Of a DNA stretch of 64,000 nt, positions 1 to 64,000 are shown one piece after another. Under the pieces are notes generated by a model. It did not search any database. It had not been told where the DNA came from and was given only the letters and a program-made list of their open reading frames with translations. The DNA lies in the NCBI GenBank assembly GCA_045128515.1, contig JBGVRO010000052.1:8493-72492 (forward strand). Direction: 5' to 3'. Made by a program: the position numbers and the translations under genes. Every line of letters begins with the position of its first letter. Within the stretch, counting starts at the first letter, position 1. The stretch comes from Eubacteriales bacterium. GTDB lineage: Bacteria > Bacillota > Clostridia > Oscillospirales > CAG-272.

Positions 1-2031
1 TCCGTTACCGTACTTCCACTCTGCATAGATAGGAACATACTTACCCATAAGAACAACGGTAGCATCCTTCTTTGCAACGGTACCGTAGTAACCGCTGAGC
101 TGAGGAATAAAGCCGTCTTCAATACCTGCCACAGCAGGAGTCCTGTTCTTAATAGTAACGTCAAAAGGCTCACCGTATTTGATTTCTGCAACAGCCTCAA
201 GAGCAAGGTCCTGGCGCATGATCTCGGGGATCTTCTGCATCTGAGAATAGGGCACGTTATAGTATGAGCCACCACCTGCCTCAGCAGTATCCTTCATCTT
301 TTCAGAAAGGCTATTATCGGTGTTATCGATAGTAACGACGGACATTGTAATACCGTCGGCAAGGTTATCCTCAATATAAGGGAGATAGGTATCATATGTA
401 TCACCGGGGTTACCGTCTGTTACAAGTATGATATGCTTTCTCTCAACGTTAGTAATAACGGAAAGCGCTCTACCGGCTCTCATAATAGCATCCGAGAATA
501 TCGTACCGCCGTGCGCACCGTCATCATTCTCACCAATATCCCTGATCGTATCGCGTATAGTATCCTTTTGAGATACGGGAAGGATAGCAAGCTCCTCGCT
601 GGCTCTTGTCTGGAAGGACATTACACCGCAGAAGTCACGGTCGTTAAGGGCGTCAAGACATCCCTCAGCACCCTCCTTAGCGGCATCAAGCTTACCCATA
701 CTCATAGAAGCTGACGCGTCAACAACGATCATAACCGCGATAGGCGGAGTATAGTCGATCGCATTGACAGGAAGCATCTGCTTGAAATAAGTAGAGGATG
801 CAATGTCGTTACGGTTGTATGAATGAGGAACATCTACGCCGTTTACATCATCAAGCTCACCACCCACGGTGAACAATCCGCCGCCAAGGTCATAGACGTA
901 CCTGTTAAGAAGCTCCTCAAAACCTGCAGGCATATCGCTGTATGCCATATTTACAAGAACGATCTGCTCGTACTGTGCCATCTCCTCGATGGTTCTGGGT
1001 ATCTTATCAAGGTCGTCGGAAATGCTGATGTCGGTAACGACAAAGTTCTCGTTAAGAATGTCAGCAAGTGCCTTGCCCTCCCCTTCCTTATGCTCAATAA
1101 GAAGGATGTTATCGAATGCCTCAAGGTTCATATATACACGGTAGGAATTATTCTTCTCATTCGTGTCACCGTCGCAGGCGATCTCGAAGCGAAGCTCGTG
1201 CATGCCTCTCTCCGCGAGAGAAAGCGCAAGCTCAAAGGTCTGCTCCTCACCGTCAAGAACAACGTTGGTATATCCGATAAGCTCACCGTTATCGTATGCG
1301 GAGAGGGTAGCCCCCTTCTCTCCCTTAAAATTGCTTCTTACGGTAAGCTCGGTAATAAAGTTGTCACCGAGAATAATTCTGGTATCGGGGGGATTAACAG
1401 AATAAATCTGAACCTCATCATGCTCCTCGTTGGGATAATACACGGTATCTACCTTTACTCCGTCAGCGGCAATAGCCTTGATAACGGATGTAGCAGTGTT
1501 ATCTGTTTCAATACCGTCAGAAACGACTACAATTTTAGAGGTTTCAGGATTTTTGAATAGCGATCTAGCATATTTAAGTGCCGAGGCAAGGTCGGTAGCG
1601 GTGGGATCAGGAACCTCTGAGGTTAAGTAATCCTCAAGCACCTTGTTAACGTCAAAGGACATTTCACCGCTGAGAACCTGACCGTGACCGAACTTAACGA
1701 CACCGACGCGATATTTACCGTCGGAAATAGATATAATAGACTGAACGAAGTCGCTCTTTAAATCAGCAGATTCTTCGTTACTGTCCGTAGTGTCCACGAG
1801 AACGATAAGCTCGTTCTCAAGGTTAGGCTTTTCATAACTGAATGTAATTCCTGCAAGAAGAGTTATCGCCAGAGTTATTGCAAGTCCGTGGAAGACCATT
1901 GAAAGTATTCTGTTTCTGGTCTTTCTGTACTTCTTGTCCGCCCTGAAATAGGGGAACAACGTCATAGCGATCGCCGGTATTAGAAGCAGCAAAAGCCAGG
2001 GATGCGTGAAATTAAATCTGAAATTTTGCAT
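1..2031 (-). CDS. BatA-N/VWA domain-containing membrane protein (BatB-like); 3' end cut by the window edge
   Basis: Absent from the ORF track because it runs off position 1. Reverse-strand ATG at 2031..2029 follows TAAGGAG. My translation starts MQNFRFNFTHPWLLLLLIPAIAMTLFPYF (BatA-type N-terminal double TM) and stays open to position 1 (…GKYVPIYAEWKYGNG). MIDAS-type VVDASASM lies at about 700..720, and VWA strands VVVSDGIETD and ILVTDGNPGD are present. Confidence 0.8.
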   Translation of the reverse strand, partial: MQNFRFNFTHPWLLLLLIPAIAMTLFPYFRADKKYRKTRNRILSMVFHGLAITLAITLLAGITFSYEKPNLENELIVLVDTTDSNEESADLKSDFVQSIISISDGKYRVGVVKFGHGQVLSGEMSFDVNKVLEDYLTSEVPDPTATDLASALKYARSLFKNPETSKIVVVSDGIETDNTATSVIKAIAADGVKVDTVYYPNEEHDEVQIYSVNPPDTRIILGDNFITELTVRSNFKGEKGATLSAYDNGELIGYTNVVLDGEEQTFELALSLAERGMHELRFEIACDGDTNEKNNSYRVYMNLEAFDNILLIEHKEGEGKALADILNENFVVTDISISDDLDKIPRTIEEMAQYEQIVLVNMAYSDMPAGFEELLNRYVYDLGGGLFTVGGELDDVNGVDVPHSYNRNDIASSTYFKQMLPVNAIDYTPPIAVMIVVDASASMSMGKLDAAKEGAEGCLDALNDRDFCGVMSFQTRASEELAILPVSQKDTIRDTIRDIGENDDGAHGGTIFSDAIMRAGRALSVITNVERKHIILVTDGNPGDTYDTYLPYIEDNLADGITMSVVTIDNTDNSLSEKMKDTAEAGGGSYYNVPYSQMQKIPEIMRQDLALEAVAEIKYGEPFDVTIKNRTPAVAGIEDGFIPQLSGYYGTVAKKDATVVLMGKYVPIYAEWKYGNG

Positions 2032-2046
2032 TTACCAGCGTTCTCC

Positions 2047-3948
2047 TTAGAAATTCTTTTTAATCTGCAATATCCACTCAATAGACATAAATGACACGAG
2101 TGCAATTGCAAAATAGAACATTAAGTCCTCAAACTCAACTCTCACCTCAGAATCTACGTCTGCCACCGGGATAGCCTCAACCTGACGTGTGATCTGGCTC
2201 TCAGCGGTAGGGATTCTTACGTAAAAGTTCTCAATAATAAGCTCGTCGCCCGACATGGGAGTCTGTGTAACGGTGTATGTTCCGGGACGGGTAACGGTAA
2301 TAGAATCGGTCTTCTTGTCCACCATAGTGTATTCAAATCCATTGCCCTCTACCTTAAGATCTGTTCCGCGTGCAGCGAGATCAACCGTATCACCGATCTC
2401 AAAGGTATTTGAGTCGATGGTGGAGGGAATGAAATAGTTAAACATATTATACACAAGGAATGAGAAGTCAGGATTTAAAGGAAGACTCGACTTGTTAAGG
2501 TCAAATGCCCAGACAACGATCTTGGCATTATCCTCATTCTTAGCAAGTATAACGGGCTGCGACTTATAATACGCAAGCTCCTCATAACCGTCACTGGAGA
2601 GAATCTCGGTATACTGTGCAACAGTTATTCTTGAGAAATCAACGTATTTAGTAAGCTCGTGTGTAATACCGGTCGCGAGAGTAGAATCACTTGATACCGA
2701 TGTAGTATTACCAAAAGTAATTCCTGCGCCCTCGGGTGAGCCGTAAGGATCAACGAGAAGCACGATACCGTCAGTAGGCATTACGGACGGAACGGTATGC
2801 TCAAAGATGTAAAGATCAAATCCCTCGGTCGCAGCCTTTTCGCCGGACTTAAGCTCCTTGAACTCAATAGTCCACTGATCCTTCATTACCTCACGAATGG
2901 TACGAACCACACCACCGAAGTAGTTGTTAGGAATAGAGCTGGAGTACTGAATTTTAATAGAAGGCTTGGTTCCTCCGTAAAGGAAGAATGAGTTGTCATC
3001 AACGAATGAATCATCAACAGATACGTAAACCTCAAGATAATCAAAGGAATAAAGAGGCTGACCGTCAAGATCGTCGGTGTTGAAAACAACAACCTTCTCT
3101 TCATCAGCGGGATCAAAGTACTCGTCCCTTTGAAGAAGAATCTTGCTCTCCTTACCGTTAGCACCGTGAATCTCACAGTAAACGGTAAGCTTATCCGTTC
3201 TGTTATAGCAACCGACGTCGATAGTGATCTCGTAATGGTTGTTATCGTTCATTTTCGCATCGGCGCTAAGAATAGCTGCATTCCACTCAACATCATCCTT
3301 GGAAACGTCAATAACGTTTATTCCGTTCTTCTCAAGATACTCTGTAGCTGTATAGAAGAAGACCTGAGCCTCATGATTGTAACGAAGAACCTCCTCGGTA
3401 AGAGAAATGGCGGAATTCATATCAGCAGAGCTGTAGCTGCAGGAATCAGGATTTTCAAGCAATCCGTCAACCGCAGCAAGAATATCATCAAGCTTATCTT
3501 CACCACTACGTTGAACGATATACTCGGGGGTTGTATCAGCAAGGATAATTGATACCACGCCACCGTTTGTGGCAGTATCCTCGGCAAGAGTTCTCGCCTG
3601 GTTTACTGCACGAGCAAATCTGGTATCAGAGCCATCAGTAACACGCATGGATGCGGATGCATCAATGATAATAATCTTCTCATTTTCGTCACCCGCCTTC
3701 TCCTGCTCTATTACGGGACGAGCGAGGAGTAAGCCACAGATAGTGAGAATAAGAACCTGACAAATAAAAATCAAAATATTGTTAAGACGGCTAACGGGTA
3801 ATCTCTTTTTTCTATATTTCAAGCTGAGCTGCCATACAAAGGTACTCGAAACCATCTTTTTTTGATAATTAGGCTTAATGATATAAATAATGATAAGTGC
3901 TACTATACCAATAAGGCCCAAAAATCCTAAGGGTGCTAACCAAGTCAT
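2047..3948 (-). CDS. BatA-type N-terminal double-TM / VWA domain-containing protein
   Basis: 633-aa ORF. N-terminus MTWLAPLGFLGLIGIVALIIIYIIKP, MIDAS motif in IIIIDASASMRVTDGS, and a C-terminal TM helix (FYFAIALVSFMSIEWIL). Its start overlaps the end of the upstream DUF58 gene by 4 nt (3945..3948). Confidence 0.8.
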   Translation of the reverse strand: MTWLAPLGFLGLIGIVALIIIYIIKPNYQKKMVSSTFVWQLSLKYRKKRLPVSRLNNILIFICQVLILTICGLLLARPVIEQEKAGDENEKIIIIDASASMRVTDGSDTRFARAVNQARTLAEDTATNGGVVSIILADTTPEYIVQRSGEDKLDDILAAVDGLLENPDSCSYSSADMNSAISLTEEVLRYNHEAQVFFYTATEYLEKNGINVIDVSKDDVEWNAAILSADAKMNDNNHYEITIDVGCYNRTDKLTVYCEIHGANGKESKILLQRDEYFDPADEEKVVVFNTDDLDGQPLYSFDYLEVYVSVDDSFVDDNSFFLYGGTKPSIKIQYSSSIPNNYFGGVVRTIREVMKDQWTIEFKELKSGEKAATEGFDLYIFEHTVPSVMPTDGIVLLVDPYGSPEGAGITFGNTTSVSSDSTLATGITHELTKYVDFSRITVAQYTEILSSDGYEELAYYKSQPVILAKNEDNAKIVVWAFDLNKSSLPLNPDFSFLVYNMFNYFIPSTIDSNTFEIGDTVDLAARGTDLKVEGNGFEYTMVDKKTDSITVTRPGTYTVTQTPMSGDELIIENFYVRIPTAESQITRQVEAIPVADVDSEVRVEFEDLMFYFAIALVSFMSIEWILQIKKNF

Positions 3949-4844
3949 GCCATAATACCTACCTTCAACAATTCTTTAAAAAGAACCTTCTCAATAGGCT
4001 GATCTGTGCTTACTGAAATAAATGCTGCTCCACGCGAGTTAGCAAAGGTAGTGAGTGAGTCCTTGATTTCCTTCATGGCACACTCATATGCATTCTGCGA
4101 TGCACGGTCAATTTTAATTCTCATATTTCTTATATCCTGAATATCGACCGACTCGGAGTCGATGAGATTTACTCTACCGGTATAAAGAGGATCTATCTCC
4201 TCGGGTGTAAGCACCTGAATGAGAACGACCTGTCTTTTTTTATAGCAGAGATAATCCACAGCACTCTTCCAGTCGCTATCGGTAAAGAAGTCTGAGATTA
4301 TTACGGTCAAGCCGTCGTTGTTGCCCGGATTGGGCGCGTTGATGATAGATGAACGCAAGTCGCTTTCCCCATCAAACTCCAGCGTTTCAAGAGTACTTAT
4401 AGCGTTGAAGAACGCTCTCTTGCCAACGATGGTGCCAAAGGGATCTTCTGCCTTCTCCCCCTTAATGAGCTTGAAGGACACCTTGTCCATATTATGTACA
4501 GAGAGATAACCGAGAGCTGCAGCAGTTGCTATCGCATAATTTCCCTTCTCGGAATTTATCTTTCCCATAGATCCTGAGCAATCAATAAAGATCTGGGTAT
4601 GCATCTGTCTTTCATCGGTGAAAAGCTTAAGGAAGAACTTTTCAAATCTGCTGAAAAGATTCCAGTCGATACGGCGGATATCGTCACCAAGCATATATTC
4701 TCGGTAATCTGCAAACTCAACCGTCTGACCGTAGGTCTTTACCAAATGCTTACCTCCGAAGAATCCTGCCAGATCTGCACGAAGCTCCAAGGACAAGGTC
4801 TCTAAACGACTGAAGAATTCATCGTTTAAATATGAACCCTTCAT
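3945..4844 (-). CDS. DUF58 domain-containing protein (MoxR-operon partner)
   Basis: 299-aa ORF with the DUF58 hallmark FADYREYMLGDDIRRIDWN and a VWA-like IFIDCSGSM. TAATG stop/start overlap with the MoxR gene. Confidence 0.85.
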   Translation of the reverse strand: MKGSYLNDEFFSRLETLSLELRADLAGFFGGKHLVKTYGQTVEFADYREYMLGDDIRRIDWNLFSRFEKFFLKLFTDERQMHTQIFIDCSGSMGKINSEKGNYAIATAAALGYLSVHNMDKVSFKLIKGEKAEDPFGTIVGKRAFFNAISTLETLEFDGESDLRSSIINAPNPGNNDGLTVIISDFFTDSDWKSAVDYLCYKKRQVVLIQVLTPEEIDPLYTGRVNLIDSESVDIQDIRNMRIKIDRASQNAYECAMKEIKDSLTTFANSRGAAFISVSTDQPIEKVLFKELLKVGIMA

Positions 4845-5926
4845 TATTTTCTCCCGAACTTACGCTTTTTTGTTTCTGCAGTGTCAGCAGCAGTCTCGGA
4901 TGCTCCGATAGAGGGAGCCTCGTTCTTAAGCTTCTTATTACCAGTGATCTCATCGATGATCATCTTAACGATCTCGTCAGCAGAAACTCTCTCAGCAATA
5001 GCCTCGAATGTAAGCTTCATTCTGTGACGGAGAACGGGATATGCAAGCTCGTTTATATCATCGTAGGAAACGTTGAATCTGCCGTTCATAAGAGCCTTAA
5101 CCTTTGCAGCGGAGATAAGAGCCTGACCTGCACGGGGAGATGCGCCAAGACGAACGTACTTCTTAGCTGCCTCGGAAGCGCACTCGCTGTCGGGATGAGT
5201 AGCAGAGCAAAGAGTCATTGCGTATCTCATAACGTCCTCAGCAACGGGGATCTGGTTTGCGGTAGCTCTCATTTCAAGGAGATCTGCGCCGTTACAAGCA
5301 GCGTCAGCAACCTCTGCCATTGTCTTCTGAGTCATATTAACGATGTCCATAAGCTCATCAAGAGAAGGATTCTTAACGATGATCTTGAACATGAAACGGT
5401 CCATCTGTGCCTCAGGAAGAGGATATGTACCGTCCTGCTCTACAGGGTTCTGAGTTGCAAGAACGAAGAAGGGCTCTTCAAGCTTTCTGGATACACCCAT
5501 TACGGTAACGGTATGCTCCTGCATCGCCTCGAGAAGCGCAGACTGAGTCTTGGGAGTAGCACGGTTGATCTCGTCCGCAAGAATAATGTTGGAGAAGATA
5601 GGACCGGGCTGGAAGTTGAAGGTAGAGTTACCGTTCTCATCCTTAACGATGATGTTTGTACCTGTAACGTCGGCAGGCATAAGGTCGGGGGTAAACTGAA
5701 TTCTCGAGAAAGGAAGATCGAATACTCGACCGAGAGAACGTACAAGACGGGTCTTACCAACGCCGGGTACACCCTCAAGAAGTACGTTACCGCCTGCGAT
5801 CATTGCGATAACCGCGCCCTCGATAACCTCCTTCTGTCCAATTACGTCACGTCCGATCTGCTCGAAGATGTTTTTGCACTGTGTGCTGAATTTCTGAATG
5901 TTCTGTTCTGTAACCATTTTTTTCAC
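4844..5926 (-). CDS. MoxR-family AAA+ ATPase
   Basis: 360-aa ORF. Walker A GVPGVGKT, Walker B IILADEINRA, and a MoxR-type IQFTPDLMPADVTG segment. SD AAGGTG lies upstream of the ATG. Confidence 0.92.
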   Translation of the reverse strand: MKKMVTEQNIQKFSTQCKNIFEQIGRDVIGQKEVIEGAVIAMIAGGNVLLEGVPGVGKTRLVRSLGRVFDLPFSRIQFTPDLMPADVTGTNIIVKDENGNSTFNFQPGPIFSNIILADEINRATPKTQSALLEAMQEHTVTVMGVSRKLEEPFFVLATQNPVEQDGTYPLPEAQMDRFMFKIIVKNPSLDELMDIVNMTQKTMAEVADAACNGADLLEMRATANQIPVAEDVMRYAMTLCSATHPDSECASEAAKKYVRLGASPRAGQALISAAKVKALMNGRFNVSYDDINELAYPVLRHRMKLTFEAIAERVSADEIVKMIIDEITGNKKLKNEAPSIGASETAADTAETKKRKFGRK

Positions 5927-5946
5927 CTTATTTTATATTTATTATT

Positions 5947-7080
5947 TTAAATACTATCGTAATATGCCTCGAAGAACTCGCGAAGCTCGGGAGGAATCTC
6001 ACCGTTCTGTTCGAAAATTTCAAGTGCATTCTGGTAATAAAGCTCGAGCCACTCTCTGTAGTAGGTCTGACCGTCGAGGAAGGTGTTGGAGTCATCCCAT
6101 TTACCGCCTGCGCCCTGACCTTTACCGTCGCCCTTGCCTTCTCCCTGTTCATCGCTTGAGCCCTGACCGCCGTCGCTCTCGCCCTTGGATCCTGATCCGT
6201 CGCCTTCGCTTCCCTCAGCACCGCTTTGATCGCTATCTGCGCTGGCTCCGCCGTTAGACGGAAGATCCTCAGCCTTATCGCCCTCGGCCTTTTCTGCACC
6301 CTCGCCGCCTTCGCCGCCTTCACCTGTTCCATCCCCACTATCCTCGAGGATTTCTTCGAATATTGCGACAAAATAAAGCTCGGTGACAACGTTTGTCTCA
6401 TATCTCTCAAGATCGGAGTAACCGTCGTCCCATCCAACAAATACCCAGCCGTCCTCAGCTACCGCAATTACGGGAGTGGTAGATCCACCGGGTTCTACAA
6501 GCTGGTCGGTTTCACCCTCAATGTATCCGCCATCATCAACCGTATAAGTTACGGGAATGTAGTTGGCATATGGATCATCCTCAACGATATCGTCGAACGT
6601 GGGGATATCACCGCTGTCTGCAAGTCCCTTGACGGTAGTCATAGACGAGCCGAAAACTGCGGCAATAATTACAAGACAAACTGCGATCTTTGGGATTCTG
6701 ATTTTTATCTTTCTTCCCTCAATGTGAGCTATGCTTTCTCTTGTGTTCTCACGCTGTACGGTTGCGATGTAGGAGTTGTCCTGCTCAAGCTCAAGCATAG
6801 TAACCATACGCTCCTCGAGTCCAAGACGGTCCATACGACGCGCCGTATCCTCCACAGATGGCTTGAACTTAAGGAAATACAACAGCACTCCGCTTATAAG
6901 CCAAGCAGCCGCTCCAATTCCTATCGCAAGCCAAATACTTCCAAAGCTAAATATCCAACCGGAAAGTGCAGTCAGAAAGTTAGCCGTAAAGCCTATTGCA
7001 AGACCCCAAAGCAGTGATTTGTACACTCCCTCAAGAACCAAACGCAAATAGTGCCTTTTCATCATTTGCTTTAAATTCAT
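5947..7080 (-). CDS. Membrane protein with a Listeria-Bacteroides-type repeat and a long acidic G/E/D/S-rich tract
   Basis: The ORF track begins at a TTG (7152). The ATG at 7080 has an AAAGGAA SD about 9 nt upstream (MNLKQMMKRHY…). Three hydrophobic helices, one Flg_new-like repeat (YTVDDGGYIEGETDQL…WVFVGWDDGY), an acidic tract of about 83 aa encoded at 6097..6345, and the C-terminal helix …IPPELREFFEAYYDSI. Function unknown. Confidence 0.6.
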   Translation of the reverse strand: MNLKQMMKRHYLRLVLEGVYKSLLWGLAIGFTANFLTALSGWIFSFGSIWLAIGIGAAAWLISGVLLYFLKFKPSVEDTARRMDRLGLEERMVTMLELEQDNSYIATVQRENTRESIAHIEGRKIKIRIPKIAVCLVIIAAVFGSSMTTVKGLADSGDIPTFDDIVEDDPYANYIPVTYTVDDGGYIEGETDQLVEPGGSTTPVIAVAEDGWVFVGWDDGYSDLERYETNVVTELYFVAIFEEILEDSGDGTGEGGEGGEGAEKAEGDKAEDLPSNGGASADSDQSGAEGSEGDGSGSKGESDGGQGSSDEQGEGKGDGKGQGAGGKWDDSNTFLDGQTYYREWLELYYQNALEIFEQNGEIPPELREFFEAYYDSI

Positions 7081-7209
7081 AATATATGTTCCTTTCTTTT
7101 TGTTCAATTTTAGTAGAACGATGTTTCCATTCATTACAATTATTTCGTGCAAAATCGAAAAGAAATGTTTGTTTATTTACATTTCTTCTCTGTTTTATAC
7201 GAAATATTA

Positions 7210-7243
7210 CGCCGCCGGATTGCCGGTAGACGCTCCGGCGGCG
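7210..7243 (-). terminator. GC-rich hairpin, putative terminator of the giant LRR gene
   Basis: Perfect 10-bp stem CGCCGCCGGA / TCCGGCGGCG with a 14-nt loop, in an otherwise AT-rich spacer. On the minus strand it is followed by TAATATTTCGTAT, a weak U tract. Confidence 0.45.
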
Positions 7244-7346
7244 TGCGCGTTATTAGCTAACTGCGCAAATAATATTTCTTAGTTTATTTGAAATTACTGA
7301 ACGGTAACATTCAAATAAAGAGTAATACACAGATTAGATCTGTTTT

Positions 7347-10300
7347 TTAACCTACGGTTACAGTAGTGGTGATTTCACCGGTAAAGCTTCCGTTGTAAGC
7401 ATAGGTTACGATGTAATATGTCTTACCTGCATAGAATTCGTAGGTAAGAGTCTCATCGTTTCCGCTATCCTTGCTCTTAATGTAATTGTAGCTAGCTCCG
7501 TTTGCATCAGATGCATTGTCGTAGATACGAATTACGGTATCATCACCGGAAGCGGTGGTAATAGTAAGAGTAACGTCCTCAGTAGCAGTAACCTTGAGGT
7601 ATGTGTATACATTCGAAGAGCTGGTGTTGTCTGCGATAGTGAATGTTACACCGTTAACAGCCTCGATTGCATATTCGGGAGCAGTTCCGGCATAAAGTGC
7701 CTCAAATTCGTCCGCGGAAAGCCACTTAGCATAGAATGTGGTCTTGCTACTGCTGTAGTAGGTACCGGTAATAGCTTCGCCATCGAACTCTGCGTTGTCA
7801 TACCAGCCGAGGAAGTAATAACCCTCAAGAGTAGGACCTGCAGGAATAGTGATAGGCATACCGCTGGTGATGCTCTCTACTGCACTGCCTCCGTTGGTCT
7901 CAAAGGTGTAAGTGATTTCCTCGCCTGTGAAGCCCCAGAGAACAGTACCGTAACCACTGCCGCTTCTGTACCAGCTGCTATCCCAATCAGGAAGTGCCTC
8001 AGCTACAGTAACAACGAAGGTGATGGGGTAAGAAGTATAGAACGCACGGTAACCGATAGTAGTAAGATTCTCACCAATTGCAACAGTACCGGTAAGATTG
8101 GAGCCGTTAAATGCCTGCTCGCCAACACTGGTAACGGTCGAAGGAATGTTGATAGTAGTCAAGGAAGAATAACGGAACGCCTGGTAACCGATCTTCTCAA
8201 GACCTTCGTTTGCAACAACTTCCTTGATGTCATAGTTATCGTAGAATGCATAAGCACCGATTTCCTTAACAGTAGAGGAAAGAATAAGCTTGGTTACTTC
8301 ACTGTTATTGAACGCCTGAGTATAAATGAATGTTACACCCTCGGGAACGGTAACGGTAGTTTCGTTTCCGTTGTAAGAGAGGAGGTAAACCTCATCATCA
8401 ACGTCCATAAGAGTAAAGCCGTTCTCACTGCTGATCTTGCTTTCGCCCTCGCTATAAATGTGAAGAGCGTTGTCAGTCAAGCCCTCACACTTGTAATCTC
8501 CGGACTTAAGATCCATGGAAGAAAGGTTCTTGATCTCAAAGATGTTACAGTTATAGAAGCAATCGTAACCGAACATTTCCTCTGTCATATCGGATGCAAG
8601 CTCAACGATATTAAGAGAAGTACAGTAATAGAAGGCTTCCTCATCAATGTAAGAGATCTTCTCGGTGAATACTACCTTGCTGAGGTTAGAACAATCAGCA
8701 AATGCCATACGGCCAACAGAGATGTACTCTGTTCTGCCACCCTCAAATGTAAGAGAGGTAATGGTCTGATTATCCTCGAAGAGCTTATCGTTGATAGATG
8801 TAACGGTGTTAGGAACAACGAAGTCGCCGATATTCTTAGCAGCGGGAACCATTACGATGCCTGTGCCGTCTGCAGTGTAAAGGATACCATCAACAGCCTT
8901 GAAGAAGGTATTTCTGGGATCAACCTTAAAGCTCTCGAGTGCGGTATCGCTGAAGCAATCGCTGCCAAGAGAGGAAACTGCTGCAGGAAGTGTTATATCA
9001 GCAAGACTGCTACAACCAAAGAAGAAGCTATCGGGAAGCGCTGTTGCCTTAGTTCTGAGTTCAACCTCGGAAAGAGATTCACATCCCCAGAACGCACCCT
9101 TTCCAAGGTTTACGGTATTCTCAGGAATGGTGATGCTCTCAAGAGATCTACAATAACGGAATGCATAATCTCCAATATTGCTTACAGTACCGGGAATCTC
9201 GATAGTCTGAAGATTGCTACAATCCTCAAATGCATATGCGCCAATCTCGGTGCAAAGGCTACCATTCTCGAAGTAAACCGCCTCAAGAGTAGATACCTCG
9301 TAGAATACAGAGGGATTTCTGTAGCTGGAGGATTCAACACCCTCAATGTACTTAGCGCCTGCAGGAACAGTAAATGTCTTAAGCGCAGTGTATGCGAAGG
9401 TACCTGCGGGAATGTACTCAAGCTGAGAGTTAGGAGCAAATGTTACAGACTCAAGGCTGGAGCACTTGTACTCATCGTACTCATAGTAGTAGAATACACT
9501 TGCGCCGAGTGTCTTAAGAGATGCGGGGAAGCTTACAGAAATAAGCTTGGAGCATCCTGCAAAGGCGTTGTCGCCAATGCTTATAAGGCCCTCGCCAAAT
9601 GTGATCTCAAGAAGGTCTGCACACTCATAGAATGCAAGTCTACCGATCTCAACAACACCTGCGGGAATATCAAGCTGGATAAGATCAGTTGAATAGAATG
9701 CATAATCGCCAATCTCAACAAGCGCACTGTTCTCACCAAATGTAAGATTAGCAACGCCACTATCGTTAAATGCGTTGTTGCCGATGCTATATACTCTGTT
9801 AGTAAGAGCAAGAGTTTCAAGCGAATAGGTGTAAGCAAACGCATAATTGCCAATAATGAGAAGATCATCTCCGCCCTCTGCGAAGTTAATGGTCTCAAGA
9901 TCCTCACAGTATCTGAATGCGTTGTTGCCGATCTTCTGAACAGTAGAAGGAATGTTTACTGTGGTAAGACCGTAGCAGAAATCAAAGGCGTTATCCTGAA
10001 TTTCTACAAGGCCCTCGGGAAGAATTACGGTAACAATATACTCATTGTTAGCGAACGCACTAGCATGGATAGACTTAACGTTAGAATCAACAACCACCTC
10101 AGCATCGGTCTTTGCAAGAGGATAAGTAATAAGAGAAGACTTATCAGCATTGTAAAGGATTCCGTTTGCAGAGGAGTAGTACTCACCGTTACCGTCAGAG
10201 CTTACGTTGATAGCAGCAAGCTTAGTACAGTTAGAAACAACAGATGAGGTGAAGTTGGTAAGGCTCTTCGAAAGAGTAAGACTCTCAAGAGAGGTACAAC

Positions 10301-13300
10301 CGAAGAAGGCCTCTGAACCAAGAGTTGCTACGTTGTCGGAAAGAACTACGTTAACAAGAGAGGTACACTTCTTAAATGCAGACTCGCCGATGTGCATATC
10401 CTCAACACCACCCTCGAATACGAGCTCGGTAAGCTTGGTAGCCTCAAGGAATGCATTAGCGTGGATCTTAGTAACTGTTGCAGGAACAGTAAAGCTGCCC
10501 TCATAGCTCATAGGACAAAGTACGATTTCCTTCAAATCGGCGGTCATAAGAACACCGTTAAGGCTTGTATAGTAGGATCCTGCTGCCTCCTCTATGGAAA
10601 TAGAAGTGAGATTGTCACAAGAATTAAATACCAAAGCACCGTTTGCAAGAGGAGCAATCACCTCTCCGGTGTAGGAGTTGTATGTATCAAGTCTTGCAGG
10701 AAGAACTACATTCTCAAGCTTAGCTGCATTGTCAAATGCACCTGCGCCGATAGTGAGAGGAAGAGTTCCGCCCATCTCAAATGTGATGGAGGTGAAGTAA
10801 CTGTACAGACCGTAGAATGCATTCTTGCCTATACCGAGTCTGTCGTAGGTCTCGCCGCTTACAGGATCGGTTACGGGAGCAAGGTTGGATACACTCTTAG
10901 GAATTACGAAGGAAGTGATGTAAGATGATCTAAAGCACTCCTCACCAATTGTGGTAAGACGGGAGTTCTCAATATTAGAGATTGTTACCTCAAGGCCGCT
11001 GGTAGAACAACCTGCGTAGTAGAAGGTAGACTGCTCAAGAGTAGTAAGACGAGAAGGAAGCACCACTTCTTCAAGGTAATTACAGTTAGCAAATACGTTA
11101 CCGCGATATACGTTTCTGTAGTTAGTACCCATAGACTCGTTATAACCGGTCTCTACGAAGGTATGACCAAGGAAGAGATCCTTTTCACCGTCTTCGAATA
11201 CAACCTTCTCAAGATTGGTCTTAGAGAATGCGTATGCACCGATGGTCTCAACGGATGCGGGAATAGTGATTTCGGTGAAGTAGGAAGATGCATCGTATCT
11301 GTTGTAAGTAGCGAATGCATAAGCACCGATGGACTTAAGTACAGATCCTTCTGCAAATGTAACGTCGCCGAGCTCGAAGCACTCGAAGAATGCGTAGTTA
11401 CCTATGGAAAGAACGCTTGCAGGGATCTCAATATCCTCGATATTTGTGTTGCCCTGGAATGCATAATCACCAATGGTTTCAAGCATAGAGTTCTCTACGG
11501 TGAGAGTTACCTCGGGACAGTAGTAGGTATCTCCATCCCACCAGTCCTCTTCAACGTAACCGCTGAAGCAGTATGCGCCAATGGACTTAACAGATGCGGG
11601 AACGGTAACAGAAACGTCAGCAGCGCCCCAGAAAGCATAATCGCCAAGAGTAGTAATACCCTCGTTAAGAACGATTGCATCTGCATTTACCATATAGAAT
11701 GCACTATTTCCGATAGAAACAGTATTGCTGGGAAGAGTAAGTGTTCCAAGGGATGCATTTCTGAATGCATTGTCACCAATTACAAGTGCACCGGCAGGCT
11801 CGCCTACGAACTCGATCTCATCAATAGAAGCACCGTTAAACGCATCGTTACCGATGTATGTAACAGAACCGCTGATAGTCATCTTGGTGATATTCTTAAC
11901 GTTCTGGAATACACCGTTATTAATAGTAGTAAGAGTATCGGGAGTTGCATATTCACCGGACTTGCCACTGGGGAAGAAGATGATCTCGGTCTTGTTTACG
12001 TCATAAACAACACCATCCTCAGAGGTGAAGTAGGTGGATGCAGGGTCAACGTTAACCTCGGTAAGAGAGGTACAACCTGCAAATACACCGGGGATCTTAG
12101 AAACGTTGGCAGGAAGGTTAACTGTGGTAAGAGAAGTACAGTTCTGGAATGCATTCTGACCGAACTCAAGAGTCTTGCCGTCAGCCGCAAAATCAACGGT
12201 AGAAAGATTGGAACAATCTGCAAATACAGATGCGCCCATCTTAGTCATTGTTGCGGGAACGGAGAAGCTCTCAAGAGAGGTACAGCCCATAAACGCACCC
12301 TCGCCGAGAGTTGTAAGACGGCTGCCTTCCTCAAGAGTTACTGTCTCAAGGCCGTCACAGTTTCTGAATGCGTACATACCTACGGAAAGATCGTCGAAGG
12401 AGGTACCCTTGAAGGTAACAGCCTGAAGATTGTTAAGACCGTAGAATGCACAATCGCCGATAAGAGCAAGTGAGCTGGGAAGAACAAGCTCCTCAATGTT
12501 GGTGCAACCAACGAACGCGCCTGCAGAAATATTTCTTGTGCCATCGGGAACAACGAAGGTTCCGCTTACGGATGCGGGAGCAAGAAGAAGTGTTCTGCCA
12601 TCCTTTGAGAAGAGAACGTTGTCAATAGACTTGTAGTTCTGGCTGTTGGAAGCTACAACGATAGCCTCGAGAGAGAGACATCCTTCAAATGCATTCTCAC
12701 TCTCGGTAACCTTTACGTTAGTACCGTCAAGGCTGTATCTCTGAAGCTTGATCTCTGTAAGTCTTGCAGGAAGAGTGATCTTTGCAAGCTTAGTACAGTT
12801 AAGGAATGCTCTTGTGCCAATGGTAAGAGGAGCGGATGAGCCGTCTGCTGCAACCTCAAATACCACAGAGGTAAGGTTGGAAGCATCTCTGAACGCCTCT
12901 CTACCGATAGTAGTAACCTCTGCGCTAACGATAACCTTAGAGAGCTTAGAGCCTGCAAATGCAGCCTCGGGAATCTCGGTTACGCCTGCGGGAGTATGGA
13001 AACTACCGGACTTAGCCATAGGAACGAGAGTAAGCTTGGTCTTTCCGGAAGCAAGGTTCTGAAGAAGAACACCGTCCACAGATGTGAATACGGGATCTGC
13101 TACACCGTCAACGTCGTAAACGTTGATTGCCTCGAGGGAAGAACAGCCTGCGAAGGGAGAAATAAGAGAAATCTGCTCGATAGTCTCGGGAAGATTGATA
13201 ACCTTAAGGTTAGAGCAGTTTTCAAAAGCATTACCCGAAACAAATGCTACGGGAAGGCCGCGGTAGGTCGCAGGAATAGTAACCTCGGATACGAGGCTGA

Positions 13301-15941
13301 TTCTGGGACCCTTGGAAACTGCATAAGCGTCATTACCATTGATCTTGGTAAGTGTAAAGGAAAGTGCCTCGTCTACCCAGAAGGCGTAAAGCTCCTTGCC
13401 CTCAAGATGAGTCCAGGGTGCAAGGCTCTTACCGCTTTCATCGGTGTACTGAGTACCCATACCGTAAGGAGCGGAGAACCAACCGCCGAATGCGCCTGCT
13501 ACGTCGCTTGCGGTAGGAACTACGAGCTGATAATGACCGTCAAAGGTAACCTCACCTGTTGCAGCGTCAGCAGAACCGCCAACACCGTAGTTGTAGATAA
13601 CCTCATACTTGTTTGCCTTATAGTAGGCATAGAGAACGATAGGACCATTCTCTGCGAAGAACGCATCGTCATATGCTGCGCCGTTGCTGGTTGCACCGCC
13701 GGGTACGTTATACCATGCTACGAAGGAATAACCTGCCTTCTCTGCGGAAGGAAGGGCGATAGGATCACCAACAGCTACAAACTGATCAGCAACGAAGTTA
13801 CCGCCGAGAGTGTCGAAGGTAACGCGATGAGCAACAACTGTGGTAGTAGCCCATTCGGAAACGGTCTTGCCGTCAACGAAACGAACCTTTACAACGTTCT
13901 CGCCGTTCTTGTTAAGAGTTACGGATGCAAAGTATACACCGCCCTCAGCCTTAACGATCTCTCCGTCGTTAACCTGAACCTCATAGTAATCAGCGCCGAT
14001 TACAGGAGTCCAAGTAAGTACGCCCTTGGCATAGCTTACCTTATCGTTCATCTCGTAGTAACGAGCAACAAGCACGTCGGTAGCGAGAGAGGAGTTAGCG
14101 CCAATAGCACGAACAGTTACGGAGTAGTCAACGCCCTCAACGAAGTCGATAGCATTAACAAGATCAAAGGTAGCCTCGGTAGCCTCATATGCAGTACCGT
14201 TAACGCTTACCTCATACTTCTCTGCACCGGTAACAGCGTTCCAAGAAAGAACGGTGCCGTTAAGGAGAAGATTTGCGGGAGTTTCAAGAGCAGTCTTATT
14301 GTATACGTACTCGGAAGCATCGGGAGAAACATAACCCTCGGACTTGGGGAACACCTTAACTACGATGCCACCGTCAACGGGTGCGCACTCCTTAAGGCTT
14401 ACGAAGGTCTGAGAACCGAAGTTCACGAATTCGTGATTGTGGCTTGCATTTCCGCACTTAACGGAAACCATATATCCCTCCGCAGAAGCAACCTCATTCC
14501 AGTAAAGGGTCTGAGAAGCCTCGTCAAAGCGGAAGCCACTTACGCTATCAAGAGTTCTGTTGTAAACGAATACATCAGATGTGGAAGAAGCATAACCGTC
14601 TGCAACAGCGGTAACGGTAAACTTAATACCGTCAGAGGTCATAGTACAGTTAGCAAAGTTGAAGACTCTGGACGTACCGTTGTCAAATGCAGTGTGATTG
14701 TGCTCGGGGTTGCCACACACTACTGTTACAAGGTACTTCTCTGCATGCTCAACAGTGTTGAATACAAGAACAGAGCCTACAACGTCAAACGCAGAAACCT
14801 TGGTGAGTGCCTTGTTAACGAAGTATCTAACAGTTTCAGAGTTGTTCTCTGCCCCGGAGTTAGCGAGAGCAGTAACCTTGATCTGATACTCACCCGCAGC
14901 ATAGCTGCTGAAGGGTACGTTAAGAGTTGTAGCACCGGTGGTCTCATCAATGAGAACCTCACCGTCAGGACCGATTACCTTAACGTCGTAGGATCTTGCA
15001 CCCTCAACGGTGTTCCAGGTAATGTTACCTGCAAGAACGTTAACAACGGGAGAAGCGAGCTTGCTGCCCGAAGCATCCTGAATCCAAAGTGCGTAAAGAG
15101 TTGTGTTTGCATCAAGAACCATTCCGTCCTCGTACTTGTGAGAAAGCATCTCACCGTTGAAGCTGGAGCTGAACCACCAACCACCAAAGGTGTAGCCGTC
15201 TCTCTTAAGAGAAGGAAGGTCAAAGAGCTTTCCGCCCGACGTAGGAACAGCATCAAGAGCAGCTGCGCCTTCGTAATTAGCGTCAAGCTTTACGGTAAAT
15301 TCATTACCGGTTGCGGTTTCAGCACTCCATCTTGCAAATACGGTGGTGTCACCTGTAACAGGAGCAGAACCGAATGCATAAGGAGTGGTGAATGCTGCAT
15401 CAGCATACCAACCAACGAATACAAATCCGTTACGGGTAGGATCCTGTGCAGGCTTGGATGCGCTCTTACCGTTAATAACGGTCTGAGCAGCTACCTCACT
15501 GCCACCGTCAACGTTGAAGGAAACGGTATAAGTGAGCTTTTTGAGGAAACGCATGCTTGCATTTTCAAATGTAAGAGCAATTACGTTACCCTCGTAGGTT
15601 GCGGTCACGTTTTCGACGCCCTCTGCATTAAAGTCGAGCTCAAGAGCACTGTCGGTAAGAGTATACTTACCGGAGTGGAGCACGCCCTTTACGTAAAGGG
15701 AGAAGGTATCACCGACATTAAGCGTCAGTGTATTTTCGTAGTTTACATCATCAAAGTAGTAAACTCCGGCTTCAGGCCATGAGGTCTTAGTCGGTTCATT
15801 CTCATCAGGAGTCTTGTTAGCATTAACAGCGATGCAGATACCTGTAATGATACAAGCAAGTGCAAGAACCGATGCCAAGATAATGATGAGAAGCTTCTTG
15901 TTAGCCTTAATGAAGCTAACAATTTGTTCCTTAGTTACCAT
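7347..15941 (-). CDS. Giant (2864 aa) N-terminally anchored cell-surface protein: Flg_new repeats + five Fn3-like modules + about 1750 aa of BspA-type LRR + a C-terminal PPC-like domain
   Basis: Single uninterrupted ORF with GGAGG 8 nt before the ATG. N-terminal TM LLIIILASVLALACIITGICIAV. Listeria-Bacteroides repeats (NGFVFVGWYADAAFTTPY, GYSFVAWYNVPGG, GYYFLGWYDNAEF). Fn3-like modules (ITWNTVEGARSYDVKV, LSWNAVTGAEKYEVSV, LTWTPVIGADYYEVQV). Dozens of LRR_5-like units (IPxSVxxIGxxAFxxCxSLxxI). The last 110 aa or so resemble a pre-peptidase C-terminal domain. No LPXTG. Confidence 0.9.
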   Translation of the reverse strand: MVTKEQIVSFIKANKKLLIIILASVLALACIITGICIAVNANKTPDENEPTKTSWPEAGVYYFDDVNYENTLTLNVGDTFSLYVKGVLHSGKYTLTDSALELDFNAEGVENVTATYEGNVIALTFENASMRFLKKLTYTVSFNVDGGSEVAAQTVINGKSASKPAQDPTRNGFVFVGWYADAAFTTPYAFGSAPVTGDTTVFARWSAETATGNEFTVKLDANYEGAAALDAVPTSGGKLFDLPSLKRDGYTFGGWWFSSSFNGEMLSHKYEDGMVLDANTTLYALWIQDASGSKLASPVVNVLAGNITWNTVEGARSYDVKVIGPDGEVLIDETTGATTLNVPFSSYAAGEYQIKVTALANSGAENNSETVRYFVNKALTKVSAFDVVGSVLVFNTVEHAEKYLVTVVCGNPEHNHTAFDNGTSRVFNFANCTMTSDGIKFTVTAVADGYASSTSDVFVYNRTLDSVSGFRFDEASQTLYWNEVASAEGYMVSVKCGNASHNHEFVNFGSQTFVSLKECAPVDGGIVVKVFPKSEGYVSPDASEYVYNKTALETPANLLLNGTVLSWNAVTGAEKYEVSVNGTAYEATEATFDLVNAIDFVEGVDYSVTVRAIGANSSLATDVLVARYYEMNDKVSYAKGVLTWTPVIGADYYEVQVNDGEIVKAEGGVYFASVTLNKNGENVVKVRFVDGKTVSEWATTTVVAHRVTFDTLGGNFVADQFVAVGDPIALPSAEKAGYSFVAWYNVPGGATSNGAAYDDAFFAENGPIVLYAYYKANKYEVIYNYGVGGSADAATGEVTFDGHYQLVVPTASDVAGAFGGWFSAPYGMGTQYTDESGKSLAPWTHLEGKELYAFWVDEALSFTLTKINGNDAYAVSKGPRISLVSEVTIPATYRGLPVAFVSGNAFENCSNLKVINLPETIEQISLISPFAGCSSLEAINVYDVDGVADPVFTSVDGVLLQNLASGKTKLTLVPMAKSGSFHTPAGVTEIPEAAFAGSKLSKVIVSAEVTTIGREAFRDASNLTSVVFEVAADGSSAPLTIGTRAFLNCTKLAKITLPARLTEIKLQRYSLDGTNVKVTESENAFEGCLSLEAIVVASNSQNYKSIDNVLFSKDGRTLLLAPASVSGTFVVPDGTRNISAGAFVGCTNIEELVLPSSLALIGDCAFYGLNNLQAVTFKGTSFDDLSVGMYAFRNCDGLETVTLEEGSRLTTLGEGAFMGCTSLESFSVPATMTKMGASVFADCSNLSTVDFAADGKTLEFGQNAFQNCTSLTTVNLPANVSKIPGVFAGCTSLTEVNVDPASTYFTSEDGVVYDVNKTEIIFFPSGKSGEYATPDTLTTINNGVFQNVKNITKMTISGSVTYIGNDAFNGASIDEIEFVGEPAGALVIGDNAFRNASLGTLTLPSNTVSIGNSAFYMVNADAIVLNEGITTLGDYAFWGAADVSVTVPASVKSIGAYCFSGYVEEDWWDGDTYYCPEVTLTVENSMLETIGDYAFQGNTNIEDIEIPASVLSIGNYAFFECFELGDVTFAEGSVLKSIGAYAFATYNRYDASSYFTEITIPASVETIGAYAFSKTNLEKVVFEDGEKDLFLGHTFVETGYNESMGTNYRNVYRGNVFANCNYLEEVVLPSRLTTLEQSTFYYAGCSTSGLEVTISNIENSRLTTIGEECFRSSYITSFVIPKSVSNLAPVTDPVSGETYDRLGIGKNAFYGLYSYFTSITFEMGGTLPLTIGAGAFDNAAKLENVVLPARLDTYNSYTGEVIAPLANGALVFNSCDNLTSISIEEAAGSYYTSLNGVLMTADLKEIVLCPMSYEGSFTVPATVTKIHANAFLEATKLTELVFEGGVEDMHIGESAFKKCTSLVNVVLSDNVATLGSEAFFGCTSLESLTLSKSLTNFTSSVVSNCTKLAAINVSSDGNGEYYSSANGILYNADKSSLITYPLAKTDAEVVVDSNVKSIHASAFANNEYIVTVILPEGLVEIQDNAFDFCYGLTTVNIPSTVQKIGNNAFRYCEDLETINFAEGGDDLLIIGNYAFAYTYSLETLALTNRVYSIGNNAFNDSGVANLTFGENSALVEIGDYAFYSTDLIQLDIPAGVVEIGRLAFYECADLLEITFGEGLISIGDNAFAGCSKLISVSFPASLKTLGASVFYYYEYDEYKCSSLESVTFAPNSQLEYIPAGTFAYTALKTFTVPAGAKYIEGVESSSYRNPSVFYEVSTLEAVYFENGSLCTEIGAYAFEDCSNLQTIEIPGTVSNIGDYAFRYCRSLESITIPENTVNLGKGAFWGCESLSEVELRTKATALPDSFFFGCSSLADITLPAAVSSLGSDCFSDTALESFKVDPRNTFFKAVDGILYTADGTGIVMVPAAKNIGDFVVPNTVTSINDKLFEDNQTITSLTFEGGRTEYISVGRMAFADCSNLSKVVFTEKISYIDEEAFYYCTSLNIVELASDMTEEMFGYDCFYNCNIFEIKNLSSMDLKSGDYKCEGLTDNALHIYSEGESKISSENGFTLMDVDDEVYLLSYNGNETTVTVPEGVTFIYTQAFNNSEVTKLILSSTVKEIGAYAFYDNYDIKEVVANEGLEKIGYQAFRYSSLTTINIPSTVTSVGEQAFNGSNLTGTVAIGENLTTIGYRAFYTSYPITFVVTVAEALPDWDSSWYRSGSGYGTVLWGFTGEEITYTFETNGGSAVESITSGMPITIPAGPTLEGYYFLGWYDNAEFDGEAITGTYYSSSKTTFYAKWLSADEFEALYAGTAPEYAIEAVNGVTFTIADNTSSSNVYTYLKVTATEDVTLTITTASGDDTVIRIYDNASDANGASYNYIKSKDSGNDETLTYEFYAGKTYYIVTYAYNGSFTGEITTTVTVG
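8022..13289 (-). repeat. Protein-level BspA-type (LRR_5) leucine-rich repeat array inside the 2864-aa gene
   Basis: Recurring units of about 23-25 aa such as LxSITIPxSVxSIGxYAFxxCxSL, from about aa 885 to 2640. The copies have diverged at the DNA level; I could not see long identical nucleotide repeats. Confidence 0.7.
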
Positions 15942-15993
15942 AATGGAAACCTCCTAAATCATTTGTGAAACTGTATACATTAGCTTTTCTAAA

Positions 15994-16032
15994 CCTAAGA
16001 CTGCTCTGCCCCAAGCGCTAAACAGTCTTGGG
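15994..16032 (-). terminator. Weak hairpin between the Opp operon and the giant LRR gene (possible partial terminator)
   Basis: Minus strand reads CCCAAGACTG-19 nt-CAGTCTTAGG (7 perfect bp plus 2 after a mismatch), followed by TTTAGAAAAG. The U tract is poor, so read-through into the LRR gene is plausible. Confidence 0.3.
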
Positions 16033-16040
16033 TAAATATA

Positions 16041-16310
16041 TTATCTAAGAAAAAGGTACATCAACAATGCAGCGACCGAGAAAGCACCAACGCATATGAG
16101 CAATATGAGACCGTAAACTGAAAATGCTGCTCTCATCATAGCCAAACGTTCTCTTGCCGTAGCAGATATGCGGTTCTTTCTCTTCTTGTCATATTCCTCC
16201 TGCTCCTCGGGGGTTCTACCCTCGAGGGCAGCCATAGAATATATCGTATCGCCCTTGTCCTCAAGATAAACAATTTTAACTTTCTTCTTTTTCTGCATCT
16301 TATTACTCAT
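16041..16310 (-). CDS. Small (89 aa) K/E-rich protein with one C-terminal TM helix, coupled to the Opp ATPase gene
   Basis: The ORF overlaps the upstream ATPase stop by 8 nt (ATGAGTAA). Charged N-terminal half and C-terminal helix VYGLILLICVGAFSVAALLMYLF. No clear SD, so the coding status is uncertain. Confidence 0.4.
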   Translation of the reverse strand: MSNKMQKKKKVKIVYLEDKGDTIYSMAALEGRTPEEQEEYDKKRKNRISATARERLAMMRAAFSVYGLILLICVGAFSVAALLMYLFLR

Positions 16311-17361
16311 TTTCAGTATAAAGATGGCAGTTTACGAAGTGTCCGTTTCCGATATCCGTCATAACAGGTGCAACCTCACGGCACTTATCGGTGCAATGCT
16401 TGCATCTGGTGTGGAACTTACAGCCCTTAGGAGGATTTGCGGGGCTGGGAAGCTCTCCCTCGAGAGCTACGGGATCGGACTTTGCGTGGGGGTTAGCCAC
16501 GGGTACTGCCGAGAAGAGCGCCTGAGTGTAAGGATGCTTTGCATTGTTGCAAATTTCCTTTGCAGTGCCCATCTCAACGATATTGCCAAGATACATTACC
16601 GCGATATCGTCGGAAATGTATTTAACAACGGAAAGGTCGTGGGAAATGAATATGTAAGACATTCCCTCCTCGCGCTGGAGCTTCTTAAGAAGGTTAATGA
16701 TCTGCGCCTGAATAGAAACGTCAAGTGCGGATACAGGCTCGTCACAAATAACAAGCTTAGGCTTAACCGCAAGAGCTCTTGCAATACAGATTCTCTGACG
16801 CTGACCGCCCGAGAACTCGTGGGGGTATCTATCGTAGTGGTGGGGCTGAAGTCCGCATCTTGCCATTACGTTTCTTACGTAATCACTGATCTCGGAATCC
16901 GGCACAATCTTATGTACCTTTACAGCCTCGCCGATAATAGAACCAACGGTCATTCTGGGAGGAAGCGAGGAATAGGGATCCTGGAACACAAGCTGAAGCT
17001 CTGTTCTGAGATCGTAAAATTCCTTCTTGGATATCTTGGCAAGATCGTAGGTAGTCTTTTCTCCATTCTCATTAACCGAGGTATATTTTGCACTTCCCTC
17101 AGTAACGTCATAAAGGCGGAGAATGGTTCTGCCGAGAGTGGTCTTACCACATCCCGACTCACCAACGACACCAAGAGTTCTGCCTCTCTCAAGCTTAAAG
17201 GACACACCGTCAACGGCGCGAAGATAAGCAAGTGGCTTGCCAAAGAAGTTGGTTGCTACGGGGAAATACTGCTTCAAACCGTCTACCTCAAGGATATAAT
17301 CCTTTTCCTCATTCTCGTTAGGCGCGCTCTGAAGGTTATCAAGAAGCTTTTCTTCCATCAA
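16303..17361 (-). CDS. Oligopeptide/dipeptide ABC transporter ATP-binding protein (OppF/DppF-type)
   Basis: Walker [10 protein letters not shown], signature [15 protein letters not shown], Walker [13 protein letters not shown], and the C-terminal oligopeptide-transporter extension [12 protein letters not shown]…CKFHTRC. Confidence 0.9.
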
Positions 17362-18542
17362 TTATCTCCCCCCTTCTCCTCACACAAGTGACAGAATACA
17401 CTGTGAGTAGGTGATATCTTAATTTCTCTCGGGTAACTCTTGCCCTCACACTCAGCACATCTCATGTCGCATCTGCCCTTAAACAGACACTCATCGGGAA
17501 TGTTGATGGGATTGGGAACGTTACCGGGAATACTGTATAACTCCTCTGCCGCATCAGAAGCAAGCGAAGGCTTAGCCTTCTGAATACCTCTGGTGTAAGG
17601 ATGCATAGGATTATCGAATATTTCATATACGGTTCCCTTCTCTACTATCTTACCCGCATACATAACTACAACGTAGTCAGCCATCTCGGCAACAACACCG
17701 AGGTCGTGGGTAATAAGCATAATAGAAGCACCGCACTCAGCCTGAACCTTTTTAAGAAGCTTAAGGATCTGGCTCTGGATAGTAACGTCGAGAGCCGTGG
17801 TAGGCTCGTCGGCAATAATAAGCTTGGGATTACCCGTAAGAGCGATAGCGATCATTACTCTCTGTCTCATACCGCCGGAAAGCTGGTGAGGATAGTAATC
17901 TACCATCGTCTCGGGCATGGGAATACCTACCATAGAAAGCATCTCGATAGCCTTTGCTCTCGCCTCTTCCTTCGTTGCCTCGGGATTGTTGAGATAGAAG
18001 ACCTCCTCGATCTGATATCCTACGGTAAATACGGGGTTAAGCGAGGTCATAGGCTCCTGGAATATCATAGAGATATCCTTACCTCTGATTCGGCACATAT
18101 CAAGAGTAGGCATCTTTGTGATGTCGTAACACAGATCACGTCCCTCATCGTCCTGACCGAGCTCGATGGAATTGAACTTGATCTTTCCTCCGACAACCTG
18201 TCCCTGGGGAGCCTGAACAAGCTGCATAATGGAAAGGCTTGTTACACTCTTACCGCAGCCCGACTCACCAACAAGACCCACAATAGAGTCCTTGGGAACC
18301 TCGAAGGAAATATTATTTACCGAGCGGACAACACCGTTGTCTGTGTAGAAGAATGTTTCAAGATTCTCTACCTCAAGCACGTTATCGTTAGAGCTCATAA
18401 CGGTTGTGAACTGCTCGGGGGTGCGCTTCTCGCGCTTGATCTTCTCAAGACGCTTCATCTCGCGAAGATTGCTCTTTATGATCTCACGGCTCTCCTTGAG
18501 GCTGAGAAGATTAGGATTCTTATTTTTCTTACTCATTTTCAT
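17358..18542 (-). CDS. Oligopeptide/dipeptide ABC transporter ATP-binding protein (OppD/DppD-type) with a K/E-rich N-terminal extension
   Basis: Walker A GESGCGKSV, signature LSGGMRQRVMIAIAL, Walker B LIIADEPTTALD, HPYTRGI, and a C-terminal Cys cluster. The first 45 aa or so (MKMSKKNKNPNLLSLKESREIIKSNLREMKRLEKIKREKR) are extra relative to typical OppD. Confidence 0.9.
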   Translation of the reverse strand: MKMSKKNKNPNLLSLKESREIIKSNLREMKRLEKIKREKRTPEQFTTVMSSNDNVLEVENLETFFYTDNGVVRSVNNISFEVPKDSIVGLVGESGCGKSVTSLSIMQLVQAPQGQVVGGKIKFNSIELGQDDEGRDLCYDITKMPTLDMCRIRGKDISMIFQEPMTSLNPVFTVGYQIEEVFYLNNPEATKEEARAKAIEMLSMVGIPMPETMVDYYPHQLSGGMRQRVMIAIALTGNPKLIIADEPTTALDVTIQSQILKLLKKVQAECGASIMLITHDLGVVAEMADYVVVMYAGKIVEKGTVYEIFDNPMHPYTRGIQKAKPSLASDAAEELYSIPGNVPNPINIPDECLFKGRCDMRCAECEGKSYPREIKISPTHSVFCHLCEEKGGDN

Positions 18543-19621
18543 TACCTCTTGGACTTGGGGTCCATTGCATCACGCAGACCGTCGCCTACGAAGTTGAAGG
18601 CAAGAACTGCTATTACGATAAGGATACCTGCGGGGATCCAAAGATTGGGATAATACTGCATGGTAACAGGGTCGGTAGAGGACGAGATCATTGTACCCCA
18701 AGCAGCATACGGAAGCGGAATACCGAGACCGAGATAGCTAAGAGTAGATTCGTACAGGATAATACCGCCGAGACCAAGTGTCATCGAAACGATAAGCTGG
18801 GGCATAATGTTAGGTACAAGGTGCTTGAAGATTCTTCTCCATGTGGGGATACCCATAACCTCACAGGCTACGATGTATTCCTGCTCACGAAGGTAAAGTA
18901 TCTGACCTCTTACCATACGGGCTGTACCACTCCAACCGAATACCATCATTATAAGCATCAGGTAGTAGATTCTCATAGAACTTTCAATATCCCATGAGTC
19001 GATAACCACGGATGCAATAAGAAGGATAGGAAGTGTGGGGATACAGTTAAGAATATCAACCAATCTCATTATAAGCTGGTCTACCTTGCCACCGAAGTAG
19101 CCTGAAATACCACCCATAATGACACCGATGATAGTTTCAAGGATAACGACTACGAAACCGAGTGTAAGAGAAATTCTTCCACCGTACATAAGACGGATAA
19201 ATACGTCCATTCCCTTCTCGTCTGTACCGAGAAGGTGATCAAAGGAAAGAGGAGCGTAGGAGTTGATACCAACGGTTTCCTCAACGTACTGAATAACCGA
19301 ATATTCATTTCCCTCAGCATCAGTAGTCTTGATATTTAGCTCTTTTATAGCTCTTTTAACCGTGGGAGTATGGTCGGTCTCAGTTTCAGCCCACTGATAG
19401 CCGAGCATATGCATCACGGGAGGTCCGATAAAGGCGAAGGCGAAGAGTGCAACAAGCATTATTACGCCGACAAGAGAGAGTCTGGAACGGAAAAATCTGC
19501 GCATTACGACTCTCGCAGGCGATAGCTCCTTGTAATGGATCTCCTCCTCCACAAGCTCTTCGTTATTGACCTCAAGCTCTGTGTTATTATTTATTTCCAT
19601 TGTTTTCTCCATATTGCTCAT
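18542..19621 (-). CDS. ABC transporter permease (OppC/DppC-type)
   Basis: 359 aa. HLLGTDEKGMDVFIRLMYGGRISL (OppC N-terminal signature region), multiple TM helices, and the typical ending FNFVGDGLRDAMDPKSK. 1-nt overlaps with both neighbours. Confidence 0.88.
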   Translation of the reverse strand: MSNMEKTMEINNNTELEVNNEELVEEEIHYKELSPARVVMRRFFRSRLSLVGVIMLVALFAFAFIGPPVMHMLGYQWAETETDHTPTVKRAIKELNIKTTDAEGNEYSVIQYVEETVGINSYAPLSFDHLLGTDEKGMDVFIRLMYGGRISLTLGFVVVILETIIGVIMGGISGYFGGKVDQLIMRLVDILNCIPTLPILLIASVVIDSWDIESSMRIYYLMLIMMVFGWSGTARMVRGQILYLREQEYIVACEVMGIPTWRRIFKHLVPNIMPQLIVSMTLGLGGIILYESTLSYLGLGIPLPYAAWGTMISSSTDPVTMQYYPNLWIPAGILIVIAVLAFNFVGDGLRDAMDPKSKR

Positions 19622-20943
19622 TACTTTGAAAGCTTAACTCTCGGGTCAACTACTGCGTACATAAGGTCGGACAGTAATGTACCGATAACCGTAAGCACGG
19701 CAAGGAACATATTGTATCCCATGATAAAGGGAACGTCACCCTGCTGAAGCGCCTTGTAAGCAAGACGTCCAATACCATCGATAGCGAATACCTCCTCGGT
19801 AATCATCGCACCGCCGAACAGCGAGGGGAGAATACCTGCAAGAAGGGTCATAAGAGGGATCATTGTATTACGGAACGCGTGTACGTAGATAACCTTCTTT
19901 TCAGAAAGGCCCTTGGAACGCGCGGTACGAATGTAGTCGGAGTTAAGAACCTCGAGCATATTTGTTCTCGTATATCTCATAAGTCCACCGATGGACAAAA
20001 CTACAAGAACCAGCATAGGCAGAACGAGGTGGTGGAGCATATCCAATACATATGCAATACCCTCACTGGAGCCGCCTGCGCTTACAAGACCGGAGGTCGG
20101 GAACCAACCAAGCCAGCTTGAGAACACCTTAATAAGAAGTGCCGCAAAGAAGAAGGAGGGCAACGAAATGCCTATCATAGTGATAACGGTTACCGAGTAA
20201 TCGACAACCGAATACTGACGGGTCGCGCTGACTATACCGAGAGGAATAGCTATTGCAAACTGGAATACGAGTGCTACGAGGGATATCAGGAAGGATATCC
20301 ACATATGCTCGGCAATAACCTGGTTAACGGGGAGCTGATAAAGGAAGGACTCACCGAAGTCACCCTTAAGCATATTGCCAAGCCAAGAGAAGTATCCGCC
20401 AAGCAGCGCTACGAATTTGTTCCAAACGGTGGCTACTTTATAATTTACAGTATACTCGTAGGACGAGCCGGTAGTAGTACGGACACTAATTTTACCTTCC
20501 TCCACAAAATACGCACCCGAGGCGATTCGGGTCTGGGTGTCGCCCGAAAGATCAAACAACGCCCAGCTCAAATCATCCTTTAATTCGAGTTTAAGTTTTT
20601 CGTCAGAGGAGTAATAGTTGCCTATATAGAATTTTGCGTAGGTGGATTTGCCATCCAAAACGTCATTATATGCTCTCTGCTTCACGTCTCTGCGAAGAAC
20701 CTCGCCGTCGTGCTCGCCGCCGTTAATAGTTACGTCGAGATAGGCATCAGGCATATAAAGACCGTAATTTTTCTTGAATTCATCAATCTTTTCAGTAGTT
20801 ATAGTTCCCTGCTGGATCTGTGCCGAGAATTTGCTTTCGAGATAATCGGTCGGCATAAGTCTTACAAGGAAATAAATTATAAGAGAAACTCCGAAAAGAA
20901 CGATTATAGAAAGACCGAGTCTTTTCAGTATATATTTCAACAT
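19621..20943 (-). CDS. ABC transporter permease (OppB/DppB-type) with an extracytoplasmic loop insertion of about 105 aa
   Basis: 440 aa. MLKYILKRLGLSIIVLFGVSLIIYFL start, GDFGESF motif, and the typical ending DLMYAVVDPRVKL. Extra segment DAYLDVTINGGEHDG…YEYTVNYKVAT lies between the LYMP and WNKFVALLGGYFSWLG blocks. Confidence 0.88.
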   Translation of the reverse strand: MLKYILKRLGLSIIVLFGVSLIIYFLVRLMPTDYLESKFSAQIQQGTITTEKIDEFKKNYGLYMPDAYLDVTINGGEHDGEVLRRDVKQRAYNDVLDGKSTYAKFYIGNYYSSDEKLKLELKDDLSWALFDLSGDTQTRIASGAYFVEEGKISVRTTTGSSYEYTVNYKVATVWNKFVALLGGYFSWLGNMLKGDFGESFLYQLPVNQVIAEHMWISFLISLVALVFQFAIAIPLGIVSATRQYSVVDYSVTVITMIGISLPSFFFAALLIKVFSSWLGWFPTSGLVSAGGSSEGIAYVLDMLHHLVLPMLVLVVLSIGGLMRYTRTNMLEVLNSDYIRTARSKGLSEKKVIYVHAFRNTMIPLMTLLAGILPSLFGGAMITEEVFAIDGIGRLAYKALQQGDVPFIMGYNMFLAVLTVIGTLLSDLMYAVVDPRVKLSK

Positions 20944-20972
20944 TTTAACTTTCCTCTTCCACTAATTAATGA

Positions 20973-23576
20973 TTACTTAGTCTCATTAAGTCCAACTTCC
21001 CAGATACGAGCCATAGGTCCGTTGTAAGGAGTAAGCTCGGAGGGAGGAGTAAGAGTGGATACGTCGATAATGTTGGTGTTATATGCGAAGAGGTCACTAC
21101 GCTGATATGTAGGAAGCTCAACTGCAAGCTCCATTACAAGATCAAGAGCGTCTGCATACAGCTCAGCTCTGCGGTCCTCATCAAGAGTCTCTCTCGCCTG
21201 ATCGATGATAGCGGAAAGCTGCTTAACGAGAGAAAGCTCGGTGCTGAACTTATTTGCATTAGAGGGAGAAAGGATCGCATCGTAGCCCCAGTTAGCTGTA
21301 GAGCCTGCAGTAGAATCCATGTGGTATACCTGATACATATCAGGGTCTACACCTGCGCCCCAAGCAGCTGCCCAAACGGTAAGGTCGCCGCTGTTAAGCT
21401 TCTTCAGTGCGTTGATGTCAGGATCTACATCGATGTCGAAGCCGATCTTGTTAAGGATCTCTGCCGCCTTCTTCAGTGCAGCGTATGCAGGGTGGTCGGT
21501 GGTATCACCTGCAATGGTGAAGGTGTACTTAAGAGTCTGACCGTTCTTTTCGTAAACGCCGTCAGCGTTAAGAATGTAGCCTGCTTCCTCAACAAGCTTC
21601 TTACTTGTCTCACCGGTTTCATCATACGCATAGTACTGACCAAGCTCATCAACTCCATCGGGATATGCCCAAGAAGCCTTGGTCATAGGACGGGTAATAG
21701 GCTTGGAATAACCGAAGTAGTAATCTACCGCATAGTCGGTGTTGATAGCGTGCATGATCGCACGTCTTACGTTAATATCAGGAATAAACTCAGCATTGAT
21801 ACCGATATAACCGTAACCGTTGGTCATAATATCTGTACTTGCAAATCCGTCCTCAGACTTTGCAGCGATAGAGTCAATGTTCTCCTGCTTACAAGCGGGC
21901 TCAACGAAATGAACCTCACCGGAGTAGAGGGACTCGAGCATAAGGTTAGTAGAAACTACCTTGTAGTTAATGTACTTGATCTTTACGTCGAACATAAAGT
22001 TCTCGTTACGTTCAAAATAAACGAGGTTAACGTCCCAGAAGGTACCTGCGGTAACCTTGGAGCCGTCACCGGTACGGGTAGTTGCCTTGTAAGGACCTGC
22101 GCCTACGGGAACACCGATCTTATCGGGATTCTTGATTACAGCATCCTGGAATTCAATGCTACCGAACTCAAGACCGAAGTGAGACTCATAGTCGAAGAGA
22201 GCAATCTGCTCTGCGTTGGAGTAATAGTACATAGGAGCAACGGTAAATGCGAAGTTCCAGATAGCCTTGGGGTCAACCTTATCAATAGTGATCTGGAGAA
22301 CCTCGTTACCGGAAACAACTGCGCCGTTAGCATCGAGAGTAGGAACACCGTACTCAACACCGTTTACTGTAACGGACTCGCTACGGTTAGCATACTTAAT
22401 ACCGGAGATGTTCTTGATTCTGTCTTCCTCATCAATGCTCTCGAAGTAAGCCTGCTTCTCAAGAGATGCGAAGTAATCAAGAAGCTTCTGAGCGGTAGCC
22501 CAACCAACAACGACGTCGATCATTTTGTTGGGAACGTAGCTGGTGAAGATAGCGTTGATAGCCTCATCCTCAGACCAGTTCTTGGACTTATCGCCAAGGG
22601 AGTAATCAAACACCTTGTTATCCTTGTCCCAGGTAATGAAGCCCTCGTTGTAAAGGAAAGCTTCGGTATCGGTGGTAAGGGTTACCTTATTGCCGTTCTT
22701 ATCAGTAAAGGAAATGTCCTGAGCGGTACCCTTGGAATAGGTGTAGTCACTCTTAAGCTCCTCGCGGAAATACTTAACAGCAAGATTGTAGTCATCAACT
22801 ACAGTGCCGTAAGCCTCTGCACCGTCATAACCGCTGTCCTTAAGCTGATTCATAACCTCGGTAAGCTCGAAGATCATTCCATCCTCGGTAAGGCTGGTAC
22901 CCTCGTTGTCGTCATATACGATCTCAAGGCACTCTACAAGGCGGAGAACTCTGTCGGATGCGAGAGCGGTAAACTGTGCATTAAAGCCTTCCTGTACGTT
23001 CTCGTTACGGCTCTGTGTGCGGTACTCCTCAAGACCCTGGATCTCGGTGGAGTAAATGGTAGAGCTACCGTAGTAAGCAGGATCGAGATAAACGTAAAGG
23101 TTGAAGAGAACGTCCTTCATAGTAAGAGCCGAGCCGTCGGAGAACTTAAGATCGTTCTTAAGAACGAAGTAGTAGGTAGTCTCCTTGGGAGTTCCGTCCT
23201 CATTGTTGGTGGTAACTGCCTGGTAGTCAAGAACTACGCAAGCCTCATCCTTACCGTATGCTACCTTACCGTCCTTATCGGAGGAAAGCATACCGATCTG
23301 AGTCATACCTACAACCGATCCGTCAGATGCGGATGAGGAGTAGAAGGGGTTGAATACGCCGTCAAGCTCTGCGGTGGAAAGTACAAGTCGTGTGGTCTCA
23401 TTATCAATAACTACTCCACCGCCATTGTTGTTACCGCCACCCACCAATACAGCGATGAGCGTAGCTACTGCGCCAAAGAAAAGTACAACCGCAAGAATGA
23501 TAGCAACAAGCTTCTTGGGAGACTCTTTGGCAAAAGCAACGATTTTGTTTTTGAGTTCAATAAAGAAATTCTTCAT
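20973..23576 (-). CDS. Large (867 aa) family-5 (OppA-like) ABC substrate-binding protein, N-terminal TM-anchored
   Basis: N-terminal anchor LVAIILAVVLFFGAVATLIAVLV with no lipobox Cys. Family-5 features include VLSTAELDGVFNPFY, LKFSDGSALTMKDVLFN and GVPVGAGPYK. It is about 300 aa longer than my memory of typical OppA. Confidence 0.85.
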   Translation of the reverse strand: MKNFFIELKNKIVAFAKESPKKLVAIILAVVLFFGAVATLIAVLVGGGNNNGGGVVIDNETTRLVLSTAELDGVFNPFYSSSASDGSVVGMTQIGMLSSDKDGKVAYGKDEACVVLDYQAVTTNNEDGTPKETTYYFVLKNDLKFSDGSALTMKDVLFNLYVYLDPAYYGSSTIYSTEIQGLEEYRTQSRNENVQEGFNAQFTALASDRVLRLVECLEIVYDDNEGTSLTEDGMIFELTEVMNQLKDSGYDGAEAYGTVVDDYNLAVKYFREELKSDYTYSKGTAQDISFTDKNGNKVTLTTDTEAFLYNEGFITWDKDNKVFDYSLGDKSKNWSEDEAINAIFTSYVPNKMIDVVVGWATAQKLLDYFASLEKQAYFESIDEEDRIKNISGIKYANRSESVTVNGVEYGVPTLDANGAVVSGNEVLQITIDKVDPKAIWNFAFTVAPMYYYSNAEQIALFDYESHFGLEFGSIEFQDAVIKNPDKIGVPVGAGPYKATTRTGDGSKVTAGTFWDVNLVYFERNENFMFDVKIKYINYKVVSTNLMLESLYSGEVHFVEPACKQENIDSIAAKSEDGFASTDIMTNGYGYIGINAEFIPDINVRRAIMHAINTDYAVDYYFGYSKPITRPMTKASWAYPDGVDELGQYYAYDETGETSKKLVEEAGYILNADGVYEKNGQTLKYTFTIAGDTTDHPAYAALKKAAEILNKIGFDIDVDPDINALKKLNSGDLTVWAAAWGAGVDPDMYQVYHMDSTAGSTANWGYDAILSPSNANKFSTELSLVKQLSAIIDQARETLDEDRRAELYADALDLVMELAVELPTYQRSDLFAYNTNIIDVSTLTPPSELTPYNGPMARIWEVGLNETK

Positions 23577-23608
23577 TTTCTGTTTTTGCCTCTCTATTTA
23601 TTTTATTA

Positions 23609-24715
23609 TTAATTAACATATATAGGAACGTTGATGCTGCTTTCGTTTACAGTAACTACTGTGTTGTCGGCAGTTGTTTCATAGTACATTTGAACCTCGG
23701 TTGCAAGAAGCTGGTTAGTAATGAGAGTACCCTCAATGCTAACTCCCGATACGGTAACGTTGCCCATCTTAACGGCAAGCGCAGCAACCTTCATTTTATT
23801 AACGCTGTCTGCAACGCCGGTAACGTCGTAGGTAACACCGCTAAAGGAAATGTCTCTGATTATAGTACCGTCTCCAAGGCTGTTGAAGATGGCGCAGGAT
23901 ACGATTGCAGTACCCTTCTTTTTAACTGTGAAATTGGAAATGGAGAAGCCGTTGCCATTGATCTCACCGCTGTAATCACCGAGTGAAAGAGTTTCGCCCG
24001 CGCAATCAATGTCTGCGGTAAGATGAACGTTCTCGCCTGCCGAGATAGCATTCTTCAGCTTGGAGAGAGTATCAACGAAGGTCCATTTGCCCTTCATATA
24101 ATCAACGTAAACGGGTACGTTAAGATCTGTGTCATTGCCGGGATGAGTATAAGCTGTATCCCATGCGATTTTACATTCAGGATCGGAATAGTAACCAAGA
24201 GCTGTGTAGCCGTTTCTATTCTTGGCAAAATTACGCCAGTCCTCAAACTTGTCACCGGAATTAACGTCATACTTACCGAGAGAAATCTGCTGTCCGTTTT
24301 CATCTATATAACAAACGGTATATGTAAGCTGAATCGCCTTTTTCCAGCCGGCGTAAAGTGTAAGCTGCTCCTGATCAATTACCTTATCAAAATCCCACTT
24401 GCTTGAGGGGCTGCAGCTCTCGTCGGTATACCAGCCAGTGAATACGTAGCCGTTACGGAAAAGCTTGTAGCCGTTAAGCTCACAGATGTCAAGCACGTAA
24501 GTGCCGGGGTAGTAAGCAAAATTGATCTTTGTGCTTACGCTTGATGTAGGAGTCTCGAGTGTGCCGCCCTGAAGCTCAAAGGTGGCAATATAGCGTCCCT
24601 CAAGACTTTGCTCTTCCCTGCCGCAGCCTGACAGTGTTACTGCCAGGACTGCGATAAGGAGAACAGATAATATTAAACAGATTCTTCTTCTGTTACTTCT
24701 GTTTCTTCTTTGCAT
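23609..24715 (-). CDS. Lipoprotein with two Listeria-Bacteroides (Flg_new) repeats and a beta-helix/GLUG-like C-terminal half
   Basis: Signal peptide plus lipobox LAVTLSGC. Repeats GYVFTGWYTDESCSPSSKWDF and GYTALGYYSDPECKIAWD. C-terminal part GEINGNGFSISNFTVKK…IIRDISFSGV. GAAGGGA SD about 10 nt upstream. Its start lies 43 nt inside the 3' end of the protease gene. Confidence 0.7.
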   Translation of the reverse strand: MQRRNRSNRRRICLILSVLLIAVLAVTLSGCGREEQSLEGRYIATFELQGGTLETPTSSVSTKINFAYYPGTYVLDICELNGYKLFRNGYVFTGWYTDESCSPSSKWDFDKVIDQEQLTLYAGWKKAIQLTYTVCYIDENGQQISLGKYDVNSGDKFEDWRNFAKNRNGYTALGYYSDPECKIAWDTAYTHPGNDTDLNVPVYVDYMKGKWTFVDTLSKLKNAISAGENVHLTADIDCAGETLSLGDYSGEINGNGFSISNFTVKKKGTAIVSCAIFNSLGDGTIIRDISFSGVTYDVTGVADSVNKMKVAALAVKMGNVTVSGVSIEGTLITNQLLATEVQMYYETTADNTVVTVNESSINVPIYVN

Positions 24716-27700
24716 ACTGAAGTTCCCTTCTTCTTAATAAGTATTACGGCAACCGTAGCACCGCCACCAAGAACAAGCACAGAACCTACAACGATAAGAA
24801 CGATCACCCATGTCTTAAGACCTTCCTTAGGCTGTTCGTTGTTATTATCGTTTTCACCGGGATTCTCAGGTGCTTCTTCCTCTGTACCAACATTATCCTT
24901 GTAGGAAAGGCTGAAGTCAACAACCTTGCCGTAGATAGCATTAAGCTCTGCTATCTTCTGATCAAGAACGGCTGCATTGGTGATAAGTGCCTTGTCGGAT
25001 GCGGAAAGTGCGTCGTAAGCCTTCTTTGCTTCCTTAACGTTATTGAAGCAATATTCAAGCTTATCCATATCGTAGAGATGAGCAATCTTGTCGGTTACAT
25101 AATCTACGTTGTACGCAGAGCGTGCGGTCTCGAAGGTTGCAAAGTATGCATCGTCTACAAACTCAACCTCCTCGGGATGAGCCATAAGAGCGTTGTATGC
25201 TGTAATTGCAGCATAAACAAGCGTCTTATCAAATCTGTCGATCTCCGCAGGAAGCTTGTCAACGGCATCCATAAATTCAACTGCGAACTTGCCTGCAGTG
25301 ATTCCGGAGTTTTCTTCAGAGGTTGTAAAGTAAGCATTGTAAATGAGAGTATCGTAGCCAGAGCAGTTTTCGGGAAGAACTGCTACAAGACCGTCGGTGG
25401 TCTTGCTACCGATAATACCCTTGAATGTGTTGTAGTAAAGGGGTGCAGAAACTATGCCGTTTGCTACGAAGTAATAATCATACTTGTAAAGAAGATCAAA
25501 GTCACTGTAATCTGCCATATTGTCGTAATTGATCTCAATTCCCTCACCTGTCATAGTGCCCTCAAGCACGGGTGCATAGTAGGATCTGAATACAACGGTA
25601 TTAAGCTTTTCACAGCCGTCAAACGCATAGTTACCTATGTATTTAAGAGTGGAAGGAAGAGTAACCTTTTCAAGGAACTTGTTACCGAGAGCTGCGCCGA
25701 ACTCAACTCTTACCGTTCCCTCAAGAACGGAGTACTCGGCATCTTCCTTAGCCATGGGATAAGTTGTAAGAACGTAACCGAATTTGCCCTTGGTGTAAAG
25801 TGCGCCGCCGTCGATAATAACGTTATCAAGCTCTGCGGTATAAACCTTTTCACCGTCGATTACGGTGTAGAAGCCCTTGAAGGACTCGCTGGACTCAAAG
25901 ATGTTAAGTCCGGCATCTCTGAGTGCGTTACCGATCTCAAACTCGGTAATTGCGGTGTAAGCAAACGCACCGTATCCAACGCTTTCAAGCACGGGAGCGT
26001 ATACAGACTCAAGCTTAAGACAGCCTGCGAACGCCTGATCGCCAACAGACTTGAGGTTGGGAGCGTTAACGGTAACGATGTAATTCTTGCCATCCTCTTC
26101 GATGAATGCGTAGCCGTCAATGTGCTCTGCCTTCTCAAGGTTAAGATCGGCAGGAAGATTTACGCCGTAGAATGCGCCCTCGCCGATAGTTACGAGATTG
26201 GAAAGATCGATCTCGGTAAGAGATGTACATCCGTAGAATGCATAGTCACCAACCTCCTCAAGAGTATCGGTAAGAGTTACCGACTTAAGAGCCTGACACA
26301 ATGCAAGTGCACCGTAGCCAAGGTTGGTAACCTTAGAAAGGTCGATGGACTCAAGGTAAATCATACCGTAGAATGCGCCCTCGCCTACGTATTCAAGAGA
26401 AGGAAGATTTACCGATTTTATATCGTTTGCTTTAACCGCCTCCTCGATGAGAGGACAGAATGCGCTGTTGCCTATGATCTTAAGGCTGGCCGCATCAAGT
26501 ACTGCAAGTGCATAACAATCGCTGAATGCGCTCTCCTCGATCTCGGTGATCTTAGGAGCAACGATCTCGGTAAGGGATGTACAACCGTAGAATGCGTACA
26601 TAGGAATAGTTCCGGTAAGATCCATGAAATCAAAGGATGTAAGTGATGTACATGTGTAGAATGCCCCCTCAGCAAGAGTTGCATCACCCGCAAGGCTTAC
26701 AGTCTTGACACTGGATTCTGCGAACGCATATTCACCGATCGATACGTTTTCTCCGAGAACAACGCTCGAAAGAGTGATACAATGGTAGAATGCGCCAATA
26801 CCGATCTCTGTTGCACCGGAAAGATCTACGTTCTTAAGTGCAGAATCGTAGAATGCATAGTGACCTACAGAGGTAACACCGGAAAGATCGATATTTCTGA
26901 GGTTTCCGGTACCGTAGAATGCGAAGTCAGCGATAACGATCTCGCCATCGGGAAGCTCTACGGTATTAAGCTTGGTACAATCGGCAAATGCATTTTCACC
27001 GATATATTTGAGAGCAGAACCGTCCTCAAAGATTACGGTAGCAAGCTTGGGAAGAGATGAGAATGCTCCGCTGCCAATCTCCTTAACACCCGCGATAACG
27101 GTATAGGTGTTAGAAGAAGCCGCAGCAGGAAGAACGAATACGATGGTATCCTTTTCCTTGTTGTAAACAGTTCCGTTTTCCTTTATATATATATTGGAAG
27201 AATTTACGTCAATGTCAAAGGTCTTGACGTCGCGGAAGAGTGCTACGCCGAGATATGTAAGCTCGGTGTCAGCAGAAAGCTTAAGAGTAGCAAGTCCGGA
27301 GCTTGCAAATGCATCGTCACGGATCTTGATTGCGCCATCGGGAAGCTGAAGCGATGTAAGCTTCTTACAGCCCTTGAATGCGCCTGCGCCGATCTCCTCG
27401 AGAGAAGACTTTATATCAACCGATTCAAGCACCTTACAACCTTCAAATGTGGAAATACCGAGGTAGGTAAGGTCATTTACGATCACAAGGCTCTTAAGAG
27501 CTTCACAGCCCTTGAACGCCTCGTCAGCGATGCTGTCACCGTATACGGTTACAGAGGTAAGCGCAGTGTTTTCAAACATCTTCTCGCCTACTCTTGTGCT
27601 CTCGCCAAGGTCAACAGACTCAAGCTTGGAGCAACCGGAGAATGCGCCGATGCCTATTCTTACAAGCTTTGTAAGAGGAAGACTGTAGAATCTGGTATTC

Positions 27701-30700
27701 TTAAATGCGTAGTTACCTACAGAATAAAGCTCAGCGGTCTTTGCGCCACCGATATCCTCACAGGAAAGGCTCTTACAGTCAGAGAACGCATAATCTGCAA
27801 CGACCTTTACGTTATCAAAGTTAACGTTCTTAAGAAGTACGGAATCTGCAAATGCATACTCTCCTATAGTCTTACATGTAGTAGGAAGCGTAACGTCTGT
27901 AAGCTTAGTACAGTTGAAGAAAGCATACTTGTTGATAGCCTCAACACCCTCGGGAATAACTACGGATGTTACGGTGTTGTTACCGATAGCAGATTTTTTC
28001 TCATCTATATCGTAATAACCGTTTTCGTCCTTCTCTACCTCCTTCTCGTTATCGAGATCGTAGTGAGAGAATGCAAAGTCACCGATGTACATAATACCCT
28101 CGTCATCAGGGATCACAACGTGACCGCCCTTACCCTTGTACGCAACGAGAGTTCTGTTCTCAATGATAAACTCGCTCTTTACGTTAACAGAAAGACGCGC
28201 TGCAAGGAGAGAGGTCTTACCGTCAATGGTGATCTTAAGAGTAATTCTTGCACTACCCTCGGACTCTGCGGTTACTACACCGTTTTCATCAACGGTAGCA
28301 ACCTTCGGGTTACTGGAGGTCCAGGAGAGTGTGTATCTGTCCTCGGAAATATTCCAAGGCTTGATCTGAGGATTAAGCTTTATCTGCTCCGAAGGATAGC
28401 AGGAAATGCTGTAATTGCCATCGAAGTAGTTAATAGAACCGGTAGAACCAATCTCGGAATAATCGATATCACTGTTAAATGCAAACAGTGTTTCGTACGA
28501 AAGGAAATCAAGGTCCTCAATAGATACGTTCTGTCCGGATTCGGGATTATCTGTGATTACCTGGTCGGTAACCTTAATGACAATTTGCTTGTACTGTGGA
28601 ACGTTGAGATAGCTGTCGTTGACGTTAGTCTTTTTCACCCAGCTATCACTGGTAACGCTTATCGTTGCACTACCCTCTTTAAGTGCCTCGATCTTACCCT
28701 GATGAATAGCTACAACAGACTCATCGGAGGAGATCCACTTAAGTGTGTTGAGGTAATCGGGAGATACAGCGTCGGTGGTGTCCTTGTATACAAAGAATGA
28801 TGTAAGATCGAAGGTCTCGTTGATGTCAAGCTCGATCTCATTCTCCATAAACTCAATATCACCGTCGGTGTTATCGAAGGGAATGTAGCAGATAGAAGCG
28901 TTCATCGCATAGTCGTCGATGTAGAGGGTCAAACCGCTGGACATCTTCGTAGTTGAGATAATATCGAGATAATCGGTGATCTCGAAGCTGACGAGAGTGC
29001 TCTCGCCACGATTTTCCTGATAGATAGGAATAGGATTCTCCGAAATGGAGGAGTATGTAAGAACCTCTTCCTGCTTGGTTTCATCGAAGGTATCATAAAC
29101 TCCGATAGGACGAACGGACATTGCGTAATGGTTATCGTAAACGGTAAGGTCTACGTAATATCTGTTCTTGTCAAGCGCCTTATCGTACTCGGTCCTGTAC
29201 TTATAATCAACAATGGTAGGAGCCTCGTAGTCGATATAGAAGGAGAAGGTGTATGTATCGGAAATATTATCTCCACCGTCCCAGTCAAGCTTTGCGCTCA
29301 TGGTAACCTCAAACTTGGTGTTATTGTTACCGATAACCTCACCTGTTTCATAATTTACGGTAGGAAGGTTAATGCTGCAAGCATAGGGGTAAGGCGAGCC
29401 GTTGAAATGCGCCTTATAGCAGTTATACTGAACATCCTCCCAGACAACATCACCTGTGGATGTGTCAACGATCTGAATGCTCATCTCCTTCGCTCCACGG
29501 AGAAGACCTGCGAACACACCGTAAATACCACTGATAGTGTCAGCATAATAGGATATAGCAGCTCTTTCCTGGGTTGCAGGAATAGCGGTATAACCGGGAG
29601 CCATGTTATATACATAGCTGCCGAGAGGAAGAACATAGTCGTAGTAGTAGCTGCCGAGAGGAGTGGTTGCATAGTAGTCAGCCTTGATCTTCTCGTCATC
29701 GTCAATAGCGTCGTTGTGAGCCTCGGTCTCAACCTCGTAATAATCAAGGTCGAAGAGGGGAGCCTCTGCCCAATCTCCGTAGAACGCAAGGAATGGAGCG
29801 TTAAGATCAATTCCCTTCTCCTCGGTGCTGTCGAAGGTAATATAACCCTCAACGTACATACCGTTTACGAAGGTAGAGTTAAGATAGCTCTTATCCTCGG
29901 CAGAGAGTGTGATGGTGACAGTAACCTTTGCGGTAGCACCTGCAGCAACAGTAACGATACCGTTTTCAAGAGTGCCGCCCTCAACAGAGTACTCGGAGGT
30001 GTTGGAAAGAATGTAAGCCATTTCTGCTACGTATTCGGGATCGGATACCGATACGCTCTCGGTCATAGTAATGTTGCCGAGCTTGTAGGAAAGAGCTCTG
30101 TCTGAAATATTATTGAGGTTAACGGTCATTTTATAGACACCCGAACGAGTGGGGTCGTCTTTAAGCTCAAGCTTAGTCTTATTAATGCCGTCAACAGAGA
30201 GATATGCGGGGGTTGTAGTGGACTTTGCAATATCTGCAATACCTGCGCCCTGCTTTCTGGGAGAATAGGGATTACCCTTTTTGTCAAGAGCGATAGTCGC
30301 GGTGGACATTGTGAGCTGGTTAACCAGATCTCTTACCTCAACAACCGAAAGCTCGGGGAAGGTTTCCTTAACGTACTGGCGGATAAGAACGGTAATACCG
30401 CACATATTGGGAGCCGCCATACTTGTACCACTAAGCTTATCGTATTCACCGCCTACAACGGCTGAAAGGATGTTACCGCCGTGAGCCGTGATCTCGGGCT
30501 TAAGAGAAAGGTCGGGATTAGGTCCCCAGGATGAGAAGTCGGACATAAAGGGACCTGCTACGTTTTTAAGGTCAAATTCAAGAGTGCCGGACTCCAGCGC
30601 TGCAAGAAGGTCACCCTCATCCTTACCAATGAATACGGCAGGAATCTTAGCATCGTTACCGATGGTCATTGTAAGATCACCGAAAACGTTGTTATAAACG

Positions 30701-32316
30701 ATAACAGCAATAGCGCCTGCCTCGGCAGCGTACTGCACCTTTTCTTCGAAGGTAATATCACCTCTCTTAACGAGAGCGATCTTGCCGTTAACGTCGATGC
30801 CGGCATAGTTTATCTTCATACCTACACCGGGTACGGTAACGTAATCGAACACCACGCTCTCGCCCTCCTTGATGCCAAGCATCTGGAAGAAGTCGTACTC
30901 CTTTGCAGAGGTGTCAACCGAGGGGGTGAAGAAGATGGGGTTAGAGCCGTTAGCAAACATGTAGTTGTCCTTGTTACCATTAATGGAGGCAACGGACATA
31001 GCTGCATCGTATGTAGAAGGCGAACCGACAGTCGCAGAGTCGGGATTCTCGGTCTTATTGGTATTACCGTTTTCCGAGCCGAAGCCGCTACCGTAATCGT
31101 TAGAAGCTGCAACGACAAGAGAAATGCCTGCCTCCTCTATTCTGTTGTATACGTCATTCTTGTACTCTTTGTCAGGTGCGCTCTCGTATGTGAATCCACA
31201 GGAAGCACCAAGGCTCATGTTGATCGCGTCAACACCGAGAATAATGGAGTCCTCAAGAGCTGCAATGATATCACCCTCTTCAGCGCCGGAATCATAGTCA
31301 CTGAATACCTTCATGATAGCAAGCTGTGCGTCGATAGCAACACCGGTAATTTCTGTATCCTTACCTGCAATAATGCCGGCAACGTGAGTACCGTGGCTAT
31401 TCTCGAAAGGCATAATGTCAGGATCCTTGTCGGCATAGTCGTAACCGAATGCGATCTTGTCACCGGTGATATGGCCGTAATATACCTCACGGCTTGTAAG
31501 ACCTCCGTTGAGGCTATAAGCCTGAGTGCCGGGAAGAAGCTCCTCAATCATCTCACGGTTGTAATGAGGATCAGCGATCTGATAGCTCTTGAAGGCACTG
31601 TGAGAGTAATCGCAACCAGTGTCAAGAATAGCAACAACGGTGTCCTTACCGGTATAGCTTACGCTCTGGCTGTTGAAAATACCGGTATGGTAAACGTCAA
31701 CAGGGTTATTTACCGCATCAGCAGGAAGGTAAGAGTTAGAGATCATTACTCTCTCAACTCCCTCTACGGAAGTGATCGCATCGATCATATCGTAGGTTGT
31801 CTTTACAAAAGCACCGTCGGCAATATGAACGTAGCTGTATCTGACGTCGTTTACAAGGCCCTCAGCAACAAGACGGTCAAGAACGGTATTCTGTCTTGCG
31901 ACAAGCTCGTTCTTATAGTCGTTTGCGATCTTAGTATCCTTGAATTCCTCGTAGGTCATAACACCTGCATAACCGGATCTCGAATATGCATCAACAAGCG
32001 AGTCGTCGGAGAATGTAATGATAAGTCCTACACTACCCTTAAGCTGGTAGTCGCTTACCTTCTTGACCAATTCCTTATTAAGAGTTTTGATCAAATTCTT
32101 TTTGAGCTGCGCTGTGATCTCATCCGCATCAAGCTTTACGATGCCGGAAGGAGATACGGAGTTAGCTCCGTCGCCGCTCTGAGAAATCTGATTGGCAATA
32201 GCGCCGATGCTGATTGCAAGCACCTGCGTAATCAACACAAGTGCAAGAATAAACACAACGCATCTTGGCATAGTGCCTCTCAATTTCTTTCTGTTTTGTT
32301 TGGGTTCTTTGCGCAT
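24673..32316 (-). CDS. Giant cell-envelope S8 subtilisin-like serine protease (I9-like propeptide, PA-domain insert, Fn3-like, 2x Big_2, about 850 aa BspA-type LRR, C-terminal TM anchor)
   Basis: The ORF track starts at 32415. I prefer the ATG at 32316 (AGAGGAA SD 7 nt upstream; MRKEPKQNRKKLRGTMPRCVVFILALVLITQVLA signal/anchor), because the predicted promoter -10 at 32429..32434 puts the TSS near 32422. Catalytic motifs (track numbering): VAILDTGCDYSH (D265), HGTHVAGIIAG (H341), LSGTSMAAPNMCG (S665). PA insert NGKIALVKRGDITFEEKVQYAAEAGAIAVIVYNN. Big_2-like LKWISSDESVVAIHQGKIEALKEGSATISV and LSWTSSNPKVATVDENGVVTAESEGSARITL. TM WVIVLIVVGSVLVLGGGATVAVILI (24733..24810) followed by an acidic tail. 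Confidence 0.9.
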   Translation of the reverse strand: MRKEPKQNRKKLRGTMPRCVVFILALVLITQVLAISIGAIANQISQSGDGANSVSPSGIVKLDADEITAQLKKNLIKTLNKELVKKVSDYQLKGSVGLIITFSDDSLVDAYSRSGYAGVMTYEEFKDTKIANDYKNELVARQNTVLDRLVAEGLVNDVRYSYVHIADGAFVKTTYDMIDAITSVEGVERVMISNSYLPADAVNNPVDVYHTGIFNSQSVSYTGKDTVVAILDTGCDYSHSAFKSYQIADPHYNREMIEELLPGTQAYSLNGGLTSREVYYGHITGDKIAFGYDYADKDPDIMPFENSHGTHVAGIIAGKDTEITGVAIDAQLAIMKVFSDYDSGAEEGDIIAALEDSIILGVDAINMSLGASCGFTYESAPDKEYKNDVYNRIEEAGISLVVAASNDYGSGFGSENGNTNKTENPDSATVGSPSTYDAAMSVASINGNKDNYMFANGSNPIFFTPSVDTSAKEYDFFQMLGIKEGESVVFDYVTVPGVGMKINYAGIDVNGKIALVKRGDITFEEKVQYAAEAGAIAVIVYNNVFGDLTMTIGNDAKIPAVFIGKDEGDLLAALESGTLEFDLKNVAGPFMSDFSSWGPNPDLSLKPEITAHGGNILSAVVGGEYDKLSGTSMAAPNMCGITVLIRQYVKETFPELSVVEVRDLVNQLTMSTATIALDKKGNPYSPRKQGAGIADIAKSTTTPAYLSVDGINKTKLELKDDPTRSGVYKMTVNLNNISDRALSYKLGNITMTESVSVSDPEYVAEMAYILSNTSEYSVEGGTLENGIVTVAAGATAKVTVTITLSAEDKSYLNSTFVNGMYVEGYITFDSTEEKGIDLNAPFLAFYGDWAEAPLFDLDYYEVETEAHNDAIDDDEKIKADYYATTPLGSYYYDYVLPLGSYVYNMAPGYTAIPATQERAAISYYADTISGIYGVFAGLLRGAKEMSIQIVDTSTGDVVWEDVQYNCYKAHFNGSPYPYACSINLPTVNYETGEVIGNNNTKFEVTMSAKLDWDGGDNISDTYTFSFYIDYEAPTIVDYKYRTEYDKALDKNRYYVDLTVYDNHYAMSVRPIGVYDTFDETKQEEVLTYSSISENPIPIYQENRGESTLVSFEITDYLDIISTTKMSSGLTLYIDDYAMNASICYIPFDNTDGDIEFMENEIELDINETFDLTSFFVYKDTTDAVSPDYLNTLKWISSDESVVAIHQGKIEALKEGSATISVTSDSWVKKTNVNDSYLNVPQYKQIVIKVTDQVITDNPESGQNVSIEDLDFLSYETLFAFNSDIDYSEIGSTGSINYFDGNYSISCYPSEQIKLNPQIKPWNISEDRYTLSWTSSNPKVATVDENGVVTAESEGSARITLKITIDGKTSLLAARLSVNVKSEFIIENRTLVAYKGKGGHVVIPDDEGIMYIGDFAFSHYDLDNEKEVEKDENGYYDIDEKKSAIGNNTVTSVVIPEGVEAINKYAFFNCTKLTDVTLPTTCKTIGEYAFADSVLLKNVNFDNVKVVADYAFSDCKSLSCEDIGGAKTAELYSVGNYAFKNTRFYSLPLTKLVRIGIGAFSGCSKLESVDLGESTRVGEKMFENTALTSVTVYGDSIADEAFKGCEALKSLVIVNDLTYLGISTFEGCKVLESVDIKSSLEEIGAGAFKGCKKLTSLQLPDGAIKIRDDAFASSGLATLKLSADTELTYLGVALFRDVKTFDIDVNSSNIYIKENGTVYNKEKDTIVFVLPAAASSNTYTVIAGVKEIGSGAFSSLPKLATVIFEDGSALKYIGENAFADCTKLNTVELPDGEIVIADFAFYGTGNLRNIDLSGVTSVGHYAFYDSALKNVDLSGATEIGIGAFYHCITLSSVVLGENVSIGEYAFAESSVKTVSLAGDATLAEGAFYTCTSLTSFDFMDLTGTIPMYAFYGCTSLTEIVAPKITEIEESAFSDCYALAVLDAASLKIIGNSAFCPLIEEAVKANDIKSVNLPSLEYVGEGAFYGMIYLESIDLSKVTNLGYGALALCQALKSVTLTDTLEEVGDYAFYGCTSLTEIDLSNLVTIGEGAFYGVNLPADLNLEKAEHIDGYAFIEEDGKNYIVTVNAPNLKSVGDQAFAGCLKLESVYAPVLESVGYGAFAYTAITEFEIGNALRDAGLNIFESSESFKGFYTVIDGEKVYTAELDNVIIDGGALYTKGKFGYVLTTYPMAKEDAEYSVLEGTVRVEFGAALGNKFLEKVTLPSTLKYIGNYAFDGCEKLNTVVFRSYYAPVLEGTMTGEGIEINYDNMADYSDFDLLYKYDYYFVANGIVSAPLYYNTFKGIIGSKTTDGLVAVLPENCSGYDTLIYNAYFTTSEENSGITAGKFAVEFMDAVDKLPAEIDRFDKTLVYAAITAYNALMAHPEEVEFVDDAYFATFETARSAYNVDYVTDKIAHLYDMDKLEYCFNNVKEAKKAYDALSASDKALITNAAVLDQKIAELNAIYGKVVDFSLSYKDNVGTEEEAPENPGENDNNNEQPKEGLKTWVIVLIVVGSVLVLGGGATVAVILIKKKGTSVCKEETEVTEEESV
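25588..28158 (-). repeat. Protein-level BspA-type (LRR_5) repeat array inside the protease gene
   Basis: Repeating units such as VTLPxTxKxIGEYAFxxCxxLxxV, from about aa 1420 to 2276 (track numbering). Same repeat family as in the 2864-aa protein. Confidence 0.7.
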
Positions 32317-32428
32317 TTGAATTTCCTCTATTTCTTTTTTTATTAAACAAAGTTGATGGCGACAAAATCTGTGAGACGGATTTTGCGCTTTCCTAAGCTG
32401 TAACAGTAAAGCCAATTTTACTTATTAT

Positions 32429-32457
32429 ATTATATCACATGCGCGAAAAAAAAGCAA
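32429..32457 (-). promoter_or_regulatory. Putative sigma-A promoter of the protease/Opp operon (TTGCTT-17 nt-TATAAT, TGn-extended -10)
   Basis: Minus strand reads TTGCTT (32457..32452), a 17-nt spacer ending TGA, then TATAAT (32434..32429). Leaves a 5' UTR of about 105 nt before the ATG at 32316. Confidence 0.5.
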
Positions 32458-32884
32458 TATTTAATATATAATTTATTATTTTTCGTCATTTTTACAAAAT
32501 TTGTGCATTTTTGCAAGTTTGTTCTGTGTAACTTGCACTATTGTTTTTGAGCTGAATATGAAAGTTTGCCCAAAAAATTTACTAAAAATTCACATTTAAA
32601 TTTTATCAGCATCAGAGACGGATAACGAGCCTAACACGATTCAAAATATTTATATAAATCTTTGGCGCATACGCATCGCGATTGTCAAGTAATTTAATAT
32701 GCCCAAACCTATGATTTTCTTCCACAAAGAAATTGTTTATTTTGTTTGTATTTTTTAAATAAATGCATAATTATTCATCAATTATGCATGGCAAATTTTC
32801 CCTCAAAACATCCCCAAAATGCAACTTTTTGCTTCACAAAATTCGTGACATAGATAGGTATATTTGAGGACGCTAACTCCTCTG

Positions 32885-32920
32885 CAAATAAAAAAAGAAC
32901 CGCCTCACACGGCGGTTCTT
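32885..32920 (-). terminator. Rho-independent terminator downstream of the YhhN-family gene
   Basis: Perfect 10-bp stem AAGAACCGCC / GGCGGTTCTT with a 6-nt loop. On the minus strand it is followed by TTTTTATTT. Confidence 0.7.
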
Positions 32921-32936
32921 TTCTACATTATTATTA

Positions 32937-33626
32937 TTATAATAAAATGCTGAATGCGATTGCGATTTGAGCCAAATAATATGCAACGTGCAGAGCGATA
33001 TTTTGCTTGAATTTGGGATTTTCTGAAAGCTTGTATGCGAAAAGAATGTTATCGCTTGCGGCGAAGAGTATACCGCCAAGTGCAAAGAGTCCGGCACCCA
33101 CAGTAAGCTGCTTAAAGAACACTCCGATCGCCGTGGCTGCCATAAATATCACGATACATATGTAAAGCATCAGCGAGTATTTCATGCTTCCCTTATAGAA
33201 TTTTCTATATCTCTCATAAATCATGGAAAGTGTTGCTAAAACAACGAACGAGACTATCAAAGCAACAACGCTTAATTTCCCGTTTGAGAACAATGCAATT
33301 ATGTAAAGTATGTGACCGATAACAAAGAAACTGCCACCACCGATGAAAAACTGCATATCATATTTAGGCAAATTTTGACAAAGGGCAATAACCTCGTCAC
33401 CAACGATGCCAAAGCAAAGACCGATAAAAATGAGAGTAGATGTTATTGACGGCTCGCTTGTCAAAAGACCGACTATGCCGAGTATTACGAAGCACAGGCT
33501 TGCAACTCCCTTAAAAAGCAGAGCGTGATTAAATTTACCACGATAAAATGCCATTAAAAACAGTGTAACAAATACACCGCAAATCGGCACTAATAGGAAT
33601 CCTGCAAGCATTAACTCGGGTGTCAT
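32937..33626 (-). CDS. YhhN-family (lysoplasmalogenase-like) integral membrane protein
   Basis: 229 aa, about 8 TM helices. YhhN-like motifs GLCFGIVGDEVIAL, FFVIGHILYIIALF and LGGILFAASDNILFAYKL. Confidence 0.65.
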   Translation of the reverse strand: MTPELMLAGFLLVPICGVFVTLFLMAFYRGKFNHALLFKGVASLCFVILGIVGLLTSEPSITSTLIFIGLCFGIVGDEVIALCQNLPKYDMQFFIGGGSFFVIGHILYIIALFSNGKLSVVALIVSFVVLATLSMIYERYRKFYKGSMKYSLMLYICIVIFMAATAIGVFFKQLTVGAGLFALGGILFAASDNILFAYKLSENPKFKQNIALHVAYYLAQIAIAFSILL

Positions 33627-33725
33627 ACATCCTCCAAAAAGATCTTTTATTTAAGTATAGCACATAAAATTGCACTTTGCAATACATTTGTCACATAAAA
33701 AACAAAAATACAAAAAATCTTAAGA

Positions 33726-33754
33726 TTGACAAGGCATGGATCAGATGATATAAT
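33726..33754 (+). promoter_or_regulatory. Consensus sigma-A promoter (TTGACA-17 nt-TATAAT, TGn-extended) for the pectinesterase gene
   Basis: TTGACA at 33726..33731, a 17-nt spacer ending TGA, TATAAT at 33749..33754. GGAGGTG SD at 33763..33769 and ATG at 33774. Confidence 0.6.
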
Positions 33755-33773
33755 GTAGTTATGGAGGTGCGGT

Positions 33774-34529
33774 ATGGAACAGATTCACATAAGCGAAAGC
33801 AACCTTTTAATAGAAAATAGAATTTTCAGCAGCTCACACTATGCCCGAGAGGAAATGGACGACGGCACAAAAAGAGGCACCTTCAGAAGCTACACACTAC
33901 TTGTCGACGGAAACAACGTCCATTTCAAAAACTGTGTTTTCGAAAACACTGCAGGACGAGGATGCGTCGTAGGACAGGCTATTGCCCTATATCTTGACGG
34001 TGATGGAATCACACTCGAGGATTGTGTTCTTCGCGGACATCAGGACACTCTATTTCTCGCTCCCCTGCCCGACAAGGAGATAATCCCCGGCGGTTTTACA
34101 GGGCCAAAGCAATTCACAGACAGGGTCAGACGAACATATCACTTTAAAAATTGCAGAATTGAGGGTGGTGTTGATTTTATTTTCGGCGGTGCAACGGCAT
34201 ATTTTGATAATTGTGAATTCGTAAGTGTTGAAGAGGGCTATGTTTTCGCCCCCTCCACCCCCCAAGACGTGGAGGTTGGATTTGTAGCAAGAAACTGCAG
34301 ATTTACCGCAATTGACGGAGTATCAAAGGGATCCTGCTTTATTGGTCGTCCATGGAGAAATCACGCTTATATCAGGCTTGAGAGCTGTTATCTCGGCGAG
34401 CATATCAACCCACGCGGATTTGATGATTGGGGCAAAACAGAGTCTCACGAAACGGTAAGATTCTACGAAACCGGCTCATTCGGTCCGGGTGCTTTTGGAG
34501 CGCGATCGGAGTTTGTGAGCGCAACTTGA
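33774..34529 (+). CDS. Pectinesterase (CE8 pectin methylesterase), short form without a signal peptide
   Basis: 251 aa. CE8 motifs GQAIALYL, LRGHQDTLFL, VDFIFGGATAYFDNCEF and IGRPWRNHAYIRL…W. It lacks the 45 aa or so that normally precede the first conserved Gln in plant and bacterial PMEs. Confidence 0.85.
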   Translation: MEQIHISESNLLIENRIFSSSHYAREEMDDGTKRGTFRSYTLLVDGNNVHFKNCVFENTAGRGCVVGQAIALYLDGDGITLEDCVLRGHQDTLFLAPLPDKEIIPGGFTGPKQFTDRVRRTYHFKNCRIEGGVDFIFGGATAYFDNCEFVSVEEGYVFAPSTPQDVEVGFVARNCRFTAIDGVSKGSCFIGRPWRNHAYIRLESCYLGEHINPRGFDDWGKTESHETVRFYETGSFGPGAFGARSEFVSAT

Positions 34530-34591
34530 CAACTATAGATTATATTTACGCACTTTAACGTTCAAAAACCAGCCATTAAACCAAATAAATA

Positions 34592-34629
34592 TCCCACCGT
34601 GCAAAATTTTCGCACGGTGGGACTTTTTT
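34592..34629 (+). terminator. Rho-independent terminator between convergent genes
   Basis: Perfect 11-bp stem TCCCACCGTGC / GCACGGTGGGA with a 9-nt loop, followed by CTTTTTTAT. Confidence 0.75.
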
Positions 34630-34645
34630 ATGAATTATGCTTTAA

Positions 34646-36769
34646 TTATAATACGCGACCTATTTCCTCGTTGCGGATATTAGCACCGGTGCAATCACCG
34701 CCTGCAGTAACAGTTACGTTAGTAGCAGTATTGCCGTATACATAATCTGCCTTTGCAGCACCTGCGATCTGACCTGCGTCACGACCTGCAGTTACGGTAG
34801 AATTCTGTGCGTTGTTGTTAGTTACAACACCCTGGTTAACGTAACCAACGATAATGCCTGCCTTGTCGCCGCATGCATCGTCATTTGCGTGAGTGCAGTT
34901 AACGGTAGCATTCTTAACGGTACAGTTAGAGATCTTACCGGAAAGATAACCTGCGATTACACCAGTCCAGTGGTGACCGTTTACCTCTGCGCCATCAACG
35001 GTAAGGTTTACGATCTGAGCATCTCCTGCATCGATAAAGCCGAAGAGACCTGCAGCATAGTTCTTACCCTCATCGTAAGCGTTATCGGTAACCTTAAGGT
35101 TCTTAATGGTGTAGCCCTTACCGTCGAACATACCCTGGAAATATGTAGCAACACCGTTTCCACCGGTCTGACCAATAGGAGTCCACTCTGCGTTCTCAAG
35201 GTCGATATCAGCGCCAAGAACTACAAGCTTGCCTGCAAAGCCATTGCCGTTAACGTTAACCTCGTTAGCAAAAGCAAAGAGCTCTTCCTTGGTAGTGATA
35301 ACAAGGTCAGGGGTAACAACCTTAATTACCTCGTTATCGCTGCAAGTAAAGTTGAAGGTAGCAACGTCGGTGTCAGTCTCATAAATGAAGAGACCCTGAT
35401 CGCCTGCCTGACAGTTGATGAAATCACTGTTCTTAATGGTAATAGTGGTATCTGCGTTTACATCACCAATTGCCACACCGGGCTTCTTGGAGATGTTGTC
35501 GAAGGTACAGTTGTCAACGAGAATTGTGCCAACCTCTGTGCCGTAATCCTCATGAGTCTTAAGACCGCGAGGACCTGCGAAGGTACAACCGGTGAAGGTT
35601 GCATCGCCGTTAGCTACCCATACGCCGTACTCGTTATCCTTGTTGGAGTTGAAGGTACAGTTGGTGAAGATAGCGGAATCGCCCTCAACCATAACTGCAT
35701 TTACGAACTCAACGTTCTCGAATACTACGTTACCCTGGAACTCAAGATAACCGAATTCCCAAGAGCCTTCTGCATAAGAAACGGACTCGTCAACGATCTT
35801 AGCATTCTTGATTACAAGAGTACCGCCGTTAGCCATACGGATGGGGCCAACACCTGCGCCTGTAGCGGTGATTGTGTTACCGTTAGCGTCGATGATAAGC
35901 TCCTTAACAGCAGCATTTTCGTCAACCCAAGGAGTAGAACCGAGTGCTGCGCCTGTTTCCCAGCTCATAGGAGCTGCGAGCTGAACGAGAACGGACTCTT
36001 CGGTTGCGCTGTTGATCTCTGCAAGAGTACCTGCAAGAGTACCGGTGCTGTCAACGGTGTAGGTCTTCTCTGTGTAAACTGCATCCTTGTCGTAGTCAGG
36101 ACCAAAGCTGTCGTTTTCAGCAGCCTGCTGAGTTGCATAGAGGTTTACGCCAAGCTCGATGGTAGGCATATCGTCCTCACGGTAGTTAGCCTCGTTGCCA
36201 ACAGACTCAGGCATGTAAACGATAAGAGCTACGTAATCACGGCCATTAACCTCGAGCGCTGTGGTCGCACCGTTGTAATCGGTAAGACCCTTGGAGTCGC
36301 CTGCAGCAGCAATAGCCTCTTCTCTGCTGTAAGCAGTAGTAGGCTCTGCGTCGAAGGGAACAACGCTGAATACAAGGTGATCGGAAAGCTTGAACTCCTC
36401 ACCTGCTACGTTTGTGCCGGCATCTTCATCGATGATGTTAACGCCAAGCTTGTACTTGAGAGCGAGAGTACCGAGGTTAGCAACCTCAAGATATACAACC
36501 TCTACTCTGCCGGGCTCCCAAAGAGCATCGGGATCAAACACCTTAACTGTGTCATCTACATCTGACCAGCCGGTGATTGCGCCATTTTCAATCTTAGCAT
36601 ACTTGAGACCAATGTCAAGATTACCGGACTGAATGATGTTGTTGCCACTTGTCACACTATCGGTAAACCATGCAAATGTTGTTCCGAGAAGAGCAGATAC
36701 GCACAACACGAGAACAAGAGTTGCAGAAACCAAAGCGGACTTTGTGCTTCTTCTTGTAGTCATTTTCAT
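34646..36769 (-). CDS. Secreted protein: SipW-class signal peptide/TasA-camelysin-like N-domain + right-handed beta-helix repeats + GLUG-like C-terminal region
   Basis: 707 aa. AAGGAGG SD. N-terminus MKMTTRRSTKSALVSATLVLVLCVSALLGTTFAWFTDSVTSGNNIIQSGNLDI, the TasA/CalY-type AWFTD signature. Beta-helix repeats (NCTFNSN…, GCTFAGP…, DNCTFDN…, NSDFINC…). C-terminal FQGMFDGKGYTIKNLKV…AAGLFGFI…VNLTV (GLUG-like). Confidence 0.75.
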   Translation of the reverse strand: MKMTTRRSTKSALVSATLVLVLCVSALLGTTFAWFTDSVTSGNNIIQSGNLDIGLKYAKIENGAITGWSDVDDTVKVFDPDALWEPGRVEVVYLEVANLGTLALKYKLGVNIIDEDAGTNVAGEEFKLSDHLVFSVVPFDAEPTTAYSREEAIAAAGDSKGLTDYNGATTALEVNGRDYVALIVYMPESVGNEANYREDDMPTIELGVNLYATQQAAENDSFGPDYDKDAVYTEKTYTVDSTGTLAGTLAEINSATEESVLVQLAAPMSWETGAALGSTPWVDENAAVKELIIDANGNTITATGAGVGPIRMANGGTLVIKNAKIVDESVSYAEGSWEFGYLEFQGNVVFENVEFVNAVMVEGDSAIFTNCTFNSNKDNEYGVWVANGDATFTGCTFAGPRGLKTHEDYGTEVGTILVDNCTFDNISKKPGVAIGDVNADTTITIKNSDFINCQAGDQGLFIYETDTDVATFNFTCSDNEVIKVVTPDLVITTKEELFAFANEVNVNGNGFAGKLVVLGADIDLENAEWTPIGQTGGNGVATYFQGMFDGKGYTIKNLKVTDNAYDEGKNYAAGLFGFIDAGDAQIVNLTVDGAEVNGHHWTGVIAGYLSGKISNCTVKNATVNCTHANDDACGDKAGIIVGYVNQGVVTNNNAQNSTVTAGRDAGQIAGAAKADYVYGNTATNVTVTAGGDCTGANIRNEEIGRVL

Positions 36770-36959
36770 GACCTCCTTAAAACATTAGATTCGTGAATTT
36801 TTATTAAAAAATACACGCATACAGGTACATTATATAATTTTATTAAAAGATTGTTATTTTTTAGTTCATAATTTTACTTTAAAGTTGACAAAAGTTTTAT
36901 TAATTTCATATTTTATGCAAAAAATTAATTATTTTTAAGAATTTATTCAAAAAATTTAG

Positions 36960-36988
36960 TTGAATTAGTCAAGAAAAAGGTCTATAAT
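36960..36988 (+). promoter_or_regulatory. Putative sigma-A promoter (TTGAAT-17 nt-TATAAT) for the phosphatidyltransferase gene
   Basis: TTGAAT at 36960..36965, a 17-nt spacer, TATAAT at 36983..36988, about 45 nt upstream of the start codon. Confidence 0.5.
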
Positions 36989-37031
36989 AAAGTCAGAAAT
37001 ACATTCTTTTCATTTTTTGGAGGATTTTGCC

Positions 37032-37625
37032 GTGAAAGAAGTCGTAGAAGAAAACAAATACCAAAAGAAAATAATTACGATACCTAACCTTCTGTCGTTG
37101 GTAAGACTGTGCCTTATACCTGTAATAGTATGGCTGTATCTTGGAAAAAAGGACTATATGCTTACAGGAATATTCGTACTGATCTCCGGACTTACCGACG
37201 TTGTTGACGGCTGGATCGCAAGAACCTTTAATATGATAAGCGACCTTGGCAAGGTGCTTGACCCCATTGCGGACAAGTCTACCCAGGCGGTGGTAGTAAT
37301 CCTTTTGGCAACCAGATTTCCACTGATGCTACTGCCCTTGTCTATTGGAATTATCAAGGAAATATTTATGACGGTAAGCGGTTACTTTGTGGTTAAAAAA
37401 TGCAACGTTGTACTTGGTGCTGAGTGGCACGGAAAGCTTGCGACAGTATTGCTGACCTTAACCATGGCATTGCACCTTGTATGGTTTAATATTTCGCCTG
37501 TTCCATCTGCTATTACGATAGTGCTTTCGGGTATATCAATCGCGCTGTCGCTAGCACTTTACGCAGTAAGAAATATCGGATATTTAAGAGGAAAATACAA
37601 GGCAGAATGCAAAAATGCGACCTGA
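37032..37625 (+). CDS. CDP-alcohol phosphatidyltransferase family protein (PgsA-like)
   Basis: Motif DVVDGWIARTFNMISDLGKVLDPIADK, which is D-x2-D-G-x2-A-R-x8-G-x3-D-x3-D. The track ORF starts at TTG 37017, but that TTG overlaps a GGAGG (37019..37023) sitting 8 nt before GTG 37032, which I take as the start. Confidence 0.85.
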   Translation: MKEVVEENKYQKKIITIPNLLSLVRLCLIPVIVWLYLGKKDYMLTGIFVLISGLTDVVDGWIARTFNMISDLGKVLDPIADKSTQAVVVILLATRFPLMLLPLSIGIIKEIFMTVSGYFVVKKCNVVLGAEWHGKLATVLLTLTMALHLVWFNISPVPSAITIVLSGISIALSLALYAVRNIGYLRGKYKAECKNAT

Positions 37626-37645
37626 ACGGTCGCATTTTTTATTTT
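37611..37645. terminator. Bidirectional rho-independent terminator shared by convergent genes
   Basis: 8-bp stem ATGCGACC / GGTCGCAT with a 5-nt loop that contains the TGA stop. Flanked by AAAA upstream and TTTTTATTTT downstream. Confidence 0.7.
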
Positions 37646-37932
37646 AAAGCTCTGGATATTTCAAGAAGTCTGTCGCGGATTTTTATAAGCTTTGGACAGT
37701 GCTTTTCACACCTTCCGCAGACGATACACTCACCTGCTTTGCGGTATCCCTTGTCTGTAACAAGAGCCTTCTCTATATCGAGAGCTTCGGCAAGATCACC
37801 ACTTTTTATCAGATGATTCATCGCCTCAAACGAGCCGGGAATACCGATATTTTTCGGACAAACAGGAATGCATTTATTGCATTTGATACAAGGGATAAGG
37901 TTGGTTTCTTCTGTCATGGGGTTGCCTTTCAT
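37639..37932 (-). CDS. Small 4Fe-4S cluster-binding protein resembling only the C-terminal Fe-S domain of COG1453-type aldo/keto reductases
   Basis: Two Cys clusters, CIKCNKCIPVCP and CIVCGRCEKHCP, separated by GIPGSFEAMNHL…. The internal ATG at 37917 (MTEETN…) has a better SD (AAAGG) and fits the predicted TSS, so the real start may be 37917. Confidence 0.6.
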   Translation of the reverse strand: MKGNPMTEETNLIPCIKCNKCIPVCPKNIGIPGSFEAMNHLIKSGDLAEALDIEKALVTDKGYRKAGECIVCGRCEKHCPKLIKIRDRLLEISRALK

Positions 37933-37950
37933 TAAGTCTTACACAAATTC

Positions 37951-37979
37951 ATTTGTAAGTATTATAGCACAATTTGAAA
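37951..37979 (-). promoter_or_regulatory. Consensus-like sigma-A promoter (TTGATT-17 nt-TATAAT, TGn-extended) for the small Fe-S protein gene
   Basis: Minus strand reads TTGATT (37979..37974), a 17-nt spacer ending TGC, then TATAAT (37956..37951). Confidence 0.55.
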
Positions 37980-38169
37980 GACAAATCAAGGTGGTAGTGT
38001 ATATTATCGTTTTTGCGTATCATATCACTAAAAGGTGGGTTTTGACACTTTTTGTCAATATTCCAAGCCTTGCCGTTTACAAGCAAGCTTGACACGCTCT
38101 GCGGCTGGAATGCGAACCACATTCGCGCTTTGCGCGAGGTGGTCAATCCACGGCTTCCGCTAAAAAACA

Positions 38170-38200
38170 AAACGGACGCCGCAAGGATGTCCGTTTTGTT
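38170..38200 (-). terminator. Rho-independent terminator immediately downstream of tRNA-Val
   Basis: 8-bp stem AAACGGAC / GTCCGTTT with an 11-nt loop. On the minus strand it is followed by TTTTGTTTTTT. Confidence 0.7.
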
Positions 38201-38202
38201 TT

Positions 38203-38279
38203 TGGTGGAAACGGGTGGGCTCGAACCACTGACCCCCTGCATGTCAAGCAGGTACTCTGACCAACTGAGCTACGCTTCC
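38203..38279 (-). tRNA. tRNA-Val (anticodon GAC), CCA encoded
   Basis: Reverse complement is GGAAGCGTAGCTCAGTTGGTCAGAGTACCTGCTTGACATGCAGGGGGTCAGTGGTTCGAGCCCACCCGTTTCCACCA. It folds as a cloverleaf: 7-bp acceptor, anticodon stem CCTGC/GCAGG, loop TTGACAT giving GAC, and T-loop TTCGAGC. There is one A-C mismatch at 49:65. Confidence 0.9.
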
Positions 38280-38290
38280 TTATTGCTTAC

Positions 38291-38319
38291 ATTATATAAT
38301 ATTGAGGCCGTTTTGTCAA
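38291..38319 (-). promoter_or_regulatory. Perfect consensus sigma-A promoter (TTGACA-17 nt-TATAAT) driving tRNA-Val
   Basis: Minus strand reads TTGACA (38319..38314), a 17-nt spacer, then TATAAT (38296..38291). The mature tRNA 5' end lies 11 nt downstream of the -10. Confidence 0.65.
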
Positions 38320-38356
38320 CCTCAAAATAATTATTTCTTAAGTAGTATTTTCGCTC

Positions 38357-38385
38357 TTGCAAAAAGTATTTATTTATGTTATAAT
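38357..38385 (+). promoter_or_regulatory. Putative sigma-A promoter (TTGCAA-17 nt-TATAAT) for glnA
   Basis: TTGCAA at 38357..38362, a 17-nt spacer, TATAAT at 38380..38385. About 50 nt before the glnA ATG. Confidence 0.6.
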
Positions 38386-38436
38386 AAAGCAGTTATGGAT
38401 AAAACACAGCGAAAATATAGAAATGAGGTTTTTATA

Positions 38437-39861
38437 ATGGCAAAAACTGTTCAGGACATTTTGGCTCTTATTAAGGAAAAGGGCATCAAAATGGTTGACT
38501 TTAAGATGGTTGACATTAACGGTCAGTACCGTCACGTTACTATTCCTGCAGATAACTTCTCCGAGGAGGTTATGACATACGGCATCGGCTTCGATGCATC
38601 TAACTACGGCTATGCAGTTGTTGAGAAGAGCGACATGGTATTCATTCCCGATCCCGACACAGCTCTTATCGATCCCTTCTGCGATATCCCCACTCTTTCC
38701 ATGACGGGTAATGCGATGATCATTGATTATCCTAAGAACCGTCCCCTTCCCCAGTATCCCAGAAATATTATCAAGGCTGCCGTTGACTATATGAAGGCAA
38801 GCGGTGTGGCAGACGAGATGAAGATCCTGCCCGAGTTTGAGTTCTATCTCTTCGACAACGTTGGTTGGGAGGTTGCGGGCAACTCTATCGGTGTTACTCT
38901 CGATGCAAAGCAGTCCTACTGGAACAGCGGTGTTGAGGGTCTTGGCGTTGTAGTTCCCAAGCAGAAGAACTATCACATTGCAAAACCCTTTGACATCTCC
39001 TACGAGTGCAGAAGCGAAATGTGTCTGCATATGCTTGACGCAGGTATTGAGATCAACTATCATCACCCCGAGGTTGCCGCTTCCGGTCAGTATGAGATCG
39101 AGCCTCAGCTTGGCGAGGTTGTTCACATGGCAGATGCGACCATGATGATCAAGTACATCATTCACAACACTGCCCTTAAGTATGGCAAGAGCGCGACCTT
39201 TATGCCCAAGCCCATCTACGGTGAGGCAGGCAGCGGTATGCACGTGCATATGCTTCTCTTCAAGGACGGCGAACCTGTATTCTCCGATGATAACGGCTAC
39301 GCGCACCTTTCCGAGACCGCACATTATTTTATGGGTGGTATCTTGAAGCACATCTCCTCGCTTTGCGCAATTACCAACCCCTCTACCAACTCCTTCAAGC
39401 GTCTTGTTCCCGGCTTTGAGGCTCCTGTAACCGTTGGTTACGCTACCTCTAACAGATCTGCAGTTATCAGAATTCCCGCATATGCAAAGAGCCCTGACAA
39501 GCGTCGCTTTGAGCTTCGTAATCCCGATGCTACCTGCAACCCCTATTTCTGCTATGCGGCAATCCTTATGGCAGGTCTTGACGGTATTAAGAACAAGATC
39601 GATCCTCACGCAGAGGGATGGGGTCCCTACGACTTTAACCTCTTCCACCTTCCCGAGGAGGAGAAGGCAAAGCTTAAGGGTCTGCCCACATCTCTTGAGG
39701 CTGCTCTTGATGCTCTTGAGGCTGATCACGACTACCTTACCGTAGGCGGTGTATTCCCCGAGGAGCTTCTCAAGAACTTCATTAAGACCAAGAGAGCCGA
39801 GTGCTCCGAAATGTCTAAGATTCCTCATCCTGCAGAGTTCGACAGATATTACAATCTTTAA
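38437..39861 (+). CDS. glnA: Glutamine synthetase, type I
   Basis: MAKTVQDILALIKEKGIKMVDFKMVDINGQYRHVTIP (GS beta-grasp N-domain). Catalytic-domain motifs KPIYGEAGSGMHVHMLLF and NSFKRLVPGFEAPV. GAGG SD 8 nt before ATG 38437. The track ORF start at 38302 is a spurious extension that overlaps the tRNA promoter. Confidence 0.93.
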   Translation: MAKTVQDILALIKEKGIKMVDFKMVDINGQYRHVTIPADNFSEEVMTYGIGFDASNYGYAVVEKSDMVFIPDPDTALIDPFCDIPTLSMTGNAMIIDYPKNRPLPQYPRNIIKAAVDYMKASGVADEMKILPEFEFYLFDNVGWEVAGNSIGVTLDAKQSYWNSGVEGLGVVVPKQKNYHIAKPFDISYECRSEMCLHMLDAGIEINYHHPEVAASGQYEIEPQLGEVVHMADATMMIKYIIHNTALKYGKSATFMPKPIYGEAGSGMHVHMLLFKDGEPVFSDDNGYAHLSETAHYFMGGILKHISSLCAITNPSTNSFKRLVPGFEAPVTVGYATSNRSAVIRIPAYAKSPDKRRFELRNPDATCNPYFCYAAILMAGLDGIKNKIDPHAEGWGPYDFNLFHLPEEEKAKLKGLPTSLEAALDALEADHDYLTVGGVFPEELLKNFIKTKRAECSEMSKIPHPAEFDRYYNL

Positions 39862-39872
39862 TAAAAATTATT

Positions 39873-39908
39873 CCCCGTACCGATCAAGGTACGGGGTTCT
39901 TTTATTTT
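39873..39908. terminator. Rho-independent terminator after glnA (bidirectional with the convergent PTP gene)
   Basis: Perfect 9-bp stem CCCCGTACC / GGTACGGGG with a 6-nt loop, followed by TTCTTTTATTTTATT. An A-rich tract lies on the other side. Confidence 0.75.
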
Positions 39909-40354
39909 ATTATCGATTCTATAAGCGCATTGCAACCGTCTGTAACGTCGCGATATGTTTCCTCGAAATTGCCCGTATACCAGGGGTCGGCAACATCGCC
40001 ACCGCGGTCAGTCAGTTCGAGAAGCTTAATGACCTTGCCATCGGGGTCTGATCCGAAAATTCGAAGCATATTTCGGATATTATAGGAATCCATACCAACA
40101 AAAAGGTCGTACTTATCATAATCCGAGCGAGTAAGCTGAGTTGCCTCGCGACGGTGATAGGAAATGCCGTATTTCTCGAGAATACGTTTTGTGCCATAAT
40201 GAACGTCGTTGCCTATTTCCTCGGTAGAGGTTGCGCTTGACGAGGCGGTGATTTCAGACTCGAGACCGCGCTTTTTAATCATATCAAGAAAAACAAATTC
40301 TGCCATTGGGCTACGACAAATGTTGCCGTGGCAGACGAACATTATTTTAATCAT
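39902..40354 (-). CDS. Low-molecular-weight protein-tyrosine phosphatase
   Basis: 150 aa. P-loop MFVCHGNICRSPMAE (C-x5-R-S) and the general-acid region DVADPWY. Confidence 0.9.
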   Translation of the reverse strand: MIKIMFVCHGNICRSPMAEFVFLDMIKKRGLESEITASSSATSTEEIGNDVHYGTKRILEKYGISYHRREATQLTRSDYDKYDLFVGMDSYNIRNMLRIFGSDPDGKVIKLLELTDRGGDVADPWYTGNFEETYRDVTDGCNALIESIIK

Positions 40355-41043
40355 AATTTCACCTCAACAGGTTTATCAATAACCATGGACTCGGGAGTAA
40401 CGATACAGTCGTAGGCATATATATCCACTCCTGCCTTTTCTGCACGACGGAGGGCATCTCCAAACGCTTTATGAGTTATATCATTGGGACGGAATTCATG
40501 TATTCCCTTCATTTGAATAACGAATAAAATTGCAGCGCCACAGCCTTCCTTTTTCAGGCTGATAAGCTCCTCAATATGCTTTATTCCGCGCTCGGTGGGA
40601 GCATCAGGGAAAGAAGCTATACCCCCATTTTCAAGAGTAACGCCCTTAACCTCAAGAAAGGTGGTTTTACAGTCCTCCTCGATGCAAAAATCAAAGCGAG
40701 AGCTTCCCTTTGTTACCTCGCGCCGCACACCGGTCGCATTAGGAAAAAGGCGATTTTTCACGAACTCCTCCGCTGCCTCATTTGGCGCCCCCGAGTCCAT
40801 ATTTATAAGTATGCTTTCCCCATTTTCAAGACTTTTTTCGACAGCTACAAGATCGTATTTCGTCTTGCGCTCTCTCCCCGTCGGTTCCTCAAGATAAACC
40901 GTCGCACCTGGCACAAGAAGCTCGCGGCATCTGCCCGTGTTTTTAACGTGACAAACGACCTCCTCACCGTTAAGATCACACAACGCAATAAAACGGTTTG
41001 GACGAGAAACGAAAGTTGCTTTATGTATGTTTTTGTAGGTCAT
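40351..41043 (-). CDS. sfsA: SfsA-family DNA/RNA nuclease (sugar fermentation stimulation protein A homolog)
   Basis: 230 aa. FVSRPNRFIALCDLNGEEVVCHVKNTGRCRELLVPGATVYL and FLEVKGVTLE are typical of SfsA. Confidence 0.88.
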   Translation of the reverse strand: MTYKNIHKATFVSRPNRFIALCDLNGEEVVCHVKNTGRCRELLVPGATVYLEEPTGRERKTKYDLVAVEKSLENGESILINMDSGAPNEAAEEFVKNRLFPNATGVRREVTKGSSRFDFCIEEDCKTTFLEVKGVTLENGGIASFPDAPTERGIKHIEELISLKKEGCGAAILFVIQMKGIHEFRPNDITHKAFGDALRRAEKAGVDIYAYDCIVTPESMVIDKPVEVKL

Positions 41044-41061
41044 TTTATATTCTGCCTTTAT

Positions 41062-42177
41062 TTATTGCTCGCTTTTAAATTTTTCAAGAGCCTTTGACAT
41101 GAGAGCTCTTTCGCTCTCGATTTCCTGCTGATAGGGGAATTTGTGAGCGATTTTTTCATATTGCGCGAGTATTTTTTCAGACTTTGCAACGTCAGAATTT
41201 TTCAGCAAAGCGATAGTATATTCGGTACGAATTACAGACGGATAATTCTTCATTGCGGACATAAACTTCGCAAGCTCAGGAGTCAAAAGCCCCTCAACCT
41301 CTCCGCTATCATTTATAAGTCTGCAATATACGAGATCACAGGTAAGCAGGCTACGGTGCAAGCCTACGATGTTATAATCTGAATTAAGCAATGCCTCAGT
41401 AGCCTCCTCCACAGCCTTAATATCTCCGCTGTCAAAGAGTCTGCCTGCTGCACAAACCGCCAAAGCAGCATTATGTGTATTCTGCATATCTGCACCGTTC
41501 GGAAGTGTGAACCACTCGTCGGGCATTTCTGATAGGCGAAGTCCCTCGGTCTGTGCCGCGTTAATAAGAAGCTGCTTTTTAAAGGATGATGCTGCCTCGG
41601 GATTTTTCGACAGCTGAAGCGCGTTCATACCGTCGTTGGCAATACCGCCCAAATTCAGCGGAATACCGTTGGTAAGCAACATAAAAATGGATAACACAGC
41701 GCTCATCCATAAGAACGTAGAAAGAATATATACTTTGGGAAGTATATTGTTCAACGCAAAACAAAGGATAGCAAAAATGAGGTTGAAAATAATGCCACCA
41801 AGATTGTAAAGAATTACCGATGCCTTGGTTTCCTCATGCTCGGGCGGAATCATAAGACATTGTCCGCCTGTTCCCATAAGCTTAAAGCGACGAAGATTTA
41901 GTTTGCCGTCCTGCTTAATAAGCATAAAACTCCATATGCGGAAGGAGCAGAAGCGATATCCTGTAAGCAAGCCGAATACGAGATGACCGCTCTCGTGTAC
42001 GATCACATTAATATTATAAGCAAGGAAAATGGCAAGAATAAAGTCCAAGAAATACATAACTCCATCTATTCCGTTCATAAGAGCTCCTATAAAGGCAAGA
42101 CCGTAATATCCCCCCACAATGATTGCCATCGTGTATAAAAGAACCTTAAAAACAATCTTTATTGCTTTTTTCATCAC
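41062..42177 (-). CDS. Membrane zinc metallopeptidase-like protein (M50/site-2-protease-like) with a helical C-terminal domain
   Basis: 371 aa. HExxH within a TM helix (VIVHESGHLVFG). A second motif, NGIPLNLGGIANDG, resembles the S2P NxxPxxxLDG. A soluble helical domain of about 190 aa follows. Confidence 0.55.
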   Translation of the reverse strand: MMKKAIKIVFKVLLYTMAIIVGGYYGLAFIGALMNGIDGVMYFLDFILAIFLAYNINVIVHESGHLVFGLLTGYRFCSFRIWSFMLIKQDGKLNLRRFKLMGTGGQCLMIPPEHEETKASVILYNLGGIIFNLIFAILCFALNNILPKVYILSTFLWMSAVLSIFMLLTNGIPLNLGGIANDGMNALQLSKNPEAASSFKKQLLINAAQTEGLRLSEMPDEWFTLPNGADMQNTHNAALAVCAAGRLFDSGDIKAVEEATEALLNSDYNIVGLHRSLLTCDLVYCRLINDSGEVEGLLTPELAKFMSAMKNYPSVIRTEYTIALLKNSDVAKSEKILAQYEKIAHKFPYQQEIESERALMSKALEKFKSEQ

Positions 42178-42635
42178 TCAAGTCCTCCGAAATTGTTTTG
42201 TCTTAACACCTCATATACGGCAATGGCAACCGAATTAGAAAGGTTAAGGCAACGCAAGGTTTTACGCATAGGAATACGCACACTTCTGTCAAGATTGGCC
42301 TCCACCAGCTCTCTCGGTAATCCTACCGACTCTCTGCCGAACACGAGAAATGCATCGTCGGGATAGGTTATATCAGCATAGGAGTTCTTACCGTGGGCAG
42401 AAAAGAAATACATTTTTGCATCGGGATTTTTATTTAAAAAATCCTCATAATTTTCGTAATACCTAACGTCAAGCTTATCCCAATAATCAAGTCCTGCGCG
42501 CTTTAACGTGCGATCAGATATTTCAAAGCCAATAGGCTTTATAATATGTAATCTTGCTCCCGTCACGGCGCAGGTACGGGAGATATTGCCTGTGTTCTGC
42601 GGTATCTCGGGAGAATATAAAACTATGTTGATCAT
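42174..42635 (-). CDS. trmL: tRNA (cytidine/uridine-34 2'-O)-methyltransferase TrmL (SpoU family)
   Basis: 153 aa. MINIVLYSPEIPQNTGNISRTCAVTGARLHIIKPIGF…LKRAGLDYW and LNLSNSVAIAVYE (SPOUT knot). Confidence 0.88.
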   Translation of the reverse strand: MINIVLYSPEIPQNTGNISRTCAVTGARLHIIKPIGFEISDRTLKRAGLDYWDKLDVRYYENYEDFLNKNPDAKMYFFSAHGKNSYADITYPDDAFLVFGRESVGLPRELVEANLDRSVRIPMRKTLRCLNLSNSVAIAVYEVLRQNNFGGLE

Positions 42636-42822
42636 TTATTCCTCACAAAATATGGTTTTAATAATATTTTATCATAGCGACCGAGCAAATGCAATAGAAA
42701 GGACTATTTTGCACAAAAAAACAAAATAAAAAATATTTTATCAATTTCCCTTTATTTTTCTTATTTTATGTGATATAATAGATTGGTTAATTATTTTCCT
42801 ATGGAAAGGATTTGTATTTTAA

Positions 42823-45597
42823 ATGGGAATTTTCAGTTCATTATTTAAGAGCTATAGCGAAAAGCAGATAAAAAGAATTATGCCTCTCGTTGACGAGATC
42901 GAATCGCTTGCAGACAAGTTCAAGGCGATGACCGATGCGGAAATGAAGGCATATACAGGAAAGCTTAAGAGTGATCTTGCAAACGGCAAGACCCTTGACG
43001 ATATTCTGCCCGAAGCATTCGCCCTTGTAAGAGAGGCTGACGAAAGAGTGCTTGGAAAGCGCCCCTTCCGCGTTCAGCTTATCGGTGGTATACTTCTCCA
43101 CCAGGGTCGAATTGCAGAGATGAAGACAGGTGAAGGTAAAACACTGGTTGCTACCCTGCCCGCATATCTTAATGCGCTCAGCGGTAAAGGTGTGCATATC
43201 GTAACCGTAAACGATTACCTTGCAAAGCGTGACAGCGATGAGATGGGACGTGTATACGGCTTCCTCGGTCTTACGACAGGTCTTATCGTTCACGGTCAGA
43301 ACGCGCACGAAAAGAGACAGTCTTACAACGCTGATATTACCTACGCGACAAACAACGAGCTGGGCTTTGATTATCTGCGTGACAACATGGTTACCTACAA
43401 AGAGAATATGGTTCAGCGCGGTCACAGCTTTGCCATTATTGACGAGGTTGACTCTATCCTTATTGACGAGGCAAGAACTCCCCTTATCATCTCGGGACAC
43501 GGCGGAAAGTCCACAGATCTCTACACACTTGCAAATCAGCTGGTAAGAGGTATGACAAAGCACGTTATCAGAGAGGTTGACTCTAAGCAGGACCTTGACG
43601 TTTACGAGGAGGACTATATCGTAGACGAGAAGGCGCGCACCGCGGTTCTTACACAGCACGGTATTGACAAGGCAGAAAAATTCTTCAAGATCGAGAATCT
43701 CTCCGATCCCGAAAACACAAGCATCTATCACCACGTTAACATCGCTATCAAAGCGCACGGTGTTATGAAAAACGAGGTAGACTATATCGTAAAAGACGGA
43801 AACGTGCTTATTGTAGATGCCTTTACCGGTCGTCTTATGCCCGGCAGACGATACAACGACGGTCTGCACCAGGCTATTGAGGCAAAGGAGGGCGTTGACG
43901 TTCAGAACGAAAGCCGAACCATTGCTACCATCACATTCCAGAACTATTTCCGTATGTACAAGAAGCTGTCGGGTATGACAGGTACTGCGCTTACCGAGGA
44001 GGACGAATTTAAGTCCACTTATGCTCTCGACGTAGTTGAGGTTCCTACCAACAAGCCGATGATAAGAATTGACCGCAAGGACTCGGTTTATGCAACTATT
44101 AACGGCAAGACCAAGGCAATTATTGAGCAGATCAGAGAATGCCACGCAAAGGGTCAGCCCGTGCTTGTAGGTACGGTTTCTATTGAAAAATCCGAGGAGC
44201 TCTCGGTTATCCTGAGAAGAGCGGGAATCCCCCACACCGTGCTTAATGCAAAGCACCACGAGAAAGAGGCAGAAATCGTTGCACAGGCAGGACGCTATGG
44301 CGCGGTTACTATCTCCACCAATATGGCAGGACGTGGTACGGATATCATGCTTGGCGGTAACCCCGAATATATGGCAAAGTCCGATATGCGTAAGCAGGGC
44401 TTTGAGGAGGGACTTATTGCGATGGCAACAAGCTCTGCCCCCTCTGAGGACGAGGCTGTAAACGAGGCGAGAGCCGTATTCAGTCAGCTTTATGCAAAGC
44501 ACAAGGAAGCGATTGAGCCCGAAGCACAGAAGGTGCGCGAGGCGGGTGGTCTGTTTATCCTCGGTACAGAAAGACACGAGTCGAGACGAATCGACAATCA
44601 GCTCCGCGGTCGTTCCGGACGTCAGGGCGACCCAGGTGAATCACGCTTCTACCTCTCTCTCGAGGACGATCTTATGCGTCTGTTTGCCGCAGACAGAACG
44701 GATACCATCATTGCAATGTGTAAAAAGATCGGTCTTGATGAAAAGACTGCCATTGACGACAGAATTCTGTCGGGTGTTATCGAAAATGCACAGAAGAAGT
44801 TTGAAGAGAACAACTTCCAGCGCAGAAAGAACGTTCTTACCTACGACGACGTTATGAACCAGCAGAGAAACGTTATTTATCAGCAGCGCCAAGAGGTGCT
44901 TATGAATGACAACATTCAGGACACCATTATCTCAATGATCACACGCTCTGTTGAAGAAACCTTCGACCTTTGCTTTGGATTAGAAAACCCCGAGGATTGG
45001 AACTTTGATGAGTTCAGAAACCATTACCTCAACTGGGTAACCGATAAAAGAAACTTCCAGTATACCCCCGAGGAGCTTCGTCAGATCGACAAGGCAAAGT
45101 GGAAGGCTGAACTTGTAGAACGCGCCCTTGAGGTATACAGACAGAAGGACGAGCTGTTTGCAAAGCTGCCAGATGCTCCGCCCGATGCTATGCGTGAGGC
45201 AGAAAAGAGCATTCTGCTTAAGACCGTAGACAGAAAGTGGATGGATCACCTTGAGAATATGGATGAGCTTAAGGAATACGTTGGACTCAACTCCTATGCA
45301 CAGAGAGATCCTGTTGCAATATACCGTATTGAAGGTGCAGATATGTTCGACCAGATGGTTGACGATATCAAGGAGGAGACCGTAAGACAGATCCTCGCGG
45401 TCACCATAAAGGCAGAGGCTACAAAGCGAGTTCAGGTTGCTAATCCCACCTTTGCAGGTCACGCAGGTCAGCAGAATACTCCTTATAAGAAGGATAAAAA
45501 GGCTAACCTTGAACGAAACGATCCTTGTCACTGCGGTAGCGGAAAGAAGTACAAAAATTGCTGCTGGCAAAAGGATCAGATGGCTTCACGCAACTAA
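42823..45597 (+). CDS. secA: Preprotein translocase ATPase SecA
   Basis: 924 aa. MKTGEGKTLVATLPAYLNAL (Walker A), IIDEVDSILIDEARTPLIISG (DEAD-like), NMAGRGTDI, and the C-terminal Zn finger CHCGSGKKYKNCC. Confidence 0.97.
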   Translation: MGIFSSLFKSYSEKQIKRIMPLVDEIESLADKFKAMTDAEMKAYTGKLKSDLANGKTLDDILPEAFALVREADERVLGKRPFRVQLIGGILLHQGRIAEMKTGEGKTLVATLPAYLNALSGKGVHIVTVNDYLAKRDSDEMGRVYGFLGLTTGLIVHGQNAHEKRQSYNADITYATNNELGFDYLRDNMVTYKENMVQRGHSFAIIDEVDSILIDEARTPLIISGHGGKSTDLYTLANQLVRGMTKHVIREVDSKQDLDVYEEDYIVDEKARTAVLTQHGIDKAEKFFKIENLSDPENTSIYHHVNIAIKAHGVMKNEVDYIVKDGNVLIVDAFTGRLMPGRRYNDGLHQAIEAKEGVDVQNESRTIATITFQNYFRMYKKLSGMTGTALTEEDEFKSTYALDVVEVPTNKPMIRIDRKDSVYATINGKTKAIIEQIRECHAKGQPVLVGTVSIEKSEELSVILRRAGIPHTVLNAKHHEKEAEIVAQAGRYGAVTISTNMAGRGTDIMLGGNPEYMAKSDMRKQGFEEGLIAMATSSAPSEDEAVNEARAVFSQLYAKHKEAIEPEAQKVREAGGLFILGTERHESRRIDNQLRGRSGRQGDPGESRFYLSLEDDLMRLFAADRTDTIIAMCKKIGLDEKTAIDDRILSGVIENAQKKFEENNFQRRKNVLTYDDVMNQQRNVIYQQRQEVLMNDNIQDTIISMITRSVEETFDLCFGLENPEDWNFDEFRNHYLNWVTDKRNFQYTPEELRQIDKAKWKAELVERALEVYRQKDELFAKLPDAPPDAMREAEKSILLKTVDRKWMDHLENMDELKEYVGLNSYAQRDPVAIYRIEGADMFDQMVDDIKEETVRQILAVTIKAEATKRVQVANPTFAGHAGQQNTPYKKDKKANLERNDPCHCGSGKKYKNCCWQKDQMASRN

Positions 45598-45623
45598 TTT
45601 GACAGCTTGAAAGGTAATTTATT

Positions 45624-53973: not shown

Positions 53974-55197
53974 TTAATTATCTATTTTGATTTCAGCACC
54001 GACGGCTGATAATTTATTTTCCAAATCCTCATATCCCCGAAGTATGGTTTCAGCCGAGTATATCTCACTCTGCCCCCTCACCGAAAGAGCGCACATAAGA
54101 CACGCCATTCCACCGCGAAGGTCGGGACAAACAGCCGAAGCAGTATGTAAATCCGATTTATATATTGTTGCACGGTTTCCACGTACCGATGATCTGACAC
54201 CAAAGGATGAAAGCACGTTTAGATAGCCAAAGCGGCTCTCCCAAACGGTATCACATATATCACCGCCCATATTAGCTGCCATAAGTGGGGCAAATATCGG
54301 CTGAAGATCGGTAGGAAACCCCGGGTAAGGAGTGGCGGTAAGACGAAGATGATTGCCACTGTTAAGACATGCGCTGATACTGTCATTTTCACACACAACG
54401 TCAGCGCCAAGCTCTCTTAACGCATCAATTACAGAGGTCATATCAGATATGGGGCTGTTATGAGTCCTTATTTTGCCACCGGTCATAATTCCAAGCGCAA
54501 GATAACTGCCTGCCTCTATCATATCACCGATAACCTTTATTTTACCGCCATGAAGCTCTCTGCCAAAGATCTCTATTTCTCTACCATTTCGCAATATGCA
54601 TGCACCGGCAGAATTAAGAAAATCAATGAGAGCATCAATATGAGGCTCGATAGCACAACCGCGTATAACAGTTCGTCCTGTAGCCGTGGCGGAAAGAAGT
54701 ATAGCATTGACGGTTGCGCCAACGCTGGGTTTATCAAAATTGATCTCTGCACCACGGAGGCTATGACAAAGGATAGTGTTATCGTTAACGATTGCTCCAA
54801 GCGATCTGCAGGCACTAAGGTGCATATCTATCGGTCTTAAGGAAAAATTACATCCACCGAATGGCATTAGATGACAAGCACCAAATCGGGATAAGCACGA
54901 TCCTATAAGATAGGTCGATGCACGTATTTTTTCTACCAGATTTTCATCCGGCTTGACATAAGAAAGTCGACGAGTGTCAATAAGTGTAATACTGCCACGT
55001 CTTTCGATCACAGCGCCAAATGACCGCAGCAAATCAAGTGCCACCCGAGTGTCGCCTATATCAGGCAGATTGTCTATCTCTGATATGCCATTTATCAAAA
55101 TACAAGAGAAAATTATAGGCAGAGCTGCGTTTTTTGACCCGCTGACGGCTATATCGCCATTTAGCGGAGCTCCGCCGCTTACAACAATTCGCTTCAT
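53974..55197 (-). CDS. murA: UDP-N-acetylglucosamine 1-carboxyvinyltransferase (MurA family)
   Basis: 407 aa. LNGDIAVSGSKNAALPIIFSCIL, catalytic-loop Cys in PFGGCNFSLRPIDMH, and GFPTDLQPIFAPLM. Confidence 0.88.
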   Translation of the reverse strand: MKRIVVSGGAPLNGDIAVSGSKNAALPIIFSCILINGISEIDNLPDIGDTRVALDLLRSFGAVIERRGSITLIDTRRLSYVKPDENLVEKIRASTYLIGSCLSRFGACHLMPFGGCNFSLRPIDMHLSACRSLGAIVNDNTILCHSLRGAEINFDKPSVGATVNAILLSATATGRTVIRGCAIEPHIDALIDFLNSAGACILRNGREIEIFGRELHGGKIKVIGDMIEAGSYLALGIMTGGKIRTHNSPISDMTSVIDALRELGADVVCENDSISACLNSGNHLRLTATPYPGFPTDLQPIFAPLMAANMGGDICDTVWESRFGYLNVLSSFGVRSSVRGNRATIYKSDLHTASAVCPDLRGGMACLMCALSVRGQSEIYSAETILRGYEDLENKLSAVGAEIKIDN

Positions 55198-55249
55198 ATA
55201 TCGCTCCCGAATACTGTATGTTACATAATATTCGGGAATAGAAAATAAG

Positions 55250-56347
55250 TTACCTTTCGGTATATCTGTATGCTACAACAAGCTCTACAACTCGGCTGTA
55301 GCTGACTATTCCGCCGCTTCCGCTGGACTCAAGATAAAGGTCGTTTATCCATTCGGAAATATCCTCAAAAATAGTATCGGAGTATTTCTCTGTTACCGCG
55401 TTTGAGGCTTTGATATCGGTCTTTGCCATTGGAGAAAGATTTTTGGCTATTTCATAATAAGCATCGCTGTTCGTCCTATACAAAGCAGAGGCAAAATAGC
55501 TGTACATATTAAGTGCCGCACTGTAACGGAAGCCCTCATCATCAGAGTTTGCGAGGAGAATATATGCAACAAAATTCGCCTCATTCTCACGAAGTATTCC
55601 TCGCTGATGGGACATCTCATGAGCCGCGGTAAAGAGTGTATCATAATCGGGATATGCGGTGTTAACGTTTGCCTCGCCTGTCACGTAGGTGTAAATACCA
55701 CCTATGCCAAGGTAACACATCGCCCAGCCTGATTTAACACCCTTGGCTGTACTGTCATAACCCTTCGGCAGGTCGTACTTAACGGCAAAATCTTTATATG
55801 ATTCAGAAATTTTCGCGCTGAATTCGGGATATGAATATCCACAGGTGAAAACACCCTGCTGATCTCTGTTAACCTTTGGAGCAAGGATATTGATTTCTTC
55901 GACCAACGACGTCAGTGTTTCTGTAAGATTTTCTTCGGTAACCTCTACGTCTGAAAGACCCATTTTCTCCGAAATAGGTGTGGTGTTATGAGCAATACCG
56001 AGGGCAAGCAGATGACCCGAATAAATAAGCAAAATTACTGCGGCAAAATTGATTATAAATCTTGCTCTTCTTTGCTTATCCGAAAATGCCTTCACTGCGC
56101 CGTAAACAACGGCAGCAATAATCAAAGGAAGGCAATACATAAGCACTTCAAACAGCGAGAACGGAAAGAGCTCGCCTATTGATGCCATAAGCCTGCGAAA
56201 GCCTTGGGACAGACTACCGTTAACCAGATCTGCAAATGAATATGACCGTTCTGTTATAAAATGGACAGTACCAATAACTAAGAAAAGACAAACCGAGATG
56301 ATGGCAAATGGAGAAACTATTTTCTTTTTCTTCTGCATATATGCCAC
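55250..56347 (-). CDS. DUF3810 domain-containing membrane protein (putative Zn-peptidase-like)
   Basis: 365 aa with N-terminal TM helices. TAAHEMSHQRGILRENEANFVAYIL is typical of DUF3810. Confidence 0.7.
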   Translation of the reverse strand: MAYMQKKKKIVSPFAIISVCLFLVIGTVHFITERSYSFADLVNGSLSQGFRRLMASIGELFPFSLFEVLMYCLPLIIAAVVYGAVKAFSDKQRRARFIINFAAVILLIYSGHLLALGIAHNTTPISEKMGLSDVEVTEENLTETLTSLVEEINILAPKVNRDQQGVFTCGYSYPEFSAKISESYKDFAVKYDLPKGYDSTAKGVKSGWAMCYLGIGGIYTYVTGEANVNTAYPDYDTLFTAAHEMSHQRGILRENEANFVAYILLANSDDEGFRYSAALNMYSYFASALYRTNSDAYYEIAKNLSPMAKTDIKASNAVTEKYSDTIFEDISEWINDLYLESSGSGGIVSYSRVVELVVAYRYTER

Positions 56348-56360
56348 CTTTCATTTTACC

Positions 56361-57182
56361 TTATTGATCCTTACCTGATAAAATCTCTATATTACGTTCA
56401 ACGGTCCTTCGCTTTCGCCAAGCAAAGGCGCGCTTATTAAATTCCTCGTCACTCATAGAATCAAGGATCTGTGCTGTGAGGCAAGGAATTCGGTTGCGAT
56501 AGAAGAATTCAAGCGGAGTGAATCTCGGATTTTTGTTATGAGGACAGGAGGTCTGACAGAGATCACAGCCCCAAAGAGTATTACACTTACGCATAAGCGC
56601 CTTTTCCTCATCTGTAAGCTCGCCCTTGCGCTGAGTGATGGCGGAGAGGCAATCACTTCCATCTCCTCGAAGAATACCCGTAGGACAGGCGCGCTTACAA
56701 GCGCCGCATCCCTCGCATCTCTTGATATCCATAGGCTTTATAGCACCGAGAAGCTGGGGCTCAATATCGGTTACAACGTCTCCGATAAATATATAACTGC
56801 CGTATTTTTCGTTAATGATAAGTCCGTTATCACCTGCTATACCAAGACCTGATATAAGTGCGGCATGACGCTCATCAATAGGACTATGATCACCGTAACC
56901 CTTAATGTTGGCATCGGGAAATTGCTGATAAAGAGCATTTTCAAGACCGCTGTTTATCTCGGAGATCGCAAGGTGATAATCATAGGATGAGGCATATCTC
57001 GAAAGATTATCCGTCTCCCCTGCATAATACGGAAGAAGATATACTATTACACTTTTCGCCTCAAATCCCTGTCTGTCGGCTATACGCTGGTTTATCTCAC
57101 GGCAATCTTTGTAAGAGAGGACTGCAAAATATTCAATTTGCTTTGATAAAAAGTAGCTTTTAAGCATTTTCACCATATCCAC
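56361..57182 (-). CDS. Epoxyqueuosine reductase QueG-like 4Fe-4S protein (short form)
   Basis: 273 aa. YASSYDYHLAI, GLGIAGDNGLIINEKYGSYIFIGDVVTD, CEGCGACKRACPTGIL and CLSAITQRKGELTDEE…WGCDLCQTSCPHN match QueG-family blocks. The HEAT-like C-terminus is missing. Confidence 0.7.
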   Translation of the reverse strand: MDMVKMLKSYFLSKQIEYFAVLSYKDCREINQRIADRQGFEAKSVIVYLLPYYAGETDNLSRYASSYDYHLAISEINSGLENALYQQFPDANIKGYGDHSPIDERHAALISGLGIAGDNGLIINEKYGSYIFIGDVVTDIEPQLLGAIKPMDIKRCEGCGACKRACPTGILRGDGSDCLSAITQRKGELTDEEKALMRKCNTLWGCDLCQTSCPHNKNPRFTPLEFFYRNRIPCLTAQILDSMSDEEFNKRAFAWRKRRTVERNIEILSGKDQ

Positions 57183-57238
57183 TCCCTTTTTTTACTTTCT
57201 AATTATACAACAGCATCGTTCAAATTGCAATATATTTC

Positions 57239-57267
57239 TTGACTTTATTTAAAACAAATGATATAAT
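57239..57267 (+). promoter_or_regulatory. Putative sigma-A promoter (TTGACT-17 nt-TATAAT, TGn-extended) for plsY
   Basis: TTGACT at 57239..57244, a 17-nt spacer ending TGA, TATAAT at 57262..57267. AGAGGAG SD before ATG 57298. Confidence 0.6.
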
Positions 57268-57297
57268 ATTTTAAGTAATTTACAGAGGAGTAACAAT

Positions 57298-58035
57298 ATG
57301 GCTATTTTTCGCGATGGACTGCTTAGATTTTTAGTTGACAAATATCAATTAACTGCAAGTAGCAACGAATTTTATTTATTGACTCTCGGATTTGCAATTC
57401 TGGCTATTGCCTTTTCATATATTCTCGGCAGCCTCAGCTCTGCTATCATAGTTTCCAAAACAATGTTCAAAGAAGACATCCGTAATCACGGAAGCGGAAA
57501 CGCGGGTCTTACCAATATTCTCCGTACCTACGGAAAGGGAGCGGCGGCATTGACTCTTATCGGCGATATGCTAAAAACCGCGATTGCCGTTGTATTCACT
57601 GCCTTACTCTTTGGTTTTTCCTATAGAAACGGAATCAGTATGAGCGGATTCTGCTATCTTTCGGGACTGTGTGCGGTGCTGGGTCACGTTTTCCCCGTAT
57701 TTTACGGATTTAAAGGCGGTAAGGGTGTGCTTGTAACAGCAACAATGGCTCTTATCCTCACCCCTGCAGTATTTGGAATTCTTATTATAGTATTCATTGC
57801 CATCGTGGCAATTTCCGGCTTTGTTTCGCTCGGTTCAATCACCGTTGCGGCGCTGTTCCCCATTGCAGTATGCCTTTATTCTTACTTGCTTTGCGGCAGT
57901 GTACCGATCCTTACCGTGATCTGCACTCTATTCCTCGGCGGATTTGTGATCTGGTGTCACAGAACCAATATTACAAGGCTTAAAAACGGCACCGAGAAGA
58001 AGATCTCTATCGGCAAAAAGGAAAAGAAGGGTTAA
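57298..58035 (+). CDS. plsY: Glycerol-3-phosphate acyltransferase PlsY
   Basis: HGSGNAGLTNILRTYG and GHVFPVFYGFKGGKGV motifs, multiple TM helices. About 30 extra N-terminal residues. Confidence 0.9.
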   Translation: MAIFRDGLLRFLVDKYQLTASSNEFYLLTLGFAILAIAFSYILGSLSSAIIVSKTMFKEDIRNHGSGNAGLTNILRTYGKGAAALTLIGDMLKTAIAVVFTALLFGFSYRNGISMSGFCYLSGLCAVLGHVFPVFYGFKGGKGVLVTATMALILTPAVFGILIIVFIAIVAISGFVSLGSITVAALFPIAVCLYSYLLCGSVPILTVICTLFLGGFVIWCHRTNITRLKNGTEKKISIGKKEKKG

Positions 58036-58037
58036 TT

Positions 58038-59225
58038 ATGACACTTACGGATTTTATGACTCTCATCGAGTCATCCTTCAAAACTGAAACATTAAAAAAG
58101 CTTGTCCTTTCAAGACCACGTCAGGGCGAGATAAACAAAATTTCATGCCGACTCGTAGCCCATAGAGGCAGACGACTTCTGGCAATGGAATTTTTCCTCC
58201 CCGGGAACACCGTTTCACACAAGAACGTGGGCGAAGAAGAGCTTAAGAATGAGCTTTCCCCTCTCATAGAAAATTACCAGCAGATCAACCTGATCACCAC
58301 TCTTGGTGATGCCGAGCTTAAGAGATCAAAATCGGGTAAGGAAACGGTTATCGGCGGTGAGAATTTACATCGCAAGCTTTCGGGTGATGCACCCGGGTTT
58401 GAGAAGGCTATTGAGGCGATGGACAAGAAGAAAAACTATATCCTTGACGGCACAGAGCTTTTCTTAAAGAAGCTTGGAATCAGCTCCTCCGACGGTCGTG
58501 TACACGACAAGAAGCAAGGAAAATTCAGACAGATCAACAGATTTTTAGAGCATATTGAAAACATATATCCAAGACTCCCTGCCGAGGGAGAGATAAAAAT
58601 ATACGATCTTTGCTGTGGCAAAAGCTATCTCAGCTTTGCGGTATATCACTATCTCACCGAGATCAAGGGACGCAGAGTCTACCTTTACGGCGCAGATCTT
58701 AAGCGCGATGTTATACTGTGGTGCGACGCCTTAGCAAAGGAGCTTGGCTACGTTGGAATGCGCTTCGAGGTTGGTGATATATCAAAGATCGTGCCTGATG
58801 AAAAGCCTGATATGGTTATCTCGCTCCATGCCTGCGATATTGCTACCGACATTGTGCTTGACACCGCAATAAGACTTGGCGCTGAAATCATACTTTCAAC
58901 CCCCTGCTGTCACAGATATCTGAACGGTAAGGTGGTAGCAAGCGAGCTTGATTTTATCACAAGATATCCTCACCTTTCGGGTAAGCTGTGCGAGGCAATA
59001 ACAGATGCTCTGCGCCTTGCAAGACTTCGCGCCAACGGATATAACGTTATGGCGCTTGAGCTTACAGACCCCGAGAACACACCGAAGAACACGCTTATCA
59101 AGGCTATAAAAAATGCAAAATTCACAGAAAAAGAAAGGCAGAGTGCCGAAAGCGAATACAAGGCGATGCTTTCCTTCCTTCTCGGAGATAATGCAGACAA
59201 ATATCTCTCGGAGATAAAAGACTGA
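58038..59225 (+). CDS. Class I SAM-dependent methyltransferase (Methyltransf_32-like)
   Basis: 395 aa. Motif I IYDLCCGKSYLSFAVY, the acidic loop YGADLK, and post-II ISLHACDIATD. Confidence 0.7.
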   Translation: MTLTDFMTLIESSFKTETLKKLVLSRPRQGEINKISCRLVAHRGRRLLAMEFFLPGNTVSHKNVGEEELKNELSPLIENYQQINLITTLGDAELKRSKSGKETVIGGENLHRKLSGDAPGFEKAIEAMDKKKNYILDGTELFLKKLGISSSDGRVHDKKQGKFRQINRFLEHIENIYPRLPAEGEIKIYDLCCGKSYLSFAVYHYLTEIKGRRVYLYGADLKRDVILWCDALAKELGYVGMRFEVGDISKIVPDEKPDMVISLHACDIATDIVLDTAIRLGAEIILSTPCCHRYLNGKVVASELDFITRYPHLSGKLCEAITDALRLARLRANGYNVMALELTDPENTPKNTLIKAIKNAKFTEKERQSAESEYKAMLSFLLGDNADKYLSEIKD

Positions 59226-59241
59226 ACACAAAAGGACAAAT

Positions 59242-59682
59242 ATGATGACAGAATATACAAGATCGGCAGAGGAAACCGAGATAGTCGGTAAAAGGCTTGC
59301 CGAAAGACTTGAAAACGCGGGAATAAAGCGCGCCTTCATTGCCATGCGCGGTGAGATGGGTGTTGGAAAGACCGCGTTTACACGAGGCTTTGCCTCACAT
59401 TTCGGTATCGCAGGTGTAAAGAGCCCTACGTACACCATAGTAAACGAGCACCGCGGACGTGTGAACATTTATCACTTTGATATGTACCGTATATCCGATG
59501 GCGATGATCTCTACTCTATCGGATATGACGATTACGTCGATGCTGACGGCTATTGTATTGCCGAGTGGTCGGAGAACATTGAAGGTGAAATCCCCGATGA
59601 TGCAATTTACGTTACGATTTCAAGAATTGCGGGAGCAGAGGGAGAAAGAAGGATAGATATAGATGAAAATTATAGCATTTGA
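59242..59682 (+). CDS. tsaE: tRNA t6A37 biosynthesis ATPase TsaE
   Basis: P-loop MRGEMGVGKTAFTRG, SPTYTIVNEH and YHFDMYRI. Confidence 0.9.
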   Translation: MMTEYTRSAEETEIVGKRLAERLENAGIKRAFIAMRGEMGVGKTAFTRGFASHFGIAGVKSPTYTIVNEHRGRVNIYHFDMYRISDGDDLYSIGYDDYVDADGYCIAEWSENIEGEIPDDAIYVTISRIAGAEGERRIDIDENYSI

Positions 59683-60382
59683 CGGCACGGCAAAGGCGGC
59701 GTCTGTTGCGATAGCCGACGGCGATAAGATCCTTGCATGCTCCACCGTTGACAATGGACTTACGCAAAGCGAGCTGCTTCTGCCCATGGCTGAGGATCTG
59801 TTAAAATCGCTTAAGCTTACTTTTAAAGATATAGACCTGTATGCAACTTCAGTAGGACCCGGCTCGTTCACAGGTGTACGTATCGGTGTTTCGCTTATCA
59901 AGGGACTTGCGTTCGGCAGAGATGTTCCCTGCCTTGGAGTATCCACTCTTGAAGCATTGGCAGAAAATTTACGTGGACTTCGCGGTATAATCCTCCCTTG
60001 TATGGACGCCCGTCGCGGTCAGGTTTATTCGGCAACATTTCGATATGACGGAGGGGAGCTTATTAGACTTACCGAGGACAGAGCTATTGCATTGACAGAT
60101 CTTGCCGAGGAGCTTCGTCGGTACGAGGGCGAATGCATTTATCTCTCGGGCGACGGATACAACGTTGCTAAAAACGCACTTACCAAGGCGGGTATTGTGG
60201 TCGAGGAAACTCCTGAGCTGCTTATACTTGAAAATGCGGCTTCGGTAGCGAAGGTTGCACTTAAAAAATATGAAAAGGGTGAGGTACTGAGTGATCAGGA
60301 GCTCTCACCTGTATATTTAAGAATGCCTCAGGCAGAGCGTGAAAGGCTCGAGCGAGAGGCGGCAAAAAAACAGGAGAAATAA
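59663..60382 (+). CDS. tsaB: tRNA t6A37 biosynthesis protein TsaB
   Basis: MKIIAFDGTAKAASVAI and VGPGSFTGVRIGVS. 20-nt overlap with tsaE. Confidence 0.9.
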   Translation: MKIIAFDGTAKAASVAIADGDKILACSTVDNGLTQSELLLPMAEDLLKSLKLTFKDIDLYATSVGPGSFTGVRIGVSLIKGLAFGRDVPCLGVSTLEALAENLRGLRGIILPCMDARRGQVYSATFRYDGGELIRLTEDRAIALTDLAEELRRYEGECIYLSGDGYNVAKNALTKAGIVVEETPELLILENAASVAKVALKKYEKGEVLSDQELSPVYLRMPQAERERLEREAAKKQEK

Positions 60383-60384
60383 GG

Positions 60385-60834
60385 ATGAAAAGAATAATTT
60401 ATATTGGCGCAGACAGCGCAGGCTATACTCTCAAAGAGGAGGTCAAGGCTCACCTTGACTCGCTTGGATACAAGGTTGAGGATATGGGCTGTCACTCCAC
60501 AGAATCATGTCACTACCCTGAATATGCTGTAAAGGTATGTAAGAACGTACAGGCAAATCTTGAAGGCTCATTTGGTATTCTTATCTGCGGAACGGGAATC
60601 GGTATGTCTATGTGTGCAAACAAACACCGTGGCATCAGAGCTGCAGTATGCGGTGACACCTATTCTGCTAAAATGACAAGATGTCACAATGATGCAAACC
60701 TGCTCTGCATTGGCGCGAGAGTTACAGGCTCCTGCCTTGCACTTGACATAGTAGACGCATTCCTCGGTGCAGAATACGAGGGTGGTCGCCACGCCATCAG
60801 AGTGAAAATGATGGAGGATATTGAGAACGGCTGA
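60385..60834 (+). CDS. rpiB: Ribose-5-phosphate isomerase B
   Basis: 149 aa. GADSAGYTLKEEV, ICGTGIGMSMCANKHRGIRAA, NDANLLCIGARV and GGRHAIRV. Confidence 0.92.
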   Translation: MKRIIYIGADSAGYTLKEEVKAHLDSLGYKVEDMGCHSTESCHYPEYAVKVCKNVQANLEGSFGILICGTGIGMSMCANKHRGIRAAVCGDTYSAKMTRCHNDANLLCIGARVTGSCLALDIVDAFLGAEYEGGRHAIRVKMMEDIENG

Positions 60835-60849
60835 TAATATTGCGGTCGT

Positions 60850-61437
60850 TCAAAGCGAAGAAAAGCGATCTATACCGTCACCGTCGGTCAGGCGGTCGGC
60901 ATGCTCGTAAATATATGAAGAAAGCTCGGCGGTGAGCCCCATACCAAATTCCAGAATACATGGAAATTCGATGGGCTCACCGCCCTTTCCATATTCCTCA
61001 ATAGAAAGGTAGTATTTATCTCTGTCCAGATAAACGTCACTTTTGGGCGAAAGCTCTCCGGTTATAGATTTTACCGCCCGAGATGCGGATATTATATCGC
61101 TCAAATCATCGAAGCGGTAAAGACTGCGACTTTTGGATAACATGGCAATTCTGTCGGATTTTGACACAAGACGGGCAGACGACTCGGAAAGTATCCCCAG
61201 CTTTGTTACAAAAAGCTCGCATCCACCGTTTGCCAAAGGATAAAGCTGTATTAAAACCTTATCCCCCTTTGGATCAAATCCCACCTCCGTCTTTGCCATA
61301 TCGAGTATGCGCCAGAGCACCCGTCTTGCTAAAGGTCCGCTGACGTCGGTAGATGAGGTGTCAAGTCCCTGCTTTTTCGCCTCGGCGCTACTCAAAACTA
61401 TCTTTATTTTCGATTCTCCAATAAGCAAAAATTCCAA
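60850..61437 (-). CDS. mecA: Adaptor protein MecA (ClpC adaptor family)
   Basis: 195 aa, alignable by eye to B. subtilis MecA blocks: MEF…IKIVLSSAEAKKQGL, LIQLYPLANGGCELFVTK, YRFDDLSDIISASR, KYYLSIE, ILEFG…SYIYEHADRL. Confidence 0.75.
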   Translation of the reverse strand: MEFLLIGESKIKIVLSSAEAKKQGLDTSSTDVSGPLARRVLWRILDMAKTEVGFDPKGDKVLIQLYPLANGGCELFVTKLGILSESSARLVSKSDRIAMLSKSRSLYRFDDLSDIISASRAVKSITGELSPKSDVYLDRDKYYLSIEEYGKGGEPIEFPCILEFGMGLTAELSSYIYEHADRLTDGDGIDRFSSL

Positions 61438-61570
61438 AATGCAAAAGCTCCCTTATCTTTTTATTTCATTATACAAAAAAGAAAGGCAACTTGCTACCGT
61501 GAATTATTGGTCGAGCTTCTACATTATGGAAAACGGTGAGAATAAAATTGTATCTTTTTTTCTGTTGCTA

Positions 61571-61599
61571 TTGTAATAAATATTTTTTTATGATATAAT
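61571..61599 (+). promoter_or_regulatory. Putative sigma-A promoter (TTGTAA-17 nt-TATAAT, TGn-extended) for the preQ1 riboswitch-queT unit
   Basis: TTGTAA at 61571..61576, a 17-nt spacer ending TGA, TATAAT at 61594..61599. The riboswitch stem starts about 8 nt downstream. Confidence 0.55.
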
Positions 61600-61606
61600 A
61601 GGATTT

Positions 61607-61655
61607 GGTGAGTTCGAAACCTTCCTCACCGATAAAAAAACAAAACTAAAGGACA
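61607..61655 (+). promoter_or_regulatory. preQ1-I riboswitch (translational, SD-sequestering type)
   Basis: GGUGAG-UUCGAAACCUUC-CUCACC hairpin followed by an A-rich tail GAUAAAAAAACAAAACUAAAGGA. This has the same organisation as the Bacillus queC and Thermoanaerobacter preQ1-I aptamers (P1 hairpin, loop starting UUC, AAAACUAA tail). Loop CCUU can pair with the AAGG of the SD 8 nt before queT ATG 61663. Confidence 0.7.
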
Positions 61656-61662
61656 GCAAAAA

Positions 61663-62169
61663 ATGAAAAACACAAAACAACTCACGCTCTACACCACAAG
61701 AGCCGCTGTGATTGCCGCACTGTACATCATACTGACAGAGCTTGCGACCCTCGTTGGACTGTCAAGCGGCGTTATCCAGTTCAGAATCTCCGAGGCACTT
61801 TGTATACTGCCGATCTTCCTCCCTGCCGCGGTACCCGGTCTGTTTGTTGGATGCATTATATCCAACCTGTTAGTACCCGGTGTTGTGATATGGGACATCA
61901 TATTCGGAAGCCTGGCTACACTTATCGGTGCTATTGGAGCAAGAATGCTGCGAGTATTGCCCGAAAAATACAAATGGGTAGCTACGTTGCCGACAATACT
62001 TGCAAACATGATCATTGTTCCCTTCGTACTTATTTTCGCGTACGGAGCGCCGGACTCCTATTTCTTCCTGATGCTGACTGTTGGCATCGGTGAGATCGTA
62101 TGCGCAGGCTGCGGTGGAAGCGCACTCTATTACATACTTAGAAAACATACAAAGACCTGGCTGAAATAA
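61663..62169 (+). CDS. queT: Queuosine-precursor transporter QueT (ECF S-component-like)
   Basis: 168 aa, 5 TM helices. TTRAAVIAALYIILTELATLVGLSSGVIQFRISEALCILPIF is typical of QueT. Preceded by a preQ1 riboswitch. Confidence 0.85.
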   Translation: MKNTKQLTLYTTRAAVIAALYIILTELATLVGLSSGVIQFRISEALCILPIFLPAAVPGLFVGCIISNLLVPGVVIWDIIFGSLATLIGAIGARMLRVLPEKYKWVATLPTILANMIIVPFVLIFAYGAPDSYFFLMLTVGIGEIVCAGCGGSALYYILRKHTKTWLK

Positions 62170-62180
62170 GCCTCAACAAT

Positions 62181-62215
62181 GAAGGATGCTCAGTCAGACT
62201 GACATCCTTTTTTAT
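62181..62215 (+). terminator. Rho-independent terminator after queT
   Basis: Stem AAGGATG / CATCCTT with a 14-nt loop that has internal pairing (CAGTC…GACTG), followed by TTTTTATATTTT. Confidence 0.7.
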
Positions 62216-62235
62216 ATTTTCACTGGAGGATTAAT

Positions 62236-64000
62236 ATGCAGGAGCGAAAATATCTTTTGGAATTGGCAAAGCAGTACCCCTCAAGAAAGGCAGCCGCTGC
62301 TGAAATAATCAGGCTTAACGGCTTGTTAAATCTACCCAAGGGTACCGAGCATTTCTTAAGTGATATACACGGAGAGTGGGAGGCGTTCTCTCACATAAGA
62401 CGCAATGCATCGGGAGTTATAAGAAACAAGGTAAGACAGCTGTTTGAAAAGGAGCTTAACGAAACTCAGCGCGCCGAGCTTTCAAGCCTGATATACTACC
62501 CCGACGAAAAGCTTGACGAAGCAAGACAGAGAGAATCGAACATTGCCGAATGGTATACTGTAACTATTGACAGACTACTTAAGGTATGCCGCCTTGTCGG
62601 AAGCAAATACACGCGCGAGGTCGTTCGTGAGCATCTTAAAAGTAAAGCGGGCGAGTTCGTATATATCCTTGAGGAGCTGCTGATCGACGGAGACGACAAG
62701 ATGAAGTCACAGTACTGCGAAAGTATTGTAAGAACCGCTGTCAGAATCGGTGCGGCAGAGGATCTTATCAAGGGTCTGTGCGACACGATAAAGAGTCTTG
62801 TTATCAAGCACCTGCATATCGTCGGTGATCTCTTCGACAGAGGACCAAGAGCAGATATGGTTCTCGACGAGCTGATGCGAGAAGGTTCTATTGACATTCA
62901 GTGGGGTAATCACGATGCCCTGTGGATGGGCGCAGCAGCAGGATCGAGAGTATGTATTGCAACGGTACTCAACAACTCCATAACCTATAAAAATCTTGAC
63001 GTTATCGAAATAGGCTACGGTATATCTCTGCGCCCCCTTGCCCTTTTTGCAGAAGAGGTTTACGGCTCGTCCGATATTTCGGCTTATATGCCAAAGGGCA
63101 GCTCCGAGGGTAATTTCTTCGGTGGTACAGACGATACTCTGCTTGCTATGATGCATAAGGCAATAAGCATCATACAATTTAAGCTTGAGGGTCAGACGAT
63201 CAAAAGAAACCCAAGCTTTTTAATGAATGAGCGACTTATTCTTGAGCAGATCGACAAAAGCAATGGTACGGTTGTAATAAGTGGCAAGGAATACAAGCTG
63301 CGCGACTGCGACTTCCCGACGATTGGTGACGATCCCTATGAGCTTACCGAGGGCGAGAGCCGTGTTATGGAATATCTGCGAGTAGCCTTTATGCGCTCGG
63401 ATAAGCTGAACAAGCAGATCCGCTTTATCTACGACAAGGGCGGAATGTACACCATATACAATAACAACCTGCTCTATCACGGAGCTATCCCCATGGACGA
63501 GAACGGTGAGTTTATGCACCTTGAGGCGGGCGGTGGCAGATGTGGCAGAGCGCTCATGGACTACTGTGACAAGATGGCAAGAACAGGCTATTTTGCCAAG
63601 GACGGCACTGCAGAAAGACAGGCAGGCAAGGATTTCCTTTGGTTCCTCTGGTGCGGAAAGGATTCGCCGCTTTGTGCCAGAAAGAAGATGGCAACCTTTG
63701 AGAGACTTTTGATAGATGACAAGGCTGCCTGGGTAGAGCCCAAGAATGCCTACTATCAGTCATGGGACAACGAGAAGATCGCTATAAAGATACTCGAGGA
63801 ATTCGGTCTTCCCACCATTGGATCGCATATTATCAACGGTCATCTGCCTGTTAGCAGAGGTGAAAATCCCATTAAGGCGAACGGCAGAATACTTGTTATT
63901 GACGGTGGATTCTGCAAGGCTTATCACGGAAATACAGGTATCGGCGGTTATACCCTGATATACAATGCCGACGGAATCAGACTTCAGGCGCACGAGCCCT
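62236..64000 (+). CDS. fbp: Fructose-1,6-bisphosphatase class 3; 3' end cut by the window edge
   Basis: Absent from the track because it runs off the end. GGAGGA SD, then ATG 62236. My translation [60 protein letters not shown]… aligns with B. subtilis Fbp (…[37 protein letters not shown]…). The frame is open to 64000. Confidence 0.92.
   Translation, partial: [588 protein letters not shown]

Follow-up and report, generated by a model that had tools for sequence, protein, structure and literature searches.

Conserved linkage of a CEP-type subtilase gene to the genes of an Opp-type importer in gut-derived bacterial genomes

The window analyzed here, a stretch of 64,000 nt to which all positions refer, contains a run of eight genes on the minus strand (16041..32316) that encodes a very large S8 protease, a lipoprotein, a complete Opp-type importer with a long family-5 binding protein (SBP), and a small tail-anchored protein. 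This arrangement is a new and widespread variant of the CEP-plus-Opp proteolytic system, and it probably constitutes a dedicated, co-expressed protein-foraging cassette in which the logic of CEP and Opp is wired into one operon. The genes stay linked in dozens of species of uncultured gut Firmicutes, and this conserved linkage points to a hard-wired feeding module that would digest outside and import at once. A full-text literature search revealed no description of the cassette, which is to be read as absence of evidence only. Lactococcal PrtP/Opp is an established precedent of a protease that feeds an importer, and the supply of an Opp importer by extracellular protease activity is likewise established in S. 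aureus (PMC6495380).

According to this reading, the subtilase would be exported and held at the outer face of the membrane through its C-terminal TM helix, where the CEP-type catalytic module (an S8 domain with a PA insert, followed by fn3_5) would cleave extracellular proteins, and where the long BspA-type LRR region would most likely bind or position substrates or particles. The released peptides would then be bound by the membrane-tethered SBP and taken into the cell through the OppBCDF-type importer, with the Flg_new/beta-helix lipoprotein and the 89-aa protein serving as accessory subunits on the transporter side.

Organization of the cassette

According to the ORF coordinates, the eight genes are joined by junctions of -43, +32, +29, -1, -1, -4 and -8 nt, and both the coordinates and all seven junctions agree exactly with the packing described in the original prediction. 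Since the junctions are overlapping or very short (-43 to +32 nt), there is no space for terminators inside the run, and the genes are presumably co-transcribed. A candidate sigma-70-type promoter read directly from the minus strand (32429..32457) has the predicted hexamers and spacing, TTGCTT-17-TATAAT, and the leader of approximately 105 nt that it implies up to the ATG at 32316 was also as predicted; an extended -10 element (TGaTATAAT) is present in addition. Because its -35 hexamer agrees at just 3/6 positions, the candidate scores under the scan threshold, and promoter-like sites occur in the region at chance level (31 found versus 29.0 +/- 5.3 expected). At every orthologous locus a strong promoter-like site precedes the protease ATG in a similar location, the sequence itself not being conserved.

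Folding of the leader showed nothing unusual (z = -0.34), and CodY-box-like sites upstream were without statistical significance. A terminator-like hairpin, consisting of a perfect 12-bp inverted repeat with A/T runs on both sides (32893..32922), closes off the YhhN gene that lies upstream, and the unit is bounded by it on that side. The codon bias of the cassette genes exceeds that of most genes in the window, which gives a hint as to their expression. Neither an intracellular peptidase gene nor a regulator gene was found inside the cassette, the lack of the former counting against the foraging reading.

The importer and the ligand of its SBP

The importer set proved as complete as had been claimed, with all of its genes on the minus strand. 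Gene 3 (20973..23576) encodes an SBP of 867 aa that carries the Pfam domain SBP_bac_5 and belongs to a distinct long clade. It is followed by genes for an OppB-type permease of 440 aa (gene 4, 19621..20943; BPD_transp_1), an OppC-type permease (gene 5, 18542..19621; OppC_N and BPD_transp_1) and two ATPases with ABC_tran and oligo_HPY domains, one of the OppD type (gene 6, 17358..18542) and one of the OppF type (gene 7, 16303..17361). In NCBIfam, the permeases and ATPases obtained their top scores against Opp/Dpp-type models. The SBP and OppB exceed the typical sizes of such proteins (about 500-600 aa and 300-340 aa, respectively), the former carrying an insertion of about 200 aa that is mostly helical and without a Pfam match (22377..23036) and the latter one of about 120 aa behind TM1, which is absent in some lineages (OppB of 331-334 aa). 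The SBP encoded here has an N-terminal TM anchor, and sampled homologues have a lipobox. Searching 1.84 billion representatives of 50%-identity clusters for the long-SBP clade yielded 332 representatives at E <= 1e-30, and relaxing the threshold to E <= 0.001 raised the number to only 2426.

Peptide import is deduced from context, because the SBP lies in a divergent clade of which the nearest named relatives are S. aureus Opp4A and NikA-like proteins; peptides are thus the presumed cargo. It is unlikely that the importer instead carries a non-peptide ligand, such as a metal-chelator complex or another small molecule of the NikA/CntA/EppA type, which the protease would set free from host or dietary proteins unless it served a purpose unrelated to peptide nutrition. 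Several similarities do lean in this direction. Among the NCBIfam models, Opp4A was the best match of the SBP (101 bits, cut-off 650), followed by a hypothetical-equivalog SBP model and the nickel-binder models NikA (54 bits) and Opp5A_nikA, and no equivalog cut-off was reached. The top single-sequence match in the PDB was the nickel binder YpYntA (YntA), weak at 2.5e-8, and EppA (EDTA), NikZ and NikA led the fold matches by E-value. The SBP motif W739-G-A-G-V-D-P-D presumably lacks the Asp by which OppA/DppA hold the N-terminus of the peptide, and we take it to resemble the WGAPYDP of NikA. The SBP is also unusually conserved (69-78% identity where the LRR region of the protease shows approximately 50%), as would fit a defined ligand. 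Furthermore, two of the five complete Opp-named systems of S. aureus are metal (nickel) transporters, and S. aureus Opp4 is without a demonstrated peptide role or substrate (PMC6495380).

However, these similarities are all weak, and peptide binders are nearly equal. The best PDB profile match is an OppA (9p48, itself weak at 9e-11), the fold match with the best TM-score is B. subtilis AppA (0.75, normalised to the target), and the E-values of DppA and of the OppA proteins of L. lactis and M. tuberculosis fall within three orders of magnitude. EDTA, nickel, peptide and staphylopine (CntA) binders are intermixed in a fold ranking of narrow score range, and the conserved cleft loops of the SBP model have low confidence. 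Moreover, a non-peptide ligand gives no reason for the strict linkage with a general CEP-type protease at 63 loci.

The protease

Gene 1 (24673..32316, minus strand) was identified through Pfam, NCBIfam and PDB alignment as a CEP/C5a-peptidase-type subtilase gene. Its start is most likely the ATG at 32316, with AGAGGA 7 nt upstream, which would give a product of 2547 aa. Hydrophobicity and alignment delimit a signal/TM segment at the N-terminus (residues 14-42) and, behind it, a conserved pro-like module (residues 43-220; both within 31657..32277), the latter being about 180 aa long and ending in the motif VDVYxTGIFNS. This module had been proposed to be an I9-like propeptide, which was not borne out, as residues 41-220 gave no Inhibitor_I9 match even at E <= 10 and a profile search returned just one non-significant match, to the cucumisin propeptide (E 0.43). 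At one locus, L026, the pro-like module alone is kept.

The catalytic domain (30241..31650) corresponds to a Peptidase_S8 match over residues 223-692 (E 1.3e-44), into which a PA domain (30604..30807, residues 504-571) is inserted between H308 and S632. D232, H308 and S632 as well as the oxyanion residue N406 coincide in the alignment with catalytic motifs of C5a peptidase (PDB 7edd and 1xf1; E ~4e-66), and at this level of alignment the triad is shown to be intact. Structures of SpyCEP and CEP match the protease at E ~1e-60, the alignments with C5a peptidase, SpyCEP and CEP spanning residues 219-883. Downstream of the catalytic domain, an Ig-like middle region (28147..30135) comprises an fn3_5 domain (29791..30135, residues 728-842) and two Big_2 or HL_N-beta-like stretches, and is followed by a BspA-type LRR_5 region of about 835 aa (25597..28146, motif limits at residues ~1408-2243) that Pfam matches in eight stretches (E 2e-128, 422 bits versus a cut-off of 27.7). 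The C-terminal part (24757..25596) appears stalk-like and contains an acidic low-complexity linker and a single TM anchor (24757..24831, helix at residues ~2498-2516), after which only a short charged tail remains; no LPXTG-like motif was found in the protease. The remainder of the originally proposed architecture, that is the S8 triad, the PA insert, the two Big_2 domains, the LRR region and the C-terminal TM anchor, was hence recovered.

The best NCBIfam match of the protease is NF040553, the SGO_0316/0317 family of streptococcal surface peptidases (255 bits, below the cut-off of 1400), and its LRR part matches the model of the adhesin HupY/LrrG. NCBI names such proteins merely 'leucine-rich repeat protein' or 'S8 family serine peptidase'. 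A function of the LRR region as a substrate-capture module is purely what we infer.

Both of these family matches would also suit a host- or particle-interaction module, in which the LRR protease is an adhesin combined with a specific virulence or colonization protease and the transporter merely salvages or senses the products. The nearest solved relatives, C5a peptidase and SpyCEP, are indeed proteases specific for host factors, every carrier of the cassette is a gut-derived MAG, and divergence is fastest in the LRR and C-terminal regions, as would be expected of an interaction surface (45-50% identity in the LRR region versus 67% in the catalytic core of the same genomes). Nevertheless, we regard this explanation as quite improbable, since the nutritional lactocepins belong to the same fold family, the conserved operon linkage to a complete importer in commensals from ruminants, rabbits, birds and humans alike is hard to square with one specific host target, and other colonization genes are not consistently linked.

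Opp importers also take up signalling peptides in Firmicutes, the architecture found here is that of an importer, and imported peptides regulate RNPP receptors, as described in PMC3601965. Yet it is very improbable that the protease matures an exported pro-peptide that the Opp-type system re-imports as a signal for RNPP-type quorum sensing, because neither an RNPP-type regulator nor a small pro-peptide gene was found in the cassette or its conserved flanks, the sole small ORF encodes a tail-anchored membrane protein, and an LRR-bearing protease of 2500 aa is disproportionately large for pro-peptide maturation.

Conservation of the cassette

Relatives of the SBP were found by alignment search in at least 588 species-level genomes, and linkage was counted on the best 80 loci of these. 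The protease gene is directly adjacent and co-oriented in 63/80 of these loci and is missing from just 3 loci with full 10-kb flanks, while the lipoprotein-SBP-OppBCDF block is contiguous in all of the best 80 where the contig covers it. The co-oriented set of protease, lipoprotein, SBP, OppBCDF and small protein is consequently kept beyond this genome, a point on which the original prediction had been staked beforehand. In 17 loci the protease gene opens the cassette, and in 46 it is the last gene, beginning approximately 10-20 nt past the small ORF (one complete locus of this kind was seen). As the protease-first subclade is nested in the protease-last clade of the SBP tree, the gene order has changed at least twice with the linkage retained. 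Oscillospiraceae loci carry all eight genes at an SBP identity of 40%, and in two of them the eight-gene order is identical to that found here, with a protease that is ~40% identical. In total, the linkage spans loci labelled Clostridia, Bacilli/Mollicutes and Oscillospiraceae with a locus GC of 30% to 55%, all from gut-derived MAGs whose hosts include ruminants, rabbits, birds and humans.

Three loci have the transporter but no protease, so that the importer can occur in its absence. In L026 the protease slot is filled by a non-catalytic Flg_new protein, and a Flg_new protein also occupies the slot in L086. Conversely, an LRR-less protease paralogue of 1294 aa has no opp genes adjacent to it. 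Tight junctions, conserved linkage, two alternative protease positions and an unlinked paralogue together support the claim that protease and importer are organized in one unit. The cassette often lies amid giant surface-protein genes (a 2864-aa gene here, the genes past the protease in L090, the slots of L026 and L086), but it is hardly credible that the adjacency is inherited synteny among such abundant genes with no functional coupling, given that the linkage outlasts at least two changes of gene order and holds down to 40% SBP identity across three taxon labels and the above GC range, and that the large neighbouring genes differ between lineages whereas the eight cassette genes are constant.

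The lipoprotein and the small protein

Gene 2 (23609..24715, minus strand) encodes a lipoprotein of 368 aa with the lipobox LSGC and a Pfam Flg_new domain, and its ATG at 24715 sits 43 nt within the protease gene. An AlphaFold2 model (pLDDT 90.5) predicts two InlB-B-repeat-like (beta-grasp) domains and then a beta-rich, beta-helix-like C-terminal domain, which together with the lipobox and the Flg_new domain confirms the predicted Flg_new/beta-helix lipoprotein starting inside the protease tail. No parvulin-type PPIase was detected, Flg_new being the sole domain found and the model giving no PPIase-like match in the PDB. The lipoprotein gene adjoins the SBP gene in both gene arrangements, and because it follows the SBP gene instead of the protease gene through the changes of order, the transporter is its likelier partner. 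Gene 8 (16041..16310, minus strand), recognised as an ORF and by an alignment that covers three lineages, encodes a conserved tail-anchored protein of 89 aa. The N-terminus of this protein is rich in Lys, a TM helix lies at its C-terminus, and it contains the motif Y-x-(E/D)-D-x-G-x-T-I; no known family was matched. For both products we infer a role as accessories.

The feeding module could be extended to a joint reading, in our opinion rather unlikely, in which the eight products form one membrane machine that is the main nitrogen route and is in some lineages aimed at host glycoproteins. In that case, peptides would pass directly from the active site into the transporter and would not be lost by diffusion, with the protease, the lipoprotein, the ~200-aa helical insertion of the SBP, the extended OppB loop and the 89-aa protein as docking partners, and the machine would account for the main nitrogen acquisition of many uncultured Christensenellales-like, Oscillospiraceae and RF39/Acholeplasmatales-like gut bacteria. 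Some lineages encode a large redoxin-domain surface protein alongside the cassette, and if the joint reading were true, disulfide-rich host glycoproteins may be the targets there.

Comparison with known systems

The general strategy of extracellular cleavage followed by oligopeptide import is shared with the LAB system of the cell-envelope proteinase PrtP/PrtS/PrtH, the lipoprotein maturase PrtM and the importer Opp. Also shared are an S8 protease that is tethered to the surface and has a PA insert as well as Fn3-like domains, a lipoprotein gene beside the protease gene, and an Opp-type importer as the presumed peptide sink. In Lactococcus, opp is a locus separate from prtP and prtM, whereas all parts are found here in one co-oriented cassette. 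The lactococcal prtP and prtM genes themselves form a divergent, CodY-controlled pair (PMC13374181). Unlike PrtM, the lipoprotein described here is without a PPIase domain, has Flg_new and beta-helix-like domains, and tracks the SBP. The protease differs from the LAB proteinases in its LRR_5 region of ~835 aa and in having a TM anchor where those have LPXTG or S-layer-type anchoring, and the SBP differs from those of LAB Opp in being ~300 aa longer than usual and in forming a separate clade.

With respect to the catalytic part, the closest sequence relatives are ScpA/ScpB and SpyCEP, which have the same S8, PA and Fn3 arrangement. However, the family score stays far under the cut-off (255 versus 1400 bits), the LPXTG of streptococcal C5a peptidase, SpyCEP and SGO_0316/0317 is absent, and the protease has an additional extension of Big_2, LRR_5, stalk and TM anchor of approximately 1,650 aa. 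C5a peptidase, SpyCEP and the SGO_0316/0317 enzymes are specific virulence factors, the genes of which are not known to be linked to any importer. BspA-type surface proteins share the strong LRR_5 match (422 bits), but here the LRR region is fused to an apparently active subtilase.

Gram-positive polysaccharide utilisation loci encode a giant surface hydrolase with binding modules and an SBP-dependent importer in one operon. The cassette resembles these loci in design, since a surface enzyme is encoded with the importer for its products, and differs from them in substrate class (protein versus glycan), in the type of importer (PepT/Opp versus CUT1) and in having no regulator inside. In S. aureus, peptides released by the protease aureolysin sustain growth on host protein via the importer Opp3 (PMC6495380), although protease and transporter are separate entities there and are handled separately in that study, while they are linked here. 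Opp4A, Opp4B and Opp4C are the top NCBIfam models for the SBP and both permeases of the cassette, with scores that are all under the cut-off (101/650, 268/450 and 305/350, respectively).

A possible ninth gene

The gene of the 2864-aa surface protein (7347..15941, minus strand), for which Pfam shows Flg_new and LRR_5 domains, begins 99 nt downstream of the eight-gene run on the same strand. No recognisable terminator was seen in the 99-nt gap, and a GC-rich hairpin lies after the gene, at 7211..7242. The unit may include the 2864-aa gene as a ninth member in this lineage only, the gene being syntenic only in the close relatives L001, L004, L007 and L008.

Organization of the cassette in the window

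The eight co-oriented ORFs of the region 16041..32457 on the minus strand, encoding the protease, the lipoprotein, the solute-binding protein (SBP), OppB, OppC, OppD, OppF and a small protein, are joined by junctions of -43, +32, +29, -1, -1, -4 and -8 nt, in exact agreement with the original prediction for all eight genes. The upstream boundary is formed by a YhhN-family gene (32937..33626), which ends at a perfect 12-bp hairpin with A/T runs on both sides (32893..32922) and is separated from the cassette by a 620-nt AT-rich spacer. Within this spacer lies a candidate promoter, TTGCTT-17-TATAAT with the extended -10 element TGaTATAAT (32457..32429). The most plausible start codon of gene 1 is the ATG at 32316, with AGAGGA located 7 nt 5' of it; the leader would then be ~105 nt long. 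The numbers of promoter-like and terminator-like sites found by a consensus scan matched shuffled expectation, and since the scan yields equally many sites in shuffled sequence, the candidate promoter is not significant by itself. A strong promoter-like site was nevertheless present at a comparable position 5' of the protease ATG in each orthologous locus, e.g., TTGACA-17-TATACT in L007 and TTGACT-17-TATAAT in L004 and L010 (L numbers denote loci in other genomes carrying relatives of the window SBP). The presence of such a site was the only common feature of the regions 5' of the protease gene, which did not align between orthologues.

An Rfam scan of the whole window returned one tRNA only, leaving the leader without a riboswitch or T-box, and the fold of the leader was not unusual (z = -0.34). 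A hairpin at 24767..24746 was rejected as an internal terminator, as it lies within a TM-coding segment and its T tract is poor. CodY-box-like matches with at most three mismatches to AATTTTCWGAAAATT occurred six times in the window, two of them in the upstream intergenic region just 5' of the promoter (32487..32501 and 32576..32590, with 3 and 2 mismatches, respectively); CodY control is not claimed, since 12 of 100 shuffles reached the window-wide total and the upstream region is AT-rich. The spacer also contains a perfect 10-nt palindrome, ATGCATAATT-N7-AATTATGCAT, at 32763..32789, ~310 nt 5' of the candidate promoter, which may be an operator.

Conservation and gene order across genomes

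An identical SBP is present in the metagenome-assembled genome GCA_045129515.1, and SBP homologues of 830-930 aa are numerous. When one genome per GTDB species was scanned with an SBP alignment, at least 588 proved to contain a relative, and linkage was tested by tblastn with all window proteins in the best 80 of these at least 588 loci (SBP identity 42-76%). In the best 80 loci, the block lipoprotein-SBP-OppB-OppC-OppD-OppF was contiguous and co-oriented wherever the contig covered it, and the protease, including catalytic core, middle region and leucine-rich repeats (LRR), was directly attached in 63. Hence, the gene order is conserved beyond this genome, a point on which the original prediction had staked its proposal. 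Among the 17 loci without the protease, 14 end at a contig edge, and full flanks were available only for L011, L026, and L086, which are nested among protease carriers in the SBP tree.

The protease occupied the first position, as in the window, in 17 loci (protease-first), while in 46 loci it was found last, starting ~10-20 nt after the small ORF (protease-last). In a neighbour-joining tree of the SBP, protease-first loci were basal and protease-last loci formed a large derived clade, within which a protease-first subclade was nested, indicating that the gene order changed at least twice while the linkage was kept. Moreover, two Oscillospiraceae loci found via the protease (~40% identity) showed the same eight-gene order, with an SBP sharing 40% identity along its entire length, insertion included, a gene 2 product with a beta-helix-like domain and a small protein of the same architecture.

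Carriers are labelled Clostridia, Eubacteriales, Christensenellaceae, Oscillospiraceae, Bacilli, Mollicutes, Acholeplasmatales, and Anaeroplasma and originate from human, ruminant, rabbit, and chicken guts, the GC content of the locus ranging from 30% to 55%; all loci recovered derive from metagenome assemblies or isolate-free bins. We consider the comparative result robust, and the cassette is widely distributed among these genomes. Such a pattern is very hard to explain without functional coupling. Within the same genomes, identity to the window proteins decreased from OppC, OppD, and OppF (80-90%) over the SBP (~74%) to the S8 core (~67%), and was lowest (45-50%) for the lipoprotein and for the LRR region and C-terminal stalk of the protease. 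This gradient is consistent with a conserved engine bearing an outer layer that is exposed and adaptable.

The protease

Gene 1 encodes a subtilase of 2547 aa of the cell-envelope proteinase (CEP) type, in which Pfam identified Peptidase_S8 (residues 223-692), a PA insert (504-571), fn3_5 (728-842), two Big_2 stretches and eight LRR_5 stretches, the LRR motifs extending from about residue 1408 to 2243. The catalytic part (residues 219-883) aligned to C5a peptidase (E ~4e-66) as well as to SpyCEP and other CEP structures (E ~1e-60), and D232, H308, N406, and S632 were placed in canonical motifs. No LPXTG motif was found in the protease, which is predicted to be anchored by a single C-terminal hydrophobic helix followed by a short charged tail.

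The I9-like propeptide originally assigned to this protein could not be confirmed, as no Pfam match was obtained even at E <= 10, and a profile of the pro-like domain matched only the cucumisin propeptide in the PDB, non-significantly. Residues 43-220 form a conserved module with the C-terminal motif VDVYxTGIFNS. In the protease-less locus L026, the slot after OppF is taken by a 1488-aa Flg_new protein (17096..21562) that has no S8 domain and keeps only the ~220-aa N-terminal pro-like module of the protease (23% identity, E 8e-14, including VDVYETGIFNS). Since the module is retained there without an S8 domain, this suggests that it has a role of its own, e.g., in docking or export. An LRR-less paralogue of 1294 aa was also found, to which opp genes are not adjacent.

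The lipoprotein and the small protein

Gene 2 encodes a 368-aa lipoprotein with the lipobox LSGC, confidently modelled by AlphaFold2 (pLDDT 90.5) as a pair of InlB-B-repeat domains followed by a C-terminal domain resembling a beta-helix. The fold matched the InlB B-repeat and YwfG and, weakly, the beta-helices of pectate lyase and IgA1 protease; a role as an enzyme or PPIase was rejected, as these were domain-level matches only and included neither. PrtM-like proteins act as maturases of the protease (PMC13374181). Unlike these, the lipoprotein has no PPIase domain, and since it stays with the SBP when the protease moves, a partnership with the transporter is more likely for it than a PrtM-like maturation role. 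Gene 8 encodes an 89-aa tail-anchored protein with a Lys-rich N-terminus, which gave no family match and is conserved in all three lineages compared; we infer that it is a membrane accessory of the importer.

The importer and its cargo

According to Pfam, genes 3-7 encode a complete PepT/Opp-type importer, with an OppB of 440 aa and a family-5 SBP of 867 aa carrying a mostly helical insertion of ~200 aa that no Pfam family matches. The SBP clade is well separated, with 2426 of 1.84 billion representative proteins matching at E <= 0.001 and 332 at E <= 1e-30. None of the curated NCBIfam models reached its cut-off for the SBP, the best being S. aureus Opp4A (101/650 bits), followed by a hypothetical-equivalog model and NikA. 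In S. aureus, Opp1 and Opp2/Opp5A are metal importers and Opp4 was given no role (PMC6495380). PDB matches obtained with the single sequence or a profile were weak and of mixed classes. The AlphaFold2 model was of moderate quality (pLDDT 76.8, lowest in the conserved cleft loops), and binders of EDTA, nickel, staphylopine, and peptides had closely similar scores in a Foldseek search with this model, B. subtilis AppA having the best TM-score. Peptide binders and metal-chelate binders were thus not separated for the SBP by NCBIfam, by PDB sequence and profile searches or by AlphaFold2 with Foldseek, and the substrate class of the SBP, which the original prediction had singled out, spoke neither against nor for peptide import.

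The lactococcal PrtP/Opp system is a precedent for a protease feeding an Opp importer. On the grounds of the conserved partnership with a CEP-type protease and of precedent (PMC6495380; lactococcal PrtP/Opp), we infer that the cargo would be peptides.

The window SBP (20973..23576) and the 86%-identical homologue P0020 have no lipobox Cys and appear to be TM-anchored instead of lipid-anchored, whereas three more distant homologues have the lipobox Cys (LAGCG, LVACG, and FASCG); the homologue P0093 has an additional C-terminal TM segment. The C-terminal oligo_HPY domains of OppD and OppF (16303..18542) are Cys-rich, e.g., CLFKGRCDMRCAECEG...C, and Cys-rich motifs of this kind bind an Fe-S cluster in some Opp ATPases.

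Adjoining large genes

A gene for a 2864-aa Flg_new + LRR_5 surface protein (7347..15941, minus strand) follows gene 8 after 99 nt, with its own Shine-Dalgarno sequence, no terminator in between and a GC-rich hairpin beyond. It is syntenic only in close relatives and was rejected as a core member, since unrelated large genes are found there in other lineages; it is possibly a lineage-specific extension of the unit. Where the protease is last, it is followed by other large genes at junctions of -4 to +33 nt. L090 (17308..27311) is a complete locus of this kind, in which the operon extends beyond the protease to genes for proteins of 718, 880, 1265, and >2147 aa. Pfam matches to these were absent or faint, and the 718-aa and 880-aa proteins are weak paralogues of each other.

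In nine loci of different lineages, the cassette is adjoined by a gene for a surface protein of ~1000-1100 aa from one family (31-36% identity between lineages), located downstream in L034 (17121..20450), L036, L049, L050, and L051 and upstream in L073, L085, L087 (6822..9839), and L088 (5066..8098). Most members scanned contain an AhpC-TSA/Redoxin domain and could be disulfide-reducing helpers for proteolysis. In the window, only a short redoxin-like match was observed (47494..47907).

Codon usage and antisense ORFs

Codon bias was stronger in the cassette genes and the downstream giant LRR gene (7347..32316) than in most other window genes: CTT accounted for 72-77% of Leu codons in the large genes compared to 33-58% in most others, and TTA, CTA, and TCA together occurred 0-5 times per 1000 codons in the cassette and giant LRR genes compared to 17-48 times in the others. 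This strong bias hints at high expression. Very long antisense ORFs were present inside the cassette genes, both in the window (12996..15782, 16324..17391, 17601..18653, 21321..23336, and 25078..26646, all on the plus strand) and in relatives (L008 1010..8920 and L009 811..8820, both on the minus strand), where they reach up to 2669 codons and span the whole protease gene. Those in the window are all codon-aligned with the sense gene. They were rejected as genes and regarded as shadow ORFs, arising because TTA, CTA, and TCA codons are nearly absent from the sense genes; the 2547 codons of the protease include no TTA, no CTA and eight TCA.

Relation to known systems and significance

In function, the cassette is similar to two known proteolytic routes, CEP + Opp in lactic acid bacteria and protease + Opp3 in S. 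aureus. Unlike in either of these, all components are encoded in a single conserved operon, with the beta-helix lipoprotein and the small tail-anchored protein as constant members. The protease also differs in bearing a large BspA-type LRR region and a TM-helix anchor rather than a sortase signal, and the SBP in being part of a long, divergent clade. In databases, these proteins appear under generic names only, and full-text literature searches yielded no account of the cassette. The mechanism is the expected one, with peptide import as its putative central step.

Should the cassette function in the proposed way, extracellular protein would be a predicted primary nutrient of the carrier gut lineages (labelled Clostridia, Christensenellaceae, Oscillospiraceae, Bacilli, Mollicutes, and Acholeplasmatales), supplying intact proteins or long peptides would be a concrete lead for their cultivation, and the cassette could be used as a marker of proteolytic potential in gut metagenomes. 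In Gram-positive-type bacteria it would then define a "protein utilisation locus", by analogy with those known for polysaccharides. Three uncharacterised protein families are defined here, namely the long SBP clade, the Flg_new/beta-helix lipoprotein and the tail-anchored small protein, and their function is testable via their fixed partners in the cassette.

Other genes in the window

Two neighbours are unrelated to the cassette, a MoxR (AAA_3) - DUF58 - BatA/VWA operon (2047..5926, minus strand) and a gene for a 948-aa SF1-type helicase (AAA_11/AAA_12) fused to a REase_MTES_1575 nuclease domain (49216..52062, plus strand). In a 251-aa ORF (33774..34529, plus strand), possibly a gene remnant or truncated gene, the best match is confined to the C-terminal portion of the Pectinesterase profile (positions 139-266 of 298).
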